This document shows, in pieces, positions 1 to 64,000 of a stretch of 64,000 nucleotides of DNA. The DNA is taken from NCBI GenBank assembly GCA_965644295.1, contig CBFFRP010000076.1, forward strand, positions 1 through 64,000. Direction: 5' to 3'. A program made the position numbers and the translations under genes. Position 1 is the stretch's first letter. The number at the start of each line of letters is the position of its first letter. This stretch comes from Paraphysomonas bandaiensis (Eukaryota; Protista; Chrysophyceae). The notes below the pieces were generated by a model. The model worked only from the letters and a program-made list of their open reading frames with translations. It ran no database searches and had not been told where the DNA came from.

Positions 1-1257
1 GTTACGTATTGCTTCATAATTCTTTCTAAGGGTTACGACGAATTTTGGAGAGGTTTCTTTCGTGAACCCCTGCGTGAAATCAGCAGTGGAAGAAAGCAAG
101 GACAGGACCGTTGAGTCATATTCATATGTATATTCAGAGAAAATATCTTGTGATATCAGAGGAGGTTCTGGGCTCTCACGACTTGTCATAGGCGTCTTAT
201 AGTCAGCAAACGAAATCTCTAAGGAGGATAGGGCAATAGAGTCCCCAGAAGACATGCGGGAAGTACGTACTCTTCGTAAGTCTCGTAGATTTGACTTCGT
301 CACACTCGAATGCGATACATCTACCACAAACACCCCTCTTTCTCCAATAACCTTTCCTACCCGGCGCGTCCACGGGCCTGTGACAACCAGAGCTGTATTC
401 TCATCAACCCCATATGCCACCATCTCCCCCACAGGGTGCGATATAGTGTCAACCACAAGTGATACCAAACGACCCTGTCGACCACGATTGGCGAAGTGAG
501 TGTCAATTAGACCATAGGGGAAAAGCCCTATGCCCCCTGGGCCATAACCGGAGAGTTTATTTGGATTTGGAAGTTCCGCGGTGTACCAGAATGTCGTTGT
601 GCCATTCAATATACCAGTGTATGACACTCCTCCTGTTATCATTGTATGGCTTGTTTGGACATCAGTACCTGCCGAGGTACCAGCAACTACACCCCCCGTC
701 TCAAGTAATGTCTCCTTGATGGCCATTAAAGCATCAGATGGCTGTTTCTCATTATTGTTGTAAAAAGAGTATATAATTCTAGATTGATCCCCACCACCAA
801 AAACAAATCCGGAAAGGGTTTTAATGTGCGCGATGACACCAGGGTCAGTGTTGTTACCTTTCGTGTCAACAGTAACAGGAATATAGTAAACTTCAGCTGC
901 CCCGTACTTAGTTAACAGTTCTTGGTAATAAACCCAGCTTGAATCTTCGTTACAACATGGGTTTTCCGAAGCGGCAGATATAACTCCAAATCGAGCCTTT
1001 CCAACCCCTCCGCCTGCACAGATATTCATCATTCATGTTACCACAACAACGACAAGTGCCAACCTAAACCAATGATTGTGTTCCAAATTTCATAGTTATT
1101 TTCATCCAGCCCTCCACCTAATGACACAGGAATAAATACATTATACAACCATAAGATTAAATCTACCGACTAAGACGAGGCTATAATTTTTTCCAGTGAA
1201 CGAGGCGTAACAGACAGCAATAACAGACAGCAGTACATACACGGACGCCTTGACCAT
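1..1257 (-). CDS. Secreted cyanophycinase (peptidase S51, CphB/CphE-like), 3'-partial
   Basis: Manual splicing: exons 1257-1167, 1117-1064, 1013-<1 with GT-AG introns of 49 and 50 nt; frame open to the window edge. Signal peptide MVKASVYVLLSVIAVCYA, then LVLVGGG, ISAAS, FVFGGGDQSRI, VAGTSAG (catalytic Ser), LIDTHFANRGRQGRL (His), YGVDENTAL (Glu). Confidence 0.88.
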
Positions 1258-1352
1258 TGAATAAAGTCTTTGAATAGGAATGGTGCGGTAGATCTGACAC
1301 CATCTGCAGGAAGCTGACAGACGGTCACATTCTCCATACCACAACGTCCATG

Positions 1353-2916
1353 CATACCTACCTACCTACCTACCTACAGTACCTACCTACCTACCTACCT
1401 ACCTACCTACCTACCTACCTACCTACCTACCTACCTACCTACCTACCTACCTACCTACCTACCTACCTACCTACCTACCTACCTACCTACCTACCTACCT
1501 ACATACATACATACATACATACATACATACATACATACATACATACATACATACATACATACATACATACATACATACATACATACATACATACATACAT
1601 ACATACATACATACATACATACATACATACATACATACATACATACATACATACATACATACATACATACATACATACATACATACATACATACATACAT
1701 ACATACATACATACATACATACATACATACATACATACATACATACATACATACATACATACATACATACATACATACATACATACATACATACATACAT
1801 ACATACATACATACATACATACATACATACATACATACATACATACATACATACATACATACATACATACATACATACATACATACATACATACATACAT
1901 ACATACATACATACATACATACATACATACATACATACATACATACATACATACATACATACATACATACATACATACATACATACATACATACATACAT
2001 ACATACATACATACATACATACATACATACATACATACATACATACATACATACATACATACATACATACATACATACATACATACATACATACATACAT
2101 ACATACATACATACATACATACATACATACATACATACATACATACATACATACATACATACATACATACATACATACATACATACATACATACATACAT
2201 ACATACATACATACATACATACATACATACATACATACATACATACATACATACATACATACATACATACATACATACATACATACATACATACATACAT
2301 ACATACATACATACATACATACATACATACATACATACATACATACATACATACATACATACATACATACATACATACATACATACATACATACATACAT
2401 ACATACATACATACATACATACATACATACATACATACATACATACATACATACATACATACATACATACATACATACATACATACATACATACATACAT
2501 ACATACATACATACATACATACATACATACATACATACATACATACATACATACATACATACATACATACATACATACATACATACATACATACATACAT
2601 ACATACATACATACATACATACATACATACATACATACATACATACATACATACATACATACATACATACATACATACATACATACATACATACATACAT
2701 ACATACATACATACATACATACATACATACATACATACATACATACATACATACATACATACATACATACATACATACATACATACATACATACATACAT
2801 ACATACATACATACATACATACATACATACATACATACATACATACATACATACATACATACATACATACATACATACATACATACATACATACATACAT
2901 ACATACATACATACAT
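1353..2916. repeat. Compound microsatellite: (CTAC)n ~1355-1500, then perfect (ATAC)n ~1501-2916
   Basis: Directly visible; source of the spurious YIHT/MYVC ORFs. Confidence 0.99.
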
Positions 2917-2983
2917 GCAGACCCTCTTGTACACCACCACATCATATATATTGTAGCTCATTAAGGTACAACCAAATACAAGT

Positions 2984-3442
2984 ATGCACGCCAGGTCTCT
3001 GTTTTCTTTGACGGTTCTTATAATTGCATCGGTTAGCGCCAGTGACGTGGTGACCTTAACTGTGGCCAACTTTGATGAGCACACGAAAGCTACCACCGGT
3101 GACAATGGGTCATGGCTCGTCGAATTTTATGCGCCTTGGTGCGGTCATTGCAAAAAGCTTCAGCCAATCTGGGAAGAGCTCGCAACTAATGTGAAGGGAT
3201 CGATCAATGTTGCTAAGGTGGATGTGACAGATAATCGCGATCTGGGTACACGTTTTGGAATCAAGGTATTCGTATTTGCGAAAAATTTGGTACGCAGTTG
3301 TTAATATAATATTCAGGGATTCCCAACAGTGAAATTTTTCCATGAAGGCTCTGTGTATGACTACAAGGGGGCAAGGACTGTTGCTGCATTCAAGGAGTTC
3401 GTAACTGATGGGTTTACCAAAACTGAAGGTAAACGGCTCTAA
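2984..3442 (+). CDS. Thioredoxin-domain (PDI-family) protein with signal peptide
   Basis: Exons 2984-3265 and 3317-3442; WLVEFYAPWCGHCK active site; GIK|GFPTVKFF and YKGART restored across the intron. Confidence 0.92.
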
Positions 3443-3640
3443 GCACTTCTTTTTTCTACCCAGTATATCCAGCTTACTTTGGAATCTGCGGAGATATGAT
3501 AATAATAATAAGAAGAAGAACTATATTGACATCTGCACCATGTTGAGCTATGATACTGTTTAATGATACTACAGCGTAGAGCTCTCAATACATTCAGTTA
3601 TTGAATTTAAGGCGTAGTTGGCACTCTATATATATTAAGT

Positions 3641-5174
3641 CAGGGCCTGGTAGCCATTAATGGGCCATTAATGGTAATGCCATTAAAATTGCGGGGAATT
3701 GGACTACCATTAATGGGCCATATAGAACTGAGTGTTCTTAAGAGTATAGTCTCTCCTCTGTACTCCGAAGAAACTCTAAACAATATTAAACAACAATGCT
3801 CATGCAACTCTACAGGCACTCTGTGGCAACCTTGTTCACTATCTTCTCAATGCATTCTAGAGTTAGAGAATAGTGTCCTGAGCGATATCCATAGCAACGT
3901 AGGAATATACCCAAAAACTCTAAAATAATCATTGAAAACATGCATATTTCACCTAGAAACATTCATAAAAACACTATTTTTCCCCAAAGTACACAACTAC
4001 AATATACTCTGTGCTGTATTTATACATATACAGATCACATTAAGCAACGATGATGGCCAAAACAATCGATGGCAGTGTAATTTACAGAGTCTTCTTCCGA
4101 GTGGTTTCAGAGAATCCTCTCAGTGCTCTGTATCTTATTGTTCGTTGTGCAATGATCTCCTTTAACAAGATATACTGCGAGGTTACACGAGTTGTGTGAA
4201 TCATATAGCCAAGAAGGGCACCAAACATGCGGATTTTTCTTGACGAGAGGAACTCGAGAGAATTTTGGGAAGTGAGAGACTTCACGGGGGCGATTTATTG
4301 TTTTGTAAGAAAGAAAGTATCTCCTGCTGCAAGGAACTTATTTCGGTGGTTGGAATGGATAGTCATGAACGACGAACCATTTTCTATTGTGGAGAATAAG
4401 TATGTTCGGAAGAGATGGAACCAATTTGTACCAAGCCCGCCAGTTATTTGATATGCTGCTACAAGAATTTCCAGAGCTGGATCCGTACCTTTCCCCGAAT
4501 GCAAGCATTGTTGTCAGTGCAAATTTTGAGAAGGCAGTGGCTAAAATTCAAGGGAGCGATGAAAGAGAGTTGACAGGCAATGAGAGAAGAGCAGTTAGAC
4601 ATGTGCAACTGGATTCATCCATGGAGGTTGGTGTACCCGACAGAAATAACGAGGACGAGAGTGAAGGAACTGATTTTGCATGTTCTGGACAGCGTCGAGG
4701 TCACCAAGAGAGCTCGACTTGGTACCTATGAGTCCAACTACCGCTGCTTGCTTCATATTGAAGCACAATCTACTTTTGTTGAGAGGCTCTTTAGTCGTGC
4801 AACGTTGATTATGACACCTGAGCGTAGAAACATGAATCCATATAATATCGACTAGAATCGGTGCTATTCCTACGAGCCAATTACATGTTGTGGGATGTTT
4901 ATACCCTCCATAAAGCCCTGCAAGAAGATCCTGATGTGTCAGTAGAGAGCGAGAAATAGTTAAAATTTGTAGTCTCTATATTTAACTGAAAATTAGCAAT
5001 TAAGGGAGCACAACAGTATCTATTATATGAGTGATGCTATCTACTTTAAGTTTTAGTAGGTATTAATGGCCATTAATGCGCCATTATAATTGCCGGGACA
5101 TTTTTCATTAATGCCATTATAATTGCCGGGAGCTGGACTACCATTAATGGGCCATTAATGGTTACCAGGCCCTG
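3641..5174 (+). mobile_element. hAT DNA transposon with degenerate transposase
   Basis: TIR CAGGGCCTGGT...ACCAGGCCCTG; perfect 8-bp TSD TATTAAGT (3633-3640, 5175-5182); subterminal CCATTAATGG repeats; frameshifted hAT dimerisation-domain remnant STFVERLFSRATLIMTPERRNM..LFLRANYMLW. Confidence 0.92.
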
Positions 5175-6219
5175 TATTAAGTCATATTTTAGGATACAGA
5201 GAGTACATTTTACACGAATTGTCCCTAGTTAGATAAGCTGGAAACAAACAATCCAAAAAAAGTCATCCTTCTCTCTGTTGAACATTGCTTTATGATAAGA
5301 AAATCAAGTAGTACTTAATACTTAAAGGTCCTTATTGAAGGTCGTCAGCTACTTGAAGAATACAGTAGTTGAAAACTGTAGAACATGAATTAGTGATATA
5401 TATGATGTAAACTATATGTTAGTGAAACTGAAATATATTGACTGTATACGATCGTGACTATCTATGATCTGATAGTATTGAATGGTAGTAGGTAGTAGGT
5501 GACAGAAGACAGAATAGTATTAGTAAATGATAAATGACAATGAATGGCAAATAATGATACTGAATATAACTTTACTATTTGATTATTGAGTAAGTTCAAC
5601 ATTCATTCTGTTGTCAAACCCTGATATTGTGGCGGATGGGTGTTCAGACTATAATATTTACCTATGTTTTATCAGATTGAGGTGATCAACTGGACTAATA
5701 AACGCAAGGTGTGGATCATGCGTAAGAATCGAAACCATTGTATGACTAATCCTAATCGAATCAAGCATAAGGAGGATCTCTAGAAGTGGTTACAGAGGAA
5801 GAAGTATACCCGTTTCAGTTCGATATTAGATGCAGTCCAACCTGTAGCACTAGACACACGCAGTTTGTGAGTGTCTACATCAATTGACGGTTAGTGCGGT
5901 ATTACTCAGAAAGTGCAAGAATTAGATTATCCTTCTACTGATGTTGCTAGCTACAGACTATCAATTCTTTTGTGTCGAAATAGAAATAATGGTAACCATT
6001 AGTCGCAGATTCGATGAAACCATATGTCTGACTGAGGAAATCACTCAGGAAGTTTATACGCAGTTACTCAAAATAGCTCTCTCTACATATTATATATATC
6101 TTACTATGTTCTCAGAGGATATTGATGTGAGCTCAATTAGGCCAGCCTTGCAATGCGTCAACGACATGGTCCTTAGGCCACGAGACTGAAAGAACACGTA
6201 CGTGCGATCCCCTAGTGAC

Positions 6220-6620
6220 CAACAATGTCAAGCAAATGAAATATGGATTGGTGTGTTTAGGGGTTAGTAGTATTATACCTTCGGTATCAACATCATCTAA
6301 CCTTTATTGCTTGTTAATTTAATTTATTATACTAAAACAGAAATTTTACAAAGATTTTATTATATATATTATATTATATTATATTAATTAAGTATGATTT
6401 TAAGTAAAAATAAGAAGTGAAAAAGTGAGAAAAAAGAAGTGAGTATAAGTATTAAAAAAATAAAAAATTGATAATTATATAAAAATAAAACTTTTATTAA
6501 ATAAATTATAATAATTTCAGTTTAGTATAAATTAAATTAACAAACAATAAGGGTTAGATATGGAAGGTATAATAACTGACCCCAAAAATTCCACTGCATT
6601 TCATTTGCTTGACGTTGTTG
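6220..6620. mobile_element. AT-rich foldback MITE with ~130-bp imperfect TIRs
   Basis: CAACAATGTCAAGCAAATGAAAT... at 6220 is mirrored by ...ATTTCATTTGCTTGACGTTGTTG at 6620, and the inner arms also pair. No clear TSD. Confidence 0.65.
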
Positions 6621-6749
6621 TTCAGTGCCTGAATGATTGTGCGTGGGTTACCGCGTAGTGCCTATTTACAAAAACAGAAACAAAAACAAAATCGATTGCC
6701 TTGATGACTTCCTTGTCCATCATCCTAAGTGTGTGGGGTTTGCGATTTG

Positions 6750-7595
6750 AAGAACACTGTGGAAACTACACCGGACGACTAGGTCCCGAGAAACTGCCCA
6801 ATTCTCATTGGAAAGAAAAGATAAAATGTATTCTATTGCACATATATTTGCATTCGTTAATTAATGTTATTTATTGTATGTTCCCACGTGTGAGAGAGAA
6901 ATTTTGAAAGGATCAATTAAATATCGCATCTTGAAATGTATTGCAAATATGTCTACATACTGAAAACGATTGGTTTCGCATCTTAAAAGGATTTGCAGTT
7001 TGCTTGATGCATCATAGATAGTTTAAATATTCTGACTTCACAAGATACTTGCTCCGAAGTATTAGTGGACTGGAGGAGAGCATACGAGGACGTTGACAGA
7101 ACTCCGGACGAATCATCATATATTCCAAGTTCCCAGGAAAATCGGCCCTATGTATTATCTTCAGACGAAGATATTTGCGATTTCGATGAAGGTAGTGATT
7201 TTGAGGAGTTGATGAATACCTCCATTTTTACTCCGCCAAAGAAGAAAAGGGGGTTTGAGTGGAACAAAATTGTACCATCTCACTAAATTGCTCATCCGAT
7301 GATTGTGAGGTTCGCTGCCCATGAAATAAAGATTGCTGTGGAGCTACACCGAACTTGATCATCAGAAACAGCCCGATTTTTATTCGACTGTGACGACGAA
7401 GAGTGAGACATATAGCATTTTGATTTTTGAATTTATGGCTACAGTATGCTCCCCTGTCTGTTTGACTAGGTGAATACCCACTTCCACCTAGTCAACCTAG
7501 TCATTGTAATGTTAAAAATCTAAATTTAATAACTAGGTTTTCACACCAATTTCGAGTGACTAGAAAATTCCAATAAATTGACTAGGTTGAAAATA
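6750..7595. repeat. Degenerate copy of the GACTAGGT-motif transposon family (family E)
   Basis: Multiple GACTAGGT/ACCTAGTC motifs, ending TTGACTAGGTTGAA (~7590); internal segments resemble 17350-17450. Further fragments at ~11790-11900 and ~12300-12420. Confidence 0.6.
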
Positions 7596-7911
7596 GATCC
7601 TCATAACTTCTCTTTAACGATTAAGGTATAAAATATAAAATGACCAAAAGTCAATATGATGCTCTCGTTGAACGATTAACTTCATTCTGGCTACAAAGCT
7701 ATCAACTTCTATGTAAGTTCTTGTACAAGCATATAGAGTAGGTTTCAAATACTTCTACAGTACTCTAAGCGCAACAATTAGCGATTCTGTTGAACGATAT
7801 GTAAAAATGTTGTTGATTATAAATACAAGTTCATTCGTTGGTGGTGGGCATATTTGCATTTACTTCCAAAGAATTTCATAACAATCAACTAAACCACGAC
7901 GAAAACAAAAC

Positions 7912-8385
7912 TCATTTATGAGATCGTTGCATGCTTCGTGCCATCTCCCTCATCATCACCATGAAAACATCAAAATCCACCACAGCAACTAATATTTGCC
8001 CAAAAATAGCATACGTGCTATCAGAATCTTCTTCTGACTTCTCCCTTAGAGCATCATAAAAATCATAAGGGGTGCATCCTTGTTTTTTAATAAATTCTTC
8101 GAGCAGCCGTTCAAAGAGATCCTTGAATTTTTGGTGCAATTCAGTGTAAACTAGTTTGTACTCCTCGGACTCCAAATCGATGACATCACATTCTTCCTTA
8201 GCAAACCTTTCAAAGGTGTTTGTGAAAGAATCGTCTTCATAAAAGTATTTTTGTACGCGGTCAATTAGCTCAGTACCGCTTATTTTATCTTCCTTTCCCT
8301 CAGATTTCTTTCCTTCAGAAAAACTCCTCTTGCTGTCATAAGCTCCATCGTAATCATCCATATCATCATCATCATATTTACTCAT
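7912..8385 (-). CDS. BART/ARL2-binding domain protein (CFAP36/ARL2BP-like)
   Basis: FERFAKEECDVIDLESEEYKLVYTELHQKFKDLFERLLEEFI...DFDVFMVMM fits the BART domain; likely start MSKYDDD at 8385; intronless. Confidence 0.75.
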   Translation of the reverse strand: MSKYDDDDMDDYDGAYDSKRSFSEGKKSEGKEDKISGTELIDRVQKYFYEDDSFTNTFERFAKEECDVIDLESEEYKLVYTELHQKFKDLFERLLEEFIKKQGCTPYDFYDALREKSEEDSDSTYAIFGQILVAVVDFDVFMVMMREMARSMQRSHK

Positions 8386-8619
8386 TATCGAATCTTGTTG
8401 AAGGACGCGCCAGTAGCAGATAATACTTATAATTGCCCCAAAATCCGCAGGAAAGTCCAAAGATGATTATGGTGTTGTATATATATATATATATAAGCTG
8501 CACACTGTAGTGCTGTGTAGAAACAGGCTCTCAAATAGTAATACATACTCTGCTGTATATACAACATACACTACACACGAGTTATAGATACACAGATATA
8601 TGCAGAATGCACGGTACAA

Positions 8620-8630
8620 TATACCGTATA
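8620..8630. promoter_or_regulatory. Candidate palindromic promoter element TATAC-S-GTATA
   Basis: Exact copies at 8620, 32975, 59746 and 63062; one-mismatch copies at 39493 and 51111; all lie in 5' gene flanks. Confidence 0.5.
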
Positions 8631-8687
8631 CCAGAATACATTGTCTGACCTGTGCTGTGCACGTTACTTGTAGTCATATGCATGGCA

Positions 8688-9852
8688 TGGAAGCAGTTAT
8701 CAAGCTCCAATTTAGTCTTGTAACAATATTGCCACACAGGGCTTCTTGTATCCTAGGCACTTTATGTGGTCTAACTGTTTCACAGGAACCACCGGTGTTG
8801 TCCGTGATTCTTATCAGAGGGTATGTCTGAGGTTGAGTGTGCAGGAGTTTATGGAGGACGAGTGCTTCAACAAGCTGCAGGAGTATGTTGGAGGGTTCAA
8901 CTTGCGGCACATATTTATAGAGTTCGATATTTCTATGAACAACCTTTGTGTTGATGTTAACTTGTCTGCGGTGCAGTCATCGATGAGTGTGCTTCAAGAC
9001 ATGACACTACCAGAAGAAAAACTTGTGTTTACTTGTGAGATAGTTAATTACACCACAGAGAACGACATTGCCGCTTCCATAATTGACTATTTATCTCCTA
9101 CCGTTATTGTTGTGAGAAGATTATCTACTCGTGACAGTACAGTGGAAGCGATATCCAGTGTTGGGGTCATATTAGAGCAACAAAATTCGAAGCACATACA
9201 TATTGGAGTCAGTGGATTAGAACTGGACGAAGTTCAGTACTGCCTTGATGCCAAGCGTGGTGTTATTAAGTTCATATGTATGGGAGCTCACCAGTATCCA
9301 AATCTTAAAGTGCACCATATCGAGCTTGCTCATTCTAGAGGTTGTAACACAATGCTTACAATAAGTGATGTCAACCCAGAAAAATTGAGTCGGCTTGATC
9401 ATTTTGCCGCAAAGTATAAACGACACCAGGCTGTGGTTTTGGCGAAAATTATTCTTCAATTGGGGGCTTTGGTAGCATTTGACTGTGGCATAGACAGTCG
9501 CTTTATATGTTCACGAGTGTCAAAGTTGTGCCACCCTTTTACCCACCTACAAGTAGGTATTATATTATATGCATATATCATTCTCATTTGTTTATAGTTG
9601 AATTTCGCCCCATCAGACGAATATCGCTTTGTCATAAGTAATGACGACATGTCATGCATATACGATGCTTCGTTAGAGAATGAGTTTCTGGAAGAGAATA
9701 AACGCATTGACCGATATGTGCTGAGACCCGAGAGTCGAACACTACGCACGAATTCTATGGTTGCCAAGCATGTTGTTAAATCCCAGAATTATATTCCTCC
9801 TGCTGACTTACCAGCACCTGTGGAGTCCAGTCATGGAGAACCGGAAGAATAG
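8688..9852 (+). CDS. Hypothetical protein with weak aldo/keto-reductase-like segments
   Basis: Long ORF 8746-9552 joined to 9598-9852 by GT-AG intron 9553-9597; HIHIGVSGL and FAAKYKRHQAVVLAKIILQLGA resemble AKR motifs; 5' exon structure uncertain. Confidence 0.55.
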
Positions 9853-10429
9853 ATAACTTATGTACTCTAACAGTTTGTATATGCACTATTTTGTAATTAC
9901 AGTATATTAATGGTGTCTGTGAGATAGCATGCTATTACCGAATATTTGTTTTATTTACAAGTAATATAATCGAGTGATATGTGTGTTCAAGGTCAGTTAA
10001 GTCGTCAGAAGTTAATTTATTGAGTGCTTAGCTTAAACAACAACAGCTTAAACAGATTGTTAGTCAGGGATTGTCAAAGTTAGAGGTAGACTAGACTTTG
10101 AGATATTGTTGACAAAAGTATAGGCCGGCACTAGGAAATATGGAAGTGGTTGAGCTTTGCATATTTGTTACTTGACCGTATTACTTGAAAACGGTATTAC
10201 ATGAATTATTTAAAAAATAATATGAATAATATCATGTAATATGTTAGTGAAACAGCAACATATTATTGACTCCATACGATCGTGACAATCTGACATATGA
10301 TAATATTGATTGATATAGTGCCGACATGAGATATAAATTTAGTAAATGACAAAAAAAGAGAAATCCACCACAATTCAATAGTGGGGCTATTTTTGGTCCT
10401 AGTCGATTAGGTGTAATTCCTAAGTCACA

Positions 10430-11165
10430 CCAAAGTCGGACTCGCACCTTTTTGTGGTGTTCTGGAGAATAAGTACCGGGAATATTTCTCCGGGAAACTA
10501 ACCTGAGCCGCATATATATTCAGCAGATATTGTTCTTCCTACACATAGCCAAATGCTTGTGTGGTACAAGGGATACTAATTAGTGGCACTGGTGTAGACG
10601 TCTTTGAGAGCCTTGACGAAAACACAGGCTTTCGGGGCATTGGGCTGCCTGCTGAAGTCAAGCATCCGGGCTAGTTCACCTTAAGCACAGAGAGCAAAAG
10701 TGGTTGCACCTTGGTGCTTGCTGTGACGCACAAGCGGCTTTGTAGCGCCAAATAGAAGAATACTTGAGTTAAACACTAGATCGTTAAATTGTTTTGCTAC
10801 ATTAGTTCTGACTCTTACACGCCCATTAAGTCGAGAGGTAATACCAAAACCTGGTAAAGTGGTTTATTTTACCAGGTTTCATAATATCTATGTATTGAGT
10901 TATATTATTTACTGTAATTTGTATCTGAGAGGTTAAAGATAAAGAAAAAGTCGCAATTATAGTTGTTATTAGAGAAGTACTTATTGCGTTTCAAGTTGGC
11001 TCTGCTACTTGTGTTTTGTACTATCATATTCTCATATAGCTACATTTGCCTCTCTTAAGATTGCAAACGCTCCAACCGAATAGCCTGATTTTGGATACAT
11101 TGCATACGCATAATATATAGCTATCTTCACCACTCCTACTACTTACAGTATTATATTAGTACCTA
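10430..11165 (+). mobile_element. Dispersed repeat family D (non-coding, retroposon-like) plus attached 3' segment
   Basis: Core GTGGTTGCACCTTGGTGCTTGC..GACGCACAAGC shared with the copies at ~16390, 17697, 23761, 24270, 25011 and 36330; 10740-11165 is nearly identical to 24490-24935. Confidence 0.75.
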
Positions 11166-12423
11166 TATATTTTCGGAGACGACGCGGCAACAGCCTTTAG
11201 GGGCATATTACTAGTAGGTGGAGGATCATAAGCAGATGGAGGACCACACGCAGGTAGTGAATCATCATTTTTTCTCATAAGAAGATCACGTTCTGCTCAA
11301 CCGGACATCATTTCCTGACGAAGTCCAGTAACACAGCGGGAGGTATCAGATCTGCTTTCTGCTGGGATTCGACGGTCCCGTCACCATCTTTATGAACAGT
11401 ATTAATTACCCTGCTCGTGCGCTTTCGTGATACCTCTTCCTCCGGGCCGTCGTTAGATATGTCGCCACGAATGTCGACGACATTCTTCTTCTCGTTGCAC
11501 TTCTCCTACACCATCGTAATAATATGAATATATACACAGTAGTGTACAGAACAATATCGCATATATACGAACGACTACCCGTCACCACCTTCAGCTGTAA
11601 AACCGAAGTAACATATAAAATATATATGTGGAAGAAATTAATAAAAAATATTTTAAATAATTCTTTTCACACTGTTAATAATATAATATATCTTCATATT
11701 ATAGTTACTTATTGTGCATAGTTATACCCTTTTCCAACCATCATCAACAATATCACCAGGTTGTATACATTTCACCAGGTTTTGGTATATTACCTCGACT
11801 TGGTAGCTAATAATCTCAGTGACATTCACTACTTCCAAAAATAGTGTAAAACCTAGTCTAAACGTTGAAAATCTAGTCATCAAATAATTCATATTTTTAG
11901 TTTTTACCAATATCAGTTATGTTCATCTCATAAACAATCAATATGTATGTCGATACATACATATTTGTGTTCAAATCAAGCAAATTGTCAATGTCTTCCT
12001 TATATATATGTATTCCTCTAGTGCTAAATGGTTATGATATAATTCTTAGTCCAGTTAGCTACACCGAACTAATAAAACTAATAAAGTGGCTTTTTTCCAG
12101 GTTTCAAGAGCGGAAAATTAGATAATATACATTATATGACATTGTTTAATCTTGAAACAAGTAATAATGAAGTTAATTACGCATATTATGCATGCATTGG
12201 TATCTAAGATGATGTTTTCAATATAATATGAAATAAGACAATCCGCTACTATAATATAACAATATTATTTGACTTTTTTAGATAGTTTTATGTAATTCGT
12301 TGACCTCTAGTCAAATTGGTTGAACTACCTAATCTCACTAATTTTGGTGTGAAACCTAGTCAAAAGTAAGAAATAATTCATTAACTGCATTCAATAATCG
12401 ATGGCTAGGTGACTAACATAAAC

Positions 12424-12787
12424 CAAGGCTAGGAAACAATATATTGCAATACTATTGTTAGATAGCGTTCTATCAATACTATTGATGGAGATTTTAAGCA
12501 GGGTCAACAATACTATACAATTACAATATATTGCAATATATTAGTATGACTAATCAGTAAGTAAATACACCTAGAAATTGTAGTAGAGCTTGTCTCTCCT
12601 CTCTCTTCGTTTTTTCATTGTAAATTGTAAATTCGTTATAATATTGTGTTGAATCAGTTTGCAATCCCAAATAAATGTCAAAGTCGAATATAGCCAGCTA
12701 ATCCAGAATTACCAAAATAACAATGTTATGAAAAGAAGCCAGCTTAAAGCTTAAAATACTATTGCAATATATTGATCCTTAGCACTG
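12424..12787 (-). mobile_element. Non-autonomous hAT-like element (family C, CAGGGCTAGGAAACAAT termini), degraded
   Basis: End CAAGGCTAGGAAACAATATATTGC matches the termini at 35363, 36627 and 37999; CAATATATTG subterminal repeats. Confidence 0.6.
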
Positions 12788-13083
12788 GTGTACTCATTAC
12801 ACTCAGATACACTCTGAGAACAACGAGATCATTGTAGTGTATAAATATATAACTTTACGTCTACTAGTAACTGACTTGAAACTCTTCTAGAGTACCGCTC
12901 AAGTGCTATTATAGAGTATAGAGTGATACGGAGGAAACGATTGACATTACGATTGCATATCGTACATTTCAGACTGTGCTGCTTATTTTATACTCACAGG
13001 TTAACTGCGGCAAATAATACACGAATAATCACATACACCACTTTCAACTAAGAAAAAAATTAAAAGAGTTGCCCACACACTAC

Positions 13084-14889
13084 TTATAATTCAACCTCTG
13101 CTATGGTTTGCCCTTGCATCACCAAAATACCATCTCCGACATGTTCATTTTCGTGATGTGGAGGATTTGGGGAGTTCACAGGTGCCACTGCAATGGTGGA
13201 AACATACGGCACCTTTTTCCCAATCCTTGCCCATCTACGCTTGCACTGAACCGGGGTCCTAGTGCCCCCCATATGATCACTAACTAAAGCCCAAGGAGTC
13301 CCGTCACGACCGTCCCCTCCACCATATAAAGCAAAAGCATCTGTCAGTTTCTTGTCCTCGTCTGGTGTCCAAGGACCAACCTGTCGATCTCCCGTTGTGC
13401 GGTACTTTACTACTTCCCAGCGGTTATAGCACTGCTTCAATGTGCGACTTGGAACTAACTCAGTTACCATAGACCAATTGATGCCGTTCGACGGCCCAAG
13501 ACCCATGGCTCGTTTTACTGCATCAGCAAGTGCTTGATCCTCTTCCGTGGTCCATACCCCGCTACGAACTTTGTCGTTCCCAGTAGACTTTTCAGCCCAT
13601 GCCTGTGTGCTAGACTTCAACTCATGAGCCCCAAAGGGGGAATTCACCTCGGTCTCGGTTGAACGGGACGCGGACGGGCTACTATGGTAGTTATCCTGCC
13701 CTACAATCTTCCATCGTTGTCGGCACTCCGTATGGCGTCGCCCACCACCCAAGTGATCTGCCACTCGCCTCCAAAAGGTCGTTGACTTACGGCTGTCCAT
13801 ATCACAGCTCTTAGCATGCCCTTCGATCAGCCTTGCATCCTCCTCCTTACTCCACGGGGGAGTTGCCTTGCAGCGCAGAATTTGCCACCGAGTGTAACAC
13901 TGCTTCACATTACGCTGTCCATTCATCAGCTCAACAACATCAGACCATTTTACAATGCCGTCTTCTTCTCCACCACACTTCTCCACACTATCAACCAGGA
14001 GTTCGTCTTCTTCTTCAGTCCATATACCTTTCTTCACTTCAGAGTTCGATGGCAGCGAGAGCGAATCACCTTTGTCTGTTAAATGTAATCGCGCCCTCTT
14101 ACGTGCCCGATAATCAGTTTCCATGGTCGCCAGGGCTACGTCAGTGTGCTTATATACTAGTACGTTGTGCCACCGCCGCCAGCACTGGTCGATAGTTCGC
14201 ACATTTCCAAGATGTTTGCATACTTCTGCCCACGCTATGTTGCCATGTGAAGTCTTGCCTTTGTACAAGCTTACAGCTTCCACAAGCGCCTCGTCCTCTT
14301 CCTCCGTCCAGGGGCCGTTATTTTTGTGACAACCATCCACTTCAAGCAGCCTATTGTACTTCCGGCGACATTGAGATGGATTGCGAGCACCTTGAAGGTG
14401 CTCACTAACTCTCTGCCAGTCTGTCGAACCCTTCTTACTTGCATGCCGATAGAGCTGTACTCCCTCCTTCAACTTGTCGACTTCTTCAACCGTCCAAGTA
14501 GTTGATTGTTGAGTGCCCTCCGGTTGACGGAACTTGAGGACTGTGTTCCATCTCTGGTTACACTGCACACGAGTTCGTTTCTCGCCCATCGACTCACTCA
14601 CATCTCCCCACGACACCGAACCACTCGAGTTCGAGTGCTGTTCTACAGCCGCTATGAGCTGCTCATCCTCTTCCTTGCTCCAGGGACCCATTCTATAAGT
14701 GCTTCCATTCGACCTGTATCCGACTGTGTTGCACCATCTAAATGCACACTGATCAGGTGATTTACTACCCACCTCCTCAGACACGCTCCTCCAGCACACA
14801 GACCCACCACTCACGTCCCTTTTCTGAGCAACAACGGATCTTATCAGCTGCTCATCTTCTTCGTTCGACCACACCCCTGCGTTTTTCAT
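13084..14889 (-). CDS. MYB/SANT protein with eight Myb repeats
   Basis: 601-aa intronless ORF with eight W(S/T)xEE(D/V)xxL...W..V.....R...QC..RW-type repeats. Confidence 0.9.
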   Translation of the reverse strand: MKNAGVWSNEEDEQLIRSVVAQKRDVSGGSVCWRSVSEEVGSKSPDQCAFRWCNTVGYRSNGSTYRMGPWSKEEDEQLIAAVEQHSNSSGSVSWGDVSESMGEKRTRVQCNQRWNTVLKFRQPEGTQQSTTWTVEEVDKLKEGVQLYRHASKKGSTDWQRVSEHLQGARNPSQCRRKYNRLLEVDGCHKNNGPWTEEEDEALVEAVSLYKGKTSHGNIAWAEVCKHLGNVRTIDQCWRRWHNVLVYKHTDVALATMETDYRARKRARLHLTDKGDSLSLPSNSEVKKGIWTEEEDELLVDSVEKCGGEEDGIVKWSDVVELMNGQRNVKQCYTRWQILRCKATPPWSKEEDARLIEGHAKSCDMDSRKSTTFWRRVADHLGGGRRHTECRQRWKIVGQDNYHSSPSASRSTETEVNSPFGAHELKSSTQAWAEKSTGNDKVRSGVWTTEEDQALADAVKRAMGLGPSNGINWSMVTELVPSRTLKQCYNRWEVVKYRTTGDRQVGPWTPDEDKKLTDAFALYGGGDGRDGTPWALVSDHMGGTRTPVQCKRRWARIGKKVPYVSTIAVAPVNSPNPPHHENEHVGDGILVMQGQTIAEVEL

Positions 14890-14945
14890 ACTAACATCGT
14901 ATGTCTTTTGATGTCACTGCCCGCCTCTCTGTCTGTCTCGTTTGC

Positions 14946-15176
14946 ATGTATGTATGTATGTATGTATGTATGTATGTATGTATGTATGTATGTATGTATG
15001 TATGTATGTATGTATGTATGTATGTATGTATGTATGTATGTATGTATGTATGTATGTATGTATGTATGTATGTATGTATGTATGTATGTATGTATGTATG
15101 TATGTATGTATGTATGTATGTATGTATGTATGTATGTATGTATGTATGTATGTATGTATGTATGTATGTATGTATG
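14946..15176. repeat. (GTAT)n = (ATAC)n microsatellite
   Basis: Directly visible perfect tract of ~230 bp between two divergent genes. Confidence 0.99.
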
Positions 15177-15294
15177 ATCATACACTCTGATGTAGATAAT
15201 GTACAGCTGTATATATAGATGGTCACGGCAGACAGCAATATATACACCATACAAACGACGCCTAGAATAGCACGGTTGCATAATATTTTCACTT

Positions 15295-15687
15295 ATGCCA
15301 GCAAAATCTAAACCATCAATCGAGGAGCCTGCCTCCTCTGCAGCTGGGAAAGAGAGCATCACGTCAATAGTCACGAAGGGATTAACGTACAACGGTTGCT
15401 GGGATAAGGATACATTCATTGACTATAATGAAGTTATTTATTGGTTGAGGCAACTGCTTGGGTTTTTGATTGGGATATTTTGTGGAGTATTGCCTGTGAC
15501 TGGTTTCCTGGGATTCCTTATATTTGGAAGTCTTAATGTTGTGCTGCCATATTTCTTTTACACGAATTATTCGAACATAAATATTGATGATTTTGGTCCA
15601 TTGAATATGCTAATTGAAGGGTTTCCTCAAAGTTTTGGTGTGTTTTTACTGACTTGGATTATCCTGTATTCTGCCGTAAATTTTTAA
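15295..15687 (+). CDS. RAB5IF: RAB5IF/OPTI (EMC6-like) small ER membrane protein
   Basis: WDKDTF..EVIYWLRQLLGFLIGIFCGVLPVTGFLG...IDDFG...EGFPQSFGVFLLTWIILYS matches the C20orf24/RAB5IF pattern. Confidence 0.85.
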   Translation: MPAKSKPSIEEPASSAAGKESITSIVTKGLTYNGCWDKDTFIDYNEVIYWLRQLLGFLIGIFCGVLPVTGFLGFLIFGSLNVVLPYFFYTNYSNINIDDFGPLNMLIEGFPQSFGVFLLTWIILYSAVNF

Positions 15688-16387
15688 TGAGTATTACCAT
15701 CAATTCAATATAAATGTCTGGGCTAATGGAACTTTGTACTTTAGTTATTGTTGTTGAAGTTGCTTCTAGTTTAAATGACCACTTGGTACATCTTTATTTA
15801 TGATAAAATTTGAATCAGAATACAGAATACACACTCTATTCGCTTTGTCGACTAGAGAGTATTTATATATACATATTCGATGAATGTTCTTGTGATAACA
15901 ACTAAACACAATACTGAAATGACGTACAATGTGTGTTTCACTAGCATATGTGTTTATCAACAATACTGTCTCATATTACACCGTAAAATTTTCAAGGACA
16001 CGATATGGAGTAAGATGTTAGAATTTAATGGGAAGACCTAAAAAGGCTATAATAAATAATAAATTCCACTTGGTTAGTTATACATCTGATAAATTACAAA
16101 CTAGAGCATATACGTCCTTATGCACACATGGAATGAAGCCCACATGTTTTCGTACAGTAAATATTAAATATAAGGACGCGATCTATAATTGATTATTGTA
16201 CCCAGTCAGTTTGGTGGAATCAACTTGTTGAAAACTGGAGTATTTATACACTCCTCGAAACCTCAGAATCGCTGCTATTAACTTTGTTGACCAACTCTTT
16301 CCTCTTATCAGACGACTGCCTCAAAGAATCCATCGAGTATAAGCTATATAAATTAAAAACTATATTGCTTCAATAATATAAATAGTA

Positions 16388-16635
16388 GTGAAAGTAGTCT
16401 TATTATTAGCAATAGACGCTTAAGAGTCAGAACTAATGTAGCAAAACTGATTTAACGCCTTAAAATCTGCTTGTGCGTTACCGCAAGCACCTAGATGCAA
16501 CCTTCTTTGCTCTCTCTCAAAGCAAACACAGTGAGAAAGAAGAATTTTGATATACCTGACATCTGCTGACTTCAGCAGACAGCCCAATACCCCGGATTCT
16601 CTGGAGGTGAGCCCATTCCCGGATGCCTTGAGGTA
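16388..16635 (-). repeat. Family D fragment
   Basis: GTCTTATTATTAGCAATAG and CTGCTTGTGCGTTACCGCAAGCACC, plus GAGGTGAGCCCATTCCCGGATGCC shared with ~24050. Confidence 0.65.
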
Positions 16636-17129
16636 GAATATTAGAGTTAAATACTTGTTAGCACTCTTACATGCCTATTACCAATAATCAGACACTTACT
16701 ACAATCACTACAACATTATGTCAGTTTCTCTCTACCATAACTCATATCTCATTATTATTAACTCATGTATTATAATTTTCTACAATACTGTATTCTTAAA
16801 CTAACGGTCATAATTCGAATAACTTAAATAATACAGCGTTTACTTGTTTAAAAATAAGCAAAACGCAACAGATTTATTGCTTGTCGTAAGGTTCTAAGAG
16901 ATACGCTTCGTGCTTTAGTGAAAGAGTAATTATGGAAGGCTTTACATAAAGAATAAAACTAATTAGTATAACAGCAGGACACAGTTGCAAGAACCAATCA
17001 CATAGCAACGTATTTTGTATATAGTCAAGTATTCTATTTTATCTAATAATAATTCAGTCATTATTATTATATTTTCATTGATGCCATTATAATTGCCGGG
17101 AACTGGACTGCCATTAATGGGAAACATTA

Positions 17130-18222
17130 TTCAACCTAGTCAAATTGATTGAATTACCTAGTCACACTATTTTTGGTTGAATAAAACCTAGTCAAAAAGT
17201 AATAAATGACTCAACCTAGTCGATTTTGGTATTCAACCTAGTCGTTCTTATATCCATTATTTACTATACACTGTGCCTGTCTACTAATATACCACTCACA
17301 CCATGCAATATATTGGCGGCTTACAGAACATCAAAACAAACATTCAAACATAACAATAAGACCATGAAATGAAGGAGGCTGTCGAACTTCACCGCACTTG
17401 ACCCCACGATAAACTGCCCAATTCTCGTTTGATTGCAAAGATGAAATTTGATGTATTTCATGTATGTGTACAATGGTTGCATTTTCATTAATTGATGGCT
17501 AGAGTATGCTCCCATGTTTAAGTGAACTTTTTATTTTTGACTAGGCGAATACCCTAAAACACCTAGTTACCCCAGTCATTGTAAACTAAATTATTATATG
17601 ACTAGTTTTTCAACTACTTGACTAGGGTTTTACAACAATTTTGGTGTGACTAGGTAAGTTGAGTAATGGATGTATTCATGTGTATATAATATATATTGAA
17701 TGCCTTATTATTTAGCAATAGGCGTTGCAAACCTGCACTGATTAGTGGCTAGAAGAATACTAGACATACTATTTAGACCTCTACCCGTAACTAATCAATA
17801 CAAACTCTTTTATTCTACTATTTAACGCTACAGAAGCTGCTTGTGCGTCGCCGCAAGCACCAAGGTGCGACCACTTCCGTTCTTAGTGTGTGTTATAAGG
17901 CTCGCCATGATCGTGTGTCCTGGGACTCACCGGCGCGTGTGATCTGGAGGTCTCCCCATGGGATGAGACTCCACTGGGTTAGGAGGGGGCTCAGGGTTTG
18001 TATTAAGCCCCTGAGTGTACCGAGTTCAAGGTAAGTTGAAGAATTGATGTATTCATGTGTATAATATATATGTTAAGGAGTATACATGAATTAGAATACG
18101 TAGCTATATCTGAGTGCAATTTATGACTAGGTTTTAAACTAAATTTGTAGGTGTTGAACCATTTATTACTTTGACTAGATTTGTAGGTGATTAGGTAATT
18201 CCACCAAATTGACTAGGTTGAA
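17130..18222. mobile_element. TA-flanked TIR element (family E, Tc1/mariner-like MITE) containing a nested family D insertion
   Basis: TA|TTCAACCTAGTCAA ... TTGACTAGGTTGAA|TA; arrays of ACCTAGTC at both ends in opposite orientation. Confidence 0.7.
17697..18028 (-). mobile_element. Family D insertion
   Basis: Shared terminus TGAATGCCTTATTATTTAGCAATAGGCG and shared core; flanked by an imperfect ~44-bp direct repeat (17652-17696, 18029-18071). Confidence 0.7.
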
Positions 18223-18297
18223 TACTATATCCCAAAATATATTCATAGTATCACCTCTTGTACATTATTTAAACGTTCATGGCAATACATCGAATAC

Positions 18298-19917
18298 CTA
18301 CTGATCAAAATCTGGAATAAAATTCGGAGTCTTAGGACTATTTACTTCTTTTTGTATGATACTGTCCTCAGAACTGAAAGTAGGTGAAGTAGGAGGGACA
18401 TCAATTTTTTTCAATTCTTCATAACTAGGGCGTGTAAATTTCGTCTCAGGTATTTTCGATCTATTACCTACAGTAGAGTCTACGTGACATTGGCCATAAG
18501 CTGCACAACGCAGAGGGTAGCTCTTCCCATGCGGAGTAAAATACACAGCACTATGCATTGAATTTTCACGCCGCTTCACCAGCGTAGGCACTGTTGTTGA
18601 CACCCCTTCCTGACTACATGCAGAAGGCCTATATCTTAAAAAGCTACCGCCTGCGCTGACGGATGGAGTTTCGTTCGTACGATGGGAGGGTGAGTCTTCA
18701 AATAGAAGTGAGTCCAAGTCTGCACCAAGCGAATTGCGCTCATTCTCAATGCTCGGGTTTCCGAAATACGGACCTGTAAGCGTTTTAGGCATCGATTCAT
18801 GGGTCTGTGATAGTGAAAACTGTGATGAATCAGTCAATGCAATGCCCTTTGCTTTTCGAGGGTCTTTTTCATTATGACTGTTGGACTTCGGGCTATCTAA
18901 CATATCGCACTCGTTCTGTGAACTATAACTGTAAATTCCAATTGGATCAGAAATGGAGCCGTTGTCATCGCTACCTGAGCCACCAGGAACTTTCGTATAC
19001 GAGTACCGATTGCTGATATCTGCGTATCGTCGTAGTGAGCGATGAATATATTCTCTTCTATCAGGTGTCGTCGATTCATCTTTCTTGCTGGAATTTTTTT
19101 CACTATCAGTACACCCCATTGAACAAGTTGTAGTGTCGTAATGTCTTTCACATACGACACTAGACAAAGAGGGTACTTCCTCACTTGAAGGAGGGGGAGG
19201 TGGGGAAACATTCCTAACATCAGTCATACTTGAGTTTAGCTCAGATTTCTCGCACACGTCGTATATATACTTTAGGGGAACAGACACCTCTCGAAAAAAT
19301 CGTCTCCGAGCTTCGGATTTGTATTTCTGAGTTGTGTACGGAAGAATTTCTGGCTCACTCAGAACAGATGAAGTGTAGTTCTCCTCTTGTTTACAAGATA
19401 ATATATGAGAGAGGGATTGGTTAAGATCTACTCCGCAAGATAATACACCTCGGCGACGTCGAGGTGGAGGTATATTGGAAAATCGATCTACTGAAAATAT
19501 TTTGTTTGAATTTCCATTGTTAGACATCAATTCATGACGAAGTCGGCTAAAATACATGGCATTAAAGCATAATCATATTACGAATGATATTACCTACTCC
19601 TACGTCGCGTCCTTAAGTGCCAATCCTCAAGTTCAAAGGCAAAAAAGTCATCCACGTTTCTTGATATTCTAGTGTGCGGCGTGACAGTCTCGCAGACGCT
19701 AAAATCAGAATCCCCTCTGTGCTCTTTATCAGGAAAATGCTCCACGTCAAGTTTAACATCATTTGCAAGAAATGAAACGTGCTTAATAGGAGACTTCAGG
19801 CTATGCGTCACCTTCCCATTGCGAGGCTTATTCTCTGCATCCGCAATATACTTTTCCAGCTGAGATAAAGCAGACTCTTTTGAAGTAGATCGCACACCCT
19901 TCACTGACTTTTCCATT
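18298..19917 (-). CDS. Hypothetical Ser/Pro-rich, probably disordered protein, 2 exons
   Basis: ORFs 19590-19937 and 18298-19557 join in frame through a GTAATA...TTTTAG intron; no recognisable domain; start codon uncertain. Confidence 0.65.
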
Positions 19918-20520
19918 GCCTCAATCATTAAACACACAAAACACTGTGATCAGATGTTCGAAAGAGCAGCTCTCTATCTTATTCAACCTCTTCGCTGACT
20001 GAGGAGTTGGTAATGATGACGGTCATAGCTGCCTAGTCGGCCAATAATACTTCATACACTCCACACTAGTCGCAATGGTAGAGCTTAGGGTGGTAGATAT
20101 GCTGCTGATAACATTGTTAATTGTTCACTGCAGAGATTTAAACAATATGCAGCGTTCAATATTTCCAGATTTTTACAAAAATTACGGCTTTTACGATATC
20201 AATAAAATCTCTCACACAGCATGGAGCATGCCAATAAAAACGGCATCCTGCAGTACGATCTCTAGATGTGCATATTTTTCCCTGACCGTTAACTTGCCCA
20301 ATCGCAATATGTTAAAGCTTTATTCCTATCAATGATTGGTCAATTAGTATCAGTTTTAGCGGGAGCGGATACGGTTGTGGTTGCGTACACCAACACTGCT
20401 ATGGCGTACTCTGATGATACCATACCTGCCGCTACATTGGTGTCTGCTGCAAGCATCAGCAAATAGGAATAATTGTCACGCCGAGCTACCTCTACGTTCG
20501 TCTCAGAGATACACTCAACA

Positions 20521-23431
20521 ATGATTGTTACCTCTCTACTTGTTTGGGTATTCTCCTGCACTGGACTAATCGTTGAAGCCTTTCCAGAACAGAGCAGTGC
20601 GTTATTTGAGAAAAATAAGGAGTTCACTGTTTTCACAGCCAATAGTAATGGACCTGTATTTGGCTCTGAACAGTGCACAATTTTGGAGGGTGCGCCCTCT
20701 GGAAATAAGAAGCTTTACTTCGAACAAGGAATCGTTCAATTGACAAGAGATGCCACTGGAAGCACTCTCAGCGCACGGATTAAGTCTGTACTACTTCGCG
20801 GTGGCCTTAGTCGCAAACGAACCACTATTAGCTTTGCATTTAGCGATTCCCATGACGAGGTGATATTCAAATATTCACAGAGTTTGTACAGCGACTCTGA
20901 GTACATCGCGATATCTGGGAACGACAAAAAGTTTAAAGCCTCCAATGGCCTGATTCATGTTAACTTTGATGTTCTTGTGCACATAGACCTTTTTAATTTA
21001 CCAGTCAGTAGTGGCACGAACTCCAGCATTGCCTTAACCCCTGGCGAATCGTATTATTTTGAGCTACAAATATTGGAAGATGCGAGGGAAGGGCGAGATC
21101 CAGGACTCGTAGAATGTGTGCGTGTGGCAGGTGTGTATACTGGACTTGAATCGGACTGTCCGCCCATATCAAACGCATCTACTCCAACTATACACAATGA
21201 TTACATAACCAATGTGTATAATATATTGGCGTCGAATTCGTCGAATAAGGTGGCGTACAACGTAAGAGACTTTGGTGCCGTTGGAGATGGAAACACAGAT
21301 GACACTTTTTCAATACAAAATTCCATTTATGCTGCAGCAGAGTCTGGTGGGGAGGTGCAATTTCCCGAAGGGAGGTACTACACAACTTCTCCTATTTACC
21401 TTCCGAGTGGTGTTACGATATCTGGACAAGGACAAGGGGCCAACCCTCGCGACATGAGTGGGCTACTTGGAACAGTGCTTATGTACAGGGGCTATGAGTA
21501 CGCACTCGTACTTGAAGGAGACTTGATTACGGTGCAAAATATGGCAATATATGACGCAGGTACGTGGAGCCTCTCTCACATCGTGTATATTTTTAAGCTT
21601 CTTTGTAGGCATTAACGGTGGCACTGCGTCTGGTGGAATTTTACTTAATGCTAATGGCCGATACCTCGAGAGTATACAATTTCGAGGTGTGCTTGTATAT
21701 CGGTTCACTAATGGAACGGGGCTGAAGTTTTGGGCTGATAACGGCGGTGCAGTGACATACTCGTCATTTTATGACGTTCGAATTAGGTATATTTATGTCC
21801 GTGTGATGAGTATCGCTATATCGATTAGCACGAACAGCACTAGCTAAAGAAATAGCAGTACTATCAGCGCTCAGTAGATTTATGTAGTTAGGTACTTAAC
21901 TGACTTGAAAAATTGTGTATATAATTTTAGGTAGACATTTTCGTTGTGGTGCTATGTAATGCTTTGTAATATTGTCAGGAACGCCAAAGTAGGAATGCAC
22001 CTCCATGCCACAGGGACTGCAAGCTCATTCATCAACAGTAACAGTTTCTACCGAGGTGCAATATCCGGAGGAGGATTCGACTACGGTTTGAAACTGGAGG
22101 GACCAGGTGACTGTTACTCTCTATCTCGATTTGTATCTTGATTTTATTCTCTGATATACCGCAATGTATTCATATGAAAAATTGAATATACATATATGAG
22201 TTATGCGCTTCTAAAATGTTGATGGTTCAGAAGTTTTATCGTTGGATAATTTTATTTTCTAGGTGCTGTTAATAATAACAATTTCTATGGAATCGTCATT
22301 GAGCCGTATACATCAACCTATGGACACTTGTATGTGACAGGTGCCATGAGTCAAATCAATGGACACCACATCCGCATTGAGGCGCTGCATCAGCCAGAGT
22401 CTACTCCAATGATTTACTTCTCTTCAGAAACATATGGCTCGTCGTTGTCTGGTTTGTTTTCGCATGGATTGATAGATGTGAATCGCCTTGCTCATGACGT
22501 GGACATTGCCACTGGAAAGTATGTAGGTGCAAGTTATTCTAACAACAACGAATTCTCTAATGGGGGCTTCCGTGGCGTAGTTCCCAATGATGGGGCATAT
22601 GGTATACCCGAATGGTCCCTGACTACAATTCCATCCAGTAGTGCAGATATGGTAAATATATCTGTCAGAAATGAGCGGCAAATCATTGGCGAGCATAATG
22701 TTATCCGTATTTTGATTCCACCCTCTACTTCTGTAATTTTTGAACCGGCTAACGCCCCTCAGCCAGCTGTTGCATCTTTGTATCGCACAGCGTCTTTTGG
22801 AATGTATGTCCGATACTCTGACGTCCTTATGCATACACACAGTAGTGTTTATGCTACCTTTGACACCAGTGAATCAGCAGTAACAACTTCTCAGGTTCAT
22901 CCTGGTGACATAGAGTGGGTATTCGTAAGCATGATTGGCCTCATACCCGAATCAGCATCTCAGCTATCTATTTATCCCCGATTTTATTTTGAAAACACCG
23001 ACAGCACTTTATACACTGAATTAGAGGTTACACTACCATCCTTCTCGTGGGGAGAGAAGAGTCCTGAACCGGAAAGTGGTGCAATACGCGAATCTGGAGG
23101 GAAGATGTTCGGTACTTTGTCCACAGCGGTAGTGCGGCAGACAGTTCCACCCCCATCATCTAATTATTATATTTTGCCCAAAGATGGGAATGTTTTCATA
23201 TTCACAAGTGCTTATACGTACCCAACGATATCTCGCATCAATTACAGTGGGACAGATAGATTTCCTGAAGGCACAGTGATTACTCTCCTCTTTATGGTAT
23301 CCGGTGTCAGCGTCAGTGATAGTGTGTACGTGAATATACGATCAGGCTTCACGAGCACAAGTCATTGCTCAATCACTCTATTAGCCTTAGATTCTGGTAC
23401 ATGGGTTGAATTGGGTAGAGATGGTGTTTAA
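20521..23431 (+). CDS. Secreted beta-helix protein (Pectate_lyase_3/GH28-GH55-related fold)
   Basis: Signal peptide MIVTSLLVWVFSCTGLIVEA; YNVRDFGAVGDGNTDDTFSIQNSIYAAAESGGEVQFPEGRY; Asn/Gly-rich beta-helix rungs; four exons at approximately 20521-21559, 21609-21786, 21979-22106 and 22263-23431. Confidence 0.8.
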
Positions 23432-23703
23432 TTAAAACTATATCTCTGTGTAAGGCACTTGCACAAGGGCGATTTAACACGTGTTGATATACGCAACACA
23501 AGTATGCGCAATGCAATAAGTCACTGATGTTTAACTAATTATATATATTATGTGAAGTATTCTTTTGTAGTTTACAACCAGCTGAAATAATGAAGTTATC
23601 CTCGATGCGAAATTTCATTAAGTAGTGTAACTTAAACAGCATTGCTACTAGTAGTGAATGTCTTATTATTTGAACTAGGCGTTTATTATTATGGTTAGTG
23701 CTT

Positions 23704-24935
23704 AACAAAGTCGGATTTGCAATTTTTCGTGGCGTTCTGGGGGATATATTGAAAGTCTATATATTGAAAGTCTTATTATTAGCAATAGGCGTTAAAAACC
23801 TGCACCAAACTTAGTAGCTAGAGGAATGCTAGACAAACTAGTTAGACATCTACCTGTAACTATGATCAGTACACACATTTTTTATCCTACTATTCAACGC
23901 TACGGAAGCTGCTTGTGCGTCGCCGCAAGCACCAAGGTGCGACCACTTCCGCTCTGAGTTCTTAAGGTGAACATCCTGGATGCTTAACTTCAGCAGGCAG
24001 CCCAATACCCCGGTTACCCTTGAGGTGGGCCCTGTCCCGGATGCCCTTGAGGTGAGCCCATTCCCGGATGCCTGTTTATTCGTCAGGGCCCAAAGAAATC
24101 TACACAAGTGACACTTATTGGTGTACCTTGTACCACACAAGCATTCAGCTATGAGTGGGCAAAAGAATATCTGCTGACTATATGTTTGCGGCTCACGTTA
24201 ATTTCCCAGAGAGAATCTCTCTGGTACTTATCCCCCAGAACACCACGAAAAGGTGCGACTTTGTTGAGGATTCTGGGAATAAGTACCGGAGATATTCTCC
24301 CGGAACTAGTGTGAGCCGCATATATAGCCAAAACTACTTGTGTGGTACAAGAGACATCAATTAGTGTCACTTGGACCTTGAATAAACAAAATCATCCTGG
24401 AATGGGCCCACCTCAAGGGCATTCAGGGTATTGGTGGGATACCTTAAAGACAGAGAGCGAAAGTGGTTGCGGTGACGCACAAGCAACTTTGTAGCGCCAA
24501 ATAGAAGAATACTTGAGTTAAACACTAGTTCGTTAAATTGTTTTGCTACATTAGTTCTGACTCTTAGACGCACATTAAGTCGAGGTAATACCAGTAATAC
24601 CAAAACCTGGTAAAGCGGTTTATTTCACCAGGTTTCATAATAAGTTATATTATTTACTGTAATTTGTATCTCTGAAAGGTTAAAGATAAAGAAAAAATCG
24701 CAATTATAGTTGTTATTAGAGAAGTATTTATTGCGTTACAAGTTGGCCCTGCTACTTGTGTTTTGTACTATCATATTCTCATATAGCTACATTTGCCTCT
24801 CTTAAGATTGCAAACGCTCCAACCGAATAGCCTAATTTTGGATACATTGCCTACGTATATATAGCTACTTCCACCACCGCTACATGTAATAGCACCGCTA
24901 CTACTTATAGCTTATAGTAGTAATAATAGTACCTA
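23704..24935. mobile_element. Two family D copies, one inserted in inverted orientation into the other
   Basis: The minus-orientation copy 23750-24265 interrupts a plus-orientation copy (23704-23749 + 24270-24935) that is colinear with 10430-11165. Confidence 0.7.
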
Positions 24936-25010
24936 ATTATATGTGTCGAGTCAAAACCTGTAATCTACATCACAGAATAATGTAGATGGTTTTTGGTTAT
25001 ATAATATATA

Positions 25011-25190
25011 TTGAAAGTCTTTTTATTTATAGCAATAGGCGTTAAAAACTCGTTCCGATATGGTGGCTAGTTGAATGCTAGATCTACTAGTTAGACCTTT
25101 ACCCATAACTAATCAGCACAAATTCTATTATCCTACTATTTAGCGCTACAGAAGCTGCTTGTGCGTCGCCGCAAACACCAAGGTGCAACC
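25011..25190 (-). mobile_element. Short truncated family D copy
   Basis: Same TTGAAAGTCT terminus and core; TGGTTATATA direct repeat on both sides (24994-25003, 25191-25200). Confidence 0.65.
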
Positions 25191-26220
25191 TGGTTATATA
25201 TATAGATCCACACTTTATTTTTTGTTTACCAATTTTGAAAATCTTTTGGCATTAAAAAAAGCATGATAAGTTTCAAGGGGATTGTAGTTTGTAGTTTTTT
25301 AGTGTTCATCTACTACATAAACAGAATGTTTAAACAATGCCAAATGAGATTACCAGTAGTGCAAATAATAGCAAAAATAATGACAGAACACAGTTTTTAT
25401 AGGAACACCTCACCTAATCACGTTTTACCGCATCTCTGTATATAGTCACATCCATACCTTCTATATATACATGTAGTAGGCAGGACTATTTTATTTCATG
25501 GCACATTATTTTATCTTAAAGCCTACTCAAATTGTGATTTAATAATGATACGACGTATTTAAATGCAAAAGTCAAAATAATGTGATTGTCAGGATGAATT
25601 TCAAGCATCGTATAGTCGATGTTATAATATCACCTATACTGTTGATATTTCGATAAAAATATGATTGATGTTCAATTTATGACATAATAGTATGCAATGT
25701 GTTCTGTTGACTTTTTTGCTGATAGTAAGCAAGCAATTTTAAAGCTGTATTTCAGTTTGTCTAAACTACCTCATAGCCAGTCATTAATTTCATCTCATAC
25801 GTCTCTGACTACTGTATTATTCAAATAGTAACGGTTATAATTCAAATACCTTGAAAATTTCCAGCTTATAATTGCGCAAAATCGCAATACTCAACACACC
25901 AGGTTTCATAATCACATCGACTTGACGTGGTTAGAAGGATCTTATCCACATATATTATCTTCCTATAAGCCTACATATTATTATGTGCTCTTCGAGTAGA
26001 AGAACAAAGAAATATTTGTCTATAACTAGCATTATCACTTACTTTATTGAGTTCACACGTAAAAATGAAAAGGACTATAGTGTGCGCATCCAACATAAGT
26101 TAATATGTATTGCATGAAAACTCTCATTTCTACATCGTGTAAATAAATCTATTTCGACAATGAAGTGCTGCAGTAGTAGCATATCGATGAAAATATGTGT
26201 TTCCTAAATGCGTATGTTCT

Positions 26221-29200
26221 TCATGACGCAGGTGGTTCAGGTCGTGTAGCAATCCACCACAGGGTGTTGCTTCTGCTATGCCCATTACCCCCAGCCCCCT
26301 CAAAAGAATTCTCGCTCAATGCATTGACTCCCTTCCATGCTCCACGCCAATCCCCTGCTGTTGCTTGGGAGGCAAGAACAAGCACACTCCAACCCTCCGT
26401 TTGACAAGCTATATTAAATAATTTCACGCAATCAATAAACAGTATCAATATAAAGTATCAGTCGCATTACCTATATCAGACGAACAAGTTTCGTTAAACA
26501 CAGGAAGCATCTCCCGTATCCACTCCACATCATCTCTATCCTCCGATGCCACAGTAATTGGCAGCAACTGAGTAATTGGCGCATGATGATCATGAAAGCC
26601 AAACTATAGAAATACACTGACCTGAATGCCATAACTCTTCCAAGCCTCATTTCCAAACCATGTCTGTTCCTGTGCCAGCATACTCCACAACATTCCAACA
26701 ACTTTTGAAGTATAAACATCTGCATTAGACGGAAGTTAGTTTCAAAAACCCAGTAGCGCAGAACAGAAAGCGCACAAGAATATTATTGACACTATACACT
26801 GAAAATTGTCAATGGAATATCAATGCCACACACCTGGATATATCCTTGTGACACCTTTGGCACCAACAGAGCGGACATGCCAGTAGCTTTGAGCAGATCG
26901 AATCTCCGTGGCCAACAGTAGACGACCCATTTCATATACACGCTGACATACATCATACCGAACATTATCTTCTAGATTGGCTGACCCTGTAGAAATTTTT
27001 ACGGTTACGTACATTTATTACAACTACAAACATATCATGGTAGCTTGCATCGTGTATAATACCATAACAGCACAGTTACAACAAGTAATGTTGTCGCTAT
27101 TCGCATATTCTGCATCATTCATTACCACTGAAAACGGCAGAAGCCCCAAGGCCATACAAAGCCACAGCTTCATACGCAGCAATAGCTTCTGCAGAACTCT
27201 CTTGATTTCTTCCATTCGGGTAGGGTTCATCACCCAGTGTCACGATTCCACTTGCCCAACTAGAACCAAGATACCTACATCCCACCATGTTAGAAATCGC
27301 GTCTGAAACTTTTCGTAATTAATAATTTCTACAGAGTACAACAATTCAAATTGTAAATATCGCACCAATCTTTGTGTCTCCATGTTGGGAAGAACGGATC
27401 CTCATGAGATGGGTTGGCAATGTCTCGAATCATTACCAGGACACGGTCATGGTACTCTCGCACCCATGATGGCTCGAGCTTGGCAAGTACAGCAGCTGCG
27501 TATATGTGATATCCATAATGGAAGTGGTGATCGTTATAACTGCATACAGATTAGTAATTAATAAAAGTCATACAAGTTATATTTCCATAAATATATACTC
27601 ACAATCCTGATCCGAAATTCTGCCCGGGGTCTTCCAGGGTTGGGCATTGAGGGTAAGAATTGCGACACGAGTATGTTTCTGGCTCATAGTCACATCCACA
27701 CCCCACCAGCCCCCCCCATGTGTCATCATACACCAGAGCAGATAAGGAAGATCCGTTAAGCCACACCTCTGCGCTCTGTTTCAAGTGTTCCAAGGCAGAT
27801 ATATATAGGCTAGACACTCGCGGGTTTTCATCATCAGGTACATGAAATCCTGGGCAAAATATATACAACAAATCATATAACATGCTAGTTTGTGGACGAG
27901 AAATATACATACCAAGTTGATTAGCTATTATCAAAACACGGGCAAGTCTGGCGAGCATTTTTCCGCTGAAGTATGTGTCACCCGCGCCTTTCCTGTAGTT
28001 CAGCGGCAGTCGAAATGACAAGTCGTTTATAAGAGCGGATCGTATATCTTCCACCATTTCAGTGCGAATAGGGTTTTTCGCGTAATAGTTAACCTCATGC
28101 AGGGGTTCATGCATGTCCCATGAGTTACCAATAACAGGGCATGCTTGCCCATGAAGAGTTGGTACACAACCTACTGCTAGCACCTGAGCAACACAAAAAG
28201 GAGCCTAAAATAGAGTGTGTGCTGATGTACGTTCTACCTTATTAGTGGATCCAACTTTGGGGTGAATACGAGCCTAAATTACAAATCATATGAACACATA
28301 ATACAAATGTCTACAGGATGTTCACAACCTGATGATGAGGAAGTGCAAACATCAAAAGTTCTGACTCAGCTTCTCCGAAACTCGATAACTTCGGGTACTC
28401 AGGCGGACCAGAAGGGTTGACATCAGGATCATCGTACTCAAATCCCACACCACCCTTGGATAGTGATTTCTCTAAGCGCTCATGCCACGCCGACATGGTC
28501 GTGGGAGACCAGTCGAAGTGAAGATCCAACATTTCATCAGGCGTTTGTTCACTGGGAAAAGTAAAGCTCACATCAGCCCTACCTATACTGGTTATAAGTT
28601 GATGCTTGGCGCAAAAATAGAAGAAGTATACCTGTTGGAAACACATCTGCATGATCTCTCAGTACTTTCATAAATGCACTTTGATCTGTCGGGTGTTTGT
28701 CAGTGCAGTGAATACTGTTTACCCCATTTGTACAGTTGTTTCCAAGTGCTACACGTACTATTACACCAGGGTAAAAACTCTCTATTGAACGCAACTCAAA
28801 CGAGGCTTCTTGTGGAACATCTGGAAGAACCCCTGGTGGAAGGGTGGGGTCGGGCTGCGGCTCTCCAGTGGAAAAGCACACAAAACGCAATGGTTTGGAC
28901 ACAAACACCAGCCACGTAAAGTCACTTCTTTCAAATGTTATCTCTAGCTCTCTGTTGACAATAATGGGCTCAGGATTAACTGTATCGTTGCCACACTGCA
29001 ACCGTATATTGCCATCCACTAGAGGCAATGATGCAAGCGCCCGGCGGCCTATAATACGTGGCGAGGAGCGCACATACTCCATTGTCACGTATGGGGCTCC
29101 GCGGACTATATGGCTTCTCATTCCGCCACTAACTACCGACGTTTCTTCGTCTTCCACTCCATTAGAAGTACGATTTCTCATATCTTGATTCATGTAGTGC

Positions 29201-29802
29201 CACTCCAGTACTAACGAGAGACGTGAAGCAGCCGAATAAGGCACAACTTTGTGCTGCTCGTGAAACTGTTCTACTGCACCTATAGTCAAGGAATTCTCAT
29301 CCTCATACGTCATCATTACAGCACGGTCGTTGGCTTGTACATGCGGGCCATTCACTTCAATGCCGGGAATAATGCCACCAGTACCAAGAATATAAGGAAC
29401 TTGGAACACTTTGTTAGCTTTTCCTGTATTAGTTTTTCCAAGGATTAAATTTTGGCACCAACTGTTGGTCGGTAGAGGACGCGAGTTATCATACAGTCGC
29501 TCTAGTATCGGGCCTGGCATGCTACTATCGGGTCTGCCTATATCCAAAAACCCGATACTGCGCGGGTCCTCCACACTGTAAGGTTCACACACAGAGCTCC
29601 AGGCAGCCCGTTCATTGACATCGCTATGAGAGAATGAAACTAATGAATAGGAGCTGATTATGACCGTCAGGATCAGCACACCACAAGCCCAAAGATGAAT
29701 AGTCTTCCCACTGGTCTTCTCTCGTCCTCTATCCACTAACAGGGCATGTATGGGCAATGTCTTCCTCTGAAGAAGAGGTGATAGCTCATTGTTCCCTCTC
29801 AT
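26221..29802 (-). CDS. Endo-1,3(4)-beta-glucanase, glycoside hydrolase family 81, with N-terminal membrane anchor; multi-exon
   Basis: PLPTNSW, DTYFSGKMLARLAR, YDDTWGG, NFGSG|YNDHHFHYGYHIYAAAVL, RDIANPS..DPFFPTWRHKD, WYLGSSWASGI, NGRNQE, TEIRSAQSYWHV across spliced exons. Confidence 0.9.
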
Positions 29803-31152
29803 AGCTGCAGACAGTCAGGAGGGTTGCGATATTCTGTAAGGGTTAGATGTCTGTTGGTAGCGACAGAAATGACATCAAATCATATCATAAGCGACAGGCT
29901 CCACTCATATATGTGTATTATATATGCACACCAGTGACGTAATTTCCTTAACAACTATGCAGAGTGGCATACACTGGCTGTAGTCTACGTATATATGGCA
30001 TCCACGTACTGATGTACAAAACCAAAACGAAAATCTCCATTTTACAGTACACCGGTACACGTACAGCAGTACACTGGACATTCAATGTACAGCCAGCTGA
30101 GCGTAGCGCTGCAATGTATAGTAATGGAACGAGCTAGACTGAGTCATGTGGTTCAAGAGTAAAGTACTCACTAATGGCGATGGTGAACCTATCAAATACA
30201 CTGTAGAAGCAAAAGATCTCTACGATATGAAGCTTCCTAGGACACAACTAGGGCAATCCTCTCTTTTCCGCTATCTCTATTGATGAAGACCGTCCCAATC
30301 ATATGAACTAAAGGAAAAGACGTGACGAAATTATTTCGGAATCTGAAGCTGAGACAAGCATCAGTTGACCATGTTGAGGTGGATAGTCAGTATTATATGA
30401 ATCCGGGAAAATATAAAGTCACCGTAAGTTCACAGGCATATCAGAATTACAAGAGTGCCCTCCGACGGCACTAATGTGACTGTCCAAGTCTGTTCAATAG
30501 AGGATTCAAGTGTAATCTATACATGCAGTCTTTTCCGGGAACATCATTATACAATATTAAAAGGCCACATTTAAGATAGGACAACAGGAGTGTGAAAAAT
30601 CAGTGCTAGTGCTAGTTATCGTATGACATGGCTACAGAGTGGCGTGCATATTACATTTGATTATATATGAATGTATTTCAATTTATCAGTGTTCACGATT
30701 GATATATATCGAATATTAATGAATACGACGTAATACGTACTCTAGTGATCATACTATATACCGTAATTTACATACTATTGATCATTTAGAAAAACATTAA
30801 CTACAGCTTCTAATTGCATACCAATAAAGCTGGGGTTTCCAAATGGAGTACAAAGTACAACATGTCACGGCGTCAACACCACACCAGCAAATTCGTATGG
30901 TAGTAACGTAGAGACATAATACGTTACAGCAATTTCTAAAAATCTTAGTTAAGTTAACTTCTTACAACGGACAGGAACTGTGATACCATAAAAATGGCAA
31001 CTAAATCCGAAGTTGTTGAATTACTTTGGAAAGTAATCATCACGTATACTAATTCCACTGTTAACCACATATAGTGTGACATCGATATTTGATATCATAC
31101 ACCCGAATTTTCTCGGCAGAACTTGCTAGTCGTTAAAATGCTTCCATGACTA

Positions 31153-32843
31153 CTAGATGGCATTGTCGTCAGACGGATCTGCGAGGACAGCTGTTGTCCT
31201 TATCTCTTCAGCGAGAGCAGCAGTCGGGTCACGGGATTCAGTGTCGTCAGTATGAGAGTTACCATTGAGTTCACTATCCATTGCTTTAGACTCCTCGGCT
31301 GGCAACGTGAATTCTGCGTTATTGGTATCAATATATATCCATTGCAATAATGCATTATCATAAACACCTCATTCAAGACAAAAATACATCTAGAGATCTA
31401 GTCCTACCTTTAGACTCCTCAGTGCCACTCGCTTCCGTAGCTGGTAGATCTTGGGATTTACTTTCGCCCCCAAACATGGCATTCATTCGGTTAATTGCAA
31501 TGACAGCGTTGGCAGCCGCTCTCAATCTCTTAAGGCGCTGATACTTTCGAAGACTGGCGAGACTATCGTTCAGACTATGCTGGGCCAGCTCAGAACCATC
31601 TCGTGTGATCTGCAGATACACCGCAAGCCGAATTAGAAAATAAAACTTCTACAAGTACAAGAAAATATAGCGAAAGCACAGTAGATCATGGCGCACATAG
31701 CAGTATGGGTGAAATTCGTACCCATGGGTGGCTCAACACTTGGTCTACGGTGAGTCTCTTTGTGGCATCTATTTCGAGCATTCCACGAATAAGATCTTTC
31801 GCTTCTTCGGTTACCGAGGACCAATACTGCTCGTGAAAATCATATTGAGCCTTTTTTATCTTGCGGAACATCTTCTTTTGGTTTTCGTCATCGAATGGAG
31901 GATATCCACCAAGCAACACAAACATAATCACACCTACAAACATGTCAGTTCCAGCACAGTCATACCCATACAACTAGAAATGCTACAGTATCAATACCAC
32001 CCCATTAGCAAAGACATGACTTTCATACTTACCCATCGACCACATATCAACTGAAATGTCGTACGCCTTGCCGGTGATGATTTCTGGTGCGACGTAGTGT
32101 GGAGTACCCAACTGAGTCCTCAGTGCACTCTGACCGGCCCCCTTTATGGCAAATCCGAAGTCTGCAATTTTTAAATTTAAATCGTTCTCATCGCTACTTG
32201 TCAACAGCAGGTTTTCTGGCTTCAAATCTCGGTGGGCGATTCCTCTATCGTGGCAGTACTTCAGTGCCTCACACACGACGCGGACGACATCTCTGGCCTC
32301 TTTCTCGTTGAAAGATGTTTTCTTTACGAGGCGGTCGAAAAGCTCACCTCCTCGGACAAACTCAAGAACCACATAGAAATGTTTTTTCTCTTCAAAGAAA
32401 TCAAACATCCTGACAATGTTGTCGTGCTCAAGGGAACGCAGAATCTCAACCTCTGATCTTAGAGCCTTCTCGTCATCTGGAGGTATACCAAAGCGATCGA
32501 TAATTTTAACAGCCACCTCTTGGCCGTTTTCTTTGTGTACCGCTCTGTGGACAATAGAAAACGCACCCTCTCCGAGCTGCGAGTGTGGTCAGACAAACAT
32601 AACTTAGAGGGCGATGCAGAACCTTTTCACCCTGCTGGTATACACTGCGAAACTTCGGTTTAGCGTTCTCTATATCACCAGGAGCCTTTGGTGTCTTCTT
32701 AGTGTTCTTCTTATTCGTCTTATTCTTCGTCGACCCCTTTGTATCTGCTGCCTTTGCTTTATTGTTGTCGTCACTCTGTTATCATATGTATGACTCAAAC
32801 TATGATGATGTATATATAAAACACTCACCCAAGTGCAACCCAT
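31153..32843 (-). CDS. CaMK1-like Ser/Thr kinase A, predicted N-myristoylated
   Basis: 15-nt first exon MGCTW|SDD; LGEGAF, VAVK, HRDLKPEN, DFG, APE; CaM-binding tail KRLRAAANAVIAINRM; extra acidic last exon. Confidence 0.9.
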
Positions 32844-33372
32844 ACTCGACAAGTGCTGTGCTAAAATTACTAATATCTCAAGTTACTGTAATATGTATGC
32901 TTCTGGCGCTTTGGATATAGCGGAATGTAGAGTGTTTATGAAGATAGCGTGCGTTGAATATGGCTATGGTACAGTATACCGTATATAGAAACATTGCACC
33001 TGGATGCCCTCAAGCCCTTGCAGTATCCTGAACAGATTCTAAGCGTTCCGGTATCACCGTCCTGTGGCCATGAAAGTACCCTTTTTTACCCTCGCTCGTA
33101 GTTTACCACTCAGTTTAATATCAGCGATTTCAGTTTGCAAACTAACCATTGAAGATACGGCCCGTTGTATCCATATCTATCTATGTATACTGGACTGTGG
33201 TATGATGCTGTAGTATGGTGTAGTTAGTTATATGTGGTGGAATACTAACGTAAATAGCTGTCTCCTTTCATAAGACGCTCGAGTGTGGAGTTGGGTTTAA
33301 GTCGAAAAGGAAGGCTGACTATAACACACCTAGAAATCGTCACTTTAGATACAAGTTCATATAACGGACGAT

Positions 33373-34747
33373 ATGGGGTGTTCACAGGTATATATATATT
33401 TATGATGGTGATAATGTAATCGACTGTGTGTTGTGCTATCGTCCAAACAGAGCAACACAGCTAATGATAACAATTCCAGCCCGTCGGATATTAATACATC
33501 CGAGAAGAGAGAGCTAAAAAAACTGTATAAGATGGGCGATGTGGTATGTATGCACAAGGTGTGATGAGTTTTCTGATTTTGTTTCAGCTCGGTGAGGGGG
33601 CCTTTTCTGTCGTCAAGAAAGCGACTCACAGGAAGACTGGGAATGACGTCGCAGTGAAGTGTATTGACCGAAATGGTTTACCTGATGAAGATGAGGCGGC
33701 ATTGAGGCAGGAAGTTGACATCTTGCGCTCTCTAGATCACCCCAACATTGTCAAGCTGTTTGATTTTTTCGAAGAAGATAGATACTTTTATGTCATTCTT
33801 GAGTTTTTACCGGGGGGTGAATTATTTGACAGCATTGTCAAAAAAAGCTTTTACAATGAGAAGGAAGCACGAGATATTGTTCGGATTGTATGCAATGGTT
33901 TGAAATACTGTCACGACCGTGGGATCGCTCACCGAGACTTAAAACCAGAAAACCTGTTGCTTACAAGCAATGCCGACGATGCGAGCGTAAAAATTGCTGA
34001 TTTTGGATTTGCTATAAAGGGTGCTGCCAAGACCTCGCTAACCACACAGTGTGGAACTCCGGGGTATGTGGCGCCCGAGATCTTAAGTAGTAAACCATAC
34101 GGAAAGGCTGTTGATATGTGGTCGATGGGTACGTGACATGAGTGATATATGAGAATACCACTGGGTGTAATACTTGTACAGGTGTGATCACGTACATACT
34201 ATTGGGTGGATATCCCCCCTTTCATGATGACAATCAGAAAGCCCTCTTTCGTAAAATCAAGAAGGGCGACTTCGAGTTCCACGAGGAGTACTGGGGATCC
34301 GTGAGCGAGGAGGCAAAGGATCTTATCAGGGGGATGCTCCGAGTGAATGCTGAGGAGCGCTTGACCGTGGACCAAGTTCTCACTCATAAATGGGTACGTT
34401 ACTATGTATTCATAGTGGAAGAGATGAGCTGTTGTGGTGGCCTCTCACTAAAATTTGGTTGTGTATTACCTCCCACGTTAGTGTTTTGTATATGCTGCCC
34501 GATACTAAAACATGATTTCGAGTTGGCGATATGTAATCACTTTATCTAGATTCATCGCGATGGTGATGAACTGGCTTCTCATAATCTAAATGATAATCTG
34601 GCCGAACTTCGAAAATACCAAGCCACGAAGCGTTTCAAAGCTGCCGCTAATGCTGTCATTGCAATTAATCGTATGAACAATATGTTTGGGGGCTCATCTG
34701 GGAAGAGTGAAGAAGTGCAGCAAGCCGAGGAAGTGGAGGACAACTAG
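33373..34747 (+). CDS. CaMK1-like Ser/Thr kinase B, predicted N-myristoylated
   Basis: 15-nt first exon MGCSQ|SNT; LGEGAF, HRDLKPEN, DFG, TQCGTPGYVAPE; tail KRFKAAANAVIAINRM; last exon 34550-34747. Confidence 0.92.
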
Positions 34748-35362
34748 CCAGTAATTTGTACGTATAGATGTATCGTAGCGCATGCACTTATGCTTATGCA
34801 GGCTTGGGGAGCTGGATACCACCGTGTTAGCGCTCTACACACTCCAACCGTTTGCTAGATATGCGTAAATATAGAATTATTTATGGTTTCATTAAGATTG
34901 CTGGCTTCTTGGGTGGAGTTCTCATCGGCTGTTAGAAATAATTGCATGATATATTAACTTAATTAGAGGAAATCTTTAAAGCTGTTTTTTATGTCCCGTA
35001 TATTTAAGTAAGTTGTACATTGAAAGCGGCTAAAATAGCGACTCTACTCCGTAGGATACTAAAGGCTAAGAGGGCTCACACTTAGTAATGTCGATAGAAC
35101 ATAGTAACGAAGGTCTGCATGGGCTGAAATCGTAAATTGTATAACGACACCTCACGACAGAGTCACCAGTTTTGTTGACACGCCGTCAACAATATACAAT
35201 ATCAATGTTTTTGAAAACATATTTCGAAATACAATATCAACCAATATTTTGTTAAACTTTCACCGGCTTTTTACATGACTTACATTCAATGCAATTACTC
35301 ACTTCAATGACGAGTTTTAAGTTAGTAATTTGCGACGACTTTTTAGAAACTAGTGTAACAGA

Positions 35363-36627
35363 CAGGGCTAGGAAACAATATAATGCAATATATTGTAAAA
35401 TATAATGATTGTCGACCGGCCAAAATTCCCGCCAATATTGTTTCTGTTAAAGTAGCTCACAGTATATTGCAATCAATATTATGATAGTTATGTAAGAGAA
35501 GATTCTCAACTGTAGAGTGCAATCTAAGGATGTGTTTACTTACTGATTAGTCATACTAATATATTGTACAAATGATGCCATCACGCAGATAAGGGAGTCT
35601 GCATTTCGCAGCCACAAAACGCGCTTCAAGAGGTACTGAGAAATCCGGTCCTACCCACTAGACCACCACTGCACTACAGCGGCTCTCCAGCAGGGCCTGG
35701 AACCCCTCCGTTCCACAGGTGGAGAGATTTTGGACAGGTACCATCACCACTGACGGTTTTTGGAGATCACACCCATGTCCCTGACACCCCAAGGACTGTG
35801 CAACTTTGAATCAGCGGTCATCAGCTTGCTTCTACCGCTTTTCGCTGCAGCAAAGCTAATGATCCAAGATCGAAGTCGATGATACATTACCCTATACAAA
35901 GGACCCTCTAGGCTACTCCCGCGACCGCGTCCAAAACATAGACAGAAATGGAAACGCCCAAGGGTGCTACGATTACTAGGAATCCACAGACGGCCCGAGA
36001 CTGGAACACCGCCCACCGCTCATATGCACCCCACCACTCATACACATAGAACCATAGCACCGGACCGTATGAAACCATCAGGTCCTAGACAAAGACGCCG
36101 TCTCCGTCACCTGACACCCAAACGGTGCACGGCGACAACGCCACATTCCACCACACCATCCACCTCTCAGCACACACATCTAGTACTCGGTACACTCAGG
36201 ACCTTGATGCAGAACCCTGTACCTTAAAGTCTGGTGGAACCTTATCCCAAGGGGAGACCTCCGGACAACACGCGCCTGTGAGTCCTAAGACACACGAGCA
36301 GGGCGAAACTCACAAACAACATTAAGAACGGAAGTGGTCGCACCTTGGTGCTTGCAGCGACGCACAAGCAGCTTCTGTAGCACTAAATAGTAGGATAATA
36401 GAATTTGTGCTGATTAGTTATGGGTAGAGGTCTAACTAGTATGTCTAGCATTCAACTAGCCACTATATTGGAATGAGTTTTTAACGCCTATTGCTAAATA
36501 ATAAGACTTTCAATATACTAATATATTATTGTAATTGTATTGTTGGACCTGTTTAATACCTCCATCAATAGTATTGATGGAACGCTCTCTAACAATAGTA
36601 CTGCAATATACTGTTTTCCTAGCCCTG
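35363..36627 (+). mobile_element. Non-autonomous hAT-like element (family C) interrupted by a family D insertion
   Basis: Termini CAGGGCTAGGAAA...TTTCCTAGCCCTG; TSD not clean. Confidence 0.75.
35566..36514 (+). mobile_element. Longest family D insertion (~950 bp)
   Basis: Ends ...AATAATAAGACTTTCAAT; flanked by 13-bp direct repeat ATACTAATATATT (35553-35565, 36515-36527). Confidence 0.75.
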
Positions 36628-37789
36628 GTGTAATATATATACTACACACTGAGAAAATAGCACTAACACAGACCACAGAATAATATCTTTGAGTAGTGAA
36701 TTTCATATTTTTAGCGACAGGCGTTTAAGAGTCAGAACTATTCCATTGAGGGTAATTTTATTGTTATGTGTTATGTGTAGTGTGTAGGACTGAGCAAGCA
36801 ATTCTTCTATCGAAATTGCTCCTTACTTATTAGTCAACAATCAACAACACCACTTCTACTACAAATCTATGGTAAGTGGATAGTTCATAAGTTCTAATCC
36901 CCTTATCCGACACATATAGCTTATAGAGCTTCCATTCGTAGGTGTTACAGAGAGTTGTATTTTGCCATGGTCAAATTGTAGTTTCATCCCCGTAGTAGCT
37001 TATTCCAATGAATCATTCGATTACCGTTGCATTCTCACTTTTTTGACCTGTAACTAATATAAAACTTATTAAATGTCTCTAAAAACATGTTCTCTTTACA
37101 CCTACTACATTATTAATTGCAAAACGCAACAAAACTTCAACTAAAATCAACATTTTCAAAATTTCACCAGGTTTCGACCGCTTTACCAGGTTTGGGCATC
37201 ACATCGACTTTAGGGTTAATTAGAACTGACCACGATTTTACTCAAACAAAGGTATTACCGGAATCGTTTGCCAGCTTTCTGTTTGTAGCGCAGTTGTCCC
37301 CAATGTAGAACTCAACAATAATGCAAATATTATCAGCATTAACCACTCTACCCACTCAAAAATGTTTTTGCTTTGCCCGAAGGTTGGAAAACAAAAGCAT
37401 CCATGGGACCATTGGTGCAGACAACCCGTAAATACTTCTTCGTGGAATCTACCCACTCACCATCATACATGATGTGATGATGTGTGGTTCTTCAAGTTGT
37501 TGTAGCCATTCGATATCTTCTGCACTCGTATGCGCCCACAGACTTTGCAGTCGTGCTTGTTTGGTTCACCTTCAACCGGACTCCAAAAACAGCGGTAGAT
37601 ATCTCTACTTTTGTATGCATTCATCGTTCAGTTGTCTCTTCTTATCACTATAGGATATATATACTATATTATTAAGAGAAGTACTGTACATACATGTGGA
37701 GGGGTGTAGAGTGAGCTGGCAATACATAAAAAATAGAAATTAACATCAAAAATAGGCTTTTTTTCTTATTTTCCGGATATTTATATACA

Positions 37790-37999
37790 TGGACTTGTAT
37801 TTTTTACCCTACAGTTGAGAATCTTCTCTCATATGACTATCATGATATTGATTGCAATATATTGCAATATATTGTGAGCCACTTTAACAGAAACAATATT
37901 GATGGGATTTTTGGCCGGTCGAGCAATCAATATATTTTACAATATATTGCAATATATTGTACAATGTATTGAAATTCAATATATTGTTTCCTAGCCCTG
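37790..37999 (-). repeat. Family C terminal fragment
   Basis: Reverse complement of 35363-35520, ending GTTTCCTAGCCCTG; another remnant lies at ~61230-61350. Confidence 0.7.
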
Positions 38000-38275
38000 C
38001 CAATGATGTACATATACCACAAGTTTAGAACTAGACGTACATAGCCTGGGCCCGCGGTGCGCTGCATTCAGGAAAAATCCGAAAGGAAAGTGCTTTCAGA
38101 GACTGTAAGCTTTAACAATATTGCATATATCGTATATACAGTATACAAGCCCATCTCCTCAACCGGGGCACGGCCGTTTCTTTTCCCGCATTCTGGTGGC
38201 TACAGAAATATTACCAATATTTCATTTAGTTAAAGAGTCAAAATGACACATTGAGACACTGTTTGTATCAGATAC

Positions 38276-38442
38276 CAAGGCCAGTCAACAATATATTGCG
38301 AGGCTAAAATTTTGCTAAAATAATAACTTTATATATATATAAATATAATAATAAAATTTATATATTGTAGGAAGCAAGAATAAATAACTGCAATATTTAT
38401 TTAACAATATATTGCAATCCAATATATTTTTGACTGGCCCTG
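38276..38442. mobile_element. Small hAT-like MITE
   Basis: CAAGGCCAGTCAA...TTGACTGGCCCTG termini with CAATATATTG repeats; TSD not conserved. Confidence 0.6.
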
Positions 38443-38727
38443 GTTAGTACAGCCTTACGTCTTACAGATGTCATAGCAGTGGGATATGGATGAGCACTGC
38501 AGAAGCATTCATACCTACCCTTGCAAGCACATAAAACTATTTGCCATTGTAATACAAGTTGCTAAACCCATGCTATTTTTACATCTTCGCATTTAATTAA
38601 GGAATTTTACACAATGCAAAAAAATAGTAACGGTACAGGTACGTGTAGTACCAAGATTCGATAAATTTGCTTTAAATCTTCGCTATATACATATGGATTT
38701 CGTACGTAACTACTTCTATCTATCGTG

Positions 38728-39261
38728 TCAGTTATGCGCCCGCCCTCTCTCCATCTCGTCATACTGATCAAAAGACATCTCGTCTCCACCCCTGCCATAG
38801 TTCCAATCATAAAGTCCTGTCCAGACTTTCTTCACCCAGGGTAATGACCAAGTTGACAGGTTGAACCCAACCGTGGGGACAATGGCGTTCAACAAGGGAT
38901 CTTGGACACCAATAAGATACATGTATCCACTGAGCGTAATATAAGTGATAACCATTATAAACCCGACACGTGTGTATGAGCCCTCAAACTCCTTGCCTTT
39001 ATCTTTGTCGTAATTGCGCCGTCTCAATTGGCGTATTTCTTTCTTCAATCTCTCCACATCGTCATCTATTCGCGACAACACCACGTGCGGAGGTACATGC
39101 ATGGGGCTTTCTTTTGGAAGCAAGTATGGCTTGATACTATTGTCGGCATGGTCCGGGGCCCTATGAATTATAGTGACAGTCTGATGAGGATCCTTCTCCT
39201 CCATCTCCACATTCTCTATCTCCACTCCTTCAGATGTCGTAATACGGGAAGACATGAACAC
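38728..39261 (-). CDS. Small protein with a coiled coil and two hydrophobic segments, unknown function
   Basis: Intronless 177-aa ORF; coiled coil followed by GFIMVITYITLSGYMYLIG and PLLNAIVPTVGFNLSTWSLPWVK. Confidence 0.7.
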   Translation of the reverse strand: MFMSSRITTSEGVEIENVEMEEKDPHQTVTIIHRAPDHADNSIKPYLLPKESPMHVPPHVVLSRIDDDVERLKKEIRQLRRRNYDKDKGKEFEGSYTRVGFIMVITYITLSGYMYLIGVQDPLLNAIVPTVGFNLSTWSLPWVKKVWTGLYDWNYGRGGDEMSFDQYDEMERGRAHN

Positions 39262-39609
39262 CAGGGTCCGAAATTAGTGAACGTTCTCGTGAGAGTGATG
39301 CTCACTGGTCTGTTTCCAGCTCGGATCTGTATGCAGTGTTTGGTTGTTCTTTCCGAACTCTTGCTGCGTATGAGTGTACATATACATATACATACACATA
39401 CACATATATACATACATATATCTGGCTGTAGCTACGAATCGTCTCATTGTTTAATTTTTCATGCAGTCTTGCACACATATACAGAGTACAAGTACACCGT
39501 ATACTGCTGTATATATAGGTATACAGAGTTTTCATACACTATATATCAGGTACAATCCATGATATGATACACACTGCTGTACGGGATAGTACAGAGAATA
39601 CGATATCGA

Positions 39610-39827
39610 CAGTGGGTGACTACCTAAATTGCATAAATACATAAATGCATAAAAAATCTGGGATTATAGAAATCTATTCAGACCCAGTTTCTGCATATGT
39701 TTATGCATATAGGATAGTTTGCACGAGGGGTCTCCTAAAAAAACATAAATCTGCATAAATTCATGAGTTTATGCAGCCTATTTTTTATGCATTTATGTGT
39801 TTGTGCAATTTAGGTAGTCACCCAGTG
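39610..39827. mobile_element. MITE with ~47-bp TIRs
   Basis: CAGTGGGTGACTACCTAAATTGCATAAATACATAAATGCATAAAAAA mirrored at 39781-39827. Confidence 0.75.
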
Positions 39828-39928
39828 TACAGTATATATATATGCACTGCACAGCCCGTATAGACAACGGAGAGCGTGTTGGCAGTCCACTGGATAGTGT
39901 TCGAGTGGAGAAGGTCAACTTTTAATCA

Positions 39929-40648
39929 ATGGATTCCTGCTTTGGACTTGTCGGGGATGGGTGCGTCTGGTGTTATGATCTGCAGGAGGTTTATTCATGT
40001 TTAGGTTTGCTATTCTGGCGGCTGACGCATCCGCTGGGAGGTCGATACTTGTTTTCAAGCATGACGTCGACAAGGTGTATATTTAATCAAGTGATGTCAT
40101 CTTTACTCATGTATTATATTTTGAGATTATGGAATTGGATAGTCATAAACTCCTAGTGGGATCTGGTACCCCAGCAGACACTGTAAATTTCAACGAATTT
40201 ATTCAGAAAAACATGAAGCTATATGAACTAAATAACGAACTTCAACTAACAACTCACGCGGCGGCACATTTTACGCGCGGGGAGGTAAGAAAAGGTTCAG
40301 TTATTTAAATTTTTGACCGTACTTTTTCAGCTCGCGAAAGCCTTGCGTAAGGGCCCTTATCAGACCAATCTCCTACTGGCGGGATATGACTCTCAAAATG
40401 GAGTAGCTCTATATTTCATCGATTATTTAGCTTCTCTTGCGAAAGTAAATTTTGGTGCACAGGGCTATGCCTCCAACTTTGTTTTGTCGGTATTTGACCG
40501 GGAGTGGCGCGAGGGCATGAATCTGACTGAAGCGTTGGAGGTCATCAAGAAGTGCATTCATGAGCTTCACACAAGATTTTTAATATCCCAACCAGTGTTT
40601 GTAGTCAAGGTTGTTGATAGTGAGGGCACACGCACCGTACAGCTTTAG
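39929..40648 (+). CDS. PSMB2: 20S proteasome subunit beta type-2 (beta4/PRE1)
   Basis: Spliced MDSCFGLVGDG|FAILAADASAGRSILVFKHDVDK|IMELDSHKL...FIQKNMKLYEL...FTRGE|LAKALRKGPYQTNLLLAGYD...LYFIDYLASL. Confidence 0.93.
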
Positions 40649-41553
40649 GCAGTGCGTTCGTGGCAGTTTGTCCTCGTTGCTGTTGCTAGAGTCATTGGCG
40701 GGATTGGTGTGTGACATTATCTCTGGCGGTGAATTTTTAAGTAAATATTTTCCATTTATTTATAATATTTTTCTCGCAACAGACTCATGAAAAATATTAT
40801 CTACGATTATATTGTGGTATAATATATTAATATTGCAATATGTAAAATGAGTAAATAGTGAACACTCACCAAAGTTATTGACCCAAAATATTCCTAAATA
40901 TACCTAATACGTTCTAAATTTCAGCGACGGCCTGGATGACAGAGGTTAGAAAATAGGCGAGTGAAAAGAACGGCGAAATAGAGGTTTGCTTGCCAAATGT
41001 ACGACGGGCCAATTGCACTATAGTATAGACTATAGCTGTAACAATCTAACTTGCTTTCTTTTTTGGCAGTGAATGCCCGCTAAATATAACGTTGGTCACT
41101 CTATAGTTACAAGTCTTGCATACCATTACACTCGCAGTTTCATCCTTGACAACAGTGATAATAATGCTAATTAAAAACTACAACTTTGGTATTTATTTCG
41201 TTCCAAGTACTCCCACCGTTCACATATATGAGACTGCAGACTGCAGACAACTTTCTGTAACTTATGCGTGATATAGTTCCAAAGAAATTAAATTAAGTTA
41301 CGAAAAAACTTCAACATATATGATAAAATGCAATAATTAAGAACTAGTCAAAAAACAATCAAATCATTCCATGTTCTAATAATATCGTTAGGCTCAGTCG
41401 CTGAGAGCAATAAGAAACTTTTAATGGATAATAGAAAATAAGTCGCACACCAGATATCTAAGGAACATTAAATTCATCCGATGTCTTATACGAAAACGCT
41501 GATAAAATAATGGAATAAACGGTAAAAAGAGTTTGATGTGGTTCCTAATGGCA

Positions 41554-41805
41554 TTATATTCCAGCTGTCAGTTGTTGTCGATAATCTTCTTTGAAGGATC
41601 GTAACTCTTCACGATTCCACCATAAACTGGAATGAACCCCGGCTGTCATATAATCTTCGCGTGTTGGAATTAAAATAACTTGTGCGCATTGAGAAAACAT
41701 TACAGTCCTCAAAGGGATTCTATTTTCCCTACTCTGGTCATGGGGGCATTCCGGCTTGACTGGGGACTCAGTCCGTGACCTCTTTCGCAATGACGGTGGA
41801 CTCAT
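41554..41805 (-). CDS. Small hypothetical protein
   Basis: 83-aa ORF with VMFSQCAQVILIPTREDY...LWWNREELRSFK; positioned as the divergent partner of the V-ATPase gene. Confidence 0.5.
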   Translation of the reverse strand: MSPPSLRKRSRTESPVKPECPHDQSRENRIPLRTVMFSQCAQVILIPTREDYMTAGVHSSLWWNREELRSFKEDYRQQLTAGI

Positions 41806-42187
41806 TCACTAAGGTAATTCCTTGCAGTGTGGTCGAGAACACAGGCAGCAAAAGAGGTCAATGATTTTAAGTCTCAACGTCGGAAGATTATCGTGACTGA
41901 ACTGAAACCTCCTTTCACGGGAATATTTCCCATCGCTACTGTCCAATCAAAATCGATGGTGAGAACTACCCCTCAAAATAATAACTGAAAAGTTTGACCC
42001 TTTAGGATACATATATTTTTCAGTGAACTGTTCAAGATATGCACCCAAAAAAACACAACATTTGGATTGTTGTGGTGTGTGCATGCAACCATATGCATAC
42101 ACAACATACTGCTGCTGTATGCTCTGCACATCACAATATCACAAGTATCCGCACACTCTCTAGATCCAATAGCACCAGAAATTAAAA

Positions 42188-42848
42188 ATGGCTGACGTCT
42201 CTTACGAAACTTGCCCCACCTCTGCTCCCTTCTTTGGGTTTATGGGAGTGACCGCCGCCCTTTGCTTTGCCAGTACGTATAACTCTGTATAGACGCTGTT
42301 TACCTGACTGTGTATGATACAGACATTGGTGCTGCATATGGAACTGCGAAGTCTGGTGTTGGTATATCCTCTATGGGTGTCATGAACCCTCAGCTGGTGA
42401 TGAGAAATATCATCCCAGTAGTCATGGCTGGTGTGCTCGGTATCTACGGGCTCATTGTCGCAGTTATTATTCAGGGATCTAGTGAGTTTTATAGTCATGT
42501 GTATTGTACTTTGTGTAAAATTTCATTCAGTCACAACCCCTGACACTGATGGTGCCACCAAGTATTCTAGCTTTACTGGCTATGCTCACCTTTCCGCTGG
42601 CTTGTGTTGTGGTCTGAGGTACGCATGTCATATTTGCTATTACCCATATCATTGTGTTGGTTTACAGTGGTCTCGCTGCCGGTATGGCAATTGGTATTGT
42701 CGGTGATGCCGGTGTTCGCGCCGTTGGACAGCAAGAGAGATTGTTTGTTGGCATGATTCTTATTCTCATTTTCGCCGAGGCACTTGGTCTTTACGGACTC
42801 ATTGTCGCTCTTATCCTCTCTCAACAGAGCTATGAGTGCAGTGCGTAA
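42188..42848 (+). CDS. ATP6V0C: V-type H+-ATPase 16-kDa proteolipid subunit c
   Basis: Spliced [78 protein letters not shown]. Confidence 0.96.
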
Positions 42849-43427
42849 ACATGAAATGCGCACTCTCAAGTATTGTCACTTGTTTTGGGGGAATTTTTCT
42901 ATTAAAACTTGAAACTTTAATTCTAATCAGTTCGGTGATTAAATATTTTGCTGTTGGGCCTTGGTAGATATTAGATATACCAGTGACTTTTCCACTGAGT
43001 TGCAGAATTAGAAAGTTATAGAATAACATAAACATGGTATATATTGTTCATTGACTACCAAGTACGAATTGTGCAGGTTTATTACCTAAAATTTGTACTT
43101 TACTCATAAATCCAGTAGTGAATGACTTTTTTATTGAGTCCATGTATGTGCCGAAAGAAGGAACGAGACCATATTTGTAGATAGTATATACACACTCTAT
43201 GAGTCACAGTTCGCAAAATTCCATCTTGTGTGCATTAACATTATCATTGATATATAGGATGTAATGTATGTTATAAATCAGGGCTACAAAACAATATATT
43301 GAATTGCAATACATCGCACAATATATTACCATATATTGTAATATATATTGCTTGGTCGACCGGCCAAAAATCCCATCAATATTGTTTCTGTGAAAGTATC
43401 TCACAGTATATTGCAATCAATATTATG

Positions 43428-45750
43428 GAAAAATTTAATTTTGGCCCTTTTTGGCCCTCGGCCCGCTAGGGCCCTCGGCCCGCATTTGGCCCTCTACTAC
43501 AACTAACAATAATAACAATAATTCTTAATTAAAAACACACACAACACACACTACAACCACAAGCAACAATAACGCACAAAGCAAAGGGCAGTATTACGCA
43601 CAAAGCAAAGGGTCAAATTTAGCAAGAGTTATTAATATCTTAAGCAAGAGCAACTTTATACCAAAACATTTTTCGGAGCTGGGGGCTCCCCACGCTTCGA
43701 CTCTACGAGCCGGCGTCCACTGCCCCCAGGCCCCCGCCCCTAAACAACGCCGGGGCCGGCCCCACCGGCCCTATTCCGGCGTTTGGCGCCGGTCTGAGCC
43801 CTGCCGGCGGCAACACAGCATGTCTCAATCTCCTCGGTGAAAGCACAGTCTTCGGCTGTCACTGTAGACTCCTTGCCACATCCAGTGTATTTCACTATCT
43901 CCTCAATTGAAATACAATCATCAGTGGGTACATCGACAACATATCCATTCTGCAGTCGGCACTGCTCGCGATAGCCAACGATGGACCCCTCGTAAAATCC
44001 AACTCTCACCACCTCGTACATGCACCCATCCTCAGGATCATAGTGGCTCTTCCCAATCAAAAACTTGTATTGGTTGAGCTGCGCAAACTTAGTCCTTTGG
44101 ACTGACCTGTCCATTTCAAATGCAGCGTAGTCCTCTGGCAATGTGAATTGCTGGAATGGCAGATGTTTCGGCCGGGATGCATGACCCCTGAGAATTTTGT
44201 TTCGAAGTTCGACGTATTCTTGACTTAGCTTCCGAATAGTACTCACATATAACACCACGGAAGGATGCGCAGTGGGAAAAGCCTCGTTCAGCTTTCTGTT
44301 AAACCTTTCCAGTGGATTGTTGGTTCTATTAATCAAGCGGGATGTTGATGACTCGTCTGTTACAATGCCATGCACATTCCAATCATTAGGATCGGATCCA
44401 GTTACAGGCTTGCCCTCAAAGTTCCGTTTGATAGCATTCATCAGACCCTTCTCGAAATCCACTGAGCCATTGATGATCTCCATCATGAAATCTGTTGAGG
44501 CCTTACTCAAATAAAGAGCCATGGAATACACTTCTTCAAACTTCGATTGCAGCAATATATAAAATACAGGAATGTATAGGGACGAGGCGTAGTCATATAT
44601 CATAATTACTAGACACTGAGAAAATCCCTTTGGCACACATTTAAAAGTACAGTCTATAAACAGATGGACCGGACCACCCTTTACAATATTGATTAAATCA
44701 GGATGTGCAAAGCCAATTATCTTCTGCATCTGATTGCTAACATTGATTGAAGTATTGAACTGTAAAAATAGTCTCTCGTCGTCATCAGCACAGTTCACAA
44801 GCGGATACGACGATATAATTCCTTCCCAATCATTGAACTCTAAACGTCTACACTGATACACCAAAGCTTTGAGTTTCGACGTTTCGAGATATCTATATGG
44901 CATTCCTACCGAAATAAGCAAAAGAAAATGAAGTGAAAACAGCAAAAAGAAAAAAATATCAATTTTCTCACCGAGCTGCTTATATTTCGCTCGCGTTGTT
45001 TCCGCAACTTCATTTGCAATCGCAATGGAGGACTTCGAAACATCTTTCAACGCCATTGCTTCACAAAGTTGTTTCATTTCACCACTTGCGTCATATACAC
45101 CTTTACAAAACGACGACCTCTCCTTGGAATTATCATCAGATGTTGGTGAATCTGAAGGCAATATAAAGATGGCGGCACCACATTTGTGCTCCTCTTTCCC
45201 CTTTGAAATTATCAGTTTTTCATCAGATTCTTCTGCTTGCTCGTGAACAAGAATTGTCAATTTAGCTGGACAGCCACATGTTCTTCCTTTCCGGTGTTTT
45301 GAGCACCGATAATAACCCTTCAAATTTCCTAAATATATGGATCAGTGGCTTACTGATAGAGAATATATTATACCGAACCATCTTGAAGCCTCTTCCTCTG
45401 CTTGATAGTGTATCTGAAACCTTCCCACTGAAAAGTTGTAGGGAGATCATCGCTATTACAACTATCTTTTCTCCCTGATTCTTCTGAATTAGAATCATGC
45501 ATTATTAATCGCCTGCTTGATGACAAAATTATTAATGAATTTGTATTAAGTTTTCAAAAAGTCGAAATTAAAAACTAATCACATTAGTTTTTTCAAAACT
45601 CGAAATCTTTAAAAGACAATAACTGAAATAATATAACAAATCAAAATCTTCAGGAGGCAAAAACTGAAAAAAATTAATTTTAGAGGGCCCGCGGGGGGCC
45701 GCGGGCCCGCGAGGGCCGAGGGCCCTGGCGGGCCGCAAAAAAACCTTATC
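43428..45750 (-). mobile_element. MULE/Mutator transposon
   Basis: 9-bp TSD AATATTATG (43419-43427, 45751-45759); GC-rich imperfect TIRs sharing GGCCCGC(C/T)AGGGCCCTCGGCCC; transposase ORF inside. Confidence 0.88.
43740..45502 (-). CDS. MULE transposase with apparent in-frame internal deletion
   Basis: Spliced MHDSN..FQWEGFRY..|GNLKGYYRCSKHR..CPAKL zinc module; LFIDCTFKCVPKGFSQC, DFEKGLMNAI, RTNNPLERFNRKLN; no CxxH motif. Confidence 0.8.
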
Positions 45751-46439
45751 AATATTATGACAGTCATATAAGAGAAGATTCTCAACTGTAGGGTGCAAAA
45801 TGGATATAAATAACCGAGAAAATGATTACAACATTACAGAGGATGAAGAAGTTGATGTTGACTATGCGTTTCTCAAAAAATTAAGAAACGTATAGGTCCA
45901 CGAGTCATTAACGGTTACCCGGCATTGGTATGTACTTCCAATACATGGGAGCGTCTGTTCAGCGCAGCTAAACATATTATATCAGTGTTGCGCAAAAGTA
46001 TCCATCCTACTTAATATGCTGTTGTTGCCGAAAGCTATTCGACAGTTGTGGCCGGATACTAGCATATTTCAATTAGTTCTGTGGATGATTATGGTGATGT
46101 TGACGTCACCGATGATGGATCAGAGGATGAGGACGAGGTGGATTTTTATTAGCTATAAGCAGTAGTTGGTTTGGTTTTCATTTGATCTTAATGACTAAAA
46201 CTAAAAATGGAATATACGGATGTGTTTACTTCTTACAGATTTGTCATACTAATATATTGTAATAGTATTGTTGGGCCTGTTAAAAACTTTCATCAATAGT
46301 ATTGATCGAACGCTCTCAAACAATATAGTTATTGATGGACCGGAAAAATACATATTATATTTTAAATGTTAAAGCAACTCACAAATATTGCCATCAATAA
46401 TTTGATAGTATATACTATCAGGTATACATATATATATAT

Positions 46440-47345
46440 AAGGCCAGATAATAATATATATTGCAATATATTGATACATTTTGGGCGCCAAGTAGAAAAC
46501 ATTTGCTCAATCGGTAGTACCTCTAGTAATCATCGATTACTGTTGCACTGTGCTTGCGGTCCACAAGTTCTTGTTGAAGCAGAGGAACAGCAGCATTTCA
46601 ACGCGTCGCAAACGTGCCATGATAATCTCTGCTGAACAAAAAAGCTCCACAACGTTAGTTGTACTGAATATATGTGTGCTTGGGCGATCGATACTGGATG
46701 TCAAGCGCTGTCTCTTCTTGCTGGCTCTATGACTTTCAAAGTGCAGCACCAACGTTTCTTACATTTGTCACTTCGATGCCATATATATCCAGTGATTCAG
46801 CTTCGTCTTCAGCCTTTCGAAATCTTGTAGCCTCTGTTCTCTTTTTGACGAGTCAAATATTCCTCATCTCCGTCCTGAGCCTTCATAATGGCCTCATCGA
46901 AGGTAGGGCTTTGAACGATATCCGAATCTACGGAGAGGTGGAAAGCTGTGATAGGTAATGAGCTGTTTACACTGACATGTTCTTCTACAATTCATAGGAA
47001 AATATACTCAGTCAATCTTTAGTTTTACGTGGAAGACATCATACTTTTAACAGTTATTGGTACTAACTTGACTGAGACAGTATGAATTCAAATATATCGA
47101 ACATGAATAGCGTTCTTCATTGCAGGTAATTATAAGAATTCTGAGGTATTATAATATTTATAGATCCGTTATATATGATTATATGAAGAGCAATTTATGA
47201 TTAATCAAATATATTTTCCAAGACACACAAGCAAAACAAATATAATATCAATATAATATTGCGAGGCCAAATTATGCTGAAATAATAATAAAGATATATA
47301 TTATACAATATTGTATCATGCAATAATATATGATTGCAATATATT
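46440..47345 (-). mobile_element. Degenerate hAT element
   Basis: HIFSTTNVVELFCSAEIIM...VEMLLFLCFNKNLW dimerisation remnant (46537-46752); CAATATATTG-rich ends. Confidence 0.6.
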
Positions 47346-48522
47346 TTTGTTATCACTTTCTAGTAATCTCTAGTTTTAGTGTTTCTAGTAGTGTATAGTG
47401 CAAATATGATTGTTGATTCAAGATTCCTTGGGTATACAGTAAACGCAAAAGCAAAAAACATCATTCTTGTCTGTGACTGCGTTGGGGATGCAATAATGAC
47501 ATAAACTGATTACCCATGTATAACATAAATAGAAATTAATTAATAATGTTTGGTATGTAGTAATAATTACTATTAACTATATTATAACATTGTCTGAGTG
47601 ACATTATATGAAATATATTGTGAGCTAGCTTAGCAATAGCAATGATAGTGGATTGTTCAAGCCGGTCGACCGATCAATATTTTGCAAGACTAAATTATAT
47701 TGCTCCCTAGATTATATATATTCGTTGAACTCACTAACTACTTCAGTATCCTGACGTACAGTCACCTAGCTATATACTTCTTACATATAAATAAAATAAG
47801 GGTACAGGTTACAGATAAGGGTAGTGGAGGAAAAAGGTGAAAAGACGTGACAACATGACAACTTCTATAATTTCACAGAGCTATTAATTACAGTGAACTC
47901 CCTTTTATGATCTAATATATAGCTACGAAATAGATATAAAATAAATATGAACCAACAATGCACGATAATATATTATTCATATAAAATTATAAAAATGTGC
48001 GTAGTATTAATATGTGTTGTATATAGAATAGGTGGTGGAAAATTATATAAAAGCATGGAGTTGTCTATGCGTCTATGTCAGCTGGCGAAGGAGTTAAAAT
48101 TGAGCTTTCATGACACAAATTTATTGATCACAACTGAGCTTAGTTCATAAAACAATATCTAACCATTTTCTAGTTAGATGAATTCAAATCAACACAACCA
48201 AAGGTAGCTGTTAATATTTATGTCAACCTGAACATAGTGAGATTAACAACATGTATAGCGCTTGTCTTGCCATGTAGCTTCAATTGATTTTATAGTAGAC
48301 ATGCTTCGAAGTACACTGCAATCTATAATTCGCAATTGAATAGCTCTAACTCATATTCTAAGTACGCACTACTAGGGGAATCGCGCTCTATTGGTATACA
48401 ATAGCACAATCTGAGACGTACAATATTCATCAACTCCTCAATAAGTCGTCAAACTGTAGTATACTTCAGTGAGCGTGGCATTAACTGTTGTAATTTGGCA
48501 GGCAGATTACTGCAATTATCTC

Positions 48523-50988
48523 TTATGTTGTGTGCGGAGTATCCGGTGGTGGCATTGTCGTCCACTCATAGGTGAAACAGTCTGGCTGACCTCTATGCGA
48601 ATATATGATAGATGGATGCCTGCCTCGTCTTTTCGATCCTTTATACTCTGCATCACTACTTCGCAGAACTCTTCTCCTAGCACTGTGTCCTTGATTCTGC
48701 AGACTCTTGATGTAGTCTCCAATAGTTCCCACTATCCTACCTCGAAGATCAGAATAGAAATCATTCTGTGTAGACTGGAATTCACTCCAGCAGAAGGGGG
48801 GTTGAGAATCTGTTGTTGGTCCTTGTTGAACCAGGATCTCGATAGCATTTAAACTGGACGTATTTCGTTGAACATCTGCTCGCAGAATTGATGACACCTT
48901 GGCATCTACAGCCCCGAAGGCTCTCATCTTCAACTTGTCTTCCTGCAAGTCCTCTCGACAGGCTATGCTTTCACACGCATCCCCTATAGACTCCTCATCC
49001 TCCTGGAAGTGATTGTATCGCAAAAGTACCTGTAGTCCAGTAATATTTTGTACCATCCCATGAAGTCGACGAAATAGTCGTGCACGGGGGCAGGTTGAAT
49101 AGCAGTTGCGATCTGCAGCAAATGAAGTCGAAGAGGGACCTGAAGAGATACATAGGTTCGTAGATTATATTGAAATATATGTATATATACCGTTAGCCTC
49201 CACAAAATTCTTTCGGGTGGTCTCGCAGAATGCTGTGTTGCCAGAGTACTCAGACATGTCAGAAAAGAAGGGTTCATTGTAGGAGGCCCAATACGTGTGA
49301 GTCTACAATCATGAATTCATCAGCCTCTTAGTCATGCAAATACACCAGTTCAACCATGCATACCAAAGCAATTACACAGATGCATATACACCTGTTCAAC
49401 CATTCATACCAAAGCAATTACACAGTCGCAGGAATGAGAATCAATTCTGTACAGACCCACCTTTAAGTGCTCAGTGAGGTCCGCCGATTGTATCATACCA
49501 GGCATTTCTTCAAGTACTGTGAGTAGCCCATCTTGCACTCCATCTCTTTCGGAAAACCGAGCCATGTCAACAACCATCCATTGATTCGCATAAGTACCCG
49601 AGTGGTCATATGAAAATCGCCTCGACCAATCGTTTCCGTCTATTGCCATGAGGTTTGCTGACCTAACGCGCACCCAGCTCAACAGGGAAGCTGGTTTAAT
49701 AAGTGCATACAAGGAGGAATTGTGGTTATCTAGAGAGGTTTCCATGACGGCTAGCCGTCCACCAGAGGAAGAGCAGGGGCAGGTCTGGCGACGAGGGACG
49801 GTATAAGTGGTATAAAAGTCATCCACAGACGTGAGCATACCAGGAGACGAGGAAAAGTAGGTGTGTGGCCGCAAAATACTTCTTGGCCCTTCACAAGCAC
49901 ATTCACTCTCTGCGATACCCTTCGGCCAGCTGGGGAAGATGTAATGTTTAAATATGCGGGGACCCATATTACGGTAGTCGTCCCAAGTGTTGTGACCAAA
50001 CAGTACATCAGAGCCGTCAGGTAGCAACTTTACGATAGCAGAGCAGTGGTCTCTCCGTCGATCACTAACTGTTGACACTCCACCTTCACCATTGATTCCA
50101 GTAGTTCGACGTCTATCATGTTGCTCAGCTGAGATCTTTTCCATAATCTGAATGAGATCACCATTGCTGTTTAACAGCAGGAACTGAATAACTGTGGGGG
50201 CTTTGAGACTCGTATAAAGGGTATCGATTCCTTCGTCGAATTCCTGTTCCCCACCGACCAGTCTGCCATCTTGAAACCCTGCAACGACGCCTTCCAACTG
50301 TTGTACAATCCCGCATACAGTCAACCAGTGTGCACTGTCATTACATCGCCCTTTAGACTTTGATATCATCCACTGATAGTTCTCGAGTAGGAATGAGATG
50401 ATAGCCGGATCGGGGTCCACAGGATTGGGTTCCACTGTATCGAATAGACCTGCGAGCAACAACAATCAGAAAAAAGTAAAGGCATGTGGGCTATAACACA
50501 CTCTGATAGTAATTCGGATAAAAATCAGCGATCTGTCGCCAGGTCAAGAAACCTTCCAAATAACCGATTGCTCGCATAGACAGGAGATACTGCTCCACTG
50601 AATCATCAGCAGGCAATGTTTCGACCTCGAGGTAATTCCACCCTTGACCTTCCACATTGCTGTGAAACTTTCCACTTGCAATTGCATTAGATCCCAAGTA
50701 TCCCAGCATGATCTGATGGGCTGACGTTAAGGTAACACTCATATCATATCAGACACTCACAGCAAACGATTCAGTGCTTTTATCATATCGAACACTCGCA
50801 GTGACCGTTTCTTCTGGAAGCATATCTTGAGTCACGTCTATCTTAAGGAAGGAGTCATATGAGAGCAGGAGCAGCAGAACAATAGCGAAGATGAGAGTGC
50901 CGGCACACATATTAATATGCCGCACATGTTTATGCGCTCCTCTCGAAGCGTGAGGCCCGATAAGAGGTGATGCCTCACTCAACGGCAT
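48523..50988 (-). CDS. Phospholipase B-like protein (PLBD, lysosomal Ntn-hydrolase); multi-exon
   Basis: GWNYLEVET, GYLEG, DHCSAIVKLLPDGSDVLFGHNTW, FSSSPG..SVDDFY, METSL, SGTYANQWMVVD, LRYNHF, IACREDL, GAVDAKV, GPT, HRGQPD. Confidence 0.92.
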
Positions 50989-51964
50989 CGCCAGTATGAT
51001 GCAAGAGGGCTGAGATGACTATCAGATGATGCCCTGCACGGGAGTGTAGGTGATCGTATCGTCTGTCTATCCAGGCAGGTTGCTGTGTGATGTGATTATG
51101 TATACCGCCGTATACGGTGTACGCATGTGTGTATATGTACTCTGTACATGTATGTGCTATACTGTATGTACACAGTGGCTGTACGGTGCTGTTGTAGCCC
51201 GGATTTTAGAAATTTGTTCCACCGTTTGTTCCACCTTTTGTTTTTTCGGATGTTGCATTTTTGGAAGTCCTCCACTGCCTGGTGTGCACATCTGCTCTGG
51301 ATACTCTGAGGCGGATCGAGTGCTGTGCTATATTCCTGCTGCTGTGAGTAGAGCAGGACTATACCACACCGCAGTGTATAGAACGAACTGAGCTTACGTA
51401 TGTGGCATTGGAATTGCAACCACTCTGATAGACTTGCAAGAGTTCGAGCATCTCTTCGCTCTGCATATAATGCTATGGAGTTGGAGGCAGTGTCCGCACT
51501 GTTCTTATCCAAAGCTGATGTTCAACACTAAACTCATGAGCATATGCCCCGATAAGCTCTTTGCAAGCTGATTTATTGATTTCATTCCCATATTGGGGTG
51601 CATAGTAGGAAGCTGTTCTTACGAGTGTACACATCTCTGCTACTCTCATCGCTATGCGTCCCTGGAGCGGTTATGTACACTGATAAAGCCTGTCATATAC
51701 GTACTACTTGACAAGATGTAACAATAGATCCTACATACGCACCAGTAGCTATCGCCATGAGACAGTCTGTATTTTGGTTGCAACATGGTCATAATTTTCC
51801 TATCTCTCATACGATAATACAGTAAGTACCCTGTGTACAAAACTTAACTCTCAATATGTTTGATACTGTTATAGTAGGTATTGTAAATATTTAGGGAAAT
51901 ATATATATTCGGAGATACCCAGAACGCTTCAGCACACTCTATTTATAATGGAGTTAGCACTGAC

Positions 51965-53508
51965 CAGGGCCTGGTAACCGTTAATGGCAGGGCTGCGTAA
52001 CAATGAATTAAATTGCAATTAATTGGCAATTATTAACTATATAGTATAAGAGCACAGAATACTAGAATTAGAAGTTGCAAAGCATTAAGGACGATGGCCA
52101 TTTATTGCCCTTAATTGCTATTACAATAGTGGGAAGGTTGGCCTCTCATTATGACGTTTTCTTTACATTAAGAAAGGTACTGTTTCTTTGAACGGTCGAT
52201 TATGTGTCTTTCCTCTTGATTTTGAGCTACAAAGCATAGTTCAGCTCGATCCATAGTGTATATGTAATGCTCAATACCCCTCTAGTTGAAGATATATATC
52301 TATATGTAGTGTGGCAAACATGTTCTTCCGATCCTGGATGCCTTACAGGACACTGTAGGATTGAAGTTCACTACGAACTGGATGTGCAGCGGTATGGACA
52401 TGGATTATCAGGGCTTTTACAGTTCTTTGCAGACGAAAACCTGGATATTTAGAGTTTTGGCCATGTAAATATCATACACCGTCAATCATATCATCATACG
52501 ACAATTGTGTGTATCATAATCCTGAGGTGTCTGACAACTTAACACCAGAATCAATTTCAAGGGTGTTTCTACCCAACTCGAGGACTTTGATAATGGCCCT
52601 CAGAAATGGGAATGCAGAGAATGTCAAAAATCCTATCAGTGACAGAGATAAGCAGGTTGGTTCACTGGGCTCAGCATGCAAAGCAGTACGAAGTCTGAGA
52701 TGAGATGTGGAGCTGATCTCATGGATTCTTATGTTGAGAATCAAAAGTTTCTCCTGTCTCTCACTGCGTTCAGATGGTTGGAGTGGATAACTATAGACGA
52801 TCATCGATTTTATTTTGCGGAGAAAGCGTTCTTGTGAATGTCTGATTATTATAAGAAAGCGTTGACGAGAAAGAATACCAATCTGAAGCCAATATCAAGT
52901 AGCACAATCATGAAATTTCTGGATGCTTTGGCGCAGCAAGTTGAAAAAGTGAAAGAAATGTTGCCTAATTCATTTGGCCTAGGTCAGGAATGTTGGACCT
53001 CAAACATGTTATGTTGGACAGAACTAGTGACAAAGAGGAAAACGAAGATGATGATGTCGCTTCACTGACGAGAAGACACCAAGCGCACCAAGATCAGAAG
53101 CGACTATATATACGCACGACCGCTGCTTGAAGCATATTTACTCCACTACTAATTGTGCTTTAAGGCTTTTCAGTAGAGCAAAAATCAACATGAGTGATCT
53201 GCGCAAATCTATGGCTCCTCGTCGATTAGAGGCCCTTATGTTCTTGCGCTTTAGTAGATTTCTGTGGAATGCAAGTACTCTTGAAGATGCTATACGTGCT
53301 TGCAATGAGTAACTAAGTTAATTAGACAATAATTGGCACAATTAAATTGGAATTAATTGCAATAATTTCAATTATAATTGCGCGAGCTATAACTAATAAA
53401 TGCAATTTAATTATAACTATAAAACGCAGCCCTGGTTAATGGTAATGCCATTATAATTGCCAGGAACTAGACTACCATTAATGGGCCATTAACGGTTACC
53501 ACGCCCTG
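51965..53508. mobile_element. ~89-bp micro-MITE of the 3641-5174 hAT family, split by a nested hAT
   Basis: CAGGGCCTGGTAACC...GGTTACCACGCCCTG; 8-bp TSD GCACTGAC (51957-51964, 53509-53516). Confidence 0.88.
51988..53434 (+). mobile_element. Nested hAT element with degenerate transposase
   Basis: TIR CAGGGCTGCGT...ACGCAGCCCTG; 8-bp TSD GTTAATGG (51980-51987, 53435-53442); RLFSRAKINMSDLRKSMAPRRLEALMFLRFSRFLW. Confidence 0.9.
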
Positions 53509-54209
53509 GCACTGACTGGGATGTTCACCTGGTTACTTGAACAGGCTTTTCTCACTGAATCTTTATTTCACTGATCTTTTAATTCGTAAAACGAAATGAA
53601 CGAATAGTGAAATCTATGTCGAGTTCTGCAATATGATGTGATATATATTGTGCAATTGAAGTGAGTTAACAGTGTGCAATAGGTAAAGTCAACTCATAGG
53701 TGTAACGGGTGATTATAGTTACAAAGGAATTAAATTCAGTTATTGATGTATGTGTGACTATACAAGATATAGAACTGACTGATGAACATATGATAAACAG
53801 ATGTTGCTAAGAACAGATGTTTCAACATATGTTACACGAATATGTAGTGAAGTGTACAGAATAATAATCATAATTTCTTACTTGAAAGTGCATTGTGTTC
53901 AACAGAGCAAGGTTAAGGTTTACGTGTAGAGCAAAGTTAACTTCAGTGGTGGAATGTCCAATTCGAACAATCTAGAAACTTGAATATCATGTTTAGTTAG
54001 CTGGTAATTAGAAGTATAAAGAAATTAGAAGAGTTATCTTTTATTTGACAACTTTGTTGACAACAACTGAGCATAGGGAATGGGTCCTATCTAGTTCTCC
54101 AAACATACCTATTCGCTTGCTTAAAACAATTATTCTTAATTGTCTCCAAGGGAAATATTTACGTGCCGAAGTTACTAAAAATAGCACAAAGAAGTGTGTG
54201 AATGCACCA

Positions 54210-57200
54210 CTACCAAACAAGCATGGTTCTATCTGACAAGTCACTGAACCTTTCCATAAATGTTTTAACTTCCCTTGCAGTGGCCTGCTCACTCTCTGTA
54301 AGCTGTGGATATTCAGAGAGCACCAGCTCCGGCCGATTTGACAGGGCGTTGATGAGCCACAAGGCCTTCACTGTGACCAGTTTAAGAACTCGTCTCGACA
54401 CAAGGCAGTACACCATGCAGGCCGGTGTCTGATTATCCTCAAAAGTGCTGTACGTGGGCAATGCTGTATTGCCACAGCACACTTCCATGTCTCCCACTGC
54501 ATCATATCGAAGTGAGACGCGTCGTCGTGTAGCGTGAGATGCTGTGAGGCTCCCCGTCATCTTACTGGAGTCATCATTGGCTCCACTCGACGGTCCATTA
54601 TTTGCAGAGGAGTTTAGATTAGTTGGTGTGTTGGAGGCGGATTCTTCATTGGGTATTGTGGGGAGCTGAATAAGCTCGAGTACTCCGGATAGAGAGAGGG
54701 ACTTGTTATTGGCGACGCAAACAGCAGGCAGTGACATAAGCCCCAATAACTCTTCAGTCACATCAATACTATCATGCAGTGACGGCTGTGAATTGTTCAA
54801 AAATATTCTCTTCACACTAGACATAAGATGACTGACACCACTGGGAGCAGAAATCTGGCCGACAAACAGATGTTAATTTAGGACAATAGTTGAGGAAAAA
54901 AAGCGTACATGAATGTATGTCAGCATCATCAATTCCAGTAAAGAGTCCACCAAGTGCTTTACATTCTCTGCAGACATGTACATAAGTCAGAACTGCTGAC
55001 GTTAGACTATATTACGCGTCCCAATTGCATCATCTGGATATGGTATAAACTACGGGAAACGTGTCATACTCACGTGACTTGACGTCACCAAAGCCGTAAT
55101 CTTCTACATGCATCTCACTGAGGGCAGAGGGAAGGTCGTCACTAACAACTTCAGGTGCTGGCATGCTCTGCACCAGATCTGATTCAAAAGGTTAAACCAT
55201 AAGTACACCAAGCAATGCACTACGCGCAGAATGCAAAATCTATTGCATTTAAACCTACCTATTAAACGCCCACCCCAAGAATATACTGTCCCATTATCCC
55301 CAACATCTCCCTTTTTCTTGCAATAGTCGAAGAATACGGTGCGCTGCAGACGCTCTATATGGCTCATATGTGCAGGTAGTTCCCCTGGAGACTCCTCTAC
55401 AGGCAGAATATCTACACAAATCAATATCATGAATACTGCATGACATAATACATTTATTGAGTATACACGGGACACTGCATACTTATAAAATAGTTCAACA
55501 TACTGGTGAGTGTGTACTTGCAGTATGACCTACTTTTTTCTTGCAACTGCCTGATGGTAATACACACAGTTGTTAATGCAGCGGAAATATCTCTCCTTAT
55601 TTGTATGGCCCTCACTCGGGAAGGGTGCAGCGCCCTGTGAACAGCCATTACTACACTACCGCTCAGCATTTAGACAATAAATCGTTATCGCTATTGCAGG
55701 ATTTACCCTCACACATATAGTGAAAATGTGGTTTACATATAGGTATTAAGAACTGCCCGTACAGCCACTGTGAGTATTCCAACACATATTCGCTTTGCAA
55801 TCTCCTTATGGTGTGACAGCACGTTGACGACATCGCAGATAACCCCCCTATCATAGATACACATTAAATACAACGAAAGACCATCATTGAATAAGTGCTA
55901 TCCAGAAATATGTAACGAACAAGTACCTAACGGTATAACGACAATATTCTGTGTAAGTACAATGTATACGCCATCGAGCAAGCGAGATATGCACGTATCA
56001 TGTTTTGCAGCAATAGCATATAACGCTAAATATGCACACCTGTAACTTAACCCCAGTGCTACTATTCCATTTGATACTTTGACGCCCCGTCTATATGGTG
56101 CATTGCTATTCCACTCCTACGAAAAATACAAGCATATAATGAGGACAGTAACAACCTATTCATGGATTTACACCTACACAGACTAGCATGTAGAGAAATG
56201 TATACACACTGTAAATACAGTCACCATAGGTGCATCTACCTCTCTACAAATGTCATCCATTATCATGGCCTCGAATACATGACCTGCTTGCATGACGCCT
56301 TCATCACATTTCTCCGGGATAACCTCATGAAAATCTGCAGCCCTTTGTACCAAGAGAGCCTCTATGGAATCCACACCTACCACAAACTATAACAACACCG
56401 CCCCGACACATACTGTAGCTAATTACGATATCATATAATACAATAAAGCAAGCACATTGCACATGTGTATGGGAATATATGTATCAGTACTTTAGGTAAA
56501 ATATTCATCATATTCGAGGAGATGGCAATGTATTGTGCGTACACTCCGCGTACCTTCGCTATCCCCACACGACGCTATCTGCGAGAGAAGATTCATCATA
56601 GCATCCCTTGCTGTCAGGAGACTGCACATGTTGAGACACCACTCCCTAACACATCATTAAGCCATAGCTATATACATGCCTCATATATATTTCAATGCAC
56701 GACTAGCACCATTGTTACCTGGAAGGGACTTCAAACAACGCAGGTGTGTGACTACGTTGAATATTGTGCAGACACTCATCTGCAGCCTTTGATAGCAAGA
56801 CCAGACTCTGTAATAATTTCCCATGTGGGCGATAGGCACTGGAAATAGCCCCCTAGATATATATTACACATTATCCGCTCTCACAATCACCATCAGCACC
56901 ATACAACGCTAACGTAAAAACACACTACAAGACTAACCATCCTGGAGTCTACTGATCCGGAGTAGCTGCCGGATGTATTTAGGCCTAATCCAGATGCAGC
57001 AAACGCCATAGCGGACACATTCATTCCGTCTTCATCACCATCAACGCTTTCCTGCCTGGTGCGAGACGACGTGCTACCATCCACACTCTGAGTATCGTCC
57101 TAATACCCACATATATCATATGAAACTAAACAACCAGAAACATTTAGTTGAGGTTAGGGGTTGTTGACTTACTTCCGACATGCTGCTCGGGGACGACCTC

Positions 57201-59553
57201 ACAATGACGCTAAACAAGTTACATGCATCCTCAATCATACGAAAAGCGTCCCTGTAGAAATACCACCATATAATCAGAAGACTACACGAGCACACAGCAG
57301 CACACATGCCAATTTCTTGGTATTTACTGCTCTCTGCAATATTATGCAAAGAACCACGTCAAATATTCACACACTGCACCAAAAAGAGTACAGAAACATA
57401 GTTCGTATCTATATCTATTCTATATTCAGCGAGAAATACATGATGTGTAGTTTATCCTTGCACCTGCATACTTTCGTTCGCTCTATCTCAGCATGCCCGA
57501 ACTGCAGCACCGTTGGGGCTGTACGAAAGAAGCAACTGGAGCCAGTAGGCATAGGAGTCTCAGAAAACTCCCCTGAAAACAAATCACTGGACGAACAGCA
57601 TTCGAAAGTCACATACTTACTGTGACTATCCTCAAGCACCTGCATAACCTTAGTGCCAATAATACCCGTGGCCTCAGGAAGACCACACCAGTGGTTTTTT
57701 CTGTAATGTCGGTCCAGGGCCTGCCGCCACCAAGAGCAAATTGCAAGACTGAATTTATCCCTACCATTCTATATCGATGCACCACCGAAATGAATTACAT
57801 TGATGAGTCAAGAACGGCAGCTACAACTACTATAGCATACATACTCTCGCTATTCATGCAAACGGCAATAGCAGATTGCATACCGATTCTCCTGTCTCCT
57901 CAGCACACTTCGATAAACATTGTTCAAGGATTTCGTCTAGCATATTCGGAGTCTGCAAAAGTATGTGGCCAACGGCATAGAACGGTAGCACACAGGACGA
58001 GTAGGCATGACCAACTTTTAAAAATACATGATCTTGTGAGGATGCCCTGAGGATTTTCTTGCTCTTGTACTACAAATGAACATTATGAGCACATGTATAG
58101 CATCTTGCAATCATATACACTATATTCTCAGCAGGTACTATACCTGAAAAGTAAACATCTTTTTACTTCCACTCTCCTCCTCCTCATGTTCGACCTCAAC
58201 AAGTCTGATAATATGAGAATTACACACTAAATGTAGACATCAAAAAACGCCATAGCCAATGCAGTATGCGTTTACTATATACTTCTATACATACTTGATG
58301 GGCTCATATATACCCTGGGAAGGAAGTAGGAAGTATTGACCGAGAGATGGCTGCTCAGAATCATCGAACCTGAAACAAGCATGAACACTCTAAACCAAAA
58401 TACTATTAAATATATCAAGTGGTATCTGAAATATCTAATTATGCCTACACGCTTTAACAGCGCTTCTACTTCTACGTGCCCATATACATATGCATCCAAG
58501 ATATGTATATTCTTATATCGATCTCACTTTTCCCACGGTATGCAGTGAGTCACTGGGACAACTATTTCTTTGAAGGCAAGAGAAGAAGACGCACAGGTGT
58601 CATCAATTATCACACTTGCAAACGGGCCATTTTGATTCCGCGAACTCTTTACTTGGATAGAAGCCTCTGTCTACGCAAAATAATTAGCACAGTGCAGCAA
58701 GAATACATATAACTCACGTCACCATTTTCCCATGTGAGGTTATCTACTACACCAGAAACATACACATCATAAGGGTGGTCCCACTTGAACTCTGATAAGG
58801 AGAACTTCTGACTATAAACCACCTCTGCCTGGCCATGATTGATGGAGCTGAATGTTACAATAACACATAGTTAACATATTACGAGCCCAGCCACGGTGAC
58901 ACCAATACACTTTTCAAGAGTTTACGACAATCACCATGCAGGATACACCACAATGTGATATTATACTTCTCGAATCTAATAGTACGCAACAAGGTGTTCG
59001 TCAAACCTGACTCCGAAATCCATCGCCCAGTTGTCTGTATTACACATACCCACCAGAACTCGTGAACCCGGCGCAAGCACAGTTAATCTGTCATAAACTT
59101 TCATTCAAGTTGTGTGAATAAATACCAATATATTAGAAGGGACTCCTCCAAACACACCAAAAACATGCGGCGTAAATTTTAGAATAGATACATACTTGTG
59201 GGACAGCGAGGATATTTTCCATTGACTTATAATAGCATCCAAAGCTTCACATGCCTAAATGTGATATAACTCTGTTGTTAGTCATGTCAGGCAATAACGC
59301 ACATGTGACGCCAGATCATCCAACCCGGTGTCGATGATGTTTATAGTACTCGCCACCACAGAATCACTAAATGACGTAATATTCGCCTCCAAATTCACTA
59401 CCAACTCATGAAGAGTGCTAATGCAGCGCGACACACTACAATGACGAGGTAAACTTTAAAGTGGTGAGTGGAGAGGAGCGCATACCGCACGTTATCTTGG
59501 TTCATTGAACTCTAAATGACTTCACGCAAACATACGTTACTTCGATCCAACAT
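54210..59553 (-). CDS. Large multi-exon protein of unknown function
   Basis: Long run of short minus-strand open segments bounded by GT-AG introns, with a 204-aa terminal ORF; exon structure and start not fully resolved. Confidence 0.55.
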
Positions 59554-59661
59554 GAAAGCAATCATAAGATACCAATACACGATAATCGGTGAGCGAAACA
59601 ATCACCAGCCCTTCGATACATATTACCCATACCAGTTATATGATGGGCGTTTATTGAGAGC

Positions 59662-59695
59662 AGAGTAGAGTAGAGTAGAGTAGAGTAGAGTAGAG
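59662..59695. repeat. (AGAGT)n pentanucleotide microsatellite
   Basis: Directly visible in a divergent intergenic gap. Confidence 0.9.
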
Positions 59696-60006
59696 GGGAG
59701 GGTCACTTGGATCTATTATGTAGGACTACCATACGTATATCTATATATACGGTATACACACCACTGTACTACGCACCTTTATAAAAAAACGGTTGAGTTG
59801 TAAAAACTGAAATTTATTGTGTCTATTGAAGCTGCAGAGGGAGAATGATTGATTGACCGAAACCTGTTGAATGAAATGAATAAAATAAGAGGAGACATCC
59901 ATCCACATGAGCGGTCTGTGTATGTGTATGTATGGGCATAATGCGAACCAAGAACACTTGAATAGTAGGCATTTGCTCCGCATTCAGACATAAATATATA
60001 TTGACA

Positions 60007-60995
60007 ATGCAAGAGGCATTATTATTGAATAACGAGCACTTACCTGCAATCAGGCTTCATGCCACTGCAGTTTTCGGTATATTGAACAGTTTCATGAGAA
60101 GAGAAGACAGGCATTCCAGAGTGATTGGCACACTGCTAGGCGTGTCTCAAGAGGGATACATCGATGTAATACCTTATTCATTTAGTGGCGGGAAGCATGT
60201 GTTTATGTATGTTTGGCAGGTAATGGACAGCTTTCCTGTTCGTCATGTGGAGAAGAGCGATGAGATATATGTTGCCATCAATAAAGAGGACCACAAAAAG
60301 ATGTACGGTTTTCATAAGCGTATTAACCGTAAAGAAGTAATTGTTGGGTGGTATACTACTACCCTCCCAAATTCGGCGCTTATTGTTGACAACTCTTCAC
60401 TTATTCACGAGTTTTATAGCCATGAATGCAGAGATCCGATTCAGCTTGTAGTCGATACCAACTTGAGTTCAGGGACGGATAACATTGCTATTAAGGCTTT
60501 TATTAGTCAACCCATGATTGTTGGCACACATGCACTGGCGAATATGTTTCAAGAAATTAAAGTGGAGGTCGTAATGTCGGAGTCAGAGGTAACATTTGTG
60601 TGGTAATATTTGATTACAATAAAATGTTTCTGCAGGTGGCCTGCATCAATCACATGATCAAGGGTCAGGACCCTCGCACAGCCTTCTCCAGCAGTGAAAT
60701 TATATCCACCATCAACAGTCCAGCTACTGAACTAGTTAACTCCGTCTCACTGTTGGTAGATCTTGTGGATAAAGTTAGCGTTTATGTGTCTGAGGTCGTC
60801 AGTGGAAAAAGAGAAGCAGACCCCGAGGTGGGGATCATGCTCGCTGATATCATGAGTTCCTTGCAAGTGGTTAGCCCCGAGGATTTCAAAAAGTACTTCG
60901 ATAGCAAGACTCAAGACATGCTTATGGTATCTTTTCTTTCAACACTAACTAAAACTCAACTTGCTGTCGCGGAGAGACTGGTTCGGGTTCTCTGA
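60007..60995 (+). CDS. EIF3F: Translation initiation factor 3 subunit F (MPN domain)
   Basis: RVIGTLLG, VMDSFPVRHVE, EVIVGWYTT, LIHEFY, PIQLVVDT, QDMLMVSFLSTLTKTQLAVAERL; two introns, the first in frame. Confidence 0.9.
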
Positions 60996-61652
60996 GTAGC
61001 CATAGCTGTGGTAAACAGTCGATGATAGTGAGTAACTTAGCAGCTGTTAATATTACTTTCATTTGGCTGTAAAGTGAAGTATAATTTGAGAGTTGAATAA
61101 TAATATCGTGTTCGTAAACCCGATGAACTGTATCATTAATTGTACTGTAGTCATTTGGTTTTTACTTTAACTTGCCGGATGACAAAGAGTCACGTAGAAT
61201 GGCATGTATAATGTATACTGCATACCAGAGTTAGGGAACAATATATATTTATTGGTGGATCGGCAAAATATTCCATCAACACTATTTCTGTTAAAGTAGC
61301 TCACAATATATTGCAATTTTAATAGGAAGCTTCTCATCTGTAGTGCAAAATATAAGTCCATGATATTTAATATTTATAGAGTTGTAAGACAATTGAAATT
61401 AGTGTGAATAAAAGCTTCGTACTTTAAAGTGAAAAAATATTTTCAAAACCAAATTAGCACACAAGCACACAACTATACGAATGTCACCACTACTAAATCC
61501 ACGTATTATACAAGGTTCAGTTCTTGTCAACATTACAATACTATTGCATAAATCTTATGGTATAAAATAATAATGAAGCCTGTAAGAAATTTAAATTCGA
61601 CGACATATACAATATACACCTATTCGTGAATGTATACATTACTACTGATCAT

Positions 61653-62840
61653 TCAATTTTCTTCTTCATAAGTTCCTCTTACGACTTGAACACTGTCTCT
61701 AACATGCCACCTACCCATGGCCATCACATCCCGAATCTCTCCGTCTTCCTCTAACACTAATAAATCTGCATCGAAACCTTCCATTACTCGTCCCTTGCGC
61801 GGAAGTCGCAGGAAGTCTGCTACATTAGACGTGAGCATTGGAAGCACGACTGAGATCTCCCATCCCTCTCTCCATATCTTTAGGAGGGTTTCATGTAGCG
61901 TACATGCAGTACCGACCCCCATAGAGAGCAATGTTCCACTTCCGTCGAATATCGGCAAACTTCCCCCACAGTCCGAGCTGACGGTAAGCAAGTGCGCCGG
62001 AATTCCTCGTGTAAGCGCAAGAGAGATGGCCTCGGTGGCTGACCACCCCCTACCCACGACCGACTGTGGAAATGCGGTGATGTCCCCATGCATCCCATGC
62101 TGCGACATCAGCTCGCAAGCCTGGTCAAAGAGTGCTCTATTCCTATTAATGTGAGTGGGGTGGAACACCTTCGCGGGAAGTTCAGTCTCCGTTATGGCTC
62201 GTTGCACCATATCTAACCGTCTTTGACCCTCCCCCATGTGAAGATGCAATACACCCGCCTTGCCTGACAGCAAGCCTCCGACGTAGGCGTCACTGGCGAG
62301 ACGTACTAACTCATCGTACGTTGGCTGGCTCGATCGGTGATCGCTCAAGGCAAACTCACCAATTCCAATAACGGGCTCGATATATAATATATCAGACTTG
62401 GCACTGCCTGTGAGAGTAGTCAGTGGCAGGTGGTAGCCTCCAGTCCAGCAGAAAGCAGACATGCCTTCTTGTCTAAGACCATACACACGTGATACCACAT
62501 TTCCAGTAGACCGAGTACTGTCGTCGGTACCAAGCAATCCGATGACTGTGGTGACCCCAACGCTAGTAAACTGGCTAATTTGTACTTGAGGGACCTGAGT
62601 GGCAAATCCCCCCTCCCCCCCTCCACCGGTAATATGTGTGTGACAATCGATATATCCAGGAAACACCATTCTTCCACCCAGATCGACCACCTCCACCGAT
62701 ATACCGCTAGGTGCTTCGAAAGGCGAATCACTGAGTGCAAGAATCCTTCCTGCCCCTATCAGGATCGACTTAACCCCCTGTGGTTCAGGGGAGTACAGGT
62801 CCGCGTTATTTAAAACAATCAGTGACGCTTTATCACTCAT
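61653..62840 (-). CDS. iadA: Isoaspartyl dipeptidase (beta-aspartyl peptidase, M38 amidohydrolase)
   Basis: Intronless 395 aa: PGYIDCHTHITGGGGEGG, GVTTVIGLLGTD, WTGGY, GIGEFALSDHRSSQPT, HLHMG, PTHINRN, SSDCGGSLP, KGRVMEGFDADL. Confidence 0.95.
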   Translation of the reverse strand: MSDKASLIVLNNADLYSPEPQGVKSILIGAGRILALSDSPFEAPSGISVEVVDLGGRMVFPGYIDCHTHITGGGGEGGFATQVPQVQISQFTSVGVTTVIGLLGTDDSTRSTGNVVSRVYGLRQEGMSAFCWTGGYHLPLTTLTGSAKSDILYIEPVIGIGEFALSDHRSSQPTYDELVRLASDAYVGGLLSGKAGVLHLHMGEGQRRLDMVQRAITETELPAKVFHPTHINRNRALFDQACELMSQHGMHGDITAFPQSVVGRGWSATEAISLALTRGIPAHLLTVSSDCGGSLPIFDGSGTLLSMGVGTACTLHETLLKIWREGWEISVVLPMLTSNVADFLRLPRKGRVMEGFDADLLVLEEDGEIRDVMAMGRWHVRDSVQVVRGTYEEEN

Positions 62841-63388
62841 ATTTAGCGGATCTATTCAGTCAGATGACCGATCACTCATGTTATTCAGTACTGTATCGTG
62901 ATGGATATGTCTGCTTGTATAGAAGGTGTATGTATCACTCACATCAGCTCAGTCTCACATATGATCTTCTTCATATCCATATGCTTCACTGTATCCTATC
63001 CTGCATACTGCTGCTGAATACCGTCAGAGTACAGGAATTATACTGCTGTATACATTGCTGTTATACGGTATACCCATGGGCATGATACACACAGCATGTC
63101 TATCATATACCTATATGTACGACCCTGTATAGACCCTGCTGTATATATGCATATATGCCACACGCCTGCATCACAACATCTGACGAGAGAGATTTGCTGC
63201 CAAACTCTCAAACCATGTTATGAGGAGTCGTTGATGTGCGGACATCAGCAGATGGGTTGCTGTGTTCTCACTTGTTTCATTGATTAGAGCCGCAGTGTCT
63301 TCTCATCATATCTATCTATATCTATATTCATATATCGATATTAACACTATTGGATCGTATCATAAGTGGATCGTAGCATCAGATCAAT

Positions 63389-64000
63389 ATGGAAGAAATT
63401 AAACAATTGGCTCAAGAAATCGATGAAGTGATCTGTAAATTTGAAGATGTTGGGGATAATGATTTGTCTGAGTCGGATGAGCACCGAGTGATCGCGCCCT
63501 CAGAGCGACGCCAATCAGCAGAACACTGCTTTGAGTTAGCTCTTGCGGAATCTGAAAAAGAAAGCCTACAAGATGATGTCGCAATGTTGTCCTCGAGAAA
63601 TGAGGAGCTGGAGGACTGTATCCTTCATCAGCGCTTTATCATTGACTTACTGAAAAATTTGAACGAGAAACTGTACAAGAAAGCTGGGACTGATGACGAG
63701 GCCTTAAACGAGGAAATCCGTCAATTGAACGACACCCTTCTCACGTATAACGATCGAAGTCTAGAGTTGCAGGAGAACTCTTCAGCCAATACCCTCCGAC
63801 ATTCCAAATATATACCGAGTCCTAGGAAGACAAAGAGCAATACGAAAATGGCTGTTGAGATGGGCGAGATGCAGCTAATGGTATCCCAATTAAAAGGGTC
63901 CCTTGCAGCTGCTCTTGCCCGACAGGAAGACCACCAGCGTATTCGTCGACTGCTTGAACAGGAGCTGAACGAGGAACGGCTGAAAAGACTTCACGCAGAG
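63389..64000 (+). CDS. Coiled-coil protein, 3'-partial
   Basis: Frame open from ATG 63389 (MEEIKQLAQEIDEV...) to the window end; rich in E/L/K/Q heptads; absent from the ORF track because there is no stop in the window. Confidence 0.7.
   Translation, partial: MEEIKQLAQEIDEVICKFEDVGDNDLSESDEHRVIAPSERRQSAEHCFELALAESEKESLQDDVAMLSSRNEELEDCILHQRFIIDLLKNLNEKLYKKAGTDDEALNEEIRQLNDTLLTYNDRSLELQENSSANTLRHSKYIPSPRKTKSNTKMAVEMGEMQLMVSQLKGSLAAALARQEDHQRIRRLLEQELNEERLKRLHAE

What the first reader, a model, noticed from the sequence alone, without database searches (positions are those of the whole stretch)
1..62840. Both steps of cyanophycin catabolism (cyanophycinase + IadA) encoded in one eukaryotic window
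Seen: a spliced, signal-peptide-bearing S51 cyanophycinase (1257 to <1) and an intronless IadA-type isoaspartyl dipeptidase (61653-62840), both with intact catalytic motifs. Established: bacteria degrade the nitrogen-storage polymer cyanophycin with cyanophycinase to beta-Asp-Arg, then with an isoaspartyl dipeptidase (IadA/IaaA/CphZ) to Asp + Arg. Inference: this protist may harvest nitrogen from cyanophycin granules of ingested (cyano)bacteria, using a food-vacuole or secreted depolymerase plus a cytosolic dipeptidase (no signal peptide), both probably acquired from bacteria. I know of no characterised eukaryotic version of this pathway. The genes are ~60 kb apart with unrelated genes between, so the linkage may be coincidental.
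Basis: partly seen in the sequence, partly recalled or inferred. Interest (0 to 1): 0.9.

Follow-up and report, generated by a model that had tools for sequence, protein, structure and literature searches.

The report
Cyanophycin-digesting enzyme pair in bacterivorous protist
A marine bacteria-eating protist carries real genes for both enzymes that bacteria use to break down their nitrogen-storage polymer cyanophycin, one from an old and apparently unstudied eukaryotic family also found in mussels, water fleas and lampreys, the other taken later from bacteria; their 60-kb closeness is probably chance.

Summary
Both genes are real, intact and on the minus strand. The host is a marine chrysophyte (Paraphysomonas according to unchecked earlier scan notes).

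The spliced S51 gene is a secreted CphE-type cyanophycinase, not PepE. It keeps the Ser-His-Glu triad and the D-T-H..R-x-R-x-x-R pocket. It is no recent bacterial gift: it belongs to one eukaryote clade (100/99) with chrysophytes, Pelomyxa, molluscs, Daphnia, crab, hemichordate, amphioxus and lampreys.

The intronless IadA is a later, separate transfer. Four eukaryote-like copies form a clade (97/95) inside bacteria whose iadA sits in cyanophycin operons. Two other species appear to hold both genes, with different neighbours.

The 60-kb linkage is unsupported as a cluster: unrelated genes lie between, there is no synteny, and a polyA sample holding the cyanophycinase transcript has no IadA contig.

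Best reading: the cyanophycinase digests prey cyanophycin to beta-Asp-Arg, and a promiscuous cytosolic IadA can finish the job. No activity was tested. Cyanophycinase-like annotations and one fungal transfer are already on record; I found no functional study. The scan noted a second cyanophycinase-like gene elsewhere in this genome (unchecked).

The parts
1167..1257 (-). Cyanophycinase exon 1: start codon, predicted signal peptide (about 18 aa), first strand of the S51 fold
   Evidence: matches the LVLVG motif of full-length homologues
1118..1166 (-). Intron 1, 49 nt, GT-AG, phase 1
   Evidence: absent in relative L091, where exon 1 and exon 2 sequence reads continuously; not checked with reads
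1064..1117 (-). Cyanophycinase exon 2 (54 nt)
   Evidence: matches homologue columns
1014..1063 (-). Intron 2, 50 nt, GT-AG, phase 1
   Evidence: same position in L091 and L127
1..1013 (-). Cyanophycinase exon 3 (runs off the window): catalytic domain with Q76 (786), S113 (675), D170 (504), T171, H172 (498), R176, R178, R181 (471), E204 (402), numbered from the first full codon at 1011, plus the start of the CphE-type C-terminal extension; two N-glycosylation sequons
61653..62840 (-). Intronless IadA-type isoaspartyl dipeptidase, 395 aa: Zn ligands H67, H69, E162, H201, H230, catalytic D290; substrate residues E76, T105, Y136, R169, R233; no signal peptide
   Evidence: DNA support
1349..2916 (.). 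1.57-kb 4-nt microsatellite directly upstream of the cyanophycinase; a possible assembly join between it and the rest of the window
60001..60995 (+). Neighbour of IadA (tail to tail): MPN/JAB plus MitMem_reg gene (eIF3f/Rpn8/CSN6 type), two introns spliced in polyA RNA
63389..64000 (+). Neighbour of IadA (head to head): transcribed gene of unknown family, on the same contig as IadA in an independent data set

Best explanation
Two unlinked genes of different age together give this bacterivore the capacity to digest cyanophycin from prey. Step 1 (sequence shown, activity inferred): a secreted or food-vacuole CphE-type serine exopeptidase (Ser113-His172-Glu204; Gln76, Asp170 and three Arg holding the substrate) clips beta-Asp-Arg dipeptides from cyanophycin granules of swallowed or lysed bacteria. 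The gene belongs to an old clade shared by many microbe-eating eukaryotes. Step 2 (inferred, transporter not identified): the dipeptide enters the cytosol. Step 3 (sequence shown, activity inferred from the characterised Leucothrix mucor enzyme): a two-zinc IadA splits it to Asp and Arg. This IadA was transferred once into an ancestor of this chrysophyte subgroup from a bacterium whose iadA lay in a cyanophycin operon. IadA is promiscuous, so it will also clear other beta-Asp dipeptides from digested prey protein. The 60-kb spacing has no function.
For: Pocket and triad match the characterised CphEal residue for residue, including its Gln-to-Thr change (PMC3235067). Pseudomonas loci with CphEal's size, ribosome site, signal cleavage site and residue spacing fall in the same long-type family. 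The fold search ranks CphB (E 3e-14) far above PepE (1e-6). The three-Arg pocket is kept in 55 of 59 eukaryote-clade proteins. The eukaryote clade has support 100/99 under LG+G4 and SH-aLRT 99-100 under LG+C20. The IadA eukaryote-like clade has support 97/95 inside bacteria with iadA-cphB(-cphA) operons; 20 of 27 further related loci have cphB or cphA nearby. Two more species appear to carry both genes: the IadA and cyanophycinase contigs share samples or a sample series and share dispersed repeats at 94-98%. The cyanophycinase stretch is held by polyA metatranscriptomes. Mice absorb beta-Asp-Arg but do not release Arg (PMC5399006), so step 3 is not automatic in eukaryotes.
Against: No enzyme assay exists for any eukaryotic member. 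IadA had no contig in a polyA sample that held the cyanophycinase stretch and both IadA neighbours (one sample, and contigs do not prove absence). IadA from a cyanophycin operon is not specific for beta-Asp-Arg (PMC10206079). No IadA from Pedospumella, CCMP2298 or MMETSP appeared in the top 120 hits of two searches although they have the cyanophycinase, so most carriers manage without it. Co-occurrence in three related species is expected from shared descent. How often the prey holds cyanophycin is unknown.
Confidence: 0.55

Rival explanations
1. The two enzymes do unrelated jobs. The cyanophycinase may act on cyanophycin, but IadA was kept as a general cleaner of isoaspartyl dipeptides from damaged prey or own protein, and any beta-Asp-Arg is excreted or split by the plant-type asparaginase (IaaA/ASRGL1) family.
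For: IadA is promiscuous and common in bacteria without cyanophycin genes. Most cyanophycinase-bearing eukaryotes show no IadA.
Against: The donor lineage kept iadA in cyanophycin operons. Three of the four eukaryote-like IadA carriers are in species with the closest cyanophycinase subclade. A promiscuous cytosolic IadA would split beta-Asp-Arg whenever the dipeptide reached it.
Confidence: 0.25
2. The eukaryotic CphE-like family has changed substrate and is a general digestive peptidase for other beta-linked or acidic peptides; cyanophycin is not its physiological target.
For: Only about 35-41% identity to bacterial long-type enzymes. Members occur in animals with mixed diets, with some pocket changes (Thr to Ser, Ala or Val; first Arg to Lys in amphioxus). 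Exon 3 scores below the TIGR02069 cutoff.
Against: The D-x-H..R-x-R-x-x-R pocket, described as critical for cyanophycin cleavage, is kept across supergroups. The low TIGR score is for a fragment; full-length oyster and Pseudomonas members pass the cutoff.
Confidence: 0.14
3. The two genes form a selected, co-regulated gene cluster for cyanophycin catabolism.
For: For a pair named in advance, a gap of 60 kb or less has a chance of about 0.15-0.6% in a 40-80 Mb genome (assumed sizes).
Against: At least ten unrelated genes lie between. Neighbours are not shared in the second species, where IadA lies outside a 29-kb cyanophycinase contig. No co-expression in one sample. The pair was picked after the fact from 1,302 windows. 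The link crosses a 1.57-kb microsatellite.
Confidence: 0.04
4. IadA is bacterial contamination or a mis-assembly.
For: It is intronless, 60-65% identical to bacterial proteins, and had no RNA contig.
Against: It is present at flank depth in three independent DNA sets and on one contig with a polyA-transcribed neighbour. GC3 0.50 lies within the window's range. Orthologues lie on gene-sparse, repeat-bearing contigs without cphB and form a clade.
Confidence: 0.02

Closest known systems
Extracellular cyanophycinase CphE of Pseudomonas alcaligenes DIP1 and P. anguilliseptica BI (PMC3235067)
   Same: Signal peptide, long form with C-terminal extension, Ser-His-Glu triad, Gln/Asp/Thr/three-Arg pocket with the same D-T-H..R-x-R-x-x-R spacing; no cphA in the window
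   Different: Eukaryotic, spliced, with glycosylation sequons; about 35-37% identical to Pseudomonas loci of this type; likely works in a food vacuole; activity untested
Intracellular CphB (Synechocystis 3EN0/7UQW; pseudo-CphB 7UQV)
   Same: Same S51 fold (best Foldseek hits, E about 3e-14) and catalytic and pocket residues
   Different: CphB is short (about 270 aa), cytosolic, next to cphA, and has Gln where this protein has Thr; 23-29% identity
Leucothrix mucor IadA (8DQN, PMC10206079) and Colwellia IadA (5XGW)
   Same: Same subfamily with Glu in place of the carboxylated Lys of E. coli IadA; all metal and substrate residues kept; relatives lie in cyanophycin operons
   Different: Nuclear gene of a protist, alone, with no cphB or cphA beside it; expression not shown
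Fungal secreted cyanophycinase acquired from bacteria (Pyrenophora, Trichoderma; PMC3612039)
   Same: Eukaryotic, signal-peptide-bearing cyanophycinase, function untested
   Different: Reported top donor hit Spirosoma; not compared directly here; that paper does not link it to cyanophycin feeding or to a dipeptidase
RefSeq and GenBank 'cyanophycinase-like' proteins of lampreys, amphioxus, hemichordate, molluscs, Daphnia, crab and Pelomyxa
   Same: Same clade and same pocket
   Different: Automatic annotations only; no study found in the paper library; no IadA partner seen
PepE alpha-aspartyl dipeptidase (S51)
   Same: Fold and Ser-His-Glu type triad
   Different: No PepE family hit, far weaker fold match, and this protein has the cyanophycinase-specific pocket

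Membership tests
Cyanophycinase, CphE type (S51) | Ser-His-Glu catalytic triad | tested here: met
   S113, H172, E204 in exon 3
Cyanophycinase, CphE type (S51) | Substrate pocket Gln, Asp, Thr (Gln in CphB), three Arg | tested here: met
   Q76, D170, T171, R176, R178, R181 against CphEal Q136, D222, T223, R228, R230, R233
Cyanophycinase, CphE type (S51) | Cleavable N-terminal signal peptide and long (about 420 aa) form | tested here: met
   Hydrophobic exon 1 judged by eye and hydropathy, no SignalP run; C-terminal extension aligns with long forms; the gene's 3' end is outside the window
Cyanophycinase, CphE type (S51) | Groups with Pseudomonas CphE-type rather than CphB or PepE | tested here: met
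   Trees; fold search. The characterised CphE sequence itself was not available; orthology of L045, L047 and L061 is inferred from the paper's description
Cyanophycinase, CphE type (S51) | TIGR02069 score above the curated cutoff | tested here: inconclusive
   Exon 3 alone 107.5 against 126.6, lacking model positions 1-27; the joined model was not searched
Cyanophycinase, CphE type (S51) | Releases beta-Asp-Arg from cyanophycin | not testable with these tools
   needs an enzyme assay
PepE alpha-aspartyl dipeptidase | PepE family match and absence of the cyanophycin Arg pocket | tested here: not met
   No PepE hit; fold E 1e-6 against 3e-14 for CphB
IadA isoaspartyl dipeptidase (M38) | TIGR01975 above cutoff, full length | tested here: met
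   387.8 against 331.25, model positions 2-389 of 389
IadA isoaspartyl dipeptidase (M38) | Two-zinc ligands and substrate residues | tested here: met
   H67, H69, E162, H201, H230, D290; E76, T105, R233 match LmIadA H64, H66, E159, H198, H227; E73, T102, R230
IadA isoaspartyl dipeptidase (M38) | Hydrolysis of beta-Asp dipeptides; octamer | not testable with these tools
   needs an enzyme assay
Cyanophycin catabolic gene cluster | Cyanophycinase and dipeptidase genes adjacent, conserved and co-regulated | tested here: not met
   60 kb apart with unrelated genes between; no synteny; no IadA RNA contig in a sample with cyanophycinase RNA
Cyanophycin scavenger (degrades but does not make it) | No cphA in the genome | tested here: inconclusive
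   None in the window; no scan note on a synthetase; the whole genome could not be searched

The most novel reading that the evidence does not exclude
Digesting cyanophycin is an old, overlooked ability of microbe-eating eukaryotes: one clade of secreted CphE-type enzymes, from chrysophytes and Pelomyxa to mussels, Daphnia, amphioxus and lampreys, opens a bacterial nitrogen store that the literature treats as accessible to bacterial enzymes only. This chrysophyte subgroup later completed the route to free Arg and Asp by capturing iadA from a bacterial cyanophycin operon.
Probability: 0.45. Interest if true: 0.78.

Novelty: new variant of a known kind. Interest (0 to 1): 0.58.

Why it matters
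Cyanophycin is 26% nitrogen by mass and resists ordinary proteases. The papers read describe CphE enzymes as secreted by prokaryotes (PMC7318851) and show that mice neither digest the polymer nor free Arg from its dipeptide (PMC5399006). If grazers carry their own cyanophycinase, fixed nitrogen stored by cyanobacteria and other bacteria can pass straight into the food web, and prey quality for flagellates, zooplankton and filter feeders would depend on it. The claim is cheap to test: two recombinant enzymes and one feeding experiment. The IadA is also a clean, datable bacteria-to-protist transfer. The genomic closeness that prompted the finding adds little.

Tried and rejected
Pfam gave no hit for exon 3 at E 0.001; this is a sensitivity limit, since full-length members score only 21-29 bits. 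Grouping with PepE was rejected. Joint transfer from one operon was rejected: the cphB beside IadA's closest relatives is the short type, 27-29% identical and far away in the tree. Contamination of IadA was rejected. A profile search and a metagenome scan for more eukaryotic IadAs found none beyond the three already seen; both are limited to the top hits or to two peptide patterns. Run X4 was chosen as a likely RNA run but behaved as DNA, so only one RNA sample was tested. The careful LG+C20 tree of the cyanophycinases did not finish in two tries; the quick LG+C20 and careful LG+G4 trees agree. No AU test was run, so the donor groups are not named. A primer from the CphEal paper matched none of the fetched loci. 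Paper searches for studies of eukaryotic cyanophycinase or IadA found only the fungal transfer and a table row in an abalone transcriptome; the library lacks most subscription papers.
Full report
Observation. The S51 gene starts at 1257 and has two short GT-AG introns (1166-1118 and 1063-1014); exon lengths of 91 and 54 nt keep the phase, and exon 3 stays open to the window edge. Exon 1 reads as a signal peptide by hydropathy (no SignalP available). The second intron lies at the same codon in relatives L091 and L127. The IadA is one 395-codon frame, 62840-61653, with no N-terminal extension over bacterial cytosolic relatives.

Host. Short introns, microsatellites and eukaryotic neighbours show a eukaryote. 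Runs that hold the DNA include marine and seawater samples. The cyanophycinase falls among proteins of Pedospumella encystans and Ochromonadaceae CCMP2298, which points to a chrysophyte. Earlier scan notes call the genome Paraphysomonas, and others call it a diatom; I did not test the genus.

Enzyme 1 is CphE-type. Exon 3 hits only cyanophycinase models and structures. A confident model (pLDDT 89.9) matches CphB structures at E 3e-14 and PepE at 1e-6. The characterised extracellular CphEal uses Ser171, His224 and Glu251 with pocket residues Gln136, Asp222, Thr223, Arg228, Arg230 and Arg233 (PMC3235067). Exon 3 has Gln76, Ser113, Asp170, Thr171, His172, Arg176, Arg178, Arg181 and Glu204, including the Thr that marks CphE against CphB. 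Pseudomonas loci fetched from GTDB match CphEal's description in length, ribosome site, signal cleavage site and residue spacing and belong to the same long-form family. The TIGR02069 score of exon 3 alone (107.5) is under the cutoff (126.6), but the fragment lacks the first 27 model positions, and full-length oyster and Pseudomonas members pass.

Enzyme 1 is old in eukaryotes. Its nearest relatives are about 40 chrysophyte-like proteins at roughly 45-65% identity. These join a further protein on a eukaryotic contig, Pelomyxa schiedti, molluscs, Daphnia, a crab, a hemichordate, amphioxus and lampreys in one clade: 100/99 under LG+G4, SH-aLRT 99-100 under LG+C20 quick searches, and 91-92 in a wider FastTree set. 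The clade nests among bacterial long-type enzymes; Anaeramoeba lies outside it. The three-Arg pocket is kept in 55 of 59 members checked. Either one ancient acquisition was followed by many losses, or it spread between eukaryotes; the trees do not separate these. The named carriers mostly eat microbes or filter water (general knowledge; not tested against the tree).

Enzyme 2 is a later transfer. It passes the IadA cutoff and keeps every metal and substrate residue listed for Leucothrix mucor IadA, including Glu in place of E. coli's carboxylated Lys. Its best hits are bacterial at 60-65% and lie directly before a short cphB, often with cphA; 20 of 27 further related loci do too. The window protein groups with three others (97/95). 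Two of these lie on gene-sparse, repeat-rich contigs without cphB; the third is on a short contig without cphB. Third codon positions are saturated (0.34) while second positions are about 0.8 identical, so the gene has been kept under selection for a long time. In three independent DNA sets it lies at the depth of its flanks, and one contig joins it to a transcribed neighbour. The short cphB of the donor operons is only 27-29% identical to enzyme 1 and far away in the tree, so the two genes did not arrive together.

Co-occurrence and linkage. Two other species appear to hold both genes. L007 (IadA) and L091 (cyanophycinase) come from the same two metagenomes and share dispersed repeats at up to 94%. 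L009 (IadA) and L123-L125 (cyanophycinase) come from what looks like one JGI sample series and share a 91-nt repeat at 98%. This is indirect, and shared descent explains it as well as coupling does. More distant chrysophytes with the cyanophycinase showed no IadA in the top hits. Linkage is weak. BART, Myb, EMC6, glycoside hydrolase, kinase, proteasome, phospholipase B and MPN genes lie between. Neighbours differ in the second species, where IadA is outside a 29-kb cyanophycinase contig. The chance of 60 kb for a pair named in advance is 0.15-0.6% under assumed genome sizes, but the pair was picked after the fact from 1,302 windows, and the link crosses a 1.57-kb microsatellite.

Expression. 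PolyA metatranscriptome runs hold 61-69% of the sampled words of window 1-1340. One of them, laid on 59600-64000, shows both IadA neighbours (one spliced at two introns) and nothing over IadA. One sample of contigs cannot prove silence, but it gives no support for co-expression.

Mechanism. Shown by sequence: a secretory-pathway serine peptidase with the cyanophycin pocket, and a cytosolic two-zinc isoaspartyl dipeptidase. Established for the bacterial families: CphE releases beta-Asp-Arg from cyanophycin (PMC3235067), and IadA from a cyanophycin operon splits beta-Asp dipeptides without preference for Arg (PMC10206079). Inferred: digestion in the food vacuole, uptake of the dipeptide by an unidentified transporter, and cleavage in the cytosol. 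I give the combined reading 0.55. The main rivals are unrelated roles for the two enzymes (0.25), a changed substrate for enzyme 1 (0.14), a true cluster (0.04) and contamination (0.02).

Novelty. The pathway is known in bacteria. Eukaryotic cyanophycinase-like genes are annotated in RefSeq, a secreted fungal one was reported as a transfer (PMC3612039), and one appears in an abalone expression table (PMC4661900). I found no paper on their activity, their shared origin or a eukaryotic IadA. The papers read treat CphE as prokaryotic and show that mice do not free Arg from the dipeptide. I file this as a new variant of a known kind. The interest lies in the eukaryote-wide family and the operon-derived IadA, not in the 60-kb spacing. 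Overall 0.58.

Noticed in passing
P0263, P0261, P0277, P0287, P0266, P0282: Lampreys (four species), a hemichordate, Daphnia, a crab, mussels and Pelomyxa carry CphE-type proteins with an intact pocket; lampreys were the only vertebrates among the hits seen.
   Followed up: partly
P0267 and its 19-row neighbourhood: Anaeramoeba flamelloides has a long-type cyanophycinase outside the main eukaryote clade, with many unlabelled metagenome proteins near it; possibly a second eukaryotic acquisition.
   Followed up: partly
window 1349-2916: A 1.57-kb nearly perfect 4-nt microsatellite starts about 90 nt upstream of the cyanophycinase start codon; a shorter one (231 nt) lies at 14946-15176 beside the Myb gene.
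   Followed up: no
window 61266-61317, with copies near 35421, 37861-37917 and 43361: A short dispersed repeat of very high copy number (depth 5,600-13,000 against 25-90 for flanks) lies between the 3' ends of the MPN gene and IadA; possibly a miniature transposon end.
   Followed up: partly
window 20473-23431 (+), 27602-29802 (-), 48526-50465 (-): Other likely digestive hydrolases in the window: a pectate-lyase-fold protein, a GH81 glucanase and a phospholipase B-like protein.
   Followed up: partly
window 31986-32588 (-) and 33531-34133 (+): Two related protein kinase genes head to head, 68% identical in DNA; an old inverted duplication.
   Followed up: partly
window 13084-14889 (-): A 601-aa intronless protein with at least eight Myb repeats.
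   Followed up: no
L061:1321-7113, L045, L047, L050: Pseudomonas CphE-type genes follow an Arg/Lys/Orn-type binding protein, a porin and a second, longer cyanophycinase-like gene (annotated for L061; similar ORF layout in the others): an apparent cyanophycin uptake locus.
   Followed up: partly
L082, L087, L088, L089: Bacteroidales genomes place a long cyanophycinase-like gene head to head with iadA; these lie outside the clade of the window's enzyme.
   Followed up: partly

Follow-up and report, generated by a model that had tools for sequence, protein, structure and literature searches.

The window (the whole 64-kb stretch of DNA analyzed here, taken from the start of contig C76) begins with a real, spliced, expressed nuclear gene. 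It probably encodes a CphE-type, i.e., extracellular-type, cyanophycinase that serves to scavenge cyanophycin. As seen by translation, the gene occupies 1257..1 of the minus strand in three exons, and its 3′ end is cut by the contig end. In addition, the window encodes a putative partner enzyme for the second step of cyanophycin breakdown, the isoaspartyl dipeptidase IadA.

Gene structure and expression

1257..1167, minus strand: exon 1, with ATG at 1257-1255, reading MVKASVYVLLSVIAVCYASFTGKNYSLVLV and ending on the first base of a Gly codon; by translation and hydropathy, a signal-peptide-like N-terminus followed by the first β-strand, NYSLVLV
1166..1118, minus strand: intron 1, 49 nt, GT..AG, phase 1
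1117..1064, minus strand: exon 2, translated as (G)GGLDENNYEIWNTIIGL(G)
1063..1014, minus strand: intron 2, 50 nt, GT..AG, phase 1
14..1013, minus strand: read-supported part of exon 3, S51 catalytic core and start of the C-terminal domain
1..13, minus strand: contig-end bases, covered by no sequencing run

The three exons, both GT..AG introns and the sequence motifs of the initial annotation were all found at the minus-strand positions it had proposed. The agreement is far above chance level, and the best of 1538 homologues matched with an E-value of 5.6e-135. Searches and folding took the exons one at a time. Exon 1 is colinear with the N-termini of homologues and is covered by transcript contigs, while exon 2 matches LVLVGGGLEDNNEAIWNTIIQLGGG of the homologues without gaps. 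Exon 3 extends from 1013 to the window start (position 1); its final four codons are uncertain in the window sequence because no run covers bases 1-13 and the transcripts diverge there. The window shows 337 codons uninterrupted by a stop, with the conserved residues intact. The gene is missing from the ORF list, which leaves out ORFs running off the end of the source.

Splicing of both introns, postulated from the DNA alone, is documented in RNA. The 49-nt joint skipping intron 1 was observed in runs X1, X3 and X8, and the 50-nt joint skipping intron 2 in X1 and X8; the spliced RNA-type contigs that skip both introns come from two organisms. Intron 1 is additionally skipped in a polyA marine metatranscriptome (X3), and the probable DNA run X17 retains both introns. 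A fully spliced transcript contig of 1435 nt from X8 runs 254 nt past position 14. Expression was seen in culture-type RNA as well as in environmental polyA RNA. The closest relative, L086, found on a eukaryotic metagenome contig, has an intron of about 48 nt at the codon position of intron 2 and lacks intron 1, its exons 1 and 2 being fused.

The N-terminus was judged by hydropathy and the (-3,-1) rule. It consists of MVK and a hydrophobic core with a hydropathy peak of 3.13, followed by a candidate cleavage site, CYA|SF, after residue 18; the first β-strand starts about 6 residues further on. Relatives have the same signal-like N-terminal layout and carry no KDEL-type ends. Plastid targeting in a stramenopile host was considered and rejected: there is no spacer of transit-peptide length, and Phe occupies position +2, not +1, of the best site.

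Catalytic core and predicted structure

The active-site and pocket residues all lie in exon 3.

786-784, minus strand: Gln76 of the GGDQ motif
675-673, minus strand: Ser113 of the GTSAG motif
504-496, minus strand: Asp170, Thr171 and His172 of DTHFANRGRQGRL (DTHF..R.R..R)
486-469, minus strand: Arg176, Arg178 and Arg181
402-400, minus strand: Glu204 of the GVDENT motif
204 downwards, minus strand: C-terminal domain, from residue 270

The S51 triad Ser113-His172-Glu204 is present, and exon 3 was aligned by HMMER to the structures 3en0 and 7uqv. Among 92 homologues, Ser113, His172, Arg178 and Arg181 are invariant, with Glu204 and Arg176 nearly so. The cyanophycin pocket described for CphB (Gln101, Asp172, Arg178, Arg180, Arg183) and for CphEal (Gln136, Asp222, Arg228, Arg230, Arg233) (PMC3235067) is kept in full as Gln76, Asp170, Arg176, Arg178 and Arg181. 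Motif conservation on its own would nevertheless be weak evidence for cyanophycinase function, because PDB entry 7uqv, titled pseudo-CphB by its depositors, has the same motifs.

AF2 modeling of exon 3 gave a pLDDT of 94.7, and the model superimposes on CphB (3en0/7uqw) with Z 25.0 and an rmsd of 1.9 Å over 232 residues (Foldseek E 4.9e-16). The triad and the Arg loop, which had been predicted to fit CphB, are thus placed as expected and are conserved in the 92 homologues. Peptidase E, an S51 enzyme of about 230 aa without the Arg-rich loop, was rejected as an assignment: PepE structures reached only Z 14.6-15.4, and the Arg loop is present here.

The NCBIfam cyanophycinase equivalog TIGR02069, which is centred on CphB, detected exon 3 alone with an E-value of 7.4e-31 and 107.5-108.5 bits, short of the equivalog cut-off of 126.6. 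Full-length protist relatives scored 105-115 bits, and a Pseudomonas CphE-type protein was likewise under the cut-off at 122.2; the oyster protein reached 131.4 and true CphB 331.8.

C-terminal domain and contig end

The initial annotation had reported a C-terminal extension of more than 130 aa. Within the window, 131 residues follow GVDENT before the contig end cuts the gene. Modeled alone, the C-terminal domain has a pLDDT of 92.4. It belongs to the homology with the Pseudomonas CphE-type protein L030, since the BLASTP alignment covers it, reaching residue 333 of the query and 394 of the subject. A search for solved relatives identified none, with a best E-value of 0.2 with Foldseek against the PDB and a best Z of 4.2 with VIA-align against 48,161 chains; the domain has no Pfam match.

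The 3′ end had been expected in the adjacent window; no such window exists, as ours begins at the contig start. About 45 C-terminal residues are absent from the window, which in relatives P0001 and P0003 end in a conserved tail, GFDG..DP..G..Y..L. The host assembly was searched with two queries, the 57 C-terminal residues of the nearest relative and a 30-letter loose-end consensus (up to 2 mismatches), and metagenome contigs were scanned for the 3′ end by exact 31-mers. All three came back blank; the 3′ end is thus absent from the assembly and was not recovered. In contigs of three runs, a cycle of 1177 nt was found closed, running from 945 to 14, through 245 other letters and back to 945, and this read graph suggests that the 3′ 1.18 kb is repeated in tandem.

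Phylogenetic placement

A careful IQ-TREE analysis, run without fungal sequences, placed the window protein in a long-form clade (100/99) with Pseudomonas CphE-type proteins, apart from short CphB. Within it, chrysophytes, bivalves and amphioxus form an all-eukaryote group (99/94), and the window protein falls into a subclade (100/98) whose other members are environmental contigs only. Identity to the Pseudomonas CphE-type protein L030 is 36% over 358 columns, C-terminal domain included, vs. 32% to CphB over the core only. The Pseudomonas rows of the tree fit the CphEal residue numbering within one position, and one of them, L027, also has the HA-AG cleavage site.

The residue preceding the catalytic His is Thr171 (DTHF), as in the Pseudomonas CphE-type proteins L027, L030 and L032; DQHF predominates in the other deep clade and in L076, a short CphB. 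CphE of Pseudomonas alcaligenes has been described as a protein of about 419 residues with a Sec signal and Thr223 where CphB has Gln173 (PMC3235067). The protist members carry clade-specific Cys pairs. The proposal that the protein resembles CphE, with which it was to be compared by phylogeny, rather than CphB is upheld by the signal-like N-terminus, Thr171, the shared C-terminal domain and the grouping with Pseudomonas CphE-type proteins, not short CphB, in the long-form clade. An intracellular CphB type was rejected on the signal-like N-terminus, the C-terminal domain and Thr171, in a genome without detected cphA.

Genomic context and host

61653..62840, minus strand: IadA isoaspartyl dipeptidase, 395 aa, an intronless ORF without signal peptide

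The neighbours of the cyanophycinase gene are eukaryotic and encode a thioredoxin/PDI-like protein, an 8-Myb protein, GH81 and phospholipase B. Together with the introns, the polyA RNA and the all-eukaryote clade (99/94), they bear out the earlier view that this is a nuclear gene and not a contaminant. A search of the host genome for a second copy (P0005 and TIGR02069 queries) returned only the window locus and a PepE-like S51 gene on C365.

The IadA protein scored 387.5 bits with TIGR01975 (cut-off 331), and its gene is the genome's only such locus. It lies 60 kb from the cyanophycinase gene on the same contig and is not adjacent to it. A bacterial relative, 62% identical to the window IadA, adjoins an S51 cyanophycinase-type gene. 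Given the distance of 60 kb and the general nature of isoaspartyl dipeptidases, the pairing of IadA and cyanophycinase in the window may be coincidental.

Cyanophycin synthetase (TIGR02068) was searched for in the incomplete assembly of 62.5 Mb, where the best match had 27.4 bits vs. a cut-off of 850; this 27-bit match is ATP-grasp noise. LHC, PsbO and ChlH were not detected in the genome, the PF00504 (LHC) search being blank for the controls too and so uninformative alone. For two window genes, the closest named relatives are chrysophytes with a bacterivorous or mixotrophic lifestyle, and a search with the window phospholipase B protein returned only chrysophyte names (38-42% identity). The host is a silica-forming marine stramenopile and probably heterotrophic, and it fits a phagotroph, since LHC, PsbO and ChlH were not detected and the relatives are bacterivorous or mixotrophic chrysophytes.

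Proposed role and alternatives

We hypothesize that the predicted signal peptide would direct the enzyme through the ER and the secretory route to the medium or to a digestive (food) vacuole. There it would free β-Asp-Arg dipeptides from the cyanophycin granules of cyanobacteria and other bacteria that have been ingested or have lysed. After import into the cytosol, the dipeptides could be cleaved to Asp and Arg by IadA, which has no signal peptide. The host would make no cyanophycin of its own and would scavenge it, as CphE-producing bacteria do. The scavenging logic of CphE acting with IadA, IaaA or CphZ has been stated in the literature (PMC9974463, PMC7318851).

A different reading of the same protein makes it an S51 exopeptidase that is secreted and belongs to the CphE clade, but whose substrate has shifted in eukaryotes to other isoaspartyl or β-linked peptides, poly-Asp-like material or general prey protein, so that cyanophycinase would be a label only. 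We consider this unlikely, as the protein retains each residue that CphB critically needs to bind cyanophycin and that CphE conserves, the three Arg and the Gln among them, even though pseudo-CphB 7uqv has the same motifs and the searched literature yielded no activity measurement for a eukaryotic member. The separate branch of the eukaryote clade, the clade-specific Cys pairs of its protist members and the family's position under the TIGR02069 cut-off are compatible with a shift; on the other hand, the C-terminal domain is common to Pseudomonas CphE-type orthologues of the proven enzyme, and the genome holds an IadA whose near relative pairs with a cyanophycinase-type gene.

Scavenging also has to be weighed against explanations that deny it a working enzyme, a foreign substrate or a eukaryotic owner. 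Decay or rearrangement of this copy, truncated or disrupted at its 3′ end by tandem duplication so that no functional protein results, is very improbable: the spliced 1435-nt contig continues 254 nt past position 14, enough for about 45 codons and a UTR, and the 337 visible codons are without stop, keep the conserved residues and are expressed in culture-type and environmental polyA RNA. What speaks for decay is the end of the contig within the gene, the unsupported bases 1-13, the repeated 3′ unit suggested by the 1177-nt cycle in contigs of three runs, and a 3′ end located nowhere in the assembly. Turnover of cyanophycin from the host itself or from a resident endosymbiont, a storage role like that of CphB within an internal compartment, is more improbable still. 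Cyanophycinases of producers have this function (PMC7318851) and a signal peptide could point to an internal compartment; however, no synthetase was detected (27 bits vs. 850), the tree puts the protein in the clade of CphE, not in that of CphB, and the first strand, about 6 residues past the predicted cleavage site, lies too close for a transit peptide to fit in between. A bacterial contaminant or a chimeric assembly, conceivable for a chiefly bacterial family, is refuted by the splicing evidence and retains a negligible probability. The two spliceosomal introns are absent in RNA and present in DNA, the gene occurs in polyA RNA, its neighbours are eukaryotic, and its nearest relatives sit on eukaryotic contigs within the eukaryote clade (99/94).

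Wider meaning

In many cyanobacteria and other bacteria, a large share of the fixed nitrogen is stored as cyanophycin. To our knowledge, this polymer resists ordinary proteases. In the searched literature, its degradation is described for bacteria only (PMC9974463, PMC10206079). We tentatively suggest, as a possibility short of an even chance, that bacterivorous protists and filter-feeding animals (chrysophyte-like stramenopiles, bivalves, a gastropod and amphioxus) share one monophyletic family of secreted digestive CphE-type cyanophycinases, combined here with a separately acquired bacterial-type cytosolic IadA. If true, this would be a complete two-step route, assembled by transfer, for eukaryotic grazers mining the cyanophycin nitrogen of their prey, and an aquatic nitrogen-cycle link that has so far gone unrecognised. 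Grazers with their own secreted cyanophycinase and isoaspartyl dipeptidase would use this nitrogen directly, with no bacteria needed, which would bear on trophic transfer from diazotrophs. Eukaryotic CphE enzymes could also become available for the production of β-Asp-Arg dipeptides, already pursued with bacterial CphE (PMC7318851).

Taken alone, the locus adds a further member to a family that public databases already label. The novelty claimed at the outset was overstated, as bivalve, amphioxus and chrysophyte members are already labelled cyanophycinase or cyanophycinase-like, and a fungal case has been known since 2013. Measured enzyme activity for a eukaryotic member was not found in the searched literature.

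Comparison with known systems

The closest parallel is CphE of Pseudomonas anguilliseptica BI and P. alcaligenes DIP1 (the latter being CphEal; PMC3235067). Its secretion signal occupies the place of the signal-like N-terminus here, directly before the first β-strand, and it is 419 aa long, with full-length relatives in the window protein's clade measuring 416-455 aa. The triad of GxSxG Ser, His and Glu, the pocket Gln, Asp and three Arg, and the Thr of DTHF are shared, and GVDENT is followed in both by a C-terminal domain of about 150-170 residues. Like the host here, in whose incomplete assembly none was detected, the CphE host has no cyanophycin synthetase. Unlike CphE, the window gene is eukaryotic, nuclear and intron-bearing, its predicted signal is of the ER and not the Sec type, and its product sits on a separate all-eukaryote branch (99/94). 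The protist subclade further differs by an extra Cys-Cys after ENP, paired in relatives with two Cys of the C-terminal tail.

CphB of Synechocystis (3en0, 7uqw) has the same S51 fold, triad and Arg-rich loop as the window protein. In contrast, it is a cytosolic protein of about 270 aa with DQHF and with neither signal peptide nor C-terminal domain, lies on the other side of the 100/99 branch, and scores 331.8 bits with TIGR02069 vs. about 108 for the window exon 3. Intracellular cyanophycinases of the CphB type are encoded by producer genomes, and their gene is often a neighbour of cphA.

Cyanophycinase-like genes of animals and chrysophytes (bivalves, Branchiostoma, Babylonia, Ochromonadaceae CCMP2298, Pedospumella encystans) belong to the same eukaryote clade and combine a signal-like N-terminus, S51 core and C-terminal domain at 37-59% identity. 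Their names are annotation labels only, and the window gene sits in a distinct subclade (100/98). For abalone, a transcript carries the cyanophycinase label in an expression table only (PMC4661900).

In Pezizomycotina fungi (Pyrenophora), a secreted cyanophycinase gained by interkingdom transfer was published in 2013 (PMC3612039). Like the window gene, it is a bacterial-type gene resident in a eukaryote genome, with a product predicted to be secreted. The best bacterial match of the fungal gene is Spirosoma (Bacteroidota), and it is therefore probably an acquisition separate from that of the window gene.

Gene Structure, Splicing, and Expression

The host assembly comprises 62.5 Mb in 669 contigs, and the window covers the initial 64 kb of one of them, C76. 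The cyanophycinase gene, cut by the contig end, was resolved as follows:

1257-1255, minus strand: start codon ATG, from translation
1257..1167, minus strand: exon 1, encoding MVKASVYVLLSVIAVCYASFTGKNYSLVLV plus one base
1166..1118, minus strand: intron 1, 49 nt, GT..AG
1117..1064, minus strand: exon 2, encoding GGLDENNYEIWNTIIGL, flanked by two split Gly codons
1063..1014, minus strand: intron 2, 50 nt, GT..AG
1013 to window base 1, minus strand: exon 3, 337 codons, no stop

Across both exon joints, the product LVLVGGGLDENNYEIWNTIIGLGGGVGKARFGV aligns without gaps to LVLVGGGLEDNNEAIWNTIIQLGGGKNKAKFGV of the homologous protein P0004. The nearest relative, P0003, has exons 1 and 2 fused into one, and its only intron, of ~48 nt, lies at the codon position of window intron 2. 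Searches and folds of the gene were run per exon.

Contigs from public sequencing runs were aligned to window positions 1-1345. In RNA-type runs from two near-identical organisms (X1, organism A; X8, organism B), the contigs leave out exactly the proposed introns of 50 nt and 49 nt; the missing segments are bounded by CT..AC on the plus strand, i.e., GT..AG on the gene strand. The 49-nt intron is also skipped in X3, a polyA marine metatranscriptome, while X17, probably a DNA run of organism A, is unbroken over 912-1345 and keeps the introns. X8 provides a single 1435-nt contig with both introns removed, extending 254 nt beyond position 14. Of the sampled words, 61-69% were found in four polyA metatranscriptome runs. 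The spliced run contigs and the polyA metatranscriptome words show that the cyanophycinase gene is transcribed and its introns removed, and that it occurs in the sea.

The neighbors are eukaryotic as well, among them a signal-bearing thioredoxin/PDI-like gene, an 8-Myb protein, GH81, and phospholipase B in the window, and clearly eukaryotic GH63, EDR2/START/PH, DnaJ, and LAMTOR5 on the metagenome contigs of P0003. The initial annotation, which had placed introns at 1118-1166 and 1014-1063 in a nuclear gene rather than a bacterial contaminant, was thus confirmed on both counts by the spliced introns (retained in X17), the polyA RNA, and the eukaryotic neighbors. The interpretation given there is supported, and the gene itself is real.

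An ORF at 1181-1303 (minus strand; upstream ATG at 1303, 40 codons, other frame) overlaps the main start. Since it is contained in transcript contigs of X1 and X3, a regulatory role as a uORF is possible. Window positions 1350-2950, beginning some 120 nt upstream of the start codon, hold a long, pure tetranucleotide microsatellite in which, on the gene strand, a brief stretch of (AGGT)n precedes ~1.4 kb of (ATGT)n; GC drops to 0.25 and GC skew to -1.

Contig End

No sequencing run covers bases 1-13, and the transcripts part from the contig at position 14; the frame stays open past this position if the reported 30 letters adjoin the joint. In X1, X3, and X17, the contigs form a closed cycle of 1177 nt, running from 945 to 14, through 245 letters outside the assembly, and to 945 again (overlap in X3, 163 nt). 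In X17, the probable DNA run, the depth of the cycle is 113 versus 78 for the entry contig. The 3' end of the gene was sought in the assembly and is absent. The cycle suggests that a 1177-bp unit, comprising most of exon 3 and the 3' flank, may be tandemly repeated, which would explain the cycle, the end of the contig at this point, and the absence of the 3' end from the assembly.

Catalytic Core and Terminal Regions

Exon 3 alone matches the cyanophycinase model TIGR02069 (E 7.4e-31) and has 1538 homologues. In exon 3 numbering, GDQ (74-76), G111, S113, A114, G115, D170, H172, G177, R178, R181, G201, and D203 are invariant in 92 aligned sequences, with R176 and E204 almost so. The AlphaFold model of exon 3 (pLDDT 94.7, pTM 0.92) fits Synechocystis CphB (3en0, 7uqw) over residues 1-269 with Z 25.0 and rmsd 1.9 A across 232 residues; PepE structures come next, at Z about 15. 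The proposed catalytic triad therefore superimposes on that of CphB, passing a check that the initial annotation had set for itself.

Elsewhere in the genome, another S51 gene (G000:C365:218776-219114; L093:1261-1908) carries GGNT and GGSAGA motifs. With these PepE-like motifs and no Arg-rich loop, it was ruled out as a cyanophycinase.

Read heuristically rather than with a predictor, the N-terminus has a short basic start, a hydrophobic core whose hydropathy over 9 residues peaks at 3.13, and a -3/-1 site of small residues, CYA|SF, with candidate cleavage after residue 18. As in CphE, the first β-strand begins six residues past this candidate cleavage site, leaving no space for a plastid transit peptide. 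The layout is common to all relatives, whose C-termini bear no KDEL-type signal.

The C-terminal extension of >130 residues noted in the initial annotation was borne out, with 131 residues following GVDENT inside the window versus 150-177 in most full-length relatives; about 45 C-terminal residues are therefore missing. Folded alone, this region of the nearest relative (68 aligned sequences) gave a confidently predicted, compact domain of one helix packed against a five-stranded sheet (pLDDT 92.4). The domain matched no Pfam family and no solved structural neighbor (best Foldseek E 0.2, best Z 4.2). Rather than being peculiar to the window gene, the domain belongs to the family as a whole, bacterial CphE-type proteins included; as to its role, one might guess at granule binding or oligomerisation.

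Protist members share a Cys-Cys insertion after ENP (exon 3 residues 19-20, about 957-952), and full-length protist relatives have two further Cys in the C-terminal tail; all four are missing from animal and bacterial members. Judging from the alignment, they may form clade-specific disulfides joining the C-terminal domain to the core.

Phylogeny

A careful IQ-TREE run on 70 rows divided DTHF/DSHF long forms from another deep clade, mostly DQHF and containing the short CphB L076 (100/99). The window protein falls on the long-form side with Pseudomonas, in keeping with the affinity to CphE proposed for it; actinomycetes, Chloroflexi, Clostridia, and Leptolyngbya are also among the members. All eukaryotic and eukaryote-like rows are set apart by one branch (99/94), whose bacterial sister has a support of only 47/18. 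Within it, bivalves, a gastropod, and amphioxus form an animal group (99/95). The window protein groups with five environmental proteins (100/98), and these in turn with chrysophytes (Ochromonadaceae CCMP2298, Pedospumella encystans), one MMETSP transcript, and a further two environmental proteins (100/99).

Genome Context and Host Lifestyle

No cyanophycin synthetase was found in the genome (best score 27 bits vs. cut-off 850). Exactly one isoaspartyl dipeptidase (IadA) exceeds its cut-off, and it lies in the window:

61653-62840, minus strand: IadA isoaspartyl dipeptidase (TIGR01975, 387.5 bits vs. cut-off 331)

The gene is intronless, without a signal peptide, and lies on a eukaryotic contig; its neighbor reads, from sequence, as a probable eukaryotic MPN/eIF3f-like gene. 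The best IadA matches overall have 55-65% identity, the best named ones being mostly from marine gammaproteobacteria. A 62% relative on a bacterial contig (L096) is located 9 bp upstream of a 275-aa Peptidase_S51 gene, forming a pair of iadA and a cyanophycinase-type gene. The bacterial-type IadA gene of the window is likely a separate horizontal acquisition. Plant-type asparaginase/IaaA-like loci number at least four in the genome.

The host carries at least seven silicon-transporter loci, which identify it as a silicifier. PsbO and ChlH (Mg-chelatase H subunit) were not found in the genome by searches whose controls matched; neither was LHC, the matched controls applying to the PsbO and ChlH searches only. 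Two window genes have chrysophytes as their nearest named relatives. On these grounds, the host is more likely a colorless, silica-scaled, chrysophyte-like grazer than a diatom; if so, delivery of the cyanophycinase to food vacuoles, raised in the initial annotation, would be the natural reading.

In bivalves, amphioxus, and protists, the family already carries the label cyanophycinase or cyanophycinase-like. It has one mention in an abalone expression table (PMC4661900), and a 2013 paper described a secreted cyanophycinase that fungi had acquired (PMC3612039). No paper testing a eukaryotic cyanophycinase or discussing eukaryotic members in protists was present in the searched literature. The point of interest is a possible digestive pathway across grazers.

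Comparison with CphB and CphE

CphB is cytosolic and occurs in producers, whereas CphE is secreted by non-producers (PMC7318851). CphEal of Pseudomonas alcaligenes is encoded by a 1260-bp gene and has a Sec signal of 24 residues cleaved at HA-AG, a mature protein of 43.6 kDa, conserved Gln136, Asp222, Arg228, Arg230, and Arg233, and Thr223 in place of CphB Gln173 (PMC3235067). Two Pseudomonas proteins from the genome-collection scan, L030 (422 aa) and L027 (420 aa if started at Met142, with the HA|AG site), fit the published residue numbers within one position and served as CphE stand-ins.

Long-form, signal-bearing CphE-type enzymes also occur in cyanobacteria (Leptolyngbyaceae L006, L010, P0106, P0119). 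A PEP-CTERM sorting tail is present in at least two (P0106, P0119), which means that producer lineages, too, have cyanophycinases at the cell surface.

The window protein, scored on exon 3 alone, misses the TIGR02069 equivalog cut-off, as does the Pseudomonas CphE-type protein, while a true CphB reaches 332 bits on this model, which is centered on CphB. Identity to true CphB is 32%, over the core only, compared with 36% to L030 over 358 columns, C-terminal domain included. The window protein shares DTHF (Thr171) and the complete set of pocket residues with CphE. Together, DTHF, the C-terminal domain, and the position on the CphE side of the tree uphold the original view of the enzyme as CphE-like rather than CphB-like.
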